From NCBI GenBank assembly GCA_905178155.1, contig CAJINV010000012.1:2006618-2070617 (forward strand): a DNA stretch of 64,000 nucleotides, in the 5' to 3' direction. This stretch comes from Amoebophrya sp. A120 (Eukaryota; Protista; Dinoflagellata). How positions within the stretch are numbered: position 1 is the stretch's first letter; each line of letters starts with the position of its first letter. The notes beneath the pieces were generated by a model. That model saw only the letters and a list, made by a program, of their open reading frames with translations. It was not told the origin of the DNA and did not search any database. Below, in pieces: positions 1 through 64,000 of this stretch. The position numbers and the translations under genes were made by a program.

Positions 1-442
1 TCTCCCTTTAAAAGAAGTTGTTTCTCGGCTTGAAGTATGCGATGTTTCGGTTTGAACTATTAACATTTCGGATCGAAATACTTATAAAGAAAAACGGAAA
101 TGCAAAAATCGCAGCTCGAAAAATTACAACTTTCAAATGCAAAAATCACAAGTTCGGATCAAAAGTCATTTTTTGCGAAGAGCTGTTTTCTTGATTTCAA
201 AGGGTCGTTTATGGTCTACTTTTCTAAGTTGTCCATTCATAGTCGTCCTGGCACGTAAATATTAAAAACATCAGCAGAAGATATGACGTTCTGCTCGAAT
301 CATTTCTACAACAGCTCCTTCCAAGGCAATTGTTCAATATCGACGCAACTACCGACTGTCATTTTTGCTAGCGGTACCGCCTCCTTGTATGCTGGCTTGA
401 CAACAAATAAAACGTGACTCTTGAAATCAAAAGCACCTACTT

Positions 443-1024
443 CTACTTCACCTCCCCCTTATCCCCTGCCACAGTCTCCGCCCCGATGCCGTTCTCGGCG
501 ACAAATTTTGAAAGCTTCCCGCGCCAGGCAGTAGCTTCAGGGTGGAGGAGGTCTGCAGCTTCGTCACTTGTCTCCTGTAGCGGCCGTCCTGCAGTTGTTG
601 CATCTGCACGGGCATCTTGGAGGTCCCCGCGGTCTTTTGGATAATGATCCTCATCCCCATCCTCCGCCTGTTCCTCCAGTTCGGTTGCTTCTGCTTCCAC
701 GCCGGAGGAAGAAGAGTTTTCCTCGCCAGCGCCGGTGGTCATTTTTTGTCCCGCCGGGGGGGCAGTTGTACTGGTTATGGCTTTGTTCTCGTCCTGCTCA
801 AGTAACAGTTTGTTGAGCCGCGCAATCTCCGCCTTGTGCGCGAGGCTGGCCTCCTCATGCAAAAGTTGTAACTGTTGCATGTTCGCGGCCATCTGGACCA
901 AGGCTTCTTCGACTCGCTTGCTATGCGCCTTTTCGTCTTCCAACGCCTCCCGGAGCTCGGCTATTTCATCCTGCTGCTCGGGGCAGGGAGTGGAGGACGT
1001 GGGTACTGGTAGTGCAGCGGACAT
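443..1024 (-). CDS. Hypothetical coiled-coil protein, probably the first exon of a gene continuing left
   Basis: 193-aa ORF with a heptad/E-rich segment (EIAELREALEDEK...); possible GT donor near 451. Confidence 0.5.
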   Translation of the reverse strand: MSAALPVPTSSTPCPEQQDEIAELREALEDEKAHSKRVEEALVQMAANMQQLQLLHEEASLAHKAEIARLNKLLLEQDENKAITSTTAPPAGQKMTTGAGEENSSSSGVEAEATELEEQAEDGDEDHYPKDRGDLQDARADATTAGRPLQETSDEAADLLHPEATAWRGKLSKFVAENGIGAETVAGDKGEVK

Positions 1025-4000
1025 TTTGCTTTTTGCTTCGTTGGGTTTCCTTTTGCTTTTTTATTTTGGAGTCGAAAGTGTGTTCTGCACAAAGTGTTGA
1101 GGAGCGACAATGCGTCGCTATCTCGCTTTGTAAGTGACGCTCACTGTGCTAAGCAATTTTCGCAGTTTTTGGTCTCTCTGATGTTAACTGCACGGCGGGC
1201 CGCGTCACAAGAGCTTGTTCTACGGAACGTCTATTCTCATTTCGGTTTGGGCTCTCCACGCAAATATTCTTGTCGAAGCAGGTGGAAGTTGCCGCGGGTA
1301 TGGGGCGAGCGTCATCTTCGCGGTGGCCCAGTTTGGGTTTGTAGAACAATGACAAGCCAAGTTGAAACGGAAACACGCACTTCAATCAACGAAAACGCAC
1401 ACGCTTGCTTCGGGGCAATCACCGATACATCGTGTTGCCGACACTCACACTTCTGCTGCATGGCCGTCAAACCCTCGCTCCCCGACAAGACCGACAATGA
1501 CAGGGACATGCCCAAACCAATCAAAACGACAAGAAAAGTAGAGGTAGAACAGGAAAAGCACAAGGCAGATACAGACACCTCGGTCGGGGCACGAAATTCC
1601 AAATTCGACGCAGCCGCCCCGCGCGGAGGAGCCAGTGCTTACCAGCACACAAAGGGAGACCATTCTTGTCGCGGAGGCAGGGACGAACGGCAAAGGCGTT
1701 TCTTCACCTCGTCCTGCCAAGCCCGCCGGCTCTCTTCGGCGTGTGCGGCGGGCCGCCCCGTTGAAAGTGAGGCTGCAAATAAGAAAGGGTCCGCGCCCTA
1801 AGGCCAAAATAACAGGAAGGACCCGGGCCAAGTCCGCGCCCCGAACCGGTGCGCGCCCCTTGATGGGAAACCGCGGCGCCGGGCGAAATTCCCCAAGAGA
1901 CAGAGAGAACAAACACAGACCCCGGGGCGCACCTGCGGGCCAATGCCAGCGCGCCAAGGGAGCACATCCATGCAGGCTGGCAGCCAGGCAGCCGGCGCGC
2001 GGCAGGCCGGGCCCGGGCGGGGGGGCGGCGGGCCGGTCGGGCGGACGCGGCGCAGACGGCCGGCAAGCGCGCAGCTTCTGCGCCGAAATTAGTGGGGGGC
2101 CCTTCCTTCGTCCTCTGCTTCGGCGCTTAATTGGCGGACGGAGCTGGCAGCTTCGGCCAAAGCGGCGCCGCCGCCGTTTCCGCGGATGTTGTAAGGGCAA
2201 CACCCGCGGAAAGAAAGCTGGGGCACCGGGCCCCAAGCCCAAGCCCTCGTAGCCGATATGGGCCCGCCATGAGACAGAAGGGCGCGGGCGCCAAACGCTC
2301 GCGGGCGGTGGCGGCCAATCGGCGGAATGGGCAACGTCCTGCGTCAAAGTTGTTTGTCGCACTCTGATGATACCGCAGCGCGGTCGCCACTGGTATGGTC
2401 GAGGGGGGCGCGAGTTGGTTGCCGAAAAGGCGCCACGTTCACGATTTGCGTGCGCCAAAGACTCCGGGCCAACCTTTGCCCGTGTGTGTCACTGCAGCGG
2501 GCGACGTCGGGGCGCCTTTGAATCGCCGGCATTGCAAGCCAGCCTGCCGGCCGGCTCCGCCGGCGGATCTGAGGAGCCCGCGCGGGGCCTCCGCGGCCTC
2601 GGCATTCCGCCTGGCAAGCAGCGCGGGCCCGGGCCGAATGGCCCGGCGAAGCGGGGCACTTGGCGCCCCCCTATGGGTAAAACGCTCCCGCGCCAGCGCC
2701 ATCGCCAAAACCCCCCGGCTCGGCCGTCCACAAATTGCCGACGGCAAACACAACGGCCGAACGGCCGACGGCGCCGCTCGGATACGGCAAGCCCTCGAGT
2801 CCTGCGGCGAAATTACGGGCGGCGCTTTTCAATTCGCTCCCATTGACAAAGAAACGCCCCAAGCTGCAAAGCTACACCTGAATGACTAGCACACACCCAC
2901 CTCGAGTACGAGTACATACTGGCTAGAAGAGAACACGGCTCGTTTTCTGAGGCCACAAATGCGCCGTTTCTTTTGAGATCGCCTCTGGTGTAAAACAACA
3001 TTTATCTTCAGCGAGCACATTGTACAAGAACGCACGTCTAATCTGTCACCAGCTGTGGGCACACATCTCGGGTCGTTTGCAAATTCTAGGGAGATAATTG
3101 TACAAATACACACTACTCTTGGTTTCTTGTGAGACTTCTGTAAACGATCAAATAGTAAGCTCAAGTTGTCAAATTGTAGCTCAGTAAACTGGTCGAATCA
3201 CCGTCGGTCTGAGGACCGGCGGAGATTGATCGTACGGAAACGGAAACTGTCACACAAAAGTTTTCAAATAACATATGGGAGGTTTCGTTTGATTTCTAAT
3301 ATTTGCACCGTCGTGCGCTTATCGTGCAATAATCGAAAGAAACATTGGTGTGAAGAATATTCGTCTTGCTATTGTTCAAGCTAGGAGAGTCGGAATTCTG
3401 ATTCTGCCGTCGTTGCGCAACGATTTCTTTCGCTGGTCACGTGACTACCGCAGCCATGCTTTAGACGAAGAACTGCTGGCTTCTACTTCTCACTGCATCT
3501 AGTTTTAAAGGTTGCCGGTAGTCCTGTACTTTTCGTTTTTGTTAAGACCTTTACCTTATTTTTCAGCTTAGTTAGTATCTCTAATTATTCTTCATTACTT
3601 TGGAGGCCGTTTAATTTTGTCAGTACAAACTTTCTGCTTTTAGTCCACATACATTTTGATGAAACCCGTTTGCTAAGATAGTGCTTCTGGAGAAGCAACA
3701 ACTTGAAGCCTCTGCCGCGTATCTGTTTTTTAGTAATCTGCTAGAGTGTGTATTGTTCGTAATCGTATCAAGAGCGGTAGAAATAGAATTGAAAGCGATA
3801 GCATGAAACTACTACTAGCTCACGAAATTCAAATAGAAGCTCAGGCTCAACACTTCGCCAGCATCGAGTATTTTTCCTACGGTTGGTTCTGTTTTGATTT
3901 GGTACAACTAGCTCATCGAAACTACTGATGATCGATGTTATTTTGCGATCATCATGCGGGTACAACGAATTTCTCTGAGTCTTCAACTTTCTTGGAATAC

Positions 4001-4067
4001 CGAAACTGCAGCTCCGCCAATCGTGGAGGCATCAACAGCGGTAACTCCACCTCGAGTTTCGAATTAG

Positions 4068-7000
4068 CTACAATCCCGGTAACCAATCGAAGAAGCTGCT
4101 CGGCGGTTCCACGGGAGCGGAGTCAAAGATGCCCGAACTGCTACCGGCACCGGAAGAGTTCAATGCCTGCGACTGCTGCAGCTGCCGCTCCTTGGAACTG
4201 GCGGACAGATTCGCACTGCTACCCGCAGAAGAAGCCGATCCCATCATCGCCCGCTCAATCGACTTTCGCCGCTCCTGGCGGAGTCTGGTAAGCAAATCCT
4301 GGTCCACCGAGTTGTACTGTAACTGCTGTGTCATGACCGCTATGCGTTGCAAAAATATCGTGTTTAGTAGGAATTGCAATAAAGTACAATTCTTTTCAAA
4401 AGGAAGAAATAGAATTTGTCATGCTAATTGAGGACGAAAAGTAGATTTGTCATGCGTAACCGCAATTGCAATTCATGCGATTGCAGCGATACTTTGCAAT
4501 GCATAGCCGAAGATTGCGACACCCGCCTCGGCGCGTCGTCGTGCGCGTGTCGCACGTTGTGCTCGTAATCCCGGTTCGTCAGGATCGTCTCCGCTTCGGA
4601 AATCGCTTTTGACACATTCCGGTCGTACTGCTGGTCTTGTTGCTGCTGGAAGACGTGCAGCGGGTAGTTGTTATTTGCAACAACTCCACGATTCATCTGT
4701 AAGGCCGACGATGAATTGTCGAAAGCGCTTTGCTGGTGGTGGGAAGAAGACGTCAGGTGGTCCGCATTGTCCACTGTAACTACTCCCGACGGTGCGCCGT
4801 AGCTCGGCCCGGGGGAAAGTCTTCTCCTGCCCCTCCCTCTGGGTGGCGTCCTGGAATGCGGATAATTCTGGCCGCCCAGACTTACACCAGGACTGCCGCG
4901 ACTGTCGAGCGTGTGATTGAAAGCCTGGTGGGAGAAGTTGTTGTCGGTAATCAGATGTTGCGGAGTTCCAGCGTGTTGACCATAGTTGCTGCTGATCGTT
5001 ACCGCGGGGAGCAGATTCGGGTCAGAGTCCGGTAACAAAACCTGCTGCTGATGCCCCGCTGGTGGTCCGGAGTAGAAGTGAAAATCGGCGTTGTTTCCGG
5101 ACGGTCCGTTGTTCATAACCCGTGTCGCGGTGCTGGAACTTGAAGTGGTACTGCCTGGAGCTACTGTGCCTGTTGCTGACCCCGGACCACGAAGATGAGT
5201 TTGTTGGTGATAAATCTCCACCGTGGGCAGGCTTCCCTGCAGGTTGTGCCCGGTGATCGGTGCGTCTTGGGGGGTTGCAAAGTTGTGTCCTCCAGCAGCT
5301 GTAGTGGCGCCATTGTTGTAAACAATCGCCACGGGGAAAGGATGCTGATGCAAAGAACCTTCTTGCTCTTGTTGCTGGTGGCTTGTCACACTTCTCAGCT
5401 CCTGCTGCTTCTTCACGGGAGAATAAGTGGACCGTGTTTCCGGACGGTAACTGCTGACCGGCAATGTAACCCGCTCCGGGTAGTGCAACTGTATCGGCGT
5501 TATCAAATTCGTGCTTGAATTGGAGTATGCGCTGCAAAAGTATCGTACTCGTAGTAATTGCTGCTAAACAGCATTACAAGTTTTATTTGTAATGCTGAGC
5601 GAATTTGTAATGCAACTTATACTAGGTAGTACGATGCTTTTGCACAGGATATGGAGTTCGAATTCTGTTGGCTGTCAGCCCCTGCGGCCTGCTGGTACGA
5701 TTTCACGGTGCTGAAATCGGTTGTCGTGACTTGTCCGCCGGTCTTCAGGACCGTCGCTGCTGTGATTTCTTCATTGGCGTTACTCGCGAAGTCGGCCTGG
5801 TGGTCAGCAGTTGTTGTTTGCAGCGCTTGCTGCATCGCCGGAATCTGGGCCAGCTCCTGCTCGACTTGCTGCTGCATTTTGTTCACAGCATCGTGCGCCA
5901 GGTGGGTGTTGGAAGTAGAAGATACTGCACCAGGAGCTCCTTGTGCTGAAGCAGATGATACTGTTTTGCTACCACTGGCTGCCGGACTGCTGCTTTTCGC
6001 TGCTGGCGAGCCCTGTTGTCCCATCGAGCTCGCGCCGACCATCTGGTCCATCTGCACCGTCTGCAGCAAAGCGCCGATCGCTGACTTCCGAAGTTGGTCT
6101 GTTCGAGATCTTTCCTGCAGGAGCTGCCGTGTGTCTTCCAATTGCTGCTCCGCTACCGCCAGCTGCTGCCTTGTCATATCTAGTTCGTACTTGTAGCCCT
6201 GGCCTTGGTGCGCGAGTTTCCTTTGGTAGGGTGATTTTTCAAATTTGTTTTCAACAGTGCAATCCACCTCCAACATAATTTGCAGAAGCATCATCTTCCT
6301 CACGACAACGATATTTCTAATTCTAACCATGTCGACCCTAGAGATCCACCATGAGATAGAGATTCTACTGTTAGTAGAAGCCTAGAAGTGGATCAACATC
6401 TCGTCGTTGCTAGAAGCACATGCTGATACGTGGACGATGAAAGGTCGTGTTGAAAGAACGAAGATAGTCCACAGCAGAATTTCTTCTACCTAGCGTCATC
6501 CCGCTCGGCAACCAGCCTTTCCTGCGTCTCCTCCCATTTTCTCTGCGCTTCCAGATGAGAATCCCCCTTCTTCATGATTGTCAAGCTCTGGCCGTCTATC
6601 TCGGTTTCGAGCGTTTCTGTATAATTTCAGTGTTGAATGCAAATAAGCTGCATGAACGTGACGTGATGGTGGATTTATTACTGTATAACACAACTCAATT
6701 TCACTTTTTTTACGATCAAACTGTAGAACATCAAAACGACGTGAGAAGTCAAAAAATACCGATTTTCTTTGCGTATTCTTCGGTTTTTTTCCGCAAATCT
6801 TCTCGCATCTCCCGCACCTCTTCTGTGTGTGTTTTGGTCAGTGCGTCGATCTCGGTCTTCAATTCGTCCACCGCCGTCTCTTTCTCCTCGTGCAACTTCA
6901 CCGAATGCCCCCGCAGCTGCTGAATCGCCGCGGAATGCTGCTTCACCGAATTGGACAAGTCGTGGGCGTTGGTTTTTTCCGTCTCCAAATCCCGCTTCAA

Positions 7001-10000
7001 AATTTCGATCTCGTTCTCCCTTTCTTTCAACGTAGAAGTGACTTCGCTGTTCAGCTGTCGCATCTTCGTGAGCAGGTCTTTCAGCTCCTCGTTGGTCTTT
7101 TCTGCACCAGAGTAGGAAGCGGAAAGGTCGGAGTAGCTGCGATTTTTAATTGAATACGATCTGCATCTTCAATGCGGTATTCTATGCAACGCTGCAAAGA
7201 AGGCACGCATTATCTCTCTCATGTTCATCTCGTCGTGCGTAGAGGGAAGTAATGCGCCGCACCACGACCAATTCAAACAACCACAAAATACGCTTTCTCC
7301 TGGTTTTCCCGATACGCAACAGCTTCCTTTTCCAATTTCTCGTTGCTTTTCTCTAATGCCGCCTTCTCGATCTGCAAACTTTTTATCGATTCAACGTTGG
7401 CTATGTGCACCACACGCAGCTCAGCCGCCGCCATCCGTTCTCGTTCGAGTATGAGTGTGCACAACTCCGCCTCCCCCTCATTTGTCATGCAAAAAACCAC
7501 ATGCGCCCCATGCCTCTCGGCACTTTTCGCATGACAAGTTCTGGATGCTCAATCAGCACTACAATCTTCCGGGGTGAATTTGTCACGCAAAGCCTGCACT
7601 CTTGCCGACGCTTGTATTGCTGTTGGTGCCATACAAATGAGGGGGAGGGTGAGTTGTGCACCCTCGTATCGAGTTCCCCGACTGTGGAAGCGAACTTGTC
7701 CATGTGATGCTCCTCCCGCTTAGATTGCTCTACACGCCCCACCTCGAGAGCTTGGAGCTGATAATTTTGGTTTTTATTCATTGCATAGGATTTTGATTTT
7801 CGATGCAGAATGAGTAGTAGAAATGCAAAACCGAAAATGAACCAGAATCAACCAAATGCAAAAAAGCCGGCGCACAGAATCAAGACAGGGCTGTCTTTGA
7901 AGGCACAATAGAAGTACTACTGCGATCCGAAACACGAGCCAGCATCATCTCTCGCTCGATAAAAATACCTTTTCTGCCATGACGAGGCGTTCCTGGTCAA
8001 ACGAGCGCATTCTGTCCTCCATGAAGCGAACCTGCTCCTCCGCGGCTTTTCTGTCATCACGTAACTATCCAAGAAAAAAAGTGAGTAAGTGTAACTTTTT
8101 TGCAGGAACAGCATCACAGATTTGTTCTGCATGACAAAGAAAACCTGTCATGCGTAACTAGTACCAGTACGCGAAAACACGTATTGAAATAGCCTCCGCT
8201 CTGATGTTGCATACCCAGCATGACAAGTGTAACTGTATTGCAACATCTGCAAGGCAAAGTTACACTTACACAGTTTTTTTCTTGCATAATAGCCTTTTCC
8301 TCTCTACTTCCATCTCTTCCGTTTCGGACTTCTCCAGCGTGACCAACTTCATGTGCTCCGTGTGCAGCTCGTCGTGCTCTTTCTTCATCCTTTCAATGTC
8401 CTGCTTCAACACCGTGATCTCGGTTTGGTACTGTTCCCGTTCGTGGATGAATTCCCGCAGTTCTCCCGACAGCGTGTCTCTTTCGATCACGTAATTCGCC
8501 ACCTCCTCGCGGTTCGCCTCCTTCGCCTCCTCCACTTGAATTTTCAGTTTCTCGATTTCCTGCGCCTTTTCCTCTAATTTTTGCTCTACACCCAGTCTTT
8601 CGTGGTCCTTGTCGGCGATTTTCTGTTTCCACTTCGTCTCTTCTAACTGCAGTTTCTCCTGCGAGTTGTTCTGTTCCTCGAAAAACGCAGTTTTGGACTT
8701 CGCAATTTCCTGTTCGAGGAACGCCTTCTGTTCGGCAAGTTGCTTGTGGAACGCTTTCTGCTTCAATTTCTCGTTCTCCTCGATCTCCTTTAGCTGCTTG
8801 TTGTGCGCCTCCACCAGCGCCTCAATTTTGGCTTGCAGGGCGGAATTCACAGTGGTCAGGGAAACCACACGCTGCTCCATGGAGGCGATCTGAAAAAAAT
8901 GAAGTATGGGAATTTCATCTCTGCATATTTTGACAAATGAACAACTACACATAGTTAGACTTACCATGCCTATCATGGCACGGTGCATCACAAGACGGGC
9001 TCGGGGATGAAGATTTAGCACCTGTAAGAAAAATTTCTAAACTTTTCTCCATACCTGAACATCAAAGTTCTCCCGTAACTTTTCGACCTCCTCTTCCTGA
9101 GCCCGATACACCACCTGGCTCTCGTGTAACAGTTCCCGTAACCGGCTCGCTTCTGCCCGCCCGCGCGAGCACTCCACCGCCAATGAGTTGAAGGACTTCT
9201 GCAAGTCTTTGATCAAGTCCACTCTCTGCGGCAGTTCCGGATCCAGGAAACGGAACAGGTTCACCCGAAGTTCCTCCCTTGCACGCTCCGCTTGCTCCAG
9301 CGTGTTGTAGCGAACTGTGATTTCATGATCATGTCGCGATCCTTTTTTCGTGGAGCCTCAAGCTACAATGCGTATATGACAGCACGGCAACAATCAATAT
9401 CATGATGATGAAAACTATCGGAAGAGGACAAGACTGCTACAACAACACTCCTCCACTATACTCTCCTGATCCCGCAGCTTCACTGTGAGAAATCTTGCGT
9501 TGTCCTTTTCCCAGGCCAAGTACTTTTCAATCGACACTTTGCTGTTTCGGATAATCTCGATGTGCCGCATATGCAATGTAAATTTCCTGTACATGTACAA
9601 AATGCATGACAAATTTCGCTACATTGCAGAGTCCAACTTGTCATGCTGGACTAGGATTGAAGGCAAGTTTTGTCATGCAGAGACTGCATATGTACGTGTA
9701 CGGGAAATTTCCTGTGGATACGGCAGCCCGGACTTTTCCTTGGACCCGTTCACGCCGCTCGCTGGTATGATAATCTTATCCTGTGCAAAAGTATCGCACT
9801 CGTATGAATTGCAGGTATGCATGACAAATCTGGTTTCCTACCCAAATCTGCATTACAAATTCCAATTTTCTTCCTGATAAAATTTGTCATGCGATTTATA
9901 CTAGTAAGTACGATACTTTTGCAATGCATAAATCTTCTCCTTCTCCGCTTGTCTCGAGCTCGAGCTCGATGCTGACGACGCAGTGCTGTATTTGTTTTTC

Positions 10001-13000
10001 TGCATATTATTCACGCGCGATGCCGGTGCGAATGTCATCGCCGCGTTTGCGGCCGTTGTCTGCGCCGCCAGCAGCTGTGTAGCGGCCACAGACGTTGCAG
10101 TGGCATTTGGCAACATGAAGGAAGTAGAACCGGTGGCCGCAGAGGACGATGCAGAAAGGTCGTTGTGGGCGTTAGAAGCAGGAGGAGCCACTGCTAATGG
10201 TGCGAAGTTGCTGCTAGCCACTGCTGCATAATTAACCGCGTTCGTCGTTGGTCTTGCACCTCCTGCCTTATCGAGTTTTGAAACGTTGATTTCCTTCTCG
10301 GGTTCCGCAAGAGAAGCCGGTGCTCCTGCCCCAGCTGCCACATTCTGTTCTTCCGCTGCTTCAAAATACGTGGCCGCAACTTCCAGCCGTCTCTTTTCTT
10401 CCTGCTCGTCTATTTCCTCTTGTTCTCGGAAGTAGCTGTTTACTCTTGCATCCAGAATGGTCTGCTGTAGTCCCGTCGTTTCCTTCGCCTGCGTCGCAGC
10501 CATTCTACTCACCGTCATCGCAGCTTTAGTTGTAGTACTTTCTTGATGCTCAAGAACATCATCCAACTCCTCTTTGCTGTGATCGTTTTCCTTATCGTTA
10601 TCCTCCTCCTCGTATCCTGTGCAAAAGTATCGTACTCGTATAAATGCAGGTCTTGCATTACAAATTTCTTTGTCGACGAAAATCAGCATTACAAATTTTA
10701 TTTCTCATGCTGAGAAAATTTGTAATGCATTTATACGAGTACGATACTTTTGCAGTTCATACCTCGGTCACAATTGCAACGTTCGCCGCAATCGCAACTT
10801 CGTCCCCGTTATGGACTGCAAAAATGTCTGGGTCTGGAAGGTTGGAACTTGTGATGCTAACTTTGGACTCTAAAAACTTCTGTATTGCATGACCAGCAAG
10901 AGGAGTCCGGTTTGTGCTACGCGTGGAGGGCATTTGTCATGCGGAATAGGCATCAGGAAGGCCTCTAAAAATCTGTGATGCTAGGGCTTCCATGACAGAC
11001 ATTCTGTGTCATGCAAAAACAGCATAACAAATTTCGGATTCTTCCAGACCCAGACATTTTTGCAATCCATACCCGTTCTCACCGCCCTCTATCCTTTCGA
11101 AGATCATTTTCGTGGTCACTCCGACCGATTTATCAAATGTAAAAATGTCTGGGTCTGGAAGATTGCAACTTGTCATGCTAAATCAGCAGCATGCAAAAAT
11201 CTGTGTTGCATGATGGCCAAAAGTCGTCCAGTTTTGACCAAGTCGGGAGGTAGTTTCTCATGCAGGATAGGCATTAGAAAGGTCTCGCAGAATCTGTCAT
11301 GCTAGGTCCTGCATTCCAGACCTCATGGCGGGTCATGGAAAAGCAGCATGACAAATCGCGCATTCTTCCAGACCCAGACATTTCTGCATTTGATACGATT
11401 CGGCGATCTTCTCCGGGGCAGCTTTCACAAACTCCTCCGCTTCGAGAAACTTTTCGTCTACTTGTAGTTCATCGTCCTGTGCGGGTGCTGGGGGTGCGGC
11501 TTTCGGATCTTCCAAAGCGGCCGCGCCAAGTGGTGGGCCTCCAATAGGGTTTTGGATTGGCGGTCCTGATCGCGCTTCTTCGTTCTCCATTGACATAATT
11601 GCGTCGTCTTCTACAATCATCTCGGTACTTCTGTAAAACTCCGCTTGCTCTTCCTCTTCATCTCCACCCGCAGCTACTAGTACACCCTGCTCTACTACTG
11701 CCGACGCATCTTCATCTTCTTTGACCTGCGCCCCTGTTGCGCCATCTGGATCCGTGCCGTCCTCGCTATCAAATGTAAAAATGTCTGGGTCTGGAAGATT
11801 GCAACTTGTCATGCTGTTTTTGCACTCTAAAAAAATTTGTATTGCATGACCAGCAAGATTGGTATAATCTGTGCTACACGGACAGGGCATTTCTCATGCG
11901 GATGGTGCATTAGGAAGCCCTCTAAAAGTCTGCGATGCTAAGTCATGCATTACATGCATCATGGGTCATGAGAAATATGCATGACAAATCTTGCATTCTT
12001 CCAGACCCAGACATTTTTACATTTGATACTCGCCGTAGTAAAGCAAAACCGCACTGTTCTGGACGTTCCCGTGCCTTTGCTGGTCGATCCGCAATGCTTC
12101 CGCGGAGGTCGGCGGCGGGAGCCGGTATTTCAGCAACTCTTCGTTTTGAAACAACTCCGGAGGAAGGAAGATGTTCATATTCTTTGTCGCTTCTTGCGGC
12201 TGACTGCTAGTACTTGTTTTCCCTCCACCACGACTAGAAGAAGACGAGCTCGAACTCGTCGTCCCACTAGCGCTACTGCTGCCCACGCTCGTACTGGAAC
12301 TAGAGTTGGAAAGGGATAAAGAGTTGCTGCTAGTACTGTGCTTGTTGTTGTTCCCCTTGGTCTTCTCGCCGGCCGCAGCTACTCCATTGGTGGTGGAACT
12401 GGATGCTGATGTACTTGTTGAATAAGTGTTTTTATCCTTATCCGTCCAGTGATTGATCTGCCTGGGTCCAAATCCCGGCGTCTGTGTCCCGTTTTTGTTC
12501 GCTTGGAGATACAGCCTGCCACGGCCGCCTGGGACAAATGATGAAGAAGTTGCTGAAGTTGATGTTGTGCCGGCACTATTACTTACTTTCGCGGTCGTTG
12601 CAGAAAACGCTCGGGTCGTGGTGGAGGTCGCATTTGCTGCTGCTGCGGCTGCTACCGAGTAGTGGTTGTTCTTACTGTTTGCACCGAGATGTAGTTGTGC
12701 TGCTGTCGTCGCCCCTGCTCGCGGTGACGGAGCGCCAGTGCTCTTTTGTTTTGGTTTTGCGTCAGAACCTCCTCGTCGTGTCGAAGAACCTGAAGATGAC
12801 CTGCTCGAAGTAGAGGACGCAGAGACCACCTTCTGTGTAGTAGGAGCACTGACGAGGCTAGAAGAAGTGCTCTGACGCACTTGCATCAAACTTCCGTTTT
12901 TACTGCTGTTCATCCCGCCAGGTACAACATTTGGAGCCGTCGTCCCCGTTGCCTGTTCTTGCGGCATTACGTGCCGCGGCTCATCCGGGGACGCCAGCGA

Positions 13001-13261
13001 AATTTTCGCTGCGGGGTTGGATTTGGATGTTGTCGCAGATTTGTTCCTCATTTTCGGCTCCAGTATGATCACGGGTTTCACGTCGGAAAAGTACATGTTA
13101 CCGATTTCTTGTGTTGTGTACGTCGCTGTACGCGAAAATTTTTTCTCGTATACTCCGCCCGTGCCTAAACATGTTTTTGCTTCTTTAAAAATTTCGCAAA
13201 AGGTAAAGATCTCGCGAAACCGCGGGTGAAAGTCGTGGCGAACGAAGCAACTTCTCGACAT
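4068..13261 (-). CDS. Large multi-exon low-complexity/coiled-coil protein (10 IEs plus conventional introns); start uncertain
   Basis: ORFs from 12017-13261 down to 4068-4379 join in frame when IE+5 nt is removed (e.g. NSNS|NSSTNLITP, GEL|ERER, KRL|RDDR); GT-AG introns at 9022-9054, 8890-8964, ~7758-7968; some junctions unresolved. Confidence 0.6.
4341..4505. mobile_element. IE family A-like, degenerate
   Basis: TATGCGTTGCAAAA...TTTGCAATGCATA; flanks ACCGC/GCCGA (3/5). Confidence 0.75.
5526..5651. mobile_element. IE family A
   Basis: TATGCGCTGCAAAAGTATCG...GCACAGGATA; DR TGGAG. Confidence 0.9.
7450..7668. mobile_element. IE family C
   Basis: TATGAGTGTGCACAACTC...GAGTTGTGCACCCTCGTA; DR TCGAG. 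Confidence 0.9.
8066..8288. mobile_element. IE family D
   Basis: TATCCAAGAAAAAAA...TTTTTTTCTTGCATA; flanks GTAAC/ATAGC (3/5). Confidence 0.85.
9570..9720. mobile_element. IE family E
   Basis: TATGCAATGTAAATTTCC...GGAAATTTCCTGTGGATA; flanks CCGCA/CGGCA. Confidence 0.9.
9777..9930. mobile_element. IE family A
   Basis: TATCCTGTGCAAAAG...CTTTTGCAATGCATA; DR AATCT. Confidence 0.9.
10613..10761. mobile_element. IE family A
   Basis: TATCCTGTGCAAAAGTATCGTACTCG...GCAGTTCATA; DR CCTCG. Confidence 0.92.
10810..11071. mobile_element. IE family B
   Basis: TATGGACTGCAAAAATGTCTGGGTCTGGAAG TIR; DR CCCGT. Confidence 0.92.
11131..11395. mobile_element. IE family B
   Basis: TATCAAATGTAAAAATGTCTGGGTCTGG TIR; DR CGATT. 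Confidence 0.92.
11767..12028. mobile_element. IE family B
   Basis: Family B TIR; DR CTCGC. Confidence 0.92.
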
Positions 13262-13528
13262 TTGCTTTTGGCTTTTGCCGACTAGAATCGGCTACTTCAT
13301 CTCTCAAGCTCTGCCTGGCTTCTTCTCTCACGAACACTCAAAGCATAAGCACGAATACGATGTTTGCTATGATTTCTTTCAAACGAAAGTTCTTTAGCTT
13401 TAGCGCGTACAACGATGACACTGCGAACATTGAAGCACAAACTTGCTACTTTGCGTGAAGGCTGCAAAAGCTGGACGATGCGAAAGCAGTGCGATTTCGT
13501 AAAAATGTCTTACTCTTATATCTTATTC

Positions 13529-16500
13529 TCATTTCGACAAATTAATTCGAAATCCTCGAAACATTTTTGTTTCTTCTATGATTTTCAATAACCGCGCACG
13601 CTGCTCAACCTGTGAAAGCAGCAACACTGCTCCACCGACACCCACAAGCGCTACACAACTACTGTACATGAAAGTTTTTCCTAGCAAGAAACTTGGTTTG
13701 TTGCTCATTGCTGATTCACTATTTCTTTCCACCATTCTCTTCTCTACTGAACCCACTTTGTGAGAAGTGTGTTGCCCTTCCGTAGCCACGTCGTCATCAA
13801 CGCCATCCGCACGGTGACCATGCCCGCCCCAGCTAAGCACTTTATTTCTCGCGTTCAAAAAAAACGAGATCCAGTGCAACGTTGTGTAGGGCAAAAACTC
13901 CCAGAAAACGTAGTCGTAGTCCATGAGAAGAGAAGAAAACTTCGTGATGCGCAGCGTGATCGCCTCTACCGTCGTCGGGGGAAGGAAAAGCAGAAAGTTT
14001 TTCTTGTTCCTCCCGTAATGCTGATCGACGATGTGAAAAAACTGGGACTTCGTTTCCCGCTGCTGTGACACCACTTTCAGCAGCTCCCCGATTATCTCCT
14101 TGCGCGCGGTTCGGTGGGGCTTCTCCACCGTATAGCAATCCCCCCACCGGTACCGGGTTTTCTCGTTCGGGTTGCGGAAGCAGAGGTTGAAGATCCGCTG
14201 GTCGTTCGGGCACTTTGGGTCGAAGTCAAACGGACCGAATATTTCGCTGTTGTACAAGGAATGAAAGAGCGCCGCATGGAAAAAGGCGTTCCCGAGACCG
14301 ACCTTGAAGCTGAACCCCTCCATCGCTGTCCTCCGCAGCTCAAAGGAGCAGGCCCGCTGCGTGCGGAACAGGTGCGGGGCCCAGGCGACGAACTCGGTGG
14401 TGGCGTTTTCCAGCGTCGAAAGCGACTCGCAGCAGTTGAATTCGTCTTCGATCCCGAGGTGGTAGCCGATGAACCGCATGCAGTGGACCATCGCGTCTAG
14501 TTCCTTATCGGTGATCTTCGGCAATTCCGCCTCGAGAAACATGATGATCAGGATGATTCCGGAAAAGGCGAGTAGCACCTGGGACAGGTCAAACTGGGAA
14601 AGAGGCTGAAAATCCGCGGAGAACGGGGGATTTTCAATTTGATCATGTGAAGACGAGGTGGCTGCTGCAGCAGGATCAGCACCTTTTATTCCTACTGTTG
14701 TATGAGAATCCACCCCAACATGCTGGTCCTGCTTCTCCAAACGATCCATCTTCACGACCTTTTTCGCATTCTGCTTCAATCTCGCGATTCTCTTGATTCT
14801 CGCCCGGGCCAAGGCGTGCATGTGTCTCACCGCGTAAATGCTCCGCCGACTGGTCGAGAATTTGTCCTGGAGATCGAACCGGAACCAGTCCACGATGGCC
14901 CAGCCGGTATCATTATCCTGTGCAAAAACATGATCGCACTCGTACTGATTTCAGCGAGACAAGTTTCATTTTCAAACTCAACCCTTTGCTCGCCTCTTAT
15001 GGCCTGCGAGTAACTGTCCGACATATACAGCTAAGTAACTGTCCGACATATACAGCTACATTTTCAAATTCAAGCTAAATCAGCATCACAAATTCCGTTT
15101 GTCATGCTGAGCTAAAAATTTGTGTTGCAATACTAGCTACGAGCACGACATTACTTTTGCAGTTCATAATCCTGGTACCGCTTCAGAGCCGTCTCCGGAG
15201 ACTGGGCGTACCCCGTGTGATACAGAACTTCCGCGAACCGCCCGATGCAGAACCCAACCAGTAACGCCGGGCCGAGGCCGATCGCCCACGCCGCGAGGTG
15301 CTTCAGCCACAGCTGCTGCCCGAGCTTCACTTTCGCGAAGTCCACCCAAGGTGGCTCGGGGAGCTGAGACTCGGAAAGAAAGTCGGGTGGAGGGGAACAA
15401 TTGCTTCCGCCTGCGCCGGCGGGACAGCTTGAAGCAGAAGATGGTGCGTTTTTCATCGTATTTCCCTCTTGATGCTCGCTCGTTGTTCCGGTAGTTGCAT
15501 CTTTATTTTCTCCACTTCGAGTTCGATTCATTCTCGCAAAAATGTGCTCCTCGTGCAACTTGGTCACTGGACTGCCGCGGACGTGCGCCGTTCTCCCTGG
15601 TCCACCCGTTGCTGTGGCGGTGTTGTTCCAAAGATCGGCCCCCGCGTCATTTTCTGCAACTACACGATCCCCAGCTCTTTTCCCTGTATTTACCGAGCTT
15701 CTGTTCTTGCTTCCCCGCCAGTCGTAGGGGATGGTCTTGGGCGAATTCACGGCTGACTTCCGCCCCCCGCCCTGACACGAGCTCGAGTTCTGCGGACTCC
15801 GGGACCCACCGGAACTGCCCGCGCGACTACGGCTGCTGGCTGAGCTGCGTCGCGACTGGATGTGATTACCGTAGTTCGCCTCGTTGCGAAACTGATCGGC
15901 TGGTACGATGACAGGATGTAGAGGTGGATTGTTGATGTCGTTGACAGCAGCAGCTGTTGTGTGGTTGTTTTCGAGGTTGATTCCATTAGTTCCTTGCTCG
16001 ACTACACCAACGTTCGTTTGCAGCTCGTCCCGTATTAGGACCACCTCGCCGCCATGAACATTATTTCTGTCGTGATAATTTGCGAAGTGGTAAGCTGGAG
16101 GGCCTGAAGTGGTGCCACCACCTACGAGTTTGTTCGGAAACTTCGTTTGCGCGGCGTAGCCACCGCCCACCCGTGTTTCTCCGTGCTCTTCGTCGTCCGA
16201 GCTGGTATTCTCGCCCGAAGAACTGTTTCCGTCTGGTATCCCGTGTAAAAACGTTCCCACCCCGTAGCTGTGATACAAATCTGCTTGCTCAAAATGTTTC
16301 TCGTCATGCGGAGCCCCATGCGAGGCATTTCCTAGTCGTTATCAAAGGAGCAAGTGAATCACTTTCAAAAGAATCATAGGGTCGAAAAAAAAAAAATTCG
16401 GAGCGTCCCCAACTTCCGTAGCGCCTGCAGCTTTTTTCCCCGCGCCAGACACAGCTGGTCGGTAGATTGCAGTGGGCGAATGCTTGAGAAGGCTACGACC

Positions 16501-18076
16501 AAAAGCCCCAGGCGTCGCATTTTGGTAAGGAGAAGGCTGCGAGATGTAGTGCGCAGAAGATGCCATAGAAGATACCCCAAGACCAGCCCCAAAGCATCAT
16601 ACCGTGGTGCATAATGCTACCCCGCATGGTGCTACTGGCGCACTATTCTTACTTTTGCCCTACTCTACTGTTACCAAGTGGCAGAAGTGGAACAGTGGAG
16701 GTGTAATCACTTGAGATGAGCAGCCTGTTTCAGACGAAAAAAAGCCAAACCCACTTGATATCTGCTAGGGTGATTTGACGCGAAAAAGACGTGTTTCGGG
16801 CATCAATTTGATGCCAAAAATCGCGGCTTTTTGCAGGGGTGATTCAAGCAGATTCGAAGCGGGAGGAGTCAAATGAATCATAGGGCTAATTGATAGCTAC
16901 AAAACGCAAGGTGATTACACCTCTTTTTTTGCTTCGAAAAAGATGAATTTTTGGCAAAAGTTGAGCTTTTTTCAGAAAATCCGACACCCTCGGGACGCTA
17001 CGCCCGACGGTATGGAGGTGTAATCACTTCATTTTTATGGTGTCGCTTTTCCTATCTTTAGCAATGGGCTTGTGCTTGGTATTTTGGGTTGCGAATGCTT
17101 CCCCCGAGTTGTTTGCAAGCTATTCAGGCGCGATGGCCCCAGCGTCCACTCATGGCCATTGCGTTCGTCCCCCGTAGCCACCAACCAAATAGCGCAAACC
17201 TTATCGAGAAAGGCGCGACCTTCCTGAGGAGCGTCGCTGTGTCTCAGGTTATTTGGTTGTATATATTGGGCGCTTCCTTATGCGTGCGAGCCGGGCCATG
17301 CACTGCGGTACTTGGAAAGTTTTTTTTTTCCGTATGGTGATTCATTTGTAAGGTGATTCATTTACCCCTGTGATAGTCGTGTTTTGAAATTTGTAATGCT
17401 CCATCAATCAGCACGATAGGCTACATTTGTGATGCTGCTGAACGAGCAAAACCGGACAACTACCCCACGAGGCCAAGCTTGTCATGCGCAACATCAGCCT
17501 AAGCTTGTTGATTTGTCTAGCAGATTTCCCTTCTTGACTATGGGGATGGGCGGGGACCTTTTTCCTCAGGATATCTGGGGACAGGATTTTTGTTCGCGTG
17601 TACGGCTCGTAGCTGCTTGTCCGCGACGCCGCGGCGGTCATCGCGATCTGTTGGTCTTCCCGCTGTGACAACTCGTCATGAGGATTTATTTGTTCGTTCT
17701 CGACGTTATTTTCCTCGGGTAAGGAATTCAAAGTGGATCTCCGGTCAAAAATATTCTGGTCCTCCACACGACAACTAGACGGCCGTCGTAGACTCTCCGC
17801 GATCCGGCCGGGTGTGATGCAGCAAGCGCTCGAACGGCGGGACAGAACTTCGAGCCCACAGTCGTCCAGCAGAGCGTCGCCCCGTTCCAGCCCGTTTTTT
17901 TCCACCATCCTTGCCCAAACGCCCGTTGGGTCGTAGGGCGCGACCTGGGAAAGCGACTGTCGTTGGTCCCATTCGTGTTTCCGGCGTCTGACGTTTTCCT
18001 CGTAATTCTTCCGCGCCGCAATAAAGGCGTGCTTATTCAAAAGCAGGGACGAGGAGGAGGGGGAGGTAGTGGACAT
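13529..18076 (-). CDS. ER-bound oxygenase MpaB/DUF2236 (rubber oxygenase-like) domain protein with C-terminal TM segment
   Basis: Three ORFs join (ILSPD|GNSS; KRY.D|TGWAIVDW); motifs VKLGQQLW, VLYHTG, AVRHMHALAR, PLSQFDL, MRFIGYHLGI resemble the family; hydrophobic C-terminal stretch. Confidence 0.75.
14914..15168. mobile_element. IE family A, expanded by an internal 25-bp tandem duplication (15009-15058)
   Basis: TATCCTGTGCAAAA...TTTTGCAGTTCATA; flanks ATCAT/ATCCT; AGTAACTGTCCGACATATACAGCTA x2. Confidence 0.85.
16237..17573. mobile_element. IE family H carrying a nested 1-kb element
   Basis: TATCCCGTGTAAAAACG...TTTTTCCTCAGGATA; DR TCTGG; removal joins the flanking ORFs in frame. Confidence 0.85.
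16340..17375. mobile_element. Nested 1036-bp non-autonomous TIR element
   Basis: TIR TATCAAAGGAGCAAGTGAATCACTTT / TATCACAGGGGTAAATGAATCACCTT; DR GTCGT. Confidence 0.85.
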
Positions 18077-18649
18077 ATGTTTAGATGTAGATTTACTGAT
18101 TAAAACAGAACAGAACTGCGTGAAAAAGAGACCTACTTCTCCATTTTTCAGATCACGACAGCAAGTTTCAGTTTTGCTGCAAAGAGTAGACGGGCAACGG
18201 TCATGATTGGGCAGGCAGCAGAGGATTCGTCCTAGACAAAGCACAAGAGAATAGCTTTGTCGACTTTCAACTTCAAGCGGAAAATTCAATCTCAAGTCAG
18301 TAAGTTTTAAATACATGTTCTGCTCCTCGAAAGCGAAACAACCAAGAAGATCTAGATCTTATCGTCACCCCATTACTTCTTCTTTATTCAGGTCCGTTTT
18401 CACCACCTTCCACCGAAATGACACAGATACACGAACAAGAACACCATGGCAGAAGCCAAACCAGAAAAATCCAGGCTGCATGGAATACCTTCTACTGACG
18501 AAACAGTCCACGTACGTCGTCCCGCAGGCCTTTAACTCTTTAACTCTTCTTGCAGCGAAAAATAAGTAGGCTGGATATGACGACCAGCCTCGTTGTAACG
18601 TAGGTTCGAAACACAAATAGAGCTTTGGGGATGAAGTACTTAGTTATCC

Positions 18650-21600
18650 TTAATATCCGTCATAATGCAGACTCCGATACAGGAACCCGCGCACGTGCGC
18701 GTTCCTTGCGGTGTGAAGCAAGATCGGAAAATCCGGTGGGTTCGAAAATGTTTCTTCCACCACTAATCCCTTGTACTCGATCAGGTTTCGCAAAATCGAA
18801 TCACTGACACGATCGCGGACCAGGATGAGGACGTACTTGTACTTGCGGATAATGTTTTTCTCCACCTCCTGCGATTTCTCATGCATGTGCCCACGAAGTG
18901 GAAGTGAACCTTGTTTCTCCACCTTCTCGTTGTCAACATCATCATCATCTTCATGCGCACTAGTAGTTTTCCACCGCCCAACGTCGGCGCTTTCCAACAT
19001 CGTCTTGATTTTCATGCGCAGGATGTCGATCGCCTTTGGCAAAGCCGTCGGACACACCTGGGGGAGATTCAGGATGAGGAGCGGAGCGGGTGCTGTAGAT
19101 TTTGTGGTTGTTCGTGCGTGTGCCCCCCAGGTCGAGATTGGGGATGAGGAAGAGCTGCGCTCTTGTTCTCGTACTGCAGCCTTCTGCATCGCGTAGATCC
19201 GTCGCGGACCTTGTCTGGTGTTTTTCCGAGAATTTATTCTCTCGTCAGCACCTCCTCCTCCTCCCACTGTAGCAGAAAACGTTCTCTCATCCAATCGCGC
19301 CTCCAAATGCTGATGCAGTCTCTCGGTGACAGCGCGGTGCAGACGGGCTTCATCTGGGACTGGCTCAAGATGGTCTTCGTCTTGTTGGTTCTTCTCTTCT
19401 TGAGAATCTGTGTTGCGGCACTGTGTTGTACCATCAGATGACCCCGTGCTGCTCGCATTTCGACCCGGCTCTCGCTCATCTTCCTCCACGCTTTGGATTT
19501 GGTGCCGGTCCACGTTCTGAAGCGGGTCGTCGCGCCCCCGCTCAAGAGTACAACTACCTTTTTGTTTACGACCACTTGGGATATGATCGCCGCCAACAGC
19601 AGCAGCTACATCTTCAGCGGTTCTTCTTGCTGTGGCCCCTTTCTGTTTTTCCAACATTGCATCGCTCACAAATGACCCAGCTGCTCCACTCCCATACAGA
19701 TCGATGTGGGAAATCAGGTCTTGTTTCAAATATCTTTCGTTTAACGCTGTCCTCACGTCCCGCAACGAGTAGTCCCAGTCCAGAATGGAAAAGTTTTTAT
19801 CTCTGAAACTCGTGGAAAACGTACCGGATTCTTCTGTGAGAACGATACAAGATGACGCAGATGTCCTCGACAAAGGTGGCGATGCTGTGCTGGTATCGTT
19901 CTGCTCCTCCTCCGCCAACTTGCAACTGCTAGCGCTAACATTTTCATCAACTTGCAGTCGTAAAACCGAATCAACCAGTTCCTGGTACTCCGCTTTTGAT
20001 TTGTGCAGATTCTGGGCTAAGCTTGAAATCGGCTGCAGCGTGTCCGCGTCGAGGACGAGAAGGTCTTCATCGGCGCCGTAAGCTGTGGAGGACCCCGAAG
20101 TGGAAGTTGTGGACGAGGCTTCAATTTGTGCAGATGTAGTTGGTCTGCTGCTTGTGCTTCGGCTTGTTCCCACCACTTGCATGTTCTGGAGCCGTCGCGA
20201 AGGGTCTTCGCGGCGAATGACGAAATACTTCAGAGAGTTGCTGTCATTTGTCATGCGGGAATTATTCATATTCAGCTGATCAACATTCTCCTGCGAGAGG
20301 ACTTTGGAAATCGCTCTCAAAATGAAGTTGTTTTGCATGTTCACCGTTTTCAGCACTTCCTTCTTCATCGCCGCGGTCTTCGCCCGGTTCTTCATCTCCC
20401 GATGTGCTTTTTCGAGTTCTGGATCGCCGTAGCCGGGTGGTGGATCACGCTGAGAAGATGAAGATGTACTCTTCCCGGCGGTTTCCATCATGATCCGCAT
20501 GGCCTCAGACATTTTCAGATAGTATTCGTCTTCCGCGCTGAAGGTAGTTGCGCCAGCGGATGACGAGGTAGAAGTCTGCTGGTCGCCCAGGCTGTTCTCT
20601 AGCTGCCGTTGCCCAAGCTGCTCGGGTCCGGGTAACGTGAAGGAAACGACGCAAACAGGCCCGAAAACGTCCGCAAATACCCCTGGCAAGCCGTCCGCTT
20701 CGCCATGTAGCAGGCGGAAGAACTTTTGTTTTCTTGTTTGTTCGGCAAGATAATTTCTTGAAGACAACTGCGCGGTTGAAACACGATCAGACGACGTCGC
20801 AACTGTATGATCTGAATTCTCCAACATGGTCCACCTGACGCATGATGACGCTACCGCCTTCTCCCGGTGCTTCAAAGCGCGGAGGACTCTGCCCTGGTAC
20901 CAGGAATCCGAATGTTCGACATCGATGTTGATGTTCTGGGTCAGCATGTGCCCAAAGACCTGCAGGACGGACTTCTGGTCCGGGTTGACAAACGCGATCC
21001 CGAGGGGCCGGTTGCCGGCAGAAGAGTACACATTCGCGATTTTGTTGTTGAAGTACTTGGAGTTGGTGATGTTGTTCAGCCGATGGGGGTCGAGGTGGAT
21101 AGAAGAAGAGCTAGTTGTTGAGCCGGAACCGAAAACATCGTCTTGCCCAACTACGTTTTCGTGCACCAATTTCCCCCGTACCTCCCCCACATTCGCTACG
21201 TCTCGTGTGTAGATCCAGGGAAAGCCTTGTGGAATGAAAAATCGCCAACATTGCCGTGAGTTTGTAATGCGCATGCGCATGGCGTTCAGGTAAACGAAAG
21301 GTAAAACATAAAGAAGAGCGCACTGGAGAAGTGCGTGTAAGTATTCCAGAATTTCGCTGTACGCATTACAAAGAAACATCCTACAAATAGGTAATTTTAC
21401 ATCCCATACCCCCCGCCGTATTCTCCTCACCGCTTCTTCCGCGTCAAATTTCAAGCGGATAGACAGACGAGTCGCTGGGGAAGTAGAGGTTGGGGCTGGC
21501 CGCGAAAAACGGGCATGAAAGTCATCGTCGACCGCACGGAGAGCACGACGTGAAGATGTTGATGCGGAAGTTCTGCCCGTTTTCCTACCAGCCGTGTAGT

Positions 21601-21835
21601 TTGGCTTTTCGATATGATTTTGCGAAGATCTTGTGGAAGCAAAAATTTTCTTGCTTCTTTCGACCAATTTTGCTCGAAGCTTCTCCTGTTGATTCGCTCC
21701 CCCATGATGATGAAACGATGTTCTGCTGCTGCCTACTGCGCCGGTCGATGTTTTGGCCGTGGTGCTTTGCGCGACAGACGATGACGCTGCACGACCAACA
21801 GCTGCAACTGCAACTCCTCCACCTGCTGCGGACAT
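18650..21835 (-). CDS. RlmI/RlmK-like PUA plus SAM-methyltransferase-like protein with low-complexity insertions
   Basis: RRG|FPWIY PUA start; FRLLHGEADGLPGVFADVFG signature; degenerate C-terminal motifs (HIDLYGSG, LLILNLP). Confidence 0.65.
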   Translation of the reverse strand: MSAAGGGVAVAAVGRAASSSVAQSTTAKTSTGAVGSSRTSFHHHGGANQQEKLRAKLVERSKKIFASTRSSQNHIEKPNYTAGRKTGRTSASTSSRRALRAVDDDFHARFSRPAPTSTSPATRLSIRLKFDAEEAVRRIRRGVWDVKLPICRMFLCNAYSEILEYLHALLQCALLYVLPFVYLNAMRMRITNSRQCWRFFIPQGFPWIYTRDVANVGEVRGKLVHENVVGQDDVFGSGSTTSSSSIHLDPHRLNNITNSKYFNNKIANVYSSAGNRPLGIAFVNPDQKSVLQVFGHMLTQNINIDVEHSDSWYQGRVLRALKHREKAVASSCVRWTMLENSDHTVATSSDRVSTAQLSSRNYLAEQTRKQKFFRLLHGEADGLPGVFADVFGPVCVVSFTLPGPEQLGQRQLENSLGDQQTSTSSSAGATTFSAEDEYYLKMSEAMRIMMETAGKSTSSSSQRDPPPGYGDPELEKAHREMKNRAKTAAMKKEVLKTVNMQNNFILRAISKVLSQENVDQLNMNNSRMTNDSNSLKYFVIRREDPSRRLQNMQVVGTSRSTSSRPTTSAQIEASSTTSTSGSSTAYGADEDLLVLDADTLQPISSLAQNLHKSKAEYQELVDSVLRLQVDENVSASSCKLAEEEQNDTSTASPPLSRTSASSCIVLTEESGTFSTSFRDKNFSILDWDYSLRDVRTALNERYLKQDLISHIDLYGSGAAGSFVSDAMLEKQKGATARRTAEDVAAAVGGDHIPSGRKQKGSCTLERGRDDPLQNVDRHQIQSVEEDEREPGRNASSTGSSDGTTQCRNTDSQEEKNQQDEDHLEPVPDEARLHRAVTERLHQHLEARLDERTFSATVGGGGGADERINSRKNTRQGPRRIYAMQKAAVREQERSSSSSPISTWGAHARTTTKSTAPAPLLILNLPQVCPTALPKAIDILRMKIKTMLESADVGRWKTTSAHEDDDDVDNEKVEKQGSLPLRGHMHEKSQEVEKNIIRKYKYVLILVRDRVSDSILRNLIEYKGLVVEETFSNPPDFPILLHTARNAHVRGFLYRSLHYDGY
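21228..21408. mobile_element. Cryptic degenerate IE inside the RlmI-like ORF
   Basis: Minus-strand end TATGGGATGTAAAA, plus-strand end TGTGGAATGAAAAA, internal GCATTACAAA motifs; IE+5 = 186 nt and stop-free. Confidence 0.65.
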
Positions 21836-22900
21836 TCTGTTTTGTACCTAAATTTGGTTTTCGTTTTGGTGTGTGCCCAACTAGTACACAGGAGATGCTT
21901 AATATAGTCAGGAAGAAGGACAACGAGAACAACTACGACGACAACATTGACGCTATTTCTAGCATAATATCACATTGCGCGAAAACTCGATAATTGCTGT
22001 GCAACGCTGCAACCTATAATATTTTTTTTTTTGGATCCTTTCTTGTGAAAATGTACCGACTTGAACTTGCTTAGGGGACGAAGGGCAGACAATATTTGTT
22101 CCCCGAAATACACAGATCTAGATCTACACGAAACGGATCTTTGCGAGGACGCGCGGTGATTCGATCGAACTTCGAGACTCGTGGTTGACGACGACGCGAT
22201 GTTGCCGTTGTCCAAGGTCACGGAAAGTATCATCAAGCAGTTCCAAAATAAAAAAAGCACAACCATTGACAAGATAGACGGTAGCTTGACAGGATCAGCC
22301 AGTTGGTGTCAATGCGCTGTCGTGTCAGCTCAACGCGTGTCGCCACGAGGTGTACTTCTCTGTCCTATATTCTTTTAAGAAGATGTAGCGGCATGCCACC
22401 CATGGCTCTGGAAGATGAACAACGAAATGGAGAGGAAAAGTCAAGGGCTTTATACTCATGTTTCCCGGCTGCTTGTTACTCCTTCGTGCCTGGTGTTTTT
22501 CATTGCCGATCTGTATCTATTGCTTGCACGCACCATACATTTAAGAAGTAGCGGCTCACTCGATTTATTATCTCCTTTTTATGAACAACAAAAAGAACCA
22601 ATACCAGAGCATATGAAAGACGAAAAACATACAAATCATTTCATATGAATCTTTTGAGGATCGACTTCTCAGCGAAACCTTTCGCGAAAAAATATATATA
22701 ATGCAAGTCGCAGACGCTTTACCTTTACGTACGAGCAAAGAAAAGAAAATAAAATAAATAAACCGTGCACAAAAAGGCATAGATATACTTTACTAGCAGA
22801 CCGAAAAATCAATCGCATGCCTTCTTCTTCTAAATTCGAAGAAATGCTTTCACTCTTCGCGCATTGTTGTTCAATGTGGTAGCGCAGGGAGCTACGTGCC

Positions 22901-23305
22901 CTAGACGCTCCGGTCGCTGGGGCTAGGTGAATGACTGGCCAGCGAAGTGGGTGGGGTTGAAGGAGTCATCGTGGAATCAGAGTGGCTGTGTGCACTTGCA
23001 AGTACTCGTGGAATCAGAGTGGCTCTTGCAAGGTGAATGTCATGACTGGCCACGCGCTCGTGGTAGGTAATAGGTAGCAGGCTTTCGACACTCACAACTA
23101 GGGAGCTTAGCATGTTTTCGATCCTCTCGCTTGATTGCACAAGCTTGTCGCTTCGCGACCTCAACTCACTCCCGATGGTCCTGACTTCGTTGAGGACCTC
23201 GGCGATCTCGGGAGCGCTTTTGGAGATGAAGGACTCGGGCGGCGATCTGTGGAAGCACGTGTGGATATGGCGAGTAGAATATACGCAGCTAACATACCTC
23301 AGCAT
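22901..23305 (-). CDS. Hypothetical protein, probable terminal exon
   Basis: Amphipathic ORF (APEIAEVLNEVRTIGSELRSRSDKL...); upstream exons unresolved. Confidence 0.3.
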   Translation of the reverse strand: MLRYVSCVYSTRHIHTCFHRSPPESFISKSAPEIAEVLNEVRTIGSELRSRSDKLVQSSERIENMLSSLVVSVESLLPITYHERVASHDIHLARATLIPRVLASAHSHSDSTMTPSTPPTSLASHSPSPSDRSV

Positions 23306-24156
23306 CGGGACCGGTTTAGTGCGAGCGCGTCGTGAGAATACAATAAATACTCACGCGCCCCCTGGGTGGCCGTTCTACTTCTTTTGCGTGTCTTTATAAA
23401 GAAAAACAAACAAAACTTCAAAAAAAACACAAATAGCACGACTATGCGCGGGAAATCGCAATCAACACAAATTAAGAGCATTTGTATCTGATACCCCGTG
23501 CTGGTCGTGGGATGGGGGAGGCCGTCGACTGTTGGATACGATGTCGGCTGAGCCGGAATTCTTTGCAGCAGGGTGGAAGCCGCATCTCCGGCTGCTTCAT
23601 CTTTCCCTTCGTTCTCGCGAAGCAGTGTGCCGTTGTGAGAGTATACCACGCAAACGCGTCATGGTCAAGCGAAAAAATATCAATATCATCAGTTGTCTGC
23701 CGTGACAATTATAGTTGATGAAGCATGACAGAGCATCATCGAACATGCACGCGGGCTGCAGAAAGCACAAGCAGACGTCTTTGTATTATTTTGCTAGCAA
23801 TCTGACACGACCAGCCAACACCAACAACATTTGCCATATTATGGCGCCGCAAAACAATCCTGGTGCTCACAAATGATCATGGCACGTCCTGGCCGCCAAG
23901 GGGAGCCCTGACACCACCAGTCTGGCCTGTTGCTCGTGCTCGTTCCAGAGAGCGCATGTTGCTGGTGCTCACAGATTTACACTATCAAGGATGCACCAGT
24001 CGAAAAACTCCAAGTTTCCTGACCATCCGCCGTTTGCAGTGGATAAAGGGGAGGCATGCTGAGCAATATCGTCGTCGTGTGCGTCATCCTTGCGGCGCTG
24101 CTTGGATCTGTTGTAAATCAGCTTGGGCTTTTACTTTTTATTTCATCTTCAGGTTA

Positions 24157-24457
24157 TATTAAGCAAAACATTTGCGCGGCCCTTGTTGGCCCCTTCGAGA
24201 AGTCGCTCCGGGACCTCCCGAAGGCCCCCCGATGGCCCCGCGATGGCCCCCCCGAAGGAGCCAAGCAAGGATAGGCGAAAAATGACGGGGCAAGATAAAA
24301 AAAAGAATGCGACGTGTTTGCGAACGCCCAACACCCCCCGGAGGCCCTCTGGAGGGGTCATTTGGAACCCCCAAGGCAACCTCTTCAAAGCCAAAAGGAA
24401 AAGTCAATGTGGTCAACGTCAAGCTCAAGGTCAAGTCATGATTAGCTGTGGTTAATA
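24157..24457. mobile_element. Off-family GC-rich TAT...ATA element
   Basis: TATTAAGCAAAAC / TATTAACCACAGC imperfect TIR; flanks GGTTA/AATTA. Confidence 0.45.
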
Positions 24458-24459
24458 AA

Positions 24460-24648
24460 TTACTTGGACGACCCACGGCGCATTTCGGCAAGCTGGACTT
24501 CAACGTCTTGCAGGCGTTTGTTTAGCTTTTCAAAACCTTCGGCGATTTGCATCTGCAGAAGGGTGGAAACGGACTCTCCACCGACGTCCTCCAATATCGC
24601 AAGAAAAAGCTGTGTCGCTGTTTGCCTGTGATGCAGAGAATGCACCAA
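24460..24648 (-). CDS. Hypothetical short coiled-coil exon
   Basis: QIAEGFEKLNKRLQDVEVQLAEMR. Confidence 0.3.
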   Translation of the reverse strand: MVHSLHHRQTATQLFLAILEDVGGESVSTLLQMQIAEGFEKLNKRLQDVEVQLAEMRRGSSK

Positions 24649-25254
24649 CGTTCACGTTCGTAGTGTTGATGTTGCTAAGAAAGTAGAAACAAGACGAAGC
24701 GTGGAGCTTTTCAACTGTGTTCTCCACCCTTGGAAAGCATGCACTGCAGATTTTCTTGTTTGTTATGTAGTGTAGCTAATTTATGATGCAGACTCAGCAA
24801 AATCATCACAGTGAGACAACTTTTTCGTATGATACCCGACCCAGTACTGCCAGCATCACTTTTTTGCGAATTGCCTTCCTTCGCTTTTTTTCTACTCCTA
24901 TGCATTGCAAATCGAAGAACCTCATCAACATTGTCACGATCTTCCTTCCTGTGGGCCTGCCGATGTCCAGCATCCTATTAGAACAGGCATTCGCTTGGGA
25001 TATGCATGATTGAGCTCTAGAGAAGATCCATGTAAACCGCTACCGCACACAGACGAAATAGACCATTATTTGTGGTTTTTTTGCAAATCGTACTATTGGA
25101 GGCCACGAGTTGCAATCCGAAAGAAGAGCGAAGAATCTGAATCGTTCGCAACTTGTTGCTCAGTAAAGTATGAGTCATTGTGAATAGAAAGCGTTTCGCA
25201 TTTCGAAAGCTTGCACGTGTTGCAGCCCAAGCAGGAGACAGCATGAGAATCGTG

Positions 25255-25590
25255 TCAATTTGTTGTTCTTGATTTGCATTTTTGGTAGCTGGTCCTGCGA
25301 CTCGAGGACGAGCGGCCTTTTTTGCGTCCTCCAGTCTTGCGCGCGGACGACCTGGATCGCTCCTCCTCGTCCTCGTCCTCGCCGGGCCAAGCCGGCCCGT
25401 TGATCAAACCGACTTCCGGCAGCTTCGCCCGCTGAGAAGCCGCCACGGCTTCCCGGTCTGGCACCTTATCCTCTTTGCCATTCAAGAACGCATACTTGTC
25501 CTCGGTCGGAGTCGCCTCCACCAGCACGGGCGTTGCGAGAAGGCAGGAGGTGGCCCCGGCCACCCTCACAAAAGATTTGGTGCGAGTCAT
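25255..25590 (-). CDS. Small protein with a possible signal peptide and a basic tail
   Basis: 111-aa ORF, hydrophobic N-terminus ending VEA; GC-richer than its flanks. Confidence 0.4.
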   Translation of the reverse strand: MTRTKSFVRVAGATSCLLATPVLVEATPTEDKYAFLNGKEDKVPDREAVAASQRAKLPEVGLINGPAWPGEDEDEEERSRSSARKTGGRKKGRSSSSRRTSYQKCKSRTTN

Positions 25591-27319
25591 GTTGTTTTGG
25601 TTTGCTTGTTTACTGCTTGATCTCAGTGTGGTGGTCGGTGCTCCTGGTTACGGCAAACAAAAACAATGGTGCAGATTATTCAGCACTGTTTTTTCTTTCT
25701 CCTCGGCGGTTTACTTTTGTTTCTTGCCCGATGTGCCTCGCGATGTTGTACGTCTTCTGCTTTTCTTGTGTCAGCACCGTAAAATCCAGCGGCGGGATAA
25801 TGCCACTTTCGTCGTGCTCCGTGATATGAGATAGAGATGTGAAGCTGCGGGCTACGCAGTTCTATGATTAAAATCAAAATGGAGGGTCGGTTAAAATTCT
25901 TCTTCGGCTCTTGATATGTAGAAGGGAAACTTCTGAAGGAGACGTGAGAAAATCGAAACGTATGTACAAGAACTGAAAATACAGTTTGGAACGCACGGAC
26001 TCTGAAAATAAGAGATTCAAAAAGTAACTGAGAAAAAAATAGTACAGGGATTGTCGACGCAAATCAGGAGATTTTTTATTTGTTACAGTTTGTAATGTAA
26101 ATGTAAATCAAGTTGCAGGTGATTTTGCATATGAGTTGCGATAGGAAAAATTTTATCGGTGGGTTTGGAGAGGGTTTTTCGTTGAGAGTTGCAAAACAAG
26201 GTAGCCCAGTGAAATAAGACTGAGGCGCTTGTTGTCGCGACACTGTTGAGTTGTAGTACAGGAGGATGTTGAGTATAGAGTTTAAAGTGCGACGAGTGTA
26301 AAAGAAACGCACAAACAAAACTTTTATAGCGATATCAAGAAATAGCGTACGAGACCGAGGAGCTGCTGCACGACCGCGACGTCATGTTCTTGAACGATGA
26401 CGCGTAGTTCTGAACGAACAAAAGGACGACCGGACCATCAACAGCACTTTAAAATCAAAACTGCGTTTATAACGGAATACAAAACAGCACTCACGAAACG
26501 ACCATAAACACATCCTATAACTTCTTCACGACCGATGATCGTATTACTAGGGCCGCAAGAGCACCTTATTTTCATCATCATGTCATCTTCATCTTCTTCT
26601 TCTTGCGAAGACCGATGCATCGGTGCTGGCTGAGTACGTCAACGTCATCAACCGACTGATAATGCAAGAAGAGAAGACACTGTGCTTGATTTATTTTTCT
26701 CTGGTCCTGCGAACGAAACATGAGTGCAACATTTTCATTTCTGCAACTCTAGTACGTCAAGCAACGATCTTCAACACGACCAGAAATCTTCGCGTTTCAT
26801 AGCGTAATCAACACCGGCGAAGAAATATAAGCCTTTTTTATTCCAATCTGGATTTTACCCTCTTGGTTGATGTGCGTGCGCCGTACTGCTTGCGTTTTCA
26901 GTTCTTACGCAAGAGGTCGATGTCGAAGAAAAACCAATCAAAATATGGTGGTGCGCTAGGTTTGAAAATTGCGCGCCAACAACTACATCATGATCATACA
27001 TCCATAGGGCAGAAAGACCTATGGGCATTTTGCAATCAGAAAGCTCCATCATGGAGCCGCAACTCGAGTGGATAGCGCTGAGTATGAACGACCATTAAGT
27101 ACTAGATGCCCGTAGTCGTCATCACAGTCAATACGGTCAGCACAGAATAAAAACGTAGCGAGGACTGCCGGTCGATACTTTGCGTAGAGCAGTAGCTGCT
27201 ACAGACATGATGGTGATCACATACGTACTAGAAAGCGATGTACTTTAGTTAGACAGAGTCCAAAAGTCAAATAGGAATTACTTTTTTCATATTCATCTAA
27301 ATATAGCCATAAACGCCCT

Positions 27320-30300
27320 TTACTTTTTCTTCACAGTATTTGTGACTTTTTTCGCCCGTTCGGCGTACTTCAAGGAATTCATGGTTTCGTCGACGTTTGA
27401 GCTGGCGGGCGAGCAATTCATAAACATCAAGGTTTTCGAACTGCCGCCCAGCGAGTCCTGCATCAGCTGCGTTAAGGAGTGATTCCTGTACGGCACGAGA
27501 GACGGGTTGAATTTTTTTCCGGCCGGCTGACTCGTGAGCGCTTCAATCACGTCGCCCAAAGCGGTCAGCGACTTGTTGATTTCTATGGCTTCCTTCTGCG
27601 CCTGCCCGGTAACTTCCGACTTTGCGATCCGCTCACACCCCGCCAAATCGCACATCAACAACTTTCCCACCGTTTTTGCTTTCGTTTGCTTGTTGATGGA
27701 GGTCAGCTTCACTATCGTGATCAGATGCGACCGCGAGGATTCGCTATTCATGGCCGTGGCCGCGACGGACCGCAAATCAAAACCCTCCTCGATGGCTTTT
27801 TCCATCTGTTTATCAAATGCAAATATGTCTGGGTCGTCTGGAAGGTTGCAACTTGTCATGCTAAATCTGAATCATGCAAACAATCTGTGTTGCACGATTA
27901 CCAAAAGCCGTCGTTTTTTACCAACTTGGGAGGGAACAATCTCTCATGCAGAATAGGCATTATAGAGATCTCCCAAGTAAATTTGTCATGCTAGGCGCTG
28001 CATTCCAGACCTCATGGGTCATGGAAAACCTGCGTGACAAATCTTGCATCCTTCCAGACCCAGACATATTTGCACTCCATACTGTTTTGCGGACTCCACC
28101 TGCCGCTCCACCGCGTTCTCCACCTGCACGGAGCCGTCCTTCTCTATCGCAAAGAAAAAAGTGTTACAGTTACGCATTGTGTTGCAGACCATGCAACAGA
28201 GACGAGCTCTGTCATGCGCAAAATGCTTTCGAGCCTCATTTACATTTACATTTAATACGTGTTTTCCCTTGTGATCTCTGCATTGCAAGTTTTCTCTGTC
28301 ATGCGAGGCAAGGCTGTGATGCTGAATTCACTACATCAAATGTGTGACTGTAACACTTTTTTCTATACCATATTCTCCCTCCGCACCTTAATCTCCGGCG
28401 TTTTCACGGAGGCCTGGTTCCCCGCCTGCACGGACTTCGCCAGCAAATCCGTATCGTACGAAAAAAGTGCTTCACTGTAAGGATTTTGCAAGTTTTGCAT
28501 CACAAGCTTGCTCTACATCACAGAGGAAATTTCCCATGCGAGATTCCTAAGGGAAAACACAGGTGAAAATCCACTGTCTTGCATGTGTGGCAAGACAAAT
28601 AGAAATACTTCTCAGATACATTTTCTGCATTACAAGTTTACAGTGGAACAATTTTTTCTTGTGATAATCCGTAAACTTCGCGCAGTAGAGTTCGATCATG
28701 TGCAGGGAAATCGTGAACGTAAAACGCTCTTTGTCTCGCTCCACAATGTCGAAGACCTCGACGCAGCTCCGGGGCACCACGCCCTCGTCGCCCTTTTTCC
28801 CCGTCATGGTGTACGTCTTCCCCGCACCGGTTTGCCCGTAGGCGAAGATGGTTACATTGTATCCGTTATCAAATGTAAACATGTCTGGATCTCCTGGAAG
28901 ATTGCTAGGTTTGTCATGCATATTTTACAACATGACCCGCGATGCCTGTAATGCATGGCCTAGCATCACAGATTTTGAGAGGGCTTTCTGATGCGTATTC
29001 CGTATTACAGATGCACTCTCCGCGTAGCACAAACTGGACTCCTTTTGCTGGTCATGCAATACAGATTTTTTTAGAATCCAGAGACAGCATCACAAGTTGC
29101 AGTCTTCCAGCTGCAGACATATTTGCAATGCATATCCGTCGAAGGCGGACTGGACCAAGTCCTTCGTGTCTTCGAAAATCTGCGCCTGCGATCCCGGAAA
29201 GTGCGCGGCGTCAAACATGAATTCCTTCTTCGGCCCGTCTGGGTTGTTGGGGTGCTCTTCGACTGAGAGCGTCTGAGAGTCGATTTTAGCTACCGCGTTG
29301 TGGTCCCCGAGGTCCGCTTCCCTTTCGTTGAAGGGGCGCACGCGGACAAAGACCCGGATGGAGCCTTTCAGGTCCTCCACGTGGTTGTGGAGTTTTTTCT
29401 TGCGGATTTCCAAACTCGCCAAATCAGCCTCCAGCACACCCGCGAGTCGGGCAAATTTGAAGGTCTGCTGGCACTCTTTTTCCTCTATGGAAGCCTCAGC
29501 TGGAACGATCTACTGACCATTTCTCAAGTGGAGGTGGAGCAGTGTAGTAATTGCAGCAGATATAAATAAGGCCAGATTTGTTGCCTTACAGAAACGGCAA
29601 GTAAGAGTAGAGCACAGTCTACTACCTGTCGCTCCCGCTTTGCACGAGAAGCTTTGGAAAAAATAATGGAGCGGTTTGGTTGTTTGACGACGAGTGTCGG
29701 ATTCTGATATTTGTCATGCTAGGCTCCATGATAGCACAGGCGTGACAGAGAGACGCAGCCATGCAGATGATCCACAACTTGCATCACAAATCACTTAATT
29801 TCAGTTGAGATTGTACCCGATGAGCACACCATATCCCACTGCTTCAACTTTTCCCCGTCTTGCTCCAAATCGTCGATTTTTTCAGCGTATGAATCGCAAA
29901 CAGCTCCTCCGGCTCTAGAAAAATAAACTTGTCATGCGAAAAATCTGTAAATCTGAATGCTGAGAGAGCTTCTACGAGAGGTAACCAAGCATGACAGTTT
30001 TTTGGAACCGGTGCAGGTGCTATGCGATGCGAATTGCGATTCCGCATGAAAAATCGCATGTAATGTTCTTTCCAGAACCGGACGACATGTTTGCGAATTG
30101 ATACGAAATCTTTCGTTTTGTCCATCACAAGTTTCACTTCCTCCAACAATTTCTGCTTCTCCTTCTCCATTATGCATCACAAAGGTAATATCGCTCTTCT
30201 GCTCGCATCATCATCATGAACTGCACTTTACAAATTTGTCTGGTGCTATTGCTGCAAGAGTTTGCTGTATATGCCAAATCAGGCACCGGCTGCAGCACAT

Positions 30301-33300
30301 GCATATTCACCCTTGTCAACTACAAAATCTTGTGACCTGCTCCCAATTGCAATTTGCACTACCAACAGAAGTCCGACACTTTTTTTTCCGGATCATATCC
30401 TTCTCGATCCACAAATTAGCCTTTTCCATCACTTTCCGCGGTTCGTCCATCAGAATGTTCAGTTTTTTGCAACCCGTAAACGCTTTCGTAACTTCGTCGA
30501 AACTCACCGTCGCTGCGTGCAACTTTTCCTCCAGCGCGTCCAGTGCAAGCTGCTTCGGCTCCTCGACCTTCAGTAGCTGCTCCGCCTGACTGACATCGCC
30601 CCCACAGAGTTTCAACCCGGCAATGGCTGATTTCAATTTTTCAATGTTCAGCGGCTTCGTCTGCAGCACGAGATTCAACATGCTCTCTGCCTTCTGTTTG
30701 TTCTATCCTGTGCAAAAGTATCGCACTCCCACTCGTATTGCAATCATGCATTACAAATCCCTGTTCCTACCTAAGCAGGTAATTCCGCATTACAAACTTC
30801 ATTTCTCATCATGCTGAGGAAATTTGTAATGCATTTATATTAGGGGTGAAAAAAATCCATTCCGAGCCCGGTTCCCAAAATGTTTGCTGAAGTAATTCTT
30901 GCAAGGGATGAAAAGTCGATAGGGCCCCGCTTCGCATTCGAGGAGCAAAGCCAAGCACTTTGCGCGATCTGTGTGCGCGAGCTGTTGCAATGCGGTTGGC
31001 GAGACCGTACTCATATCACAGCTTCACTTTGCATGCCGTCGCCGATGCTGTGGCTGTAGTTTGTAAAGCGCCCCCCGTCGAGCATCAAAAAACACGAGCT
31101 GCGACCATTTTGACAGCCTTTTCCTACCTTTCACCGTTTCGCGTACATTTGCAGGTATTCAATTTTCTGCGCAAATTTGTTTGCTCTACTCCTTCAGCGG
31201 TGTCCGACAGAAGTCCGGAAAACGCCGAATCCTATTGGAAATTTGTTTGTTGGACCCACTTGTGGGACTAGTTCAATTCTTTCAAACTTCAGCTGAAGCT
31301 CAAATTTGACTTAAAGCTTCAAGTCAAATTTGAACTTCAACTGAAGTTTGAAAGAAATTTGCAAGCTCTGCAAGTCACAGAGTGTTGCGAAAGAGCGGGA
31401 AACGATGATAAAACGCTCCCAGCTCCTTTTCCGCCCCGAAAGGCGCACGATCACAAATGAAGGTCCGCAAAAAGGTTCAAAAAATCAAATCGCTACTTTG
31501 CAGCGCGAACGCGCTCACGGAGCCGAGCGTCACAAACTGCTGCTCGTGTCTTCTTGCGCAGATGCCTTTTTTCTGGCCAGGCTTCAAACATTTTGGGAGC
31601 CGTTGAGCGGATGGATTTTTTTGAGCCTTAATTATACGCGTGCGTGTGCGATACATCTTTTGCAAAGCATATGTTCTGAAACGCGTCAATTTTGTCCAGA
31701 AATTCCCGTTTATCCGGATCCTCCTTCTCCAATTTCTCTACTTCCTGCTGCAGCTCCTGCACCTTCGTATGAACTGCAAAAGTATCGTACTCGTATAAAT
31801 GCATTACAAATTTCCTCAGCATGAGAGATAAAATCTGTAATGCGGATTAACCTTAAGAAAAGGATTTGTAATGCATGACTGCAATACGAGTACGATACTT
31901 TTGCACAGGATACTTCGCTTGCGCACACAGCTCCTCCAGTTTCGCGCGCTTCGCCATCCGGGCCTTCGCCTGGTCGTACACCTCTTTCACGTGCTTCATC
32001 GCGTTCGCCGTTCCGCCCTGGGAGGAGGAGGGCGAAGTTGTTGTACCTCCACCCGTATGAATTGCAAAAGTATCGTACTCGTATAAATGCATTACAAATT
32101 TCCTCAACATGAGAGATAAAATTTGTAATGCGAATTTCCCTTAAGAACAAGGTTTGTAATGCATGACTGCAATACGAGTACGATACTTTTGCACAGGATA
32201 ACCCGTAGCCTGTTGCACCAGGTCGAACGCTTTCAAATTTTCCGCTTTCCGCACCACTTGTTCGAACTTCTGGAACAGTGATTTCAGATTCTCTATCCAC
32301 TGCAAATATGTCTGGGTCTGGAAGATGTCATGCTGGGAAACTAAGGGCAGGGCGTCCCTTTGTAAATTACGTCGACAAACTCTTAACCGCGTACCCGGTA
32401 AACTCCAAAACAGAAATTTTGAACAGCGTGATTTCTACCGAGAGACAACAACCGAAACTCCTGGGACGGCTGCGACGTGAGTAGGTTGTTATCTAGGTAG
32501 AAATAACTCTGTGCAAACTCCCTGTCTCAGCACCGAGGGAACCAAAATAAAAAGTAAAAGGGTCTGGAAGATGTCATGCATATTTTGCATGACCGATGAT
32601 GCCTGCAATGCATGACCTAGCATTACAGATTTTCAGAGGGCTTCCTGATACGTATTTCGCATGAGAAATGCCCTCTCCGCGTAGCACTACCGGGACTTCT
32701 CTTCCTGGTCATGCAATACAGGTTTTCTTCGAATCGAAAGACAGCAACAGCATCACAAGTTGCAACCTTCCAGACGTCCAGGGATATTTGCATTCGATAT
32801 TCTCAGCGGACGACCCAGCACCCGTATCGTGCTCGAAGTCGTCACAGGCGTGGCAAGCTTCGTCGATGGCCGCGTGCAGTTCCCGAAGTTCTTTCAGCTT
32901 TTCTTGACACTCCACGTACACCGGGTCGCTTTCGATCTCGATCTCCTGTTCTGCCGCAGCCTTGGCGTGGGTGAGGGCCTGCTCAATCTTTTCGAAGTTG
33001 TTCGAAAGCAAGGCCTGCTTCAGTTTTTCGACCAACGCCTCTTTGCTGTTGTCCTCCGCAGAAATTTCGATGTCGTCCCCAAAATCGTCGTGGTCTCGCA
33101 GCGACTTCCGGGAGTGCCTCGCCGCGGTCTTCCCCTTGGAGGTTTTCGCGGCGGCGGCCTTGGATTTCGACTTCGGAACGGACGGTTTTTCGCCCTTCGG
33201 CTTGATTTTCGTCTTCTTGGCCACCGCCGTCGCCTCGTCCACATCAGTGGAAGATTTGTCATCCTCGGCAGCGAGGGACCCGTTGGAAGATTTCAGACTG

Positions 33301-36300
33301 CTGCCACTTTTCGGCGCTTTCTTCTTCGGCGCGACCTTCTTCACAATTTTCTTCTTCACCGTTTTCGTGGATTTCGGCTCTGCCGGGCCTTTGCCCTCCG
33401 GGTCGTCCTCATCGTTCGCGTTTAATCCATCCTCGCCAGTCGTGCTTGTAAGCGCCTTGGCCCCGGATTTCTTCTTCGGCAGGGCTTTTGTTTTCTTAGT
33501 TGTGCCTGCGGTCTTCTTCGCACCGGAAGAAGTCGTCGTTCCCGCCTTCTTCTTCGAGGTCGCCTTCTTTCCCCCCGACGTAGAACCCCCGCCGAGCGAG
33601 GGGATCTTTGGCACGTTACCGTCGGCGTCCAGGTATGCTAGGGAAAAGCATCTTGTTGTTTGCGAGTGTAGTAAAATTGGAATTATGCACCATGATAAGC
33701 GTCCTTCTTTTAGATACTTCTACTTGTTGAATCAGCTGCATTACCAATTGTCATGCTGGTGGTGCTGAGCAAATTTGATCATCTGCACTTCACTACGTAG
33801 TTGCGCCAATGCTTTTGTTCCGATGCATACCATATCCTGTGCAAAAGTATCGTACTCGTATAAATGCATTACAAATTTCGTCAGCATGAGAAATAAAATT
33901 TGTAATGCAGATTTCCCTTGGAAAAAAGATTTGTAATGCAAGACTTGCATTTGTACGAGTACGATACTTTTGCACAGGATATACCAGGGCGAGCCCGTCG
34001 TTGTCTTCGAAAACTTCATCCTCCTCGTCAAAGTCCGGTTCGCAGGGGATATCAACTGCCAAAATTTCTGGGTCTGGAAACTTGTGATGCAAGAAAGGGA
34101 ATAGTGAACTCACTATCTATAATGCGCTGCCAAGCATGACAAGTTTTTTCCATGGCTCTGAGTTGCGTCATCAACATCATCATCATCATCATGCATGAGA
34201 AACTGCGTTTTTGCATGACAGGGAGGAGGAGCTCTTCGCGGTCATGGTGCGACACAGAGCTCAGAGTCATGCCAGACAAGCATGACAAATCTCGCAATCT
34301 CCCAGACCCAGAAAGTTTTGCATTTGATAGGGGACCATATCGGACAAATTAATGCCCTCCTCGTCCTCCTCTCCGTCCTCGCCGAACCGCGGGGAGCCCG
34401 GCACTTCGTACTCCTCAATCTCATACTCCTCTTCTTCGGCGTCCTCCACTTCCTCTCCTTCTGACACCGAGTAGCCCCCTATGCAAGAAAAAAACTGTGT
34501 AAAGAAGTGTAGCTTTGTGTTGCAGACGTTGCAATACAGTCACACTTGTCATGCTGGATGTGCATCAGAGGCTATTTTCATGATACGTGTTTTCGCGTAC
34601 AACTAGCTACGCATGACAGGTTTTCTCTGTTATGCAAAGCAAATCTGTGATGCTGTTCCTGCAAAAAAGTTACACTTACACACCTTTTTCTTGGATACCC
34701 CCATCCCTCTCGTCAATGAAGTCGCAGAGCTCCTGGCCCCACGGCGTCTGCGGCACGTCAAGGCCGGCGTGGTACAGAATGGCGCCTATGCATGGCAAAT
34801 ATGTTTGGGTCTGGAAGGACGCGAACTTGCCATGCTAACTCTGGATAGTACGAAAAATTTTTGTTGCATGATTACCACAGGTGTCTCCACTTTTGAAAAA
34901 GTTTAGCGGCAGTTTGTCATGCAGGATAGACATGATAAGTAGAGACTTCGTGCCAGAACCTGTCATGCTAGGTGGTCCTGGATTGCATACCTCATGGGGC
35001 ATGGAAAATACGCGCGACAAGTTTGCATTCTTCCAGACCCAGACATATTTGCAGTGAATAGTACCCATCTTCATGTCATTCCGGTACTCCGCATAGCCCA
35101 TCGCGTTGTGCGACTCGTAGTCCTTGTTTTCCAAAAAAGATTTTTCGTCCAGCTCCTGCGATTGGACGAAGTTGATCAGCTTCTGGGCAATGTTGCGGTC
35201 CCCAACGTCAACGGACACCATCAGGGGGGTCACTCCGTGCGAATCAGCCGCGTTAATCCTCTATGCAGTGTTCGGGCACGACAATCATGATGACGCGCCA
35301 TCAATTTCGTAGTGGTCATGCGGCAGATAATGAAGCAGGTGCTTCGATGCTACAAATAAATGCGAAGACATCCTCAACAAGACAAGTACCCAACAACATC
35401 TCGCTTACTGTATATGAATCTGTCCTTATAATTTGCTCATGCTCTTTCTTTCGCAATACAAATGTGGATCGTGACCTCGTTGAACAAGGTGCTGCACATC
35501 ATGATTGTCCCATTTTTCATTTTGCATACCATGGCGCCGAATTGCAGGAGCGCGGTGACCAACTCTGCCTGGGCGTTGTCGTGCTTCACGGCGGCGCGCA
35601 TCTTGCTGTTTTTGCGGCAGCAGTGGTGCAGGGCGGTCAGGTTGGAGTCGTCCCTCGCGTTGATTTGGATGAAGGGATTCTTCAGTAAGAAGTGCACCAC
35701 CTCCGCCTGCCCGAAGCCGCAGGCGTACATCAACAGCGTGCGCCATCGGCTGTCGCGCACATTCGGGGACAAGAGTTCCGAACTGGACGACCGGTACTCG
35801 TCGTCGTTTAAGTATTGCGAGGAAAAATCCCCCCTCCCCATAGCTAAGACAAAATTTGTGCTGCTGTATTTGACTTACACAAGTCCTCGCCTTGTATTGC
35901 TAGAAGGCGAAGAAACGCAGTTGCTCCCTCGATTGCAGGCAATTTGTCATGCTGTTTCCCGTTTCCAGTTTCTTCCTGTCATGCTGAAGACGCAAGGCTT
36001 TCCTACGCCAGCCAGCACTACAGTCCGCATCTCTTCCCTTCTAGCATGACAAACAAATCATGCTACAAAAATCTCCCTTTGAGTACTATGGGGAGGGGGG
36101 ATTTTTCCTTTTGATATCAAGTATTGCTCGGTTTTCCACTGCTCCTCGGTGCCGAGGTATTCCCGCAACGTTTGCACATCCCCGTCCCGGGCTGCCAGCA
36201 GGGCCTTTTTCACCTTATTCAGGTACTCCGGGGAGTGCGTGTGCTGGTGTATGGATGTGTCAGGTTTGAAATCTTCAAAGTTGAAATAATTTGTAATGCA

Positions 36301-36586
36301 TAAAGTGCATGACCCGGGGTACGTGTGTTGCAGAGCAGGCAAGTGAGGCCGATTGTGAGCCTGTTTGGGGTTACAGCTCGAGCTGCTAGAGTAGCATGAG
36401 AAAATCGCTCTTCTTTGCCTAAACAGCATGACAAACTGGATTCAGGGACCACCGAAATTTGTCACTGGCATCCATTTTATGCATGACAAATTATTTCAAC
36501 TTTGTCGATTTCAACTCTGACACATCCATATGGTGAGTGCTGGTCGTGCCGGAGGATGCTGGGGTGGTGGAATCTTGATCGGGCAT
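27320..36586 (-). CDS. Ankyrin-repeat, C-terminal-motor kinesin (kinesin-14, KCBP-like motor)
   Basis: Neck HNHVEDLKGSIRVFVRVRP; P-loop DG|YNVTIFAYGQTGAGKTYT; NSESSRSH; DLAGCE; VPYRN; N-terminal ankyrin repeats (TLLMYACGFG, TALHHCC, TPLMVS); 18 IEs; junction 29520-29840 unresolved. Confidence 0.85.
27811..28081. mobile_element. IE family B
   Basis: Family B TIR; DR CTGTT. Confidence 0.92.
28145..28372. mobile_element. IE family D
   Basis: TATCGCAAAGAAAAAAGTGTTACAGT TIR; DR TTCTC. Confidence 0.9.
28452..28666. mobile_element. IE family K
   Basis: TATCGTACGAAAAAAGTGCTTCACTGTA TIR; DR ATCCG. Confidence 0.9.
28867..29134. mobile_element. IE family B splitting the kinesin DG|YN motif
   Basis: Family B TIR; DR TCCGT. 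Confidence 0.92.
29888..30103. mobile_element. IE, divergent B-like, DR decayed
   Basis: TATGAATCGCAAACA...TGTTTGCGAATTGATA; frame restored by removing IE+5. Confidence 0.75.
30171..30397. mobile_element. Degenerate IE
   Basis: TATGCATCACAAA...TTTTCCGGATCATA; flanks TCCAT/TCCTT. Confidence 0.65.
30840..31631. mobile_element. Nested TTA...TAA TIR element
   Basis: TIR TTAGGGGTGAAAAAAATCCAT / TTAAGGCTCAAAAAAATCCAT; DR TTATA. Confidence 0.85.
31277..31356. repeat. 80-bp near-perfect palindrome
   Basis: TTCTTTCAAACTTCAGCTGAAG...CTTCAACTGAAGTTTGAAAGAA centred on AAGCTT. Confidence 0.85.
31768..31912. mobile_element. IE family A, opposite orientation to the 10613 copy
   Basis: TATGAACTGC...GCACAGGATA; DR CTTCG. 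Confidence 0.92.
32056..32200. mobile_element. IE family A, near-identical to the 31768 copy
   Basis: Family A TIR; DR ACCCG. Confidence 0.92.
32294..32799. mobile_element. IE family B carrying a retroelement fragment
   Basis: TATCCACTGCAAATATGTCTGG...TTTGCATTCGATA; DR TTCTC. Confidence 0.88.
32334..32559 (+). mobile_element. 5'-truncated non-LTR retrotransposon (LINE-like) 3' end
   Basis: 20-bp DR GGGTCTGGAAGATGTCATGC (32314-32333, 32560-32579); A-rich tail; encodes GKLRAGRPFVNYVDKL...stop. Confidence 0.7.
33634..33829. mobile_element. Older IE whose right DR is split by the next IE
   Basis: TATGCTAGGGAAAAGCAT...ATGCTTTTGTTCCGATGCATA; DR CCAGG after reconstruction. Confidence 0.8.
33833..33981. 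mobile_element. IE family A inserted at the boundary of the 33634 IE
   Basis: 36-bp TIR with 1 mismatch; DR TACCA. Confidence 0.92.
34050..34329. mobile_element. IE family B
   Basis: Family B TIR; DR GGGGA. Confidence 0.9.
34480..34697. mobile_element. IE family D, opposite orientation to the 8066 copy
   Basis: TATGCAAGAAAAAA...TTTTTCTTGGATA; DR CCCCC. Confidence 0.9.
34787..35060. mobile_element. IE family B
   Basis: Family B TIR; flanks GCGCC/GTACC. Confidence 0.88.
35262..35528. mobile_element. Highly decayed IE / intron
   Basis: TATGCA...TGCATA ends; residual inverted GACAATCATGATG; DR decayed. Confidence 0.6.
35813..36116. mobile_element. IE family H variant
   Basis: TIR core GGAAAAATCCCCCCTCCCCATAG; flanks TTAAG/TCAAG. 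Confidence 0.88.
36250..36530. mobile_element. IE family F
   Basis: TATGGATGTGTCAG...CTGACACATCCATA; DR TGGTG. Confidence 0.92.
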
Positions 36587-37496
36587 CTTTTTATGTATGG
36601 TTTAGGCTTTCTGATTCTGCTTACCCCTGCAACGTAAATGTTAACGTACGTCAAAAAAGTTCGTATCGATAGTGTGGCTGCGATGCTGGGCTGGGGTGCA
36701 ATAAACAAAACAGAGAGTGAGTGAGTATGTAAATACAACTACGCTACTAGAAAATCTACGTGATAATTTTCAATGGGGAGGGGTACTAAATATTGCGCTG
36801 ATAAGTTGTCGCTACATGGTTTGTTCACTGTATGTGTTGATGTATACGAATGGTGGCGCACGAGCAGACACTGCAAACAATCAAGAACCGGAAGGCCAAA
36901 ACGACTCTGAAAAATACGACGACCACACCACCGAAAGCTAAGGAATGATGTCCACAACCGAAAAGCAACGTACTTCATCTGCGGTCGTCGTTTGTCAAGC
37001 AACCATTGCGCGTTTCTTTGGGCTGAAAGAACGATGGACCGAATCAACAATACAGAGCGCCGTCGTCGCTTTGCACTGCAGGAGTGCTGCGTCAGACCGA
37101 AGTTTACAGCTGCGCCGCGGACCGACATTTTTACGTGAGGGCGGGGCAATAAAACGACCGAATATGATGTCAGGTCTTTTCTTTGACTTTGTTAATGTTA
37201 TCAACATCACGATTGAGAAGTCAGTCGTCTTTTCGTTTTCCGCAGGGGGTAGCGAAACGGGCAATTGAACGAGGAGCGCCACCGAAAAATATTGATTTTG
37301 TCACAATTTTCTTACATCTACTACCGGGGCCGCGATGAAACAATGTAGACGATGCTACGACGATGAGCAGTAGCGACGAACAGGTAAAAAATATCAAGTT
37401 TTAAATTAGGCAATTACGCTTGCAGTTTCGTGGCTGCAGAATGGCTTGCTTCATTTTGCATTTCATCGATCCTTAGGCCTACTTGGTAGAAAAACC

Positions 37497-40400
37497 TCAT
37501 GGTGGAAACTGTTTCAACTTCCCTCTCTGGTCGAGAATCTGACGGAGTTCGCGAATCAATATTCTGGATTCGCTTTCGCTGTTCTTTTTGGCAGCATCAG
37601 AAGTTTGCAGCTTCTCCGCTGTTGTACGAAAATTACTTCGAAAAAAGTTCAAAGTCTCCACACTCTTCCCCTCATCGGGCCGCAGGAGAAAGGTGATATT
37701 GTGGCGATGCTGAAAATTATAACTTTCGGACTCACTGCCACTGCAGCCTGTTGCGTCTTTATAATCAAACTCGAAGTTTATCCGATGCGGCAACGCGGTG
37801 AAGATTTTGTTGGTGAAAAGCTCCAGATAATCACCGATCCAGAGGGTAAGGATAATGCTCTTGGAGCTGTCAGCTTGACCTTGAGCTCCACGGAAGTCCG
37901 TGCCGACCAATAAATCCTGAATTTTTACCCAGGATTTTTCTCCTAGTTCCGCTTCGTTTTCCGAAGTGGTTGCAGAGCTCCTTGTTCTCTCGTGGTCCTC
38001 ACCACCACTATCCTGTGCAAAAGTATCGTACTCGTATAAATGCAAGTAGTGCATTACGAATCTTGTTCCCAAGGCAAATCTGCATTACAAATTTTCTTTC
38101 TCATGCTGAGGAAATTTGTAATGCATTTATACGAGTGCGATACTTTTGCAATTCATAACCAGCAGGTAGTAGCAACTCCAACCCCCTCCTGGCCAAAGAC
38201 AAGGTCAAAAAGGTCGCGTCGGTATGGGCGGGGAACGAAACACCGGATGAAAGCGCGGAAGTTTTAGAACAAGGTGCTGCAGCTGCTTCTTGTGCTTCCA
38301 CATTTTTATCGTATCTACTTTCTACTACAGGCGCTGGCTCGTCTTCATTTCTCGTTTCCACCTGCTCGGCATGACAAACTCGGGGCTCGTACCTTGAGCA
38401 TCGCAGCACGGACGCAGAAACGGAAAAGCTGTCCTCGTCTTTTTCATCGCACAGAAGTATGAACTGCAAAAGTATCTATCGTACTCCTACTCGTATAAAT
38501 GCATTACAAATTGAAATTCCCTCACCTCCATGAGAAATAAGATTTGTAATGCTGATTTGCCTTGGGAACAAGATTTGTCATGTTGCAAGACTTGCATTTA
38601 TACGAGTGCGATACATTTGCACTGGATAAGAAGCTCTGTGAAGCAATTTATTCTCCTGGTCGCGTGGTCCGCGTTTTTCCCACTACTTGAATTAGATTCA
38701 GACAACGCCTTCTCGCATGCTGACAGAGACGCAGCACAACAACAGCTCCCTTTACTTGTAGTTATTTCCCGTACTTGAAGTAGACAACTCTCTTGCTGCT
38801 CCAACGTGCTGGCCGCGCAGAATTCAAAGATCCAATCCAGCGCCTCGGTCGCCAAATCGCGCAAAAAATTGTAGGAAAAACTTCCCAACGCGTGCTGCAA
38901 CTTCGGCCGGATGCCAAGCGGAGTGTTTTTCAGATCAAGGAAATCCGCGTTGTGCCGTTTGGTGTAACCGCACTTCACAAGATTGCTCCACTTTTTCATA
39001 GAAGTAGACGGTTTTGCAGTCAGTGCAGTAGTTCTTGTTGAGGGTTCATCATTGAGAGAAGCTCTTGACGGCGGCGCGGCGGTCGCACGGCCGTGCGCAT
39101 CGTTGTCCAGTCGCCTTCTTGGCGTGACGTGGTCATCCTTATTGCTGTCGCCAACTTCTTCCTCAAAGTAGCCTTGTAGGTTGCGCAGTTCGGTTATGAA
39201 GGCCTCAGAATGGAAATTCTCAAAGTGAAAATCATTTGTGATGCATGAAATGCGACACCAGAAAGACTGTATTGCAGAGAAATGCAGGTCGACTATTGTG
39301 CTTCCACGGGTTCAGAATTGGGCTGCTGACTAGCATGAGAGAAGGGCACCGCTTTGCCTAACTAGCATGACAGACACGTAGGTTTGAGTGCCCGGAAAAT
39401 TTGTCATGCGCCGACTAGAAATGGTGTTCCAACTGGAGTCGTTTCTTTGCATTACAAATTATTCTCACTTTGAGGATTTCCAACCTGAGGCTTTCATATC
39501 GGTGAAAAGTGCGGCAGAAGCTTCTGGGTCCGTCACTCGCAGGAGCACGTAGCTGTTCTGTTGAAGGAATGAAAGGCACTGCTGCCTGATTGAATTTTTG
39601 TCCTTACTACAGATGCTTGGATGATGAAGATTAAGATCTCCTATTAGTTCGCCCACACCAGGGGAGGCACCTCCTGCTCCAGTAGAATCACCCTTCTTCC
39701 GCACGTCAGAAAGATCGAAAATGGGCGGCGAAGTGTCGGCCGTTGACGAGGTTTTTGAACCGGGGAGAGTACCTCCTTGAATAGTATCGAAGTCATTTTT
39801 CTTCGTTTGGGTGAAGGCATTCCGCCCAGCAGGAGTTCGATCATCTACTTCACATGTTGGGGACAAGCAGGGGACTACACCCGCAACGGCATCCCCATCT
39901 TTTACGCGATTGCATTTGCAGCGAACTACACCCGCCCGGCATATTGCAGACATCCCTTTCGACGTTTTGGTAGAAGAGTCTTTCTTGCTGAGCCGTGAAT
40001 GATTGCACCAGCAAATCAGTAGACTCTATAAATTTTTTCCTACTAGAAGAGATTGCGCCGTGCTAGTAGGAGAAGCTTGTCATCGTCAACCATCAGCACA
40101 ACACGCAACAGGTGCACTCAAAACGATAAAAGTTATGCCCTTTGAAAAAGTGCACACCCAGCAGCAGCAGCAGCAGCATCTCGTGTTACAAATTATACAT
40201 AGTTGGGACATAATCATCTTCAGGTTCAGGCATCATCGTCAGGCAGACTCCCTGCACTCATGGCGACACCCAGCACTTCCTTTTTGCAACCATCAGTTAC
40301 CAACAGACGATATTAGGTAGCAACAGCACCAAGCAAATCCGCTACCTATCACGATGACGATACTCGAATTACATTTCACGCCCACACAGAACGTAGAAAT

Positions 40401-40692
40401 AATACGGATGCCTGCTATGCATCTTCAGCCAGTACTCGCAGACTCAACTGCATTCCGCAGCTTCTCAGAGCAGGCCACAAGAACCGCGCCGGTGTCATTA
40501 TCTCTTTGTTCTTTCTTTCGTCGCGGGTGTTCCTCCCTGTGCAGTATTCGTCTCACTTTTTGAATGCAGATCCTGTCGTGGCGTTTTCGCACAAAAACTA
40601 CACCTCACAGCGATCATTTTTGCAGGCAAGGCAGGGTTCTCTTCATATCCCAGCATTTGCATTTGGCGTTTCGCATCAAGGTCAAAGCTCAT
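37497..40692 (-). CDS. 2OG-Fe(II) oxygenase (IPNS/DIOX-like); 5' end uncertain
   Basis: HxD motif AHTDATFLTL...GLEL; IGDYLELFTN...PHR; RHNITFLLRP. Confidence 0.75.
38009..38157. mobile_element. IE family A
   Basis: Family A TIR; flanks ACCAC/ACCAG. Confidence 0.9.
38458..38628. mobile_element. IE family A
   Basis: Family A TIR; DR AGAAG. Confidence 0.9.
39195..39498. mobile_element. IE family G
   Basis: TATGAAGGCCTCAGAATGGAAAT...CCTGAGGCTTTCATA; DR TCGGT. Confidence 0.92.
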
Positions 40693-40852
40693 TGGTTTGA
40701 TAGATTGTCCTGAGTGGAAGTAAAGTATTAAAACTGACGAGTGGTACGACGAAGAAGTTTGGAAATGAACAAAATCAATGCTTCTATTTTCGTGGCTTTC
40801 GCTTTCTTTGGATGTTGTTGAGAGATCTACAACACAACTACCTTGCCTTTCA

Positions 40853-43800
40853 TCAGTTGTGTGGTTCACAACTACTGATAAAGAAGTCGTCCAAGGACGA
40901 GCTCTCCGGTGCCTTGTCCTTCGTCACTCTCTCTTGCTGAAAATGTCCTCTTTCGTGGACCGGGACAGTATAGTCGAGGACTGCTAGTCCACCTACCGGT
41001 ACATCAACCCGTAGCGCTTCGTAGTGCTCAGGACTATAGGAGCTTCTCGTTGCAGCTCCACCATGTTCTTGATCTCCGACCAGCTTGCTGGAAGTACTAT
41101 ATTTCCACCTGTCGTCATACACGTAGCTGGGCTGCTTGCGGAGCGGCTGTACGAGGACTCCAGAGTTGCTATCCTTATCCACGCCCTGTGCGGGGGAAAC
41201 ATTCTTAATATCGGGCGAGTGACGAGTTTTTTTAACTCTGTGCCTGAGTCGTTCACTTCTCTTTATCGAAGAAGCCGATGATGAGGCCACCTCCGACGAA
41301 CTACCCGCTTCACTATTTCGGGCGGGAGAATGTGAAAAATGTCTAGAACTTGTTCGACGTCGACCGCCGCGGAACGCATTGCGAAGCAGCAGACAAAGGT
41401 TGCTGTTGCTGCAGGTTGCGACACTCGTCTTCTTGACGGAGCTGGACGTAGATGCCCGTCGAGCGGCGGCGAGACTGGTGCTGCCGCGTAGTTCCTCCTT
41501 CGCCACGGAACCTCGCCGCAGATTTTCGTTATTTGACGTTGTAGTTCCTGCTGCTCTTCTTGCCTTTTCATTCTCGTAGTTATCGACGTGTTGATGACAC
41601 GAACTTCCAGCACTTTCCTCATTTTTACCAGTGCACCCGTCAGGAGCTCCCGCGCCGGCCGTGTCGTGGTTATCAACTGTAAAAATGTCTGGGTATCCTG
41701 GAAGATGAGTGCCAGACTTGTCATGCAGATTTTCCATCACCCATGAGGTCTGCTATGTAGGACATAGTATGACAGATTCTGTGAGTGTTCCATCATGCCT
41801 TTCCTGCATGAGAAACTGCCTCTCGATTAGGTCAAATGTGGACAGCTTTTGGTAATCACGCAACACAGTTTTTTACATGTTGCAGATTTAGCATGACAAG
41901 TTGCTTTGTCCCAGACCCAGACATTTTTACGTTTCATAGTGGTGGAAATTGTGCAACGACCCGTGATGCAGGTCCACAAACATCTCCTCCGGCAAATGCC
42001 CGCTGATGTAATCATATCCTGTGCAAAAGTATTGTACTCGTAGTAATCGCAGTGATGCATTACAAATTGCTTTCTCAAATGAAGTCCGCATGACAAATTT
42101 TATTTCTCATGCTGAGGAAATTTGTCATGCGATTTGTACTAGTACGATGCTTTTGCATTTCATAAATCAAAATAAAAGCTGCGGGTCCGCTTCGCAATGT
42201 CCTCCGCGTTCTGCAGCTTCTTCCGACGCCGACACAGGCGCAGAACCCCGCAACACTTGTCGATACACATCAAAAATAACAGAACGAAAATGCCCGTCAC
42301 CATCAGGGTCGTAACCAAACCGAAAAGGCTGGACGCCATCAGGAGATTGTCCATAGCCCGCTGGTAGACCGCGTCGTCTTGCTGCTGTTGCGTCAACATC
42401 AAGTCGGCTTGCTGGTTTTCTTGCAGTAATAACGGCGAGGGTAGGAAGAGACCCGCGAGCTTTGCTCCGACAAGGGGAAGAAAATTCACCGGATTTAGTT
42501 TCTGAAAAAAACCTCCTGCAGCAGCAGCAGCATCTTCGAGGGCGTCTTGCGCCAATGCCGGGGGAGGTAGTTCGGACGATGAGAGGTGAGGTGATTCTGA
42601 TTGTAGATGTAATCCACTGTTTCTCCCGGCGGCTGCAGCAGACGGCGTAAAACTATCGTCAAAACGGAGCGGACGGTCATTGTTGCCGAGTTTTGGTAGA
42701 TCAGGATTTTGCAGCACAAGGTCACTCATTTCATCCTCGTCAGCTTCCTCGAATAAGTTAGCGGCCAAAAAGGACTCGTGATCTCTACTTCGTGACGGGC
42801 TGGTACTTTCTCCCGTCCCTCCTTGTTCTCGGCTAGTAGTAGTACCTTGCCGCAGCTCGCGAGGACTGAACCGTCTCGGCCGTTGTTGCCCTTTCGGCGT
42901 GGCGGCAACTACGACCCCGTCGTGGATGGGACCAGTGCTTCCGGCATAAAGATCTTCTGATACTGATGCAGGAACCTGCGCAGTACTTGGAATTCGAATT
43001 TCATCTTCCCGTACAAAGCTCTGGTTTCTTCGTTTCGGTGGGCCAGCAGCTGCAGGTGGAACTGCAGCGGCCGAAGTTGGAGACATCACTGGCGCACGAC
43101 CATCGTGGTCCCCTTGCCGCAACGCCAGCGGACTGGAAGCCGGCGGGGCCGCTCCTGCAAGAGAGTTGTAGTCCGTGGTTCCAGAAGGTCTGGTTGATGT
43201 CCCGAACAACTTGACCACGAAATATCGAAAAGCATCCCGCCTCAATTTCTGCAACAGCCCGGAGGAGGACATCCCGGGTGCAGTTGTCCCAGCGGTGGAA
43301 CCCGATAGTAGATTCCCCGATGGTTGTCTCCGCCCACTGCCATTTGTGTTCCGCAGTGTCGTTGATGATGTTGTTGCCATGTGGTTCACTTCTCCTCCTC
43401 CTGCACCAGCACCACCGCCTGCTGCCCCGCCGGCGTACATGCTTTGATCGTCGAGCGTCGACTGTTCAAGTTCATCTTGCCCGTCCAGCTCGGAATAGTT
43501 GTACTGACTGAAACCGTCATCCCCGCCGCCCGCGAGGAGCATTATCCTGAGTAAAAACGTACCCACACCAGAGTTGTAATGCAGATTTGCAAAGACAGAA
43601 AGACTTGTAATGCGCATCCCCATGAGAGCCATTTCCAATCGTGTTTTGGAATTCGTGATGCTGTGAACAGGAGGAGCAGATGAATCTGTGATGCGGCTGC
43701 ACTTGCTAACCTGCACTACACTGCATAGTGCAACTTGTCATGCGTGACTCCTAAAACTCCTAGGTTTGTGTTGCAAAATCCTCATCTTGACTCTGGTGTG

Positions 43801-45437
43801 GGTACGTTTTTACTCAGGATAAGCATCCCATCTACTTCGTCGTCGCCGGCAGAGGAAATGTGCTTCACAAACTCGATCAAATCTTATGACAGTGCACAAC
43901 TCCCCCTCCCCCTCATTTGTCATGCAAAACACCAAATCCAGGCTGTGCCTCTTGGCAGTGTTTGCATGACAAACTCAGGAACTCCAAACAGTAGTACAAT
44001 CCACTATAGATTTGTCATGCAAAACCGGCATTCTTGCTGATCCTTGTATTGCCGCTTATGCTATACATCAAATGAGGGGAGGGGGAGTTGTGCACTGTGA
44101 TAAATCTCGCCAGGCCTCCATCTCGCCGGTCAGAACCGGCTCGGCGATGCACAACTCGGTGAATTCGCAGTACCCGTTGTAGAGTTGCCGGATGACCAAG
44201 TTCAGGATGGTCGCCGTGTGAACTTTTTCGTACGTGTTGCCCCGCTCTGGGTGGTTCGGATCCGGCGGACCCCAGGCCATCTGGTATTCATATAACGAAA
44301 AAGGAGCTTATCACTCATTTTGGATGCGACAGGAACAACACGACCCGTCGCCCGCCAAGCAAACAGGACTAGTGAAAGCAACCGATAAACAGGAAGAGAA
44401 CGATTGAAAAGATTTTATTTAAACGTAGTTTGCAAATGTAAATGTTGAAATACGAAAACGTCCTTGACCCACATGGTATCCCAGCCCCAGATGACGGAGT
44501 ACAGCCTTGTTTGCTGAATCGCGATCTCTTTCAACCGTAAGTCATCGTTCATGGCCTCCTTGATTTTGTACAGACTCGTCAATGGGTTCTGGAAAACGGA
44601 GTTCGCAATACGCCGGATGTTGGATTCCTGGGGCGGCAATGCCGGAATCGCGTTCTGGATGTATTGCGGGATCTCCTTAAACATCTCGGCCCAGGTTTTC
44701 GACCGGTTCAAAGCCGACTGTGCCGGCGGCTGTTGAGAAGATGGTGCACCAGCCGCAGATGGGTTATTTTGTACAAAAGAGGCAGCTTTACTATTTGCCT
44801 GTCCTGCGGCCGGGGAAGGTGGCGTCCCCCGTCCTCCTTGCTGCGGAGGTGGTCCACGCGCAGCGCCGGCTGCTCCAGGTGTTTGGCTGCTCCAGGTGTT
44901 TCGTCGAGCTAGTTGTGGCACGGACACGGAACGCGCAGCCGCGCCGCTCGCCCCGGGGCCTCCACGACTACAAGTATTTCGACTGGCAGAGGATATTGAT
45001 GACCCTCCGGCGCTTTGATTCAGCGTGCCACCGGTTTCGCCCTGGACGAGTTGTTGCTGTAATAATCGGATCTGTCGCTGCTGCAGTTGGGGTTGTTGTA
45101 GCGGTTGTTGAAGACCAGTCCCAGGTGCTGACCCCGGACCCGGTACAATAGAGTTCTGCCTCTTGAATGCGGGGACGGTCGGCGGCCGGTTTCGACTAGA
45201 CATGGAGCCGCCCGCTGCTGCTCCCGCCGCCGCGAGAGGTGTAGTTGTAGCACCAGCATGAGACGACGAGGCACTGCCGCGACCACGGGGAAGGAGGGGT
45301 GGCATTTTTGGAGCTCCTGGTGCTCCTGCGGCCGCAGTGGTGTTGCCGTTTTGTTGCATGATTTGGTGCTGATAATTTTGTAGTTGTGGCCCTCCAACTG
45401 CTCCTGTAGGTAGAGTATTTTTACCCGCCTCACTCAT
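40853..45437 (-). CDS. Hypothetical low-complexity protein with one TM helix
   Basis: ORFs join across 4 IEs and one GT-AG intron (~44281-44459); TM LFGLVTTLMVTGIFVLLFLMCI. Confidence 0.6.
41671..41938. mobile_element. IE family B
   Basis: Family B TIR; DR GTGGT. Confidence 0.9.
42015..42164. mobile_element. IE family A
   Basis: Family A TIR; DR AATCA. Confidence 0.9.
43543..43821. mobile_element. IE family H with a perfect 32-bp TIR
   Basis: TATCCTGAGTAAAAACGTACCCACACCAGAGT at both ends; DR AGCAT. Confidence 0.93.
43885..44102. mobile_element. IE family C
   Basis: TATGACAGTGCACAACTCCCCC TIR; DR AATCT. Confidence 0.92.
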
Positions 45438-46242
45438 GCCCCCCTCGCGGAGGCTGGCTGTTCATCTTGTTTCTGCGTATAATATTTTACTACCACGTCT
45501 TCTTACATCAGGATCACAACCGGAACCGCTAGAAGTAGATTATTTTAGTATACTGATGGCGTAAATAGGGGGTAAACCGATAAAAACAAGACATAACCGA
45601 CAAAAGCAAGACTGAAGAAAACCGAAAGTAGAATTGCTGCGCACAAAGTCGATGATCAAGAGCCGCGGTCAATCATGTTGACCTCTTTTTGTTTATTTCA
45701 ACATCGACAACATCGGTGGATCATGTGTAAGCAATATACAACTCAACACACACAAGATGTTCTTGTTGATCAACATTGCCAACTTGTAATTCAGAACGAA
45801 CCAGATCCAGGAAGAAGACACTAGATCCGGGGAAAACAATAAGCAACACAGCAGATCGCCATGCCCATCGGAGCCGACGCATTCGCACATTCATGCCGTA
45901 CTACTTACAACGACGGACAAAAGTTGTGCGTCGCCTTCAAGGTGGTTCTGATGGTCGCTCTCGCTTCTGGTTCGATCCGCACTGAAACCAGAGGCATCTA
46001 GATTTTTTTCAGGCGGGTCAAAGAATATCTCGTCGCAAGTGTTCTTTTTGTTCTCAGCGCGGCGTGGCCGAAGGAGGAGCCAACCGTAGTCAACAAGAAT
46101 AAGTCATGTTTTTAGCTATCCCTTTCTCATCATCTTGTTCCTTTGCAACATGATGCCAATGTGAAAATCTAGCAATGAAAAAAGTAAAAGAAACGTTTCT
46201 CTACTGCGAAAAATAAATCGTGAGCCAAAGCTGCTTTTTCAA

Positions 46243-46770
46243 TCAATCCGCCATTGGATCCACATCGTCTATCACACCGCCGAAAATTCCCCCGCCACCA
46301 ATCACTCCGTGCGCTTCCTCGTCTATCTGACCCGGCCGATTGTAAAACTTCGCGTCGTTCTGCTCGAACTCGTCCGGTTCCTCTGTCGCGAGTTCTCCTA
46401 ATTCCCCCAACTTGTCCACTACTAAATTGCACAACAAATCGCCAAAACCGCCCTTGTCCAGCGCCGACATCACCTGCTCAAAGGACTCGAATTGTTGGGA
46501 GATCAGGGATTGTGCGGCGTCCTCGGTACTGTCTTCCAACACGGTGTAGGCCGTGTCCGCGGCGAGGGATAACTTCAGCCTCCTGTTCGGTTGTCGTTTG
46601 CTGGCGAGGAAGAAAAAAGCCTGGTCGTCATCCGCATATTCGATGGTCATCTCGCTGTAGAATTTGTGATGGTGCTGCTGGATGAATTCCAGGTCTTTCA
46701 CCATGGATGGCGGTTGGGAGGGGTCCTGGGTGAAGAGGCCTGCTTCCTCTTCGAAATGAAGTTGGGCCAT
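46243..46770 (-). CDS. Small acidic protein, possibly with a GSKIP/DUF727 domain
   Basis: 175-aa intronless ORF; FESFEQVMSALDKGGFGDLLCNLVVDKLGEL resembles the GSKIP C-terminal helix. Confidence 0.5.
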   Translation of the reverse strand: MAQLHFEEEAGLFTQDPSQPPSMVKDLEFIQQHHHKFYSEMTIEYADDDQAFFFLASKRQPNRRLKLSLAADTAYTVLEDSTEDAAQSLISQQFESFEQVMSALDKGGFGDLLCNLVVDKLGELGELATEEPDEFEQNDAKFYNRPGQIDEEAHGVIGGGGIFGGVIDDVDPMAD

Positions 46771-48041
46771 GATTTTTGTCTCTCGTTTTTCAGGTTCCTT
46801 TTTCTTCTAGCAAGGTATGGTAGTTTTCAACTCGGCTAAAATGACACAGAAATGGTCTGGAGCAGAATGTCGTGCTGTGGCTTCAAAATAGAAGACGTAC
46901 ACTCCCTCGTCAGTGGGCTTCAAAATAGGAACTACTTCACGTACTATCAAAATCTTTCAAGTCTCGACCAATTATACCCGCAATTTCGACTAACTTTCCC
47001 ACCATATTTACCCGTAGCCTGAAAAAAATGCAATGCACATCACGCAGATATCAATGAAAAAACGCAAAACTTGCACATGGTCAACAGGAAAAAAAGGAAC
47101 GTCGATTGGTTTTCAGTGGTTTCATCGTCGCTACAGTACTAAATTCAGAACGGTTCTTTGTTCATTCGCTGCCATCGATCTGTGAATGTGACTGTGTTGA
47201 TCGTTACTTCTCACGGCGACAAATGACTTCTGTACACGTCTTGGTCTTGGTATAGTTTTCGCTTCTTTATTTCCGGCGTTGCCCCCATGAAATTGCTGAC
47301 AACTAATGAAGATTTATTTATGCAGAAGCTTCTTCCAACCTGATTTACTACATCTACAAGAACGGACTTTAAACTTGCCACACGACGAGAAGACGAACAC
47401 ATATCTGGGCTCTTCAAAATTTACGGTGGGCCGACTGCTTTTCAAAATATTCTCTGGTGGATATCAAACTCGTAGAGTGCCCATTCATGTCAAAATTTGT
47501 ACAGAGTGTTGTAGTGGAAGTGCTGTAAGTCGAACTGACGCAAAAGATCAAATAGGCATAATTACACTTCTCGTCAAGTCCTTGGCTCCGGCTACTTGAC
47601 AAGACGGAACTCTGGGGTTAGATGTCCATTCTTGTTTGTAATATGAAGATCAACGTTTTTCTTTTTAAATTTCTCTTTAACTTGCAGGAGAATGCAGGAG
47701 AGAGTCAACATCTCGTGAAATAATTCGCAACATCTATCACAAACCAAAACAAAATTTCCAAAATAAATTCTTCACCAGGAGTCACCGTCTACTTCACAGG
47801 CGCGAGAGTTGTCTGCTTTTGTAGCTCCAGAAGGGGCGGTCGTGAAAAATTTTCTAAAAGAGCAAAACAGAGAGGTGTTCGTTGCTCTGCTGTGGATACC
47901 GGAAAGAATAAGAAACAGCAAGATAGTGGTCAGTGATAAATACGCAGCCTTTGTTCCGGAAATTCAATTGCGACGAGAACTAGAAGACCGCTACTCCTTA
48001 TTTCGGCTACTGTCACGCCTGTGGTCCACCCAGCATCTACC

Positions 48042-48506
48042 TTAACTACAGGAGCAGCAATCCGTCTTCTCGTTTCTGGTGCTGCTGCGTGCCGGTGCAG
48101 CGTTGTTTGCCGGTGCAGCGCTGTCTAGTACCGGTGCAGCGCTGTTTACCGATGCGCCCGGTGCGCTGCTGCTTGTCCGTGGTCGTGGTCCGTCGACCAC
48201 CTTACAGCACTTGTCTGCGACCTGCTTTTCGTTTGAGTTCGCGTCGAGTTTAAGACTGTGTTTGGAGACGTCGTAAATGAGGTGGCTGTTCGCTCTTTCA
48301 TCCCAATTCCTCCAGACATGGCACAAGTCATCATACTGAGCGGTCTGGGACTGGGCGGCCTGGTAATGATCGCTTCCCGAGGATGCTGTGCCTTGGTCAG
48401 AAAAATTCATAACAGGTCCTGTATTCAACGGCGGCCGTCGTGCGTCGTTCAAGCAAAAATCGCCGAACATCCATGCGACCAGAGGCGAGTTCAGGTCCAA
48501 TCGCAC
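48042..48506 (-). CDS. Hypothetical protein with short SAAP/NAAP repeats
   Basis: 154-aa ORF; CCGGTGCAGCG repeated 3 times at ~48092-48142. Confidence 0.35.
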   Translation of the reverse strand: MRLDLNSPLVAWMFGDFCLNDARRPPLNTGPVMNFSDQGTASSGSDHYQAAQSQTAQYDDLCHVWRNWDERANSHLIYDVSKHSLKLDANSNEKQVADKCCKVVDGPRPRTSSSAPGASVNSAAPVLDSAAPANNAAPARSSTRNEKTDCCSCS

Positions 48507-50061
48507 CGCCCGCGAGTATCACAGCCGCCGTCCGCTGAAGCTTCATTGTTCCGAGCAAATGAACCACTGCCAGAGCAAAGAAGCAAATCAGATGAACTGT
48601 TCTTGAAACAAGCTGTCCTTCCGAAAATCAGAATCTGAAACTACAACTAGTACGCTGTGTTGTACAACTTGAAACGAAAAACCACCGGGAATATCAATGA
48701 TGAAAATCGTTGTGATGTGATGAATGTCGTGCAAATCGAAGTTAATCTTAATGCGTGTCACAAAATGACAGGGACCTCCACCTCCCTGGCCGAACGATTA
48801 ATAAGTACTTGAAGGTGTCGAAAAATAGATAGAGCCTGGCACTGAAACCACCACGTCACGACCACGCCACCTCGCTCATCTGAGAGACGAGGCAACTACC
48901 GATGCTAAGATGGAAGAGGTCGAAAACAAAACCGACGTTGCTTTCACGCACAAAAAGGACTCTTGTTCACTACCGACTCCGACATTGCAGACTCAACATG
49001 CAGGTTTGACAGGATTCAGATTCTCTCATAGTTCACAACGATCATGAGCCGAATTTTTATGCGCTTTCACAATTTGGAACGATAAAAATTTTCACAATTT
49101 GGACCGATAAAAAGCGTTTTGAAAAACTGACACTGAGATGGCGGAGTCTAGAAAATAACCGAAGCAATACCGATAGATACATCAAAGTGGAGAAGTTTAT
49201 AACCTTCGCTCGAGGACGACGAGACATAACTTGGTTAGCTTTGGTATTTTGATGGGGTATCCAAAGCTAAACCCATGTTAGTGAAAAGTCGAAGTGGTCG
49301 TGCAGCTATCTAATACGATGAAAAATGAAGAGCAGGACGGTATAAAATCCGCGGTCTGGTAGGCTGCACTTCTTTCCCGACAAATTTTGCCTCGTCGGAA
49401 CATCAACACCTTCCCGTAGAACAGGTCGTCTTGTTGTCGCTTCAAGCATCTACAGCATGCATTTCTCAGGTTCTATATCACAGCAGCACACAATAAATTT
49501 TATAGCGTTTAGCTTGCTTGATGCTCTCATCTTGACACTTCAAGTGCTTAAACAGCGCCTCACATTTTTGCCTACAAGTGCTAGAGGCTCGTCCGGATTT
49601 CACAATGTGTTTAATCCTCTTGAGAATAAGCTGAAAGTGAAATAGTTAAAACAAAATCGATCTGCTTGTCGCTGGAAAATCTTATAAGTAAACTTCATCA
49701 CGTCGCCGGTCGCTACTAGGACTAATTGCAGTTGTAGAACTACTGACGTCATTAGATTTCAAAAAAAAGGTGATTGAAAAAAACTTATGGCCAGGAGGAG
49801 CACGGGGCCATGCTGGCGTCGCTTGATTGTCGCCAAAAAGGGATAGGAAGCGATGATGTCCTTATTTTAGAGGTAGGAGCTCTTCCTGCTCTACTTCACA
49901 CGTGTACAACTCACGGTCACAACTGATAACGATAAGGTCGAGCTGACAATAATTGTAGCAGTAGCAGATGAGCTCTTCTTGGTTATCTATTACGTCCACC
50001 TTTTAGCGCGTCTTCCCCTAGCCCCAGTGAAGTTCTAGTCCCACAGCCACAACTAGTATTC

Positions 50062-53000
50062 CTACGCCAAATAGTTGTACACTGCCCTATCCTCCGTTGA
50101 CCGTTCGAGATACTCTCGCTCCAGCAGCCGTTCGATCCTCTGCTTGATTAACGCCGGGGTTGGCACGAACCTATCAAATGCAAATGTGTCTGCGTCTGGA
50201 AGATTGCCATGTTTGTCATGCATGTTCCGTATGACCCATGAGGCCTGCAGTGCATGGCACAGCATCACAGATTTTTGGAAGGCTTCCTGATGTCTATTCT
50301 GCATGACAAACGCCCTCTCCGCGTAGCACAATCTGGGCTCCTCTTCGTGGTCATGCAGTACAGATTTTTTTAGAATCCAAAGACAGCATGAGAAGTTTGG
50401 ATCCTTCCAGACCCAGACATATTTGCAATGCATAGAACCGGCTGCTCAGCATCTTTGTCGCCTCCGCGATGAGGTTGTTGTGGGAGAGAGTTCTGCGCGA
50501 CTTCATAATCCTGACGATGACCGCCTCGGTCAAGTGTTTCCGGTCCTCTTCCACGCTGGCCGGCATATCCGAGGCATGCTGCTCCCCCTCGTAGCCGCGG
50601 AGAAGGGCTTGTTGGTGGTCAATCTGCTCCTTAATCAGAGGAACGCGGACGCGGGAGAATTTAGATTCGAAATCCGGGTTCACGCAGAAAGTGTCGCCTG
50701 ATGATGTTGTGGAGATAATTGTTTCTTTCGAAAGCAGGAGTTTGTCATGCGGAAACGCGCATTGTACTCGAAGTCTTGAGAACTACACCAGTGTGATGGA
50801 GAGTGCATACACAAGTCTTACCTTCCTGCGGCTCCTTTCCCTGGTCCTTCCGGCCACCGCCGCCACTCGCAGTCCCCCCGCCGTGATTGTCAAAGTCGTT
50901 TGGGTTGCCGCCCGAGGTTTTCAACAAAATCCGCGCTTTGCTGTTTCCGTACAGGCTGGACTATCAAATGTAAAAATGTCTGGGTCTGGAAGGGTTGGAA
51001 CTTGTGATGCAAACTCTGGAACACACAAGAAATTGTGTTGCGTGAGCTGCTCCAAAAGCTGTCCATTTCCTGGCACGCAAGTAGGAAGTTTCTCATGCGG
51101 GAGAGGCATCATGAGGCGTGCTCAAAACCTGTGATGACGCCATTTGCGTGATCCGAAATATGCATGACAAATCTCGCAATCTTCCAGACCCAGACATTTT
51201 TACAGTTGATATGGACAGGTGTCGTTTCATTTCCTCGATGGGAATTTTGGTCTGCTGCAGGAGCTATCGAATGCAAAAATATCGTACGCGTAGTAATTGC
51301 AGTGGTCCTGCATGACAGGAGTCTTCATCTAACCCACAACTGCATGACAAAGTTCGTTTTTTTCTTTTGGGAAACTAAATTGTCATGCACTTACCACTCG
51401 GTACGAAGATACCTTTGCAATGCATAGGAGCTCGGAAAAACTCAGTGTCTCGTGCTCGTTAAAGCAATATAGCAGGACCATCTGGTAGGTGGAGAGCAGC
51501 AGCGTGTAGGGCTTAGAACCTGGAATATTTCAAATTTTCTTTTGAAGTTGTGAAGGATTTGTAGCATGAACTCAGCTAAAATGGACGAAAAGTCCTCACG
51601 CAAGAACCACATCTTCACTACTGAAAATCAAGATCAACCGGCGTAGCAGGTACTACGACGACGTACAATTTTATACCTTTCGGCATCCTTGCCCGGACAT
51701 CCGCTTGGCCGTAATTGAAATTCCAGGTCAGTCTCCTGCCCTGGTGCTTTTGTGCGTAAAATTGCTCAAACGTGTCTATCGTTATCTTCAGAGATTTGGG
51801 AATTTCGCACGGCCCGGGCGCAGGGACCGGCCAATAGCCGGAGGTAAGTACGGACAGTCGCATTTCGACGTTGTTGAGATTGGTGATTGGGTGCTGCTGA
51901 TGGAAGCTTTTCGTCAGTTCGTCGCTGGCTTTCATGTCGTTTAGCATTCCCTCCAGCTTCGCCGTGTACTGGTGCCCGCATTCGCCTGTGATATGATTTT
52001 TCAAACGTGTTTGTCATGCAGGAGCGCGATTAAGTAAAAAATCTGTGATGTCGATCGTCGGTGCAAGCAACAAGAAAGATAATAGAGACTTCTATTCTAC
52101 TATTCATACCTTTCAGCTTGCTGATCATTAATTTCTCCGTATCATCCGCGTTTTTCCCGGCCAACAATCGTTTCGCGAAATACTGCTTGTAGTAACTCTC
52201 GAAAATATCCTTGTCCGACAAATAGCGAAATATCGTGACCACCTGGTCCATATGGATTGCAAATATGTCTGGGTCTGGAAGAGTGGCGCAAACTTCTTAT
52301 GCATGTTTTCCATGCCCCATGAGGTTTGGAATGCGGGGCCTAGCATGTTGGCAGGTTCTGCGAGGACTTCTCTATCATGCCTATCCTGAATGACAAACTG
52401 CCTCTAAACTTGTTAAAAAGTAGTGGACAGGAGCTTCTGGTAGTCATGCAACACCAATTTTTGTACGATCCAGACTTAGCATGACAAGTTCGCATCTTCC
52501 CAGACCCAGACTACATGTTTGCAATGCGTAGTCAAGTCTGGTCTCGATGTCGACGTCCGCCGTCGTCATGGAACTTGACTTCGCGCCCTTCTTGATCAAG
52601 TCGGTATCCTGTGCAAAAGTATCGTACTCGTATGCTGGCAATCATGCACTACAAATCTTGCTCTTAAGGTAAATCAGCATTACAAATTTTATCTCTCATG
52701 CTGAGGAAATTTGTAATGCATTTATACGAGTACGATACTTTTGCAGTTCATAGTCGTCGACAAATAACGACAAATACTGGGCCGTTTTCGTGTCCTATCC
52801 TGAGAAAAAAGTGTTACACTTACACACCCCCATGGAAGACAAGCAAGACAGACGACCTCTGTCATGCAGGAAATGCTTGCCAGTCTCATTTCATTCGTGT
52901 TTTCCCTTATAGTCTGCGCATCACAGGTTTTCTTTGCCATGTCGAGCGACTTTGTGATGCAGAAACTCCAGCAAATGTGTAACTTTTACACTGTTTTCCT

Positions 53001-56000
53001 GTGATATGTCTACGTTTAAGCATTCCTCAAAACTGGTTTTCATGGAAAGCGAAAACTCCTTGCTGTTGCCAAAAGACTCCCGGACATATGAAAGCCTCAG
53101 GTTGGAAATCCTCAAAGTGAAAATTGCTATATATTATATTCATGCGAAAAAAGAGGTAGACAGAGGGTAAACAAGAGGTGGCCGAGAGGTAAAAAAGAGG
53201 TCAAAAGAGGTAGAAAAGAGGTCGATAGGGGTGGAGAGGTGGCGCGGGACCCCGTTCGAGAGGGTCGGCGAGAGGGTGCGCGAATAAGGCCCGCCGAAGC
53301 GCTCACCTTAAAGCGCCGCCTAAGTGCCTGAGAGGGTGCAGAGAGGTCAAAAAGAGGGGGCGCGAGAGGTCGACAGAGGTGGAGAGAGGTGGCGCGAATA
53401 AGGGGCGACCTCTCGCGGGCCCTCTTGGCCACCTCTCGGCCACCTCTGTCGACCTCTGCCCACGAGTATAGCCGGACTATTAGCGGGGACCCCCAAAAGA
53501 GGCCAAAAAGAAGGCCTGCGAGGGGTCTGCGAGAGGGTAAAAACACAAAAAAGCGGGCGCGAATCCGCATGGTAGTCCCCACATTTGGCATTGCAGGCAT
53601 GTCGCGGCCTTGTTTTGTTCAGCGCCTTGCTTTCCGCGCCACCCTCTCGCGCACCCTCTCGCGCACCCTCTCGCGCCACCCTCTCGCGCCACCCTCTCGC
53701 GCCACCCTCTCGCGCCACCCTCCCGCGCGACCCTCTCGCGCCACCCTCCCGCGCCACCCTCTCGCGCTACCCTCTCGCGCCGGGCGGCTTCTGTTCGCCC
53801 CCGGTGTTCTTTGCAGCTGCTCCCTGCGCAGAGCGCCCGCAGGCGCGGGAGGCGCGCAAGTGGTGCTGCGTGTTGGCGCGGCGCAACCAGGCGGCAGGAC
53901 TCCAGTATGTTTCTTTGTGCGCAGGCCCGTGGCGTTGTGGTCCGATCAGCGAACAGTCTTGCCCCGGCCCAACAGCCTTGCGCTCCGGCGGCAGCCGGAG
54001 CATGGCTGGTAATTTGTAATGCAAAAAAACGACTCCAGTTGAAGCGTCATTTGTAGTCGGCGCATGACAAATTTCCCGGGCACTCAAAACGTGTCTGTCA
54101 TGCTAGTTAGGCAAAGAGGTGCCCTTCTGTCGCGCTAATTAGCAGCCCAATTCTTCACCCCTAACAGGACAATAGTCGGCCTCCATTGTGTCCTTTGCAA
54201 TACAGTCTTTTTTGCCTTGCATTTCATGCATCACAAATAATTATTTCCACTTTGAGGATTTCCATTCTCAGGCTTTCATAGGACAAACACGCTGTACTTG
54301 TTCCGGAGTTGGAGCAACGCTTCGATTATGAACTGCAAAAGCATCGCACTCGTACTAATTGCAAACATGCATGACAAATCTTTTTGCTAAGGCAAAACAG
54401 CATTACAAATTCCATTTCTAATGCTGAGGGAATTTGTGATGCTATTTATACTAGTAAGATGCTTTTGCATTGCATATCGATGAACTGCACCGGCTGGTCT
54501 TTATCGCAAGAAAAAACTGTTTCACTGTGAACTTGTGATGCAGAAAATAGAACACAGAACTCTTTGTCTTGCTACACCTGCAAGGCATTGGATTTTCAAG
54601 CGTGTTTTCCCTTGGGAAGCGCGCATGACAAATTTTCAGTGTCATGTGTGGCAAACTTGTAATGCAGATCCTGCAAAGTCATCACAGTGAAACAGTTTTT
54701 TCGTGGGATAGTCTTTCGTGCTGGATTTATTGGTTTCTGTTCCTGCTGTTCCGGTTGCGGAGGATGTTGATCCAGCTGCTTGATTTTGAAGATTATCCCC
54801 AGCACTCCCGTCCTGTAGATCGGGCTGCTCAGCAGCAGATCCAGATGCACCAGCAGCGGCCTTATTTTTCATCTTCCCAGAAGAGTTGCTGTTGTTCAAG
54901 ACAGCAAATCCCGCTTCCTTGATGCACTCCCGCAAAACGTTGTGCAGCGGTTTTAAACATTCCGGACACCGTTGGAACAGGTCGTGCATCCGTTTCAAAT
55001 CGTCGACTTTATCCTCCAAAAACATTTGCTTGGCGCCGTTGTTGACTAGAGTTTCGTAGTGTCGTAAGATCCACTCTTGGTCCATCAAATGCTGTATCCT
55101 GTCGAGCGTGGAGTCGTGGAGATAGCTATGTACCCGGTGCTTCTCCTCCAAAATTATGCAATGTAAATTTCCTGTACATGTACAAAATGCATGACAAATT
55201 TCGCTAACTTGCAGTGCCCAATTTGTCATGCTAGACTAGGACTGAAGGCAAGTTTTGTCATGCAGTGACTGCATTTGTACGTGTACGGGAAATTTACTGT
55301 GGATAAAAATCCGCGCCTCCGCCTTTTTCAGGTAATCCTGACATATGGATTGCAAACACGTCTGGGTCTGGGACGAGATTGCGAGACGTGTCATGCTAGT
55401 CTGGCATGACTCTGGGATCTGTATTGCGTGGCAACCAAGAGGAGGTCCTCTTGATTTTCATGCAAAAAGCACTCAGTTTCTCATGCGGAATATTACGCAA
55501 CACAGAACCATGAAAAACTTGTCATGCTTGGCGGCGCATTACACTGGGCTCATTATTCGGTGACTTGCATCACAACTAACTTTCCAGACCCAGGCATATT
55601 TGCATTGGATATGACACGTGTTCTGACTGATGTACTTGTTCGACTCTGCCTGGTAGAATTCCTTATCAAATGTAAAAATGTCTGGGTCTGGAAGAATGCA
55701 ACTTGTCATGCTAAATCTGAAGCATGTGCATGCAAAAATCTGTGTTGCATGATTACCAAAAGTCGTCCAGTTTTGACCAAGTCGGGAGGGAGTTTCTCAT
55801 GCAGGATAGGCATGAGAGAGATCGCACAGAATCTGTCATGCTAGGTCCTGCATTCCAGACCTCATGTGTCATGAAAAAGCTGCATGACAAATCGCGCAAT
55901 CTTCCAGACCCAGACATTTTTGCATTTGATATTCCTGACTGGCTTGCAAAAACGGCTCCTCGAAAGACTCCCGGTACACAAAAATTTGCGCCCCGTTGTA

Positions 56001-58238
56001 GGAATTTTGGATGCTTTGCCACGGCGCCGTGCTGGAACTACTCCCCCCGGAACTCCCCCCGGTGCCGAAACTAAGTTGGTTACTGTTGTAGTTGCCGTTT
56101 GATGTAGTAGTTCCACCGCCGAAGAAAGAACTGTTGCCAGGAGCCCCTCCACCTCCACCAGCATTCATCATGCCTCCAGTCGCGCCACCGCTGCTGTTAC
56201 CACCCATACCTGTCAAGCTCGCCGTACTGGAGTTCGCGGAAGATGGCTGGGAGAAGTTATTATTGTTGTTAATATTCCTGTTCATGTTATTCTGATTCGG
56301 GAGTAAAGCCATGATTCCGCCAGAACCACCTAACTCGACGAGCATGTAGACCATGTGGCGGAGCAGTAATTTGTCGATCGTTTCCCCGTTCCGCTCTGCC
56401 TTGATCCAGTCCAGCATGATCTTTTGCAGCCGATCTTTCACCTTCTCGTGGTGGGTAATTTGATGTCGAAACTGCACTAAACCAACGTCGTAGACCGGGA
56501 CTGTTTATCCATTGCAAAAACAACGTACTAAGTAGTACAAATTGCATCACAAATTTGGTCACTCAGCTAAAAAATGGAATGCGTGATGCTTGCTTTACTT
56601 GATGTGTACAAAGATAGTTTGGTCCTCTTGAAGTTGAACTTTTACTTTTTCATGCACAATGACTGCCATAACTAGTACGAGTACGACATTTTTGCACAGG
56701 ATACTTTCTTCTGCTGGGTGACGTAGTTGCGGTCCATGTACATCAGGATATCTCGGATCATTACCATGGTCGTCTTGTGGTCGTCCCATTGCAGTTTGAT
56801 GGTCTCCAACAAATTCTCGTTTGTTGCGTTCGTCACATATCCTGTGAAAAAGTATCGCACTCGTAGTTGTAATCGCAGTCAAGCATTACAAATCTCCCTC
56901 TTAACCAAAATCCGCATTACAAATTCCATTTTTCATGCTGAGAGAATTTGTCATGCCATTTATACTAGTAAGCACGATGCTTTTGCATTGCATATCACAT
57001 TCCCGCTCGTTTCCTGTAAGTGATCCCGTATTACCTCTTCCACGCCGTTGTACAGCAATATGGGAGTGTCAGGACCGAAATCGACAAAATCGAAAAACTT
57101 GTGATGCACAAAATCGATGCCCGTTAGACCCACAGTTTGTAGTCGGCGCATGACAAATTTGCCACGTCCTGGAAGCGAAGCTGTCATGCGGTTTAGGGCA
57201 AAAGAGCTCCCCTCCGCCATGCTAGCCACCAACCCGATTCGTGACCCTTAGCAGGATTACAATAACAATCTGCCTCCTTTGCGTCCCATGCAATAGAGTC
57301 ACTTTTTGTGTCGCATCTTCTGCATGACAGATTATTTCGACTTTGTCGATTTCGATCCTGACGCTTCCATAAGCAACTCGCCATGCTTATGGAGCACGAG
57401 GTTGTAGGCGTTCCTGAGGTCGTAGCAGGGTGATTTTTGTACGTATAATACTTGCAAGTCGACGATGACGTAAAATGCAATCTATCTCGCTGCAGCACAC
57501 GGACTTCTACAGCATGTGCATGTTATATCAAAAATGCAAAGAAATTATAAAGCAAACTACGGGGGGGTGGAACAAAACAAGCTGTCATAGCTGCGGCGAT
57601 GTAAATGATCTAAACAGTACCTGTAGAGTTCCTCAAAACTCAAGGTAGACGCGTTGTGCTGGTGGATCTGGTGTATTGCTGCTTTCAATATGCAATGTAA
57701 ATTTTCTGTACATGTACACAATGCATGACGAATTTCGCTAGTACCTTGCAGAGTCCAACTTGTCATGCTGCACCAGGATTGAAGGCAAGTTTTGTCATGC
57801 AGAGACTGCATTTGTACGTCGTGTACGGGAAATTTCCTGTGGATATTCAAGCTTGCCCACACGTTTTCCGCATCGCGTTTGTTCATGGGATCACTATGCA
57901 TTGCAAATATGTCTGGGTCTGGAAAGTTGTAATGCTAAAAGTGAATTATAGATGCACTACAATACGGAGCTAGACATGACAAATTTTTTGGCTGCCATCT
58001 CCTACGTATTCCGCATGGCAAACTGCGTTTTTGTATAACAGGCAAGAGGGCCTTTGCGTGCCTATGCAACACAGATTCTCGAGTCATGCCAGACAAGCAT
58101 GACAAACTTGCATTCTTCCAGACCCAGACATTTTTGCAATCCATAATCACCGGACCTGAACAGTTGCCTCGTCCGGTTCACGGCAGCGCTGGCGTGGCCC
58201 CCGGCGCCCCGGGCTGCGTTCGCCGAACTGTAGTTCAT
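50062..58238 (-). CDS. CUL3: Cullin-3-like E3 ligase scaffold (17 IEs plus 4 GT-AG introns)
   Basis: [12 protein letters not shown]|[61 protein letters not shown] (neddylation site), [12 protein letters not shown]...YNYLA; GT-AG introns 50698-50821, 51520-51676, 51986-52109, 57414-57620. Confidence 0.93.
50172..50434. mobile_element. IE family B
   Basis: Family B TIR; DR GAACC. Confidence 0.92.
50962..51211. mobile_element. IE family B
   Basis: Family B TIR; DR TGGAC. Confidence 0.92.
51265..51426. mobile_element. IE family A-like
   Basis: TATCGAATGCAAAA...TTTGCAATGCATA; DR GGAGC. Confidence 0.88.
52251..52530. mobile_element. IE family B
   Basis: Family B TIR; flanks GTCCA/GTCAA. Confidence 0.9.
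52605..52752. mobile_element. IE family A
   Basis: Family A TIR; flanks GTCGG/GTCGT. Confidence 0.9.
52796..53006. mobile_element. IE family D
   Basis: TATCCTGAGAAAAAAGTGT...GTTTTCCTGTGATA; flanks TGTCC/TGTCT. Confidence 0.88.
53124..54009 (+). mobile_element. Non-autonomous Helitron-like element
   Basis: Inserted between A and T with no DR; AT-rich 5' end TTGCTATATATT; hairpin GCTCCGGC-GGCA-GCCGGAGC (53982-54001) ending 8 nt before the 3' terminus, which is CTGG (CTRR). Confidence 0.7.
53636..53781. repeat. 12-13 bp minisatellite (GCCACCCTCTCGC)n
   Basis: About 11 tandem copies inside the Helitron-like insert. Confidence 0.9.
54327..54476. mobile_element. IE family A
   Basis: Family A TIR; DR TCGAT. 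Confidence 0.9.
54502..54710. mobile_element. IE family K
   Basis: TATCGCAAGAAAAAACTGTTTCACTGTGA TIR; DR GTCTT. Confidence 0.9.
55155..55305. mobile_element. IE family E
   Basis: Family E TIR; DR AAAAT. Confidence 0.92.
55344..55611. mobile_element. IE family B
   Basis: Family B TIR; DR TGACA. Confidence 0.9.
55664..55931. mobile_element. IE family B, very similar to the 11131 copy
   Basis: Family B TIR; DR TTCCT. Confidence 0.92.
56506..56703. mobile_element. IE family A, degenerate
   Basis: TATCCATTGCAAAAA...TTTTTGCACAGGATA; flanks CTGTT/CTTTC. Confidence 0.8.
56838..56994. mobile_element. IE family A
   Basis: Family A TIR; DR TCACA. Confidence 0.9.
57059..57371. mobile_element. IE family F
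   Basis: TATGGGAGTGTCAGGACCGAAATCGACAAA TIR; DR AGCAA. Confidence 0.92.
57689..57845. mobile_element. IE family E
   Basis: Family E TIR; DR TTCAA. Confidence 0.92.
57895..58145. mobile_element. IE family B
   Basis: Family B TIR; DR ATCAC. Confidence 0.92.
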
Positions 58239-59488
58239 GTTTTTCTACTTGGGGGGCGGTTGACGCCAGCGCCCACGGAAGGTCGTTCTTGTTTCCCACA
58301 AGTGCTGGCGCACTCGTCGACGACCACACTATCGACGAGTCACCAACCCGCTTTGCCTGCCCAACTCACCGGTTGCAGCTGGACAGTTACTCTTCGCCCG
58401 CATGATCCCCGGCTGATGTTGGGCAGCAGTGCCTGGTACGCGGACGACTGGGAGCTGCGACGCAGAGAGCGGCTTGATACTGACGCGTCGCAAGGAGCGC
58501 CGAAGTCGGCATGAAATTTTGCTTCTGTTACACGTAGCCTGGACCTCTTTTTCTTCGATAACGATATTGTATACGCTTATTGGCAAAATAAAGAACAACG
58601 TACTACCCAGTATAACTTTTTTAATACGCTATTATGGTTCATTAAGTTGATGCCCTGTCTACTTTCTTAGTTAGAAGACTGAAATAGAGTCGTAGAAATG
58701 GAGGCGAGCAGAGTATCAAAAGTGAAGCTACGGTGGCCTTGTCTATTTATTTTCCGTGCAGAAATTTTGTAATCCTAGTTTATACGCTTGGCGATCATCG
58801 CTACTTGCGAGAATAAAAAGGTCGAACTCGTCATCTCGTCCACTTCGAGCGGGCGCTGTTTGGGCCATTTTGTTTTTGATCATCATCGTCAGAATAAGCA
58901 CAACAGCCATGCTGGGCTGACGGTTTGGTGGAGCTGCTCCGACGACCGGGGGCGGGGGCGCAGAACAGCCGTTTTTCCGAACATAGTTTGTGAGACGAGG
59001 CATGTGCAACAAGAACGTAAAAAACGTGTTGTAACAACAGCAACAGACGGGCAACAAACGCAAGGTGGCGCGGCCGCGGCAATCCAACGCTATTGTGCGC
59101 CGTTGCAAATCGGAGGTCGTGCCGGTCATTTTTTTTGTGTCCTCTGGGCGGACAACAATCATCCAAACATAATTCTCATTCGCCAGGAGCACCACTCAAC
59201 AGGAGAGGGCTTTCTTCAAAAATTCTTCATCAATTGTACAGGTCGGATATTAGCGGGAGAATTACGAATTGGTAGTGGTAAGTACATCAAGTAGCAGGGG
59301 GTAAATTGTAGCCACGAAGTAGATCATACATTTTCATTTTCTAGTTCTTGGAATTGGTGTACATAGCAGCATCGACAAGCATCAAGATAAACATAGAGTA
59401 AGTTGTAAAAGTACTTACATTTCGATTTGAACAGTCAACACGCAATACAAACATAAATATTTTCTTTGAAATTCTTCGCCACCTCTGA

Positions 59489-62400
59489 TCAATCCCCAGC
59501 ACTTCCGCCCCCATGGTCCAAGAACGAGGGCTTACTGGTGCTCGTCAACTGCCGCAACCGTTTTGTCGCGTCCGATCCGACTTTCGCATGCGCAAACCCG
59601 ACGGTTGCGGTGACCCCGTTTTCGTGGTTTTCCCTGGTGAAATATCAAGCAAAAAAGTGCTAACGTTAACGGTTTTGTGGCATTCCAATCATGCATGACA
59701 AACTCTCGCTATCGTGCATGCTATGCAATACAAATTTGGGCATGATTTCTCGTGCACTCCTGCATGCCAAATTCCGTTAACGGTAACACTTTTTGGTGTG
59801 ATACGAAAACGGTGAAGTAGTGTCGCATGAAGACTTCACCGAGCAGCATCCCCGGCCCGTACCCCTCCGGGAGATCAATTTCCATGAACGCCAAGTCGCA
59901 CAAATCAGATTCGTCCGTCACCATGTAAATCTCCTGCGGAATTAACAGCTCCTCCAATTCTCCCGTTTCCCCGTTTCGCAACACGTACGCGAGCGGCGGG
60001 TAAGTTTGGTCATTGATTTCGCTGCATTGCACGGCCGGGAGTCTTTTCTGCAGGGTCGCGTAGAGTTTCTTGCCCGCGGTGAAATAAGTCGTTCCGGTAT
60101 CTACCACAAGCTTCGCATTGGCTTTGGCGTGCGGGAACAGCTCGTTGGCCGTTTTTTGCTGGAGAAAGGAGGAAGAGGAGGACGAGACAGGGACTGCACC
60201 AGGGGAAGTTGAAGTAGGATCATCATGCGAAGAAATCATACTAGGCGAGGAGGTCGCGGCAACCGCAACATCTACCTGCTCTGCAACCCTGCTAGACACG
60301 ACCTGCTGTGTAGTTGCTGTTGATGGGATCCCCGCAATCACTGCAGATGACCCTGCACCCGCGTGGAGGTAAAGGCCGCCGTTCGTAGTTGATGTTTTTC
60401 GCTGGTCTGGAAGAAGATCATGTTGGAATGTTTTTCGACCGTCTGGAAGAAGATCATGTTGCTGGTGTTGTTGAAAATCCTTCGAACTTCTCTCGTTGTC
60501 GTTTCTGGTCCTTCTTGCTTGTACACGACCCGCCTCTGCGTCTGCTTGTTCAGTTGAAACGGCAAGTACTGAGTCTGCGCTGCTTCGTGCAAGTTGTGTA
60601 GATACAGCACGCGGTGCGCCGCTGAATTCCTCTTGATACGGCCGAATGGTGATTTCGTGGACAGAAGCTGCTGTTGTTTTAGCTGCAGATAGAGCTTCTT
60701 CACTACGAGGATGATGAGCTCCGGCGGTAGTTTCCTCTCCACGCGCCCGCCGCAGTAATTTTTTCATCTTTTTGGTTTTGCGGCCGAAAGATGAGTGGTC
60801 GGTGGTTTCATCTTCGTCAATCTTCATTTCCAGAAACGAAGCCGTCGCAGCGCTGCCAGGAGTGGTCGTCGTTGCACTTCCGGCAGAACCAGCTGAGAAG
60901 TTGATGTCCTCTCCACCTCCGCCTTGCTGCGCAAAAATCACTCCCTCGTCATCAATGGTCATACCGCTACGGGGAGCAACAAGAGCTTCGTCAACACTAC
61001 CGCTTGCTCCTTCGACATCTCCCCTGCGCCTTGCCCCCTCATCTTCGTTTTCTCCCTGCAACAAACCCCCAGCACCTGCTTCCTCGCGCTTCCGGACAAA
61101 CTCGCCCGTGCTCACGTCGTAGATCTCATCCCCGACCTGTGAGAGTGCAGAACTCCCCCTCCCCCTCATTTGTATTGCATGAAAAGCAATACAAGCGTCA
61201 GCAAGGATACAGGTTTTCCATGACAAATTTAAACAGGAGTGTGTGTAGTACTATTTGGGTTTCCAGAACTTGTCATGCAAACAGTGCCAAGAGGCAAGGC
61301 GTAAATTAATTAAGTAGGTACTTTGCATGACAAATGAGGGGGAGGGGGACTTGCACACTGTCATACGACCCGAAATTGGTACAAGTCCAAGCTCCAGTAG
61401 TGCTGCTGCGTCACGTTGAAGCGTTTGATCGGTGGTTCGTAGAAATGCTCGTTATCAAATGTAAAAATGTCTGGCTCTGGGTCTGGAAGATTTCTAGATT
61501 TGTCATGCATATTTTCCATGACCCATGATGTCTGTGATGCATGCCGTAGCATCACAGATTTTTAGAGCGCTTCCTCATGCCTATTCCACATGACAAATGC
61601 CATCTCCGCGGAGCACAAAATCTACTCCTCTTACTGGTCACGCAATACAAATCTTTTTCGAATCCAGAGACAGCATCACAAGTTTAGTTTCTTCCAGACC
61701 CAGACATTTTTACATTTGATACTCGTCCACGCCGCCCCAGAACAGCCCGTTGAGGGGTTCTCGCGAATTCTTCCCACCAGCACCGTGGGACGACTTGTCG
61801 TTGGGGTCTTGTACCGTTGCTATGAACTGCAAAAGTATCGTACTCGTATAAATGCATTACAAATTTCCTCGGCATGACAAATGAAATTTGTAATGGGGAT
61901 TTACCTTAAGAAAAAGATTTGTAATGCATGATTGCAATACGAGTATCAGATACTTTTGCACAGGATAGTTGCCGCTTCTTCCATGTTGAAGTAAAACGCA
62001 AATTCGTTCTTTTGCAACACCTCCTGCTTTATGCAATGCAAAAGCATCGCACTCGTACTCGTAGTAATGGCAATCGTGATGCATTAGCATTACAAATCTT
62101 TCTGTTAAGCAGGTGACTCCGAATTACAAATTTTCTTTCTCATGCTGAGCAAATTTGTCATGCGAATTATACTAGTACGATGCTCTTGCATTTCATATGC
62201 TTGATCACGTTGTCAAAAAACGGCACCGCGTTATTCGCGGACATCGAGGGGAACGCCAAGCCCAGAATCCCCTCGAAGGGGATAGATTTGAACGCGTCAC
62301 CGATTTCCTTCTCAATTAACCCGAACGACTGCTGTTTTACGGTGAATGGTATGCATTGCAAACATTTGGTGCCATGATGTATGTCTCTGGCATGACAACT

Positions 62401-63657
62401 ATGAAATCTGTGATGCTTGGACGACACGCATCAAAAATAAAGCACTAGATCCTCTATCATGCAAAAACGCAGTTTGCCATGTGAAGTGCGCAAGATACCA
62501 AGCGGCTCAGAAGGGTGTCATGCGCAGCTGCGTATCGCACTGCAGCGCTACCGGCACCTTTCATTCAGATTCAGTATTAACAAACTAGCATTACAACACT
62601 CATCCAGACCCAGTGGCATCATCAAAAATATTTGCGATGCATAGACGGCCCGACATGAAAGTCGTCGATGCCCTGAATGCCCTTCAGCTCGCCCGTGCCG
62701 AACTCAATGTCCAGCTCCTTGTCGTTCGCGTTTCCGTTAAATTCCGTGAAGGACTCCGACAGAACGTGGCTGTAGCGGTTTCTGCCGGTATCGATACACG
62801 GCTCGGTTGTGCACAGGTCGGAGGCGATCCAGAGATTCGTGCTACCGGTATCAAACACCACGTTGATCATGGACTGTTCCTCGTAGTGGCACTGCGCGAC
62901 GTTGGGGTCTTTCTCCTTCTCACTAGCCACGAAGGGCGAGAGGATGAAGCGGATGGAAGAAGATGCTTCTTCTCCCTCCGTTTGCTGTTCCAGCAGCGAG
63001 TTATCCGCACAGCCGTTGTATCGAATGCAAATATGTCTGGGTCTGGAAACTTGTAATGTTGAGATTCCCATTGGTGAGCCTCTTCCAAGTGCCGCCAAGC
63101 ATGACAAGTCGTCGTCGAGCTTTCTGCTCATACGTAGCACGCATTACAAACTCCTGCGTTATTTCTGCATGACAAAAAAGGCACAACTTTTGCTGGTCAT
63201 GCAACACAGATTTGGCACTCATGCAAGGAAAGCATCAGAAGTTCCTCCTTTCCAGACCCAGACATGTTTGCAATGGATACATTGGGTCGGGAGACGGAGC
63301 CGACCCCGATATGGATGCGTCAGGTTTGAAATCGTCAAAGTTGAAATAATTTGTAATGCATAAAATGCATGACCCGACGTACGTGTGTTGCAGAGCAGGC
63401 AAGTGAGGCCGATTGTAAGCCTGTTTGGGGCTACAGCTCGAGCTGCTAAAAGCATGAGAAAATCGCTCTTCTTTGCCTAAACAGCATGACAAACTGGATT
63501 TAGGGGCCACCGAAATTTGTCATGCGCCACTTACAAACTGGCTTCCAACTGGCATCCATTTTATGCATGACAAATTATTTCAACTTTGTCGATTTCAACT
63601 CTGACACATCCATACCCGACGGCGCCAACGTACTGGGAGTTGTAGAGGTTGTCTAGC
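59489..63657 (-). CDS. A1 aspartic protease, plasmepsin IX/X / ASP3-like (5' part beyond the window)
   Basis: NSQYVG, VVFDTGSTNLWI, IEFGTG, FEGILGLAFP, HYW, VVDTGTTY, LLGEVFMRHYFTVF, VGFA. Confidence 0.9.
59643..59803. mobile_element. IE family J
   Basis: TATCAAGCAAAAAAGTGCTAACGTTAACGG TIR; flanks TGAAA/CGAAA. Confidence 0.88.
61138..61365. mobile_element. IE family C, inverted relative to 7450; one end TGT
   Basis: Family C TIR; DR CGACC. Confidence 0.9.
61453..61721. mobile_element. IE family B
   Basis: Family B TIR; DR CTCGT. Confidence 0.92.
61821..61967. mobile_element. IE family A
   Basis: Family A TIR; DR GTTGC. Confidence 0.92.
62030..62197. mobile_element. IE family A
   Basis: Family A TIR; DR TGCTT. 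Confidence 0.9.
62350..62643. mobile_element. IE family B, degenerate
   Basis: TATGCATTGCAAA...TTTGCGATGCATA; flanks AATGG/GACGG. Confidence 0.8.
63019..63279. mobile_element. IE family B
   Basis: Family B TIR; flanks CGTTG/CATTG. Confidence 0.9.
63310..63614. mobile_element. IE family F, near-identical to the 36250 copy
   Basis: Family F TIR; DR CCCGA. Confidence 0.92.
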
Positions 63658-64000
63658 TATGCATTGCAAAAGCATCGCACTCGTACTAATTGCAAGTATG
63701 CATGACAAATCTGCTTCTTAACCTCAATCCGCATTACAAATTTCATTTTTCATGCTGAGGGAATTTGTCATGCGATTTCTACTAGTACCAAATATAGCCG
63801 CCGGGGCGGAGGTAGTGAGGTCGTTGGGCGTTTTCTTGCCGGCCATCGCCTTGGCCGCGGCTTTGCTTTTTCTGGGCTCGCCATACCGCCGTGAGTAACG
63901 TTAGGCCGCACGGTATGGCGGCCGCTTGATAAACATCGCAAATTTTGGCAAATTCCCGAAGTTCCTTCCCGAAGGCCAGCCCCCATGCTATGGGGCCGAT
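63658..64000. mobile_element. IE family A interrupted at ~63789 by a GC-rich insertion that runs off the window
   Basis: TATGCATTGCAAAAGCATCG start; the expected GATGCTTTTGC...ATA end is replaced by unrelated sequence. Confidence 0.75.

Follow-up and report, generated by a model that had tools for sequence, protein, structure and literature searches.

The window, by which we mean the whole 64,000-nt stretch of DNA analysed here, holds four interrupted genes, all on the minus strand: one for a 1970-aa protein (deposited A120 protein P0122; 4071..13096, with 10 introners plus other introns), one for a 1221-aa protein with ankyrin repeats and a kinesin-14-like motor (P0002; 27320..36586, 18 interruptions), a cullin gene (50062..58238, 17 introners and 4 GT-AG introns) and an aspartic protease gene (59460..63900, limits approximate, 9 introners). 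Every one of the 18 interruptions of the kinesin gene is an introner, and no GT-AG introns are needed to read it. Hand curation yields 66 elements bounded by terminal inverted repeats (TIRs), which together occupy 17,453 bases, or 27% of the window, bearing out an original prediction, made from the letters alone, of some 65 introners at about one per kb. A strict scan requiring TAT...ATA termini, a perfect 5-bp direct repeat (DR) and at least 16/24 TIR matches recovered 40 pairs in the window and none in any of 20 Markov-shuffled windows.

By BLAST clustering, the elements fall into multi-copy groups of 23, 17, 7, 5 and 3 copies (F1 to F5), besides a related pair (16237/43543) and 9 single copies. 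The predicted number, about nine families, varies with the fineness of the split. The P0122 gene contains F1 copies at 4341..4505, 5526..5651, 9570..9720, 9777..9930 and 10613..10761, F2 copies at 10810..11071, 11131..11395 and 11767..12028 (a perfect 24-bp TIR), an F3 copy at 8066..8288 and an F5 copy at 7450..7668, one end of which reads TAC. The protease gene carries F1 at 61821..61967, 62030..62197 and 63658..63794 (right TIR truncated), F2 at 61453..61721 and 63019..63279, F4 at 63310..63614, F5 at 61138..61365 (one end TGT) and single copies at 59643..59803 and 62350..62643. Outside the four genes lie F1 at 14914..15168, 38009..38157, 38458..38628 and 42015..42164, F2 at 41671..41938, F3 at 24595..24834 (imperfect DR), F4 at 39195..39498, F5 at 43885..44102, and the related pair: 43543..43821, with a perfect 24-bp TIR, and 16237..17573, which is enlarged by a nested 1036-bp TAT...ATA element (16340..17375) that has its own 5-bp DR and no internal ORF longer than 92 codons.

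We scored 64/66 elements for DR and terminal motif, leaving out the split copy at 33634 and the truncated one at 63658. The DR is perfect in 45/64, in line with the count of about 45 in the original prediction, which had also described nearly all copies as bounded by TAT(N7)AAA. The terminal TAT and ATA are indeed almost invariant, and position logos read N-TAT(G/C)...(G/C)ATA-N4; the full motif is less common than claimed, being present at both ends of 48/64 copies (about three quarters), at one end of 5/64 and at neither end of 11/64.

These elements are, with virtual certainty, introns of transposon origin already published for Amoebophrya sp. A120, a marine parasite, and are those that the original prediction had named for this genus; they are not a new system, since the exon translations of two window genes are identical (100%) to deposited A120 proteins and the TAT-N7-AAA signature is that of Farhat et al. 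2021 (PMC7789003). Like the introns described there, they have the same inverted repeat in the same organism, DRs at their borders, repeated non-GT-AG ends, RNA-supported removal and no transposase found. They also resemble the A120 families of Gozashti et al. 2025 (PMC12130899), TIR DNA introners with lengths of about 149, 210–230, 250–260, 278 and 305 bp. The earlier identification of MITE-derived introners in functional genes is supported: the elements have TIRs and a target duplication of constant length, with near-flat target composition, and are short, non-coding and multi-copy. A DDE-type transposase encoded elsewhere would insert them in either orientation and presumably duplicate 5 bp at target sites that show no clear preference for a sequence. 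A search for a transposase ORF bounded by the same TIRs, suggested for the genome with the original prediction, covered long elements: judged by eye, no long credible ORF was present in four of them from the window or in three from another 384 kb of sequence at other loci. In PMC12130899, fam38 is proposed as an integrase-like ORF family. A scan of viral contigs gave 0 matches. In a metagenome, 130 loci were picked up, all from a single assembly (the 80 listed include JACKZZ01 contigs); apart from a kinesin paralogue 74% identical, no locus overlaps the window.

Kinesin FDG|YN, cullin HGEL|LYNG and protease GGVD|EHFY reappear once an element is taken out together with 5 nt, as had been predicted for these motifs, and at 58/60 junctions the reading frame stays open across the flanks examined. 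The two others are 33833, which is nested in another element, and 36250, for which the flank extends past the start codon. A reading of the genes as pseudogenes is ruled out by the RNA joints described below and by the match to the deposited kinesin.

In RNA contigs each element is missing together with 5 nt, whereas DNA contigs retain the elements. We treated runs X3–X5, which are one sample, and X8, which contributes only 3 junctions, as RNA, because GT-AG introns too are missing from the X3 contig and the interior of a 968-bp element is nearly uncovered. Contig data drop rare junction variants, and the genes tested all lie on the minus strand. A joint table that included the DNA run was dominated by repeat matches, and the raw-read runs X9 and X10 placed 19 and 3 reads, mostly 90–95% alike, with no junctions.

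Of 18 RNA joints, 15 are listed, and 14 of the listed ones skip an element of the kinesin gene together with 5 nt, a nested pair counting as one; the fifteenth, 34090|35024, was rejected as a repeat match from another locus. The skipped elements include decayed introners at 29486..29833 (joint 29480|29834, at a depth of 120–154 against 13–18 for an unspliced contig), 29888..30103 (29882|30104) and 30171..30397 (30165|30398), and a decayed copy with a weak hairpin at 35262..35528 (35257|35530). Three are F1 copies, at 30704..31671 (30698|31672; about 800 bp of internal insertion), 31768..31912 (31762|31913; in the orientation opposite to 30704) and 32056..32200 (32050|32201). Further joints skip F2 copies at 32294..32799 (32287|32799; internal insertion, and a partly unspliced contig at depth 6–10), 34050..34329 (34043|34329) and 34787..35060 (34781|35061), an F3 copy at 34480..34697 (34474|34698), a single-copy introner at 35813..36116 (35807|36117) and an F4 copy at 36250..36530 (36244|36531). 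In the nested pair, a young F1 copy with a perfect TIR and target TACCA (33833..33981) has inserted across the splice site of an older introner (33634..33829), splitting its right end and DR, and the whole 355 nt are skipped (33628|33984); a chance GTATAT donor in this region might serve to remove them in one step. The kinesin gene also contains F2 at 27811..28081 and 28867..29134, the latter being the FDG|YN site with a loose end in the RNA joints, and F3 at 28145..28372 and 28452..28666.

One cullin RNA contig lacks 16 introners and the 4 GT-AG introns, and all four of its length sums are exact (1308, 702, 2346 and 703). Removed from the cullin transcript are F1 copies at 51265..51426, 52605..52752, 54327..54476, 55155..55305, 56838..56994 and 57689..57845, F2 copies at 50962..51211 (by the length sum), 52251..52530 (5′ end TAC in transcript orientation), 55344..55611, 55664..55931 and 57895..58145, F3 copies at 52796..53006 and 54502..54710, and F4 copies at 57059..57371 (the HGEL|LYNG site) and 53087..54280, the last removed whole with an 890-bp foreign insert; the gene also holds F2 at 50172..50434 and F1 at 56506..56703. 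Removal is seen for elements in either orientation, where the DRs have decayed, where the hairpin is weak and where one element is nested in another. The proposed mapping of junctions in RNA shows elements precisely missing from transcripts, without GT-AG, and the proposed check for element-less DNA alleles shows DNA contigs that still carry them: the DNA-like run X1 bridges 51265, 56506 and 62350 at depth 28–30, with its other listed contigs at 21–32. We regard removal on RNA as very probable.

The placement of the cuts can be read at informative junctions, those whose two repeat copies differ; the 45/64 copies with perfect repeats are not resolvable. In 13/13 informative junctions, from four genes, the intron can be read as N-TAT...ATA-NNNN, the cuts lying 1 nt ahead of the TIR and 4 nt beyond it (placement 1, or 1+4). 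Ten of the 13 give tight limits. Placement 0 is excluded at 59643 (junction 59638|59805), 62350 (RNA piece start 62645, allowing 1 or 2), 35262 (joint allowing 1 or 2), 8066 (by the deposited protein) and 4341, where the DR copies disagree at positions 1 and 5 and the deposited protein excludes placements 0 and 5. Placements of 2 or more are excluded at 63019 (RNA piece end 63013, one side of the joint), 34787, 35813 and 29888 (DR copies alike at 1/5 positions), each of which allows 0 or 1, and at 9570, where the deposited protein excludes placements 2–5. The three looser junctions, 56506 (RNA piece end allowing 0–2), 30171 and 29486, are compatible with placement 1. Placement 1 alone gives 0 differences from the deposited 1221-aa kinesin, the deposited proteins being not independent of the RNA contigs, as they were probably built on related RNA data. 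Five junction predictions made ahead of testing, 34787 and 35813 among them, all held. At other loci, imperfect repeats show the predicted switch in substitution polarity between positions 4 and 5, although the signal is weak (transitions 10:3 versus 1:3, hand count over 22 rows, p=0.10; orientation inferred from codon use for 161/262 copies). On this evidence we consider a single fixed placement highly probable.

Such introns mostly lack GT-AG, as first predicted: it occurs in 1/63 elements in the supported placement (the copy at 10613), and GT or GC with AG in 4/63 in any placement, which rules out hidden GT-AG sites reached by sliding. The U2-type rule of a GT or GC donor with an AG acceptor thus fails. 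Both the first base and the last two are free, with GT in 17/63 and AG in 2/63 window copies; among 161 oriented copies from other loci the counts are 42 for GT and 16 for AG. G at +1 shows no enrichment (p=0.43). The second step of the spliceosome normally requires G at +1 and AG. T at +2 and A at +3 occur in 64/64 window copies, a regularity partly built in by the way the copies were found, and the genome's ordinary donors, GTATG and GTAAG, resemble the introner 5′ end in the 1+4 placement, with T-A at +2/+3. A at −7 is likewise present in 64/64 window copies and changed in 2/153 others, without 5′/3′ asymmetry. A comparison of 153 copies did not bear out asymmetric conservation of T+2/A+3 as donor and of A at −7 as branch point (4 changes at +2..+4 versus 5 at −5..−7), and the T-A conservation may reflect only a transposon end.

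Our best overall explanation, in which confidence and doubt are about equal, is that the A120 introners are cut 1+4 on RNA, likely by a relaxed U2-type spliceosome. The introner 5′ end would be taken for a donor whose first base is free and which has T+2, A+3 and G/C+5, and the 3′ cut would be measured from the terminal ATA without use of AG; the fixed spacing likely reflects how the altered splicing machine reads the elements. The components described in PMC7789003 include U2, U4, U6 and 83/89 spliceosomal proteins, with U1 snRNA reported as undetected in either Amoebophrya strain. In its Table S4, 18/18 predominant non-canonical sites of both strains are xT-xx, and in strain A25 the repeats begin TTA, yet the top sites are TT-xx, again with T at +2. 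Fritillaria borealis, in which most introns escape GT-AG, offers a precedent; there a modified U2 spliceosome is supported by U2AF paralogues and m6A changes (PMC13326754), whereas here the spliceosome is our best guess, one that may equally prove wrong.

The same elements and the same 1+4 rule could instead be served by a dedicated endonuclease and ligase cutting at fixed distances from short paired termini, a reading by analogy with what has been proposed for Euglena, which we find credible but doubtful. Free end dinucleotides would suit it, and a symmetric signal would explain removal in both orientations. We know of no such splicing enzyme. Of three folded copies, two form strong hairpins (z −7.5 and −5.0), as this reading would favour; the third, 35262–35528, is no more stably folded than its shuffled versions (z +0.87). 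Its removal in register, with no contig retaining it, counts for the spliceosome. Of the two routes in the original idea, splicing or excision reading the paired termini, the evidence favours splicing of RNA, and extensive pairing in a hairpin is apparently not required. The nonconventional introns of Euglena (PMC12501133) are described with free end dinucleotides, a paired terminal motif at fixed spacing and a suspected MITE origin, with borders likewise resolved by leaving out slidable introns, and with release as circles. Their code, N3CDG...CH′GN5-6|R, also has a 3′ spacer 2–3 nt longer than the 5′ one, but is not matched by the window logos: CDG/CHG stand there at spacing 3 and 5–6 with a purine opening the next exon, TA/TA here at 1 and 4, and recent multi-copy families are found here, unlike there. 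Two further points speak against the nuclease and ligase: the cut falls where T-A mimics a donor, and the top sites of strain A25 have T at +2 despite its TTA repeats (PMC7789003).

That no fixed rule exists, with cuts sliding within the DR or editing at RNA junctions creating the apparent placement, is improbable. The many unresolvable copies leave room for it, and PMC7789003 describes splice positions as variable or unknown relative to the hairpin (Fig. 3 legend; 1–5 nt in the Fig. S23 legend), with possible editing at 2–4% of intron ends; one placement is nevertheless common to every informative junction, most of them tightly limiting. More improbable still is DNA excision in expressing cells, ciliate-IES-like or transposase-mediated, with transcripts copied from element-free templates: TIRs with a target duplication are transposon anatomy and rare or stage-specific excised alleles would be invisible in contigs, but DNA contigs bridge elements at full depth, two elements (29486 and 32294) have unspliced RNA contigs and the interior of a third is nearly uncovered, the junction is asymmetric in transcript direction with no alternative letters listed, and cut-and-paste excision normally leaves both duplication copies.

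To the published system we add the contrast between RNA and DNA contigs, the fixed 1+4 border and removal across orientation, decay and nesting. How A120 introners are spliced is posed as an open question in PMC7789003, which gives direct repeats of 3–5 nt (5 bp in the Fig. S19 legend); 'nested', 'lariat', 'subterminal' and 'internal motif' are all absent from its main text. Among the rows listed in PMC12130899, the families differ in how splice sites and duplications are called (duplications of 2–5 bp; 'co-opt both', 'carry 5 prime'). The nested pair at 33634–33983 recalls fungal stwintrons, in which one intron interrupts the splice signal of another, although those are canonical U2 introns (PMC8469720), unlike the introners here.

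As 1+4 equals the 5-bp duplication, every new insertion would be silent, whatever the target. We tentatively extend this to a single positional code, N-TA...TA-NNNN, blind to end dinucleotides and tuned to the target duplication, by which any insertion, in either orientation and even across the splice site of another intron, would be erased from mRNA; it might be run by a U1-independent spliceosome without GT/AG rules or by an undescribed nuclease and ligase, and strain A25 may use the same code. A fixed 1+4 rule explains how coding sequence can tolerate insertions in the tens of thousands, permits exact annotation and makes the splicing question directly testable. If the spliceosome is the catalyst, it works in this parasite with a free first base and without AG.

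Strict scanning of the window recovered 40 TIR pairs, each flanked by perfect 5-bp repeats, where 20 shuffles gave none, and the curated set comprises 66 elements (17.5 kb), in agreement with the roughly 65 TIR-bounded introners of the original prediction. Perfect direct repeats flank 45 of the 64 scored elements, as had been estimated, and TAT(N7)AAA stands at both ends of 48/64, so that 'nearly all', as first claimed, is about three quarters. Five multi-copy groups together hold 55 copies, and four of these groups include copies in either orientation with respect to the genes, which lie on the minus strand. Only 26/64 elements, counted with their extra 5 nt, have a length divisible by three, so most elements cannot be read through. 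The motif GCAT(G/T/C)ACA(A/G), counted on both strands, has 169 matches within elements and 8 in the remaining 46.5 kb; found in 64/66 elements and in every family, it is a candidate binding site of a transposase or splicing factor. Four of the eight outside matches fall in two GT-AG introns (50698-50821 and 51986-52109) and one probable intron (about 21250-21410), and these introns may be old introners turned canonical. By eye, introner 14914-15168 carries a 25-bp tandem duplication at 14994-15058. A GC-rich stretch (1400-2900, up to 66%) with long low-information ORFs has no repeat in the window or in 130 other loci.

Run X1 behaves like genomic DNA, its contigs bridging three whole elements at a depth of 28-30, comparable to that of the other X1 contigs listed, whereas run X3 behaves like mRNA. 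A single 3986-nt X3 contig covers the cullin gene (50062..58238), and its four internal gaps are accounted for to the base by 16 elements, each with 5 nt more, together with four GT-AG introns. In the ankyrin-kinesin gene (27320..36586), the element plus 5 nt is skipped at 14 of the 15 joints listed among 18, the remaining one being a repeat match; X3-X5 represent a single sample, and run X8 backs three of these joints. Precise removal from transcripts of working genes, as predicted, is thus borne out, and the elements covered are absent from transcripts apart from minor unspliced contigs of two. Because those contigs reach only about one-tenth of spliced depth and the interior of a 968-bp element has nearly zero cover, DNA carry-over is low. 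RNA runs X9 and X10, of the same species label, contain a 90-95% alike copy of an F2 introner end (55696-55721) and lack the genes, which hints at a related strain carrying related introners.

Matching direct repeats are not needed, since at 29888-30103 the copies match at one of five bases and the element is still removed in register. Nor does a long hairpin appear to be, as 35262-35528 folds no better than shuffles, yet shows exon-only depth; two other folded copies form strong hairpins. Copies of 968 and 1194 bp with foreign inserts are removed too, and neither length nor orientation has to be fixed. A young element lies across an older element's end at 33634-33983, where 355 nt are cleanly removed; removal may proceed inside-out, or each end may be recognised as a motif by itself. 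Of the proposed unconventional system reading paired termini, precise removal without GT-AG stands, the evidence favours RNA splicing over DNA excision, and a long paired hairpin does not appear to be required.

Where the two repeat copies differ, a transcript base can be assigned to one copy, which makes the junction informative for placement, the number of bases removed 5' of the TIR. Placement 0 is ruled out at 59643 and 62350 (RNA contigs), 35262 (RNA joint), and 4341 and 8066 (deposited protein); placements of at least 2 are ruled out at 63019 (RNA contig, a single side of the joint), 34787, 35813 and 29888 (RNA joints), and 9570 (deposited protein). Looser limits at 56506, 30171 and 29486 are compatible with placement 1, the sole placement permitted at every informative junction, and all five placement predictions written down before testing held. 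When the kinesin gene is freed of its 18 interruptions at placement 1, the deposited 1221-aa protein results with zero differences, whereas any other placement alters 1-5 residues and placement 4 also ends prematurely; the deposited proteins, which probably go back to related RNA data, therefore confirm, rather than replicate, the placement. The intron is thus N-TAT...ATA-NNNN, cut 1 nt before and 4 nt after the TIR, and its junctions are tied to TIR ends rather than to ordinary GT-AG sites. The end dinucleotides are set by the target sequence: 36 distinct pairs among 63 elements, with a single GT-AG, as expected from the claim that most lack it. This placement fits the T at the second position in 18/18 leading non-canonical sites of Farhat Table S4, in the accessible part of that source (PMC7789003).

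We favour, at about even chances, removal by a relaxed U2-type spliceosome. At placement 1, T-A-T-G/C aligns with +2 to +5 of the genome's own donors (GTACTG, GTATGA, GTAAGA, GTATAA), T+2 recurs in leading sites of both strains and A120 snRNAs apart from U1 are reported, in the accessible part of PMC7789003, and the non-canonical introns of Fritillaria offer a precedent, as far as the available text of PMC13326754 goes. Against it, the +1 base and the final two bases are unconstrained, and a test for donor/branch conservation asymmetry in element copies was null. A Euglena-like nuclease-ligase is a somewhat less probable remover, to which the similar code geometry of Euglena nonconventional introns points (PMC12501133, available portion). 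Sliding or edited junctions fit poorly and are very improbable, and excision at the DNA level, also a poor fit, is slightly more so.

From the TIRs, the duplication of a constant 5 bp and the near-flat composition of the targets, we infer that a DDE-type transposase acting in trans would insert the elements; inspection of ORFs, covering the window and 384 kb of related loci, found none. For A120, a TIR family of integrase-like type has been proposed (PMC12130899, accessible part). Introners also host other inserts. An 890-bp GC-rich insert without TIRs lies within an F4 introner (53125-54010) and, at another locus, within an F1 introner (L052:1186-2230), and is on sequence grounds probably a second mobile element hiding in introners. 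Inserts with 18-20 bp flanking duplications (32314-32590; L026:3001-3972; L063:1547-2930) suggest retroposition-like or repair-type insertion. By eye, the insert 30845-31630 in introner 30704 has long imperfect inverted ends of its own, with a palindrome at its centre (31277-31356).

A kinesin exon and a first-gene exon are each 100% identical to deposited Amoebophrya sp. A120 proteins, and the accessible part of Farhat et al. 2021 (PMC7789003) describes A120 introners with a TAT start, then seven variable bases followed by three or more A, direct repeats of 3-5 nt, and 29,850 copies in 1954 families. The window elements are therefore the published system, which the original prediction had named, and the system as such is already known; that part of the source leaves border position and removal machinery unsettled. 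The refinements here are the fixed 1+4 rule, the nested case, and the finding that removal depends on neither repeat identity nor hairpin strength, none of which was found in the openly readable papers searched (the PMC12130899 supplement in part); the most frequent placement may already be visible in the figures of PMC7789003. Near the protease gene start, an F1 introner whose right TIR is truncated (63658-63794) provides a natural test of 3' end requirements.

Follow-up and report, generated by a model that had tools for sequence, protein, structure and literature searches.

In the 64,000-nucleotide stretch of Amoebophrya sp. A120 DNA analyzed here (the window), copies of the same introner family lie in opposite orientations within genes of one strand, which raises the question of what signal can remove such an intron whichever way it was inserted. 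About 65% of the RNA-supported introns of A120 are non-canonical, 29,850 of its introns are repeated elements, and neither a clear splice signature nor U1 was detected, whereas U2, U4, U5, U6, and nearly all spliceosomal proteins are retained (Farhat et al., 2021; PMC7789003). The A120 introner elements described in that study have TAT-initial inverted repeats, an A stretch, direct repeats of 3–5 nt, non-GT-AG borders, and RNA-seq support, and a hairpin model for them has already been proposed (PMC7789003). The first-pass annotation of the window took the presence of both orientations to mean that the removal signal is strand-symmetric, being either a stem of terminal inverted repeats (TIRs) or a mark recognized in the DNA.

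We found all nine elements on which that argument was built in the window sequence, at the coordinates given for them. They begin with TAT, end with ATA, and are bordered by 5-nt direct repeats, except that the element at 61138 starts with TGT and that at 7450 ends with GTA. Their cores were compared by local alignment after 30 nt had been trimmed off each end. The family A copies at 10613..10761 (orientation 1) and 31768..31912 (orientation 2) scored 34 on the same strand and 95 as reverse complements. The corresponding scores were 34 and 199 for the family D copies at 8066..8288 (orientation 1) and 34480..34697 (orientation 2), and 24 and 290 for the family G copies at 39195..39498 (orientation 1) and 53087..54280 (orientation 2, interrupted internally by a long insertion). 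In family C, the copy at 61138..61365 (orientation 2, sense 3' end ACA) matched those at 7450..7668 (orientation 1, sense 5' end TAC, with a perfect 5-nt target-site duplication, or TSD) and 43885..44102 (orientation 1) as a reverse complement, with scores of 121 and 120 against 24 and 26 on the same strand; the latter two matched each other on the same strand (100, against 26 in reverse complement). The four named pairs are thus internally reverse complements, as first reported, with scores of 95–290 against a maximum of 27 in 300 shuffles.

Clustering of 63 elements gave eight families (49 elements) and 14 singletons, and none of the 183 edges was inconsistent in orientation. Seven of the eight families hold both orientations within minus-strand genes (counts in the two orientations: A, 11/5; B, 7/6; G, 3/2; D, 1/3; C, 2/1; B2, 2/1; E, 1/1; F, 3/0). 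The elements are mostly 126–350 nt long, on the sense strand 60 of 62 open with TAT, position 13 is A in 58 of 62, and the two copies of the 5-nt TSD are identical at 44 of 62. They are MITE-like in having TIRs, a TSD of fixed length, no coding capacity, and either orientation. They also share with the published A120 introners the host, the TAT-initial TIR with its A stretch, the 5-nt direct repeat, the repeated families, and removal from RNA; organism and elements are identical. Three candidates of an initial set of 59 were left out: 10810-12028 and 62350-63279, each of which spans its neighbors, and 23642-24045, which was weak.

The host genes lie on the minus strand, as had been proposed. 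They are a coiled-coil protein gene (P0002, 1970 aa; 4068..13096, ends approximate) with 10 element and 6 GT-AG introns, an ankyrin-repeat kinesin gene (P0003, 1221 aa; 27323..36586, start approximate) with 18 introns, none of them GT-AG, a cullin gene (P0001, 949 aa; 50065..58238) with 17 element and 4 GT-AG introns, and an aspartyl protease gene (59492..63656, ends approximate) whose 3' part is covered by P0004. Three window exons match A120 proteins at 100% identity and a fourth matches a further record at 100%, and each of these exons lies on the minus strand; for cullin, three CT..AC joints in a transcript contig agree.

Both orientations are removed, and with precise junctions. In cullin, one transcript contig contains none of the 17 elements, among them copies of a single family in opposite orientation, and each is missing together with 5 nt. 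Among the joints listed (15 of 30), all 12 at elements, from four runs, skip exactly the element plus 5 nt; at 53087 the joint skips 1199 nt. The stretches between listed joints have the expected lengths (338, 79, 829, and 325 nt, both expected and observed), and the 325-nt value comes from a kinesin transcript contig from which the family B copies at 27811..28081 (orientation 1) and 28867..29134 (orientation 2) are both missing. These contigs come from at most two samples of one study, and the runs are presumed to be RNA by an automated assignment, no listed source being registered as such; the raw RNA runs X9 and X10 placed 88 and 2 reads on the window, nearly all partial fits. For the named copies, removal follows from a direct contig joint at 53087, from gene-model proteins at 7450 (element plus 5 nt, P0002), 8066, 10613, 31768 (P0003), 34480, and 61138 (P0004), and from restoration of the open reading frame at 39195 and 43885. 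The first-pass annotation had relied on restored frames. Its conclusion that copies are removed either way stands on the exact cullin joints, but a restored frame is by itself weak proof, because deleting any element together with one TSD copy recreates the old sequence. An 813-nt sum for a protease contig was circular and was set aside.

The DNA-level reading holds that a repeat-bound protein marks the ends in DNA or during transcription, or that the element is excised from the DNA itself. The repeats and subterminal motifs would resemble transposase-binding sites, and motif counts inside elements are equal between the strands (83 versus 77). However, in run X5, which we took as DNA from its flat depth (one sample, with contigs that drop rare variants), all 14 element ends beside the eight long pieces listed are joined to their flanks, reaching 25–91 nt inside, with 5 of the 14 reaching the 31-nt bridging threshold, and five old introns are spanned end to end. 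These DNA-like contigs retain the elements, which contradicts excision from DNA and an IES-like absence from the expressed DNA. GT-AG introns are also missing from the very contigs that lack the elements, and the register of the cut, described below, tracks the transcript. We consider a DNA-level signal unlikely; a mark that leaves the element in place is compatible with these contigs.

Template switching by reverse transcriptase at hairpins between direct repeats is a known class of artefact, and a hairpin with a short direct repeat, which is the anatomy of these elements, favors it; all of the transcript evidence is derived from cDNA or from models. Against such false junctions, the predominant contig of one cullin mRNA is spliced at 17 elements, and the register persists where as many as four of the five repeat bases mismatch. 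If retained, 28 of the 51 elements would cause a frameshift, and 19 of the other 23 have stops in all three phases. An artefact of this kind is very improbable.

The removed introns do not require GT-AG. A reading with these borders is possible at any register in only 4 of 62 elements, and the elements lack the GT/GC donor and AG acceptor of U2-type introns: G is at +1 in 17 of 62, and AG is at the 3' end in 1 of 62. A second assembly gave weak signals for G at +1 (74/197, p=0.03) and AG at -2/-1 (25/197, p=0.008), both uncorrected, which would fit separate cryptic GT-AG sites with normal branch points in each orientation. Joints that remove the element plus 5 nt contradict such sites, as does the gene model at 34787, which bypasses an available GT-AG reading, and we regard this explanation, which would have overturned the original interpretation, as having almost no chance of being right.

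Where, then, is the cut? We define k as the number of bases retained from the upstream TSD copy before the cut, so that a cut at k=4 leaves 4 nt from the upstream copy joined to 1 nt from the downstream one. The TSD copies are unequal at 18 elements, of which 14 are informative; the others are 35813, where the difference is synonymous, and 24595, 38009, and 63019, which lie outside the gene models. All 14 sites fit k=4, against 12 for k=3, 9 each for k=5 and k=2, 6 for k=1, and 3 for k=0, and the product probability of the register fit under a uniform random cut is 7e-4. Several sites bound k individually. It is at most 4 at 8066 (TSD mismatch 2/5, gene model) and at 59643..59803 (adjacent contig pieces), at least 3 at 56506..56703 (TSD mismatch 2/5; bounded by where a contig piece ends, by the length of the contig, and by the gene model), and at least 4 at 9570..9720 (family F, TSD mismatch at sense position 4, gene model) and at 34787..35060 (family B, orientation 1), where the gene model prefers this register despite a GT-AG reading of the same length.

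The contigs alone place the cut after the third or fourth TSD base. We infer the fourth base exactly from the gene models, since k=3 is ruled out by two sites only (9570 and 34787), both through gene models that may share RNA data with the transcript runs and may carry aligner bias. When k=4 is set against its mirror, k=1, all eight discriminating sites retain the upstream copy (p=0.004 if orientation were 50:50), and the contig joint at 52251..52530 (family B, orientation 2; k at least 2) rules out the mirror register of the oppositely oriented copy at 34787. The intron thus likely begins 1 nt upstream of the 5' repeat and extends 4 nt past the 3' repeat, a register that tracks the transcript rather than the element. 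The resulting geometry, N-TAT[C/G]...[C/G]ATA-NNNN, fits 51 of 51 element-type introns of the four gene models, and in this register the element at 10613 is the sole GT-AG intron among 62. The first-pass view of a non-polar signal is therefore only partly sustained: removal occurs in both orientations and does not depend on GT-AG, but the cut is polar. Symmetry of orientation is no argument against polar signals, because the TIR gives either orientation identical ends.

With k=4, intron positions +2 to +4 read TA(T), which also holds for the local canonical donors, and neither G nor AG is required. All ten canonical donors in the window start with GTA, and seven with GTAT; canonical 3' ends are YAG or AAG, unlike those of the elements. 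In A120 as a whole, T is at +2 in all nine predominant non-canonical pairs (PMC7789003, Table S4); in A25, whose repeats begin with TTA, the same table is dominated by TT-NN sites. In 15 elements with diverged TSDs, mismatches affect 26 of 75 TSD positions, against 3 changes in 120 end-motif positions, a conservation that could partly reflect the needs of the transposase. An acceptor-like TTTTGCAG within the 3' repeat of the element at 54327 is bypassed in a transcript contig.

The same geometry would arise if, as in the nonconventional introns of Euglena, the repeats formed a stem in the pre-mRNA and dedicated machinery, perhaps outside the spliceosome, cut 1 nt upstream of the paired UAU and 4 nt downstream of the paired AUA. 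Such a mechanism keeps the RNA part of the original proposal but makes it polar. The geometry parallels the Euglena code N3-CDG...CH'G-N5-6 (PMC12501133), AG is not required, no branch point was found, and U1 was not detected in A120 (PMC7789003). A stem is available: positions 1–3 and 8–13 are complementary and predicted to be paired in most elements, strongly so at 8–13, and the A/T-tract is predicted to be paired in 51 of 58.

Selection on pairing at the RNA level was not detected in G-U bias, position-4 covariation, or folding. Position 4, which adjoins the motif, is nearly always C or G (61 of 62 at either end of the elements) but is mismatched in about half of them. It pairs in 34 window elements against 30 expected by chance and in 49 of 102 in the second assembly against 46.7 expected; neither set showed covariation. 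Three tallies across the window and the second assembly showed no excess of G-U over A-C on the sense strand (16/28, 31/33, and 75/69), and the three terminal variants in the window are all A-C mismatches on the sense strand (the second assembly has two G-U and two A-C). Sense folding was lower than antisense folding in 30 of 58 elements (p=0.43). Pair counts are not independent within families, and strand calls in the second assembly are weak for 296 of 406 elements and absent for 8; the coding model had learned from exons of the window itself, which makes its performance there (45 of 62 calls confident, every one minus) an optimistic check. The element at 63658-63796 was tried as a one-armed test of the stem and rejected: it has no frame-restoring junction, and the X3/X4 contigs diverge from the window at 63790.

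Four decayed introners bear on the same point. Three of them keep the end motifs and pair little above shuffles (p 0.05, 0.07, and 0.18): 29486..29833 (k at least 2; a retained-intron contig of depth 13.1 lies beside an exon contig of depth 184.5), 30171..30397 (k at least 2), and 35262..35528 (k of 3 or 4). The fourth, at 29888..30103, still pairs well despite a TSD mismatch of 4/5 (k at least 3). Together with the match of the element 5' end to canonical donors, these results leave a stem that joins the ends possible, and we hold the Euglena-like explanation as a tentative second reading.

We give about even credence to the explanation that these are transposon-derived introns, removed as element plus 5 nt in either orientation, in which a short motif at each inverted-repeat end is read, probably by a modified spliceosome, and fixes the cut at 1 nt upstream of the 5' TAT and 4 nt downstream of the 3' ATA. 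Insertion would duplicate 5 nt and, in either direction, leave TAT[C/G] at the 5' border and [C/G]ATA at the 3' border. The 5' end would then offer U+2 A+3 U+4, resembling the genome's canonical donors with the G at +1 relaxed, and the 3' cut would be placed by its distance from the [C/G]AUA motif and the T-tract, not by an AG. The repeat stem may aid young elements and seems dispensable in old ones, and catalysis might proceed via a lariat on a putative U1-less U2/U5/U6 core. No branch point was found in the elements when the CATGACAA-type motif was examined across families and 10 canonical introns. In many copies of families B, C, and G, this motif is found 35–51 nt before the 3' end; it was rejected because it occurs in only 2 of the 10 canonical introns and its position is not fixed in family A (65–129 nt). 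Outside elements, the strict CATGACAA motif occurs 10 times on the minus and 7 times on the plus strand.

That introners with inverted repeats occur both ways round is by itself to be expected and has precedents. DNA-transposon introners of Polarella glacialis (classes 2, 3, 6, 7, 8, and 10) form introns in either orientation with ordinary splice sites (10.1101/2020.10.14.339549), and Aureococcus introners, according to the same preprint, do likewise. There too, the positions of the splice sites depend on the TSD and the end of the element in either orientation, but G-H donors and AG acceptors come from the TSD or the element and constrain the target sites, whereas A120 elements need neither G nor AG and their TSD is nearly unconstrained. 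Euglena nonconventional introns have non-GT-AG borders, an inverted-repeat motif near the ends, unequal spacers (3 and 5–6 nt from motif to cut; PMC12501133), and a probable MITE origin (PMC12501133; PMC11282704), all similar to A120. The Euglena pattern of CDG...CH'G, these spacers, and a purine after the intron was not found in the A120 elements. A120 differs in its motif (TAT[C/G]), its spacers of 1 and 4, its lack of position-4 covariation, a first exon base that is a purine in only 37 of 62 and so not required, its recognizable repeated families, and a 5' end like host donors. Fritillaria borealis has MITE-derived introns with TIRs, TSDs, and non-canonical ends, reportedly removed by an adapted U2 spliceosome (PMC11282704; PMC13326754); it prefers AG-AC/AG-AT ends and conserves U1, whereas A120 allows any base at +1, -2, and -1 and U1 is undetected. 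Published borders of A120 introners are variable or undefined, whereas here a single register fits all informative sites and tracks the transcript. We found no statement of orientation or register for A120 in the literature searched, which left most subscription journals outside; the figures of PMC7789003 (Fig. 3, S19-S25) may show part of it.

We consider it somewhat more probable than not that A120 has its own splicing code, N-TAT[C/G]...[C/G]ATA-NNNN, in which the bases at either extremity of the intron are disregarded and both cuts are set by distance from the transposon end motif, so that any insertion, at any target and in either direction, would be a precise intron at once, and the host would in effect have adopted transposon ends as its main splice signal. 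A fixed register makes A120 splicing testable, from the place of the branch to whether U6 or a new reader recognizes U+2 A+3 U+4 and whether pairing or sequence is read, and it supplies a rule for re-annotating intron borders. If true, it would explain how mass insertion into exons was tolerated without target-site constraint.

Three exons in the window match proteins of Amoebophrya sp. A120 with full (100%) identity, one a cullin, one a coiled-coil protein, and one an ankyrin kinesin, and a fourth exon matches an aspartyl protease record at 100%. All four of these genes lie on the minus strand, in agreement with the first-pass annotation, which had placed the host genes there. In the accessible text of Farhat et al. 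(PMC7789003), A120 introners have inverted repeats beginning TAT and direct repeats of 3–5 nt, and the window elements are known members of this class. A scan for TAT...ATA ends and terminal repeats gave 59 candidates; three were dropped, two were added, and four decayed elements were taken from a gene model, which gave a set of 62. The annotation had also described the same families in both orientations, and this was confirmed: the cores of the four pairs that it named score 95–290 as reverse complements versus 24–34 on the same strand (shuffle maximum, 27), and seven of the eight multi-copy families in the window occur both ways round. In 129 loci (390,742 nt) on JACKZZ01 contigs of a second assembly, 406 elements were found. 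With host strands called computationally, the orientation split there was 24/17 for family A and 7/12 for family B among 102 elements called directly, and 41/30 and 13/21 among 197 called by locus. Intron creation in either orientation is reported for Polarella and Aureococcus in the available part of 10.1101/2020.10.14.339549, and the method of PMC9860276 allows for opposite-orientation copies.

The cullin gene is covered by one 3,965-nt transcript-like contig in sequencing run X1, with matching contigs in runs X2–X4; these runs represent at most two samples from one study, and their RNA type is presumed, supported by the loss of GT-AG introns. The contig displays 15 of 30 joints (three CT..AC introns and 12 elements), and every displayed element joint (12/12) skips the element plus 5 nt. 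The lengths also agree for the remaining five cullin elements plus one canonical intron, with 338 nt predicted and 338 nt found. Family B has copies of both orientations in this one transcript: 50962 and 55664 share one orientation, and 50172 and 52251 have the opposite one. A kinesin contig lacks four elements, two of which are the oppositely oriented B copies 27811 and 28867, and the observed length matches the expected 325 nt. Among DNA-like contigs of run X5 (flat depth 23–33), which may be the source of the assembly itself, all 14 element ends adjoining eight displayed long pieces were still joined to their flanks, five of them by at least 31 nt, and five old introns were spanned whole. 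It is unlikely that the elements are marked at the DNA level, or that template switching accounts for their absence from the transcript contigs.

Run X1 also holds low-depth intron contigs (29454–29863 at depth 13.1 beside an exon contig at 184.5, and 32337–32664 at 6.3 beside one at 128.8), which are some retention, pre-mRNA, or DNA. Elements 30704–31671, 32294–32799, and 53087–54280 are excised in full, over as much as 1199 nt, even though they carry long internal insertions; that of 53087–54280 is GC-rich with tandem repeats, and that of 30704 has further copies in runs X1 and X5. In an older element (33630–33984), the 5' splice site is interrupted by an inserted family A element (33833–33981), whose target-site duplication (TSD) runs from the end of the exon across the +1 base into the outer repeat's TA. 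The whole 355 nt is excised in the gene model, an arrangement that resembles a stwintron. At 16237–17571, a shorter element, itself bounded by a perfect 5-nt TSD, harbours a 1036-nt element (16340–17375) that also has a perfect TSD; the family of the outer element recurs in the second assembly. About 80 reads of the raw RNA run X9 fall on part of a family G element (39203–39281); they differ from it at six fixed positions, leave the exons uncovered, and derive from a related family located elsewhere. A partial family A element (14990–15168) has just one recognisable end.

Perfect 5-nt TSDs conceal the cut position, which becomes visible where the two copies are unequal. We expressed it as k, the number of bases of the upstream copy retained, read along the transcript. 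Contigs gave k ≥ 2 at 52251, k ≥ 1 at 52605 and 52796, k ≥ 3 at 56506 (where the far side was placed by length), and k ≤ 4 at 59643, which leaves either 3 or 4 for k. The constraints from gene models were k ≥ 4 at 9570 and 34787, k ≤ 4 at 8066 and 62350, k of 1–4 at 4341 and 3–4 at 35262, k ≥ 3 at 29888, and k ≥ 2 at 30171 and 29486. Only k = 4 fits all 14 sites, and we infer this exact value, k = 3 being excluded by just two sites, both derived from gene models. If element polarity set the cut, about half of the sites would be expected at the mirror value, k = 1, but none of the eight discriminating sites is found there; family B gives k ≥ 4 in one orientation and k ≥ 2 in the other. The first-pass annotation had proposed a strand-symmetric, non-polar removal signal. 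Symmetry holds insofar as either insertion direction gives the same two ends, but the cut itself is polar along the transcript.

With k = 4, the intron reads N-TAT[C/G]...[C/G]ATA-NNNN, a geometry that fits 51/51 element-type introns in four gene models. Their 5' motifs are TAT[C/G] (47), TACG (two), TATT (one), and a nested TATA (one), and their 3' motifs are [C/G]ATA (49), AATA (one), and CACA (one). T occupies +2 in 9/9 rows of the table of predominant A120 splice sites in the accessible part of PMC7789003. The target site is nearly free of constraint: G stands at +1 in 17/62 window elements and AG at -2/-1 in 1/62, and the second assembly shows, in the k = 4 register, a slight, uncorrected excess of both (74/197 and 25/197). 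In 15 elements with diverged TSD copies, 35% of TSD positions differ, versus 2.5% for end motifs. Except at +1, the element 5' end resembles host canonical donors (10/10 GTA, seven of them GTAT); the 3' end is unlike canonical acceptors. TTTTGCAG within the repeat of element 54327 is ignored, and use of cryptic splice sites is an improbable explanation of removal. The subterminal element motif CATGACAA occurs 25–44 nt before the AG in two of ten GT-AG introns (50698–50821 and 51986–52109), which may be old introners turned canonical.

The main rival reading, a Euglena-like stem-and-ruler machine, is a serious but less probable one. In most elements the two ends are able to pair (the A/T-tract is predicted paired in 51/58), as is expected of any inverted repeat. 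Comparison of G-U with A-C on the sense strand revealed no selection on RNA pairing (16/28, 31/33, 75/69), sense and antisense folding energies did not differ, and position 4 is always C or G yet paired merely at chance level. Three of four decayed introns have weak end duplexes (-9.7 to -14 kcal/mol, near their own shuffles), versus a median of -26 among the others. These results lean towards reading of a sequence motif, though the ends may still form a short or protein-stabilised stem. One family A element (63658–63796) lacks most of one arm; X3 and X4 contigs diverge from the window at 63790 and the gene model begins downstream, possibly reflecting an assembly gap.

The available text of PMC12130899 and PMC11453091 gives no A120 cut register, and in the published literature searched we found no fixed register that follows the transcript while leaving the terminal bases free. 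Judging from the portions of these papers available, the nearest splicing code is that of Euglena (PMC12501133), and the nearest adapted spliceosome that of Fritillaria (PMC11282704; PMC13326754). For the A120 elements, we consider the chances about even that a U1-less spliceosome would read U+2 A+3 U+4 as the donor, with the acceptor set 4 nt beyond the T-tract/[C/G]AUA end by a factor bound there.
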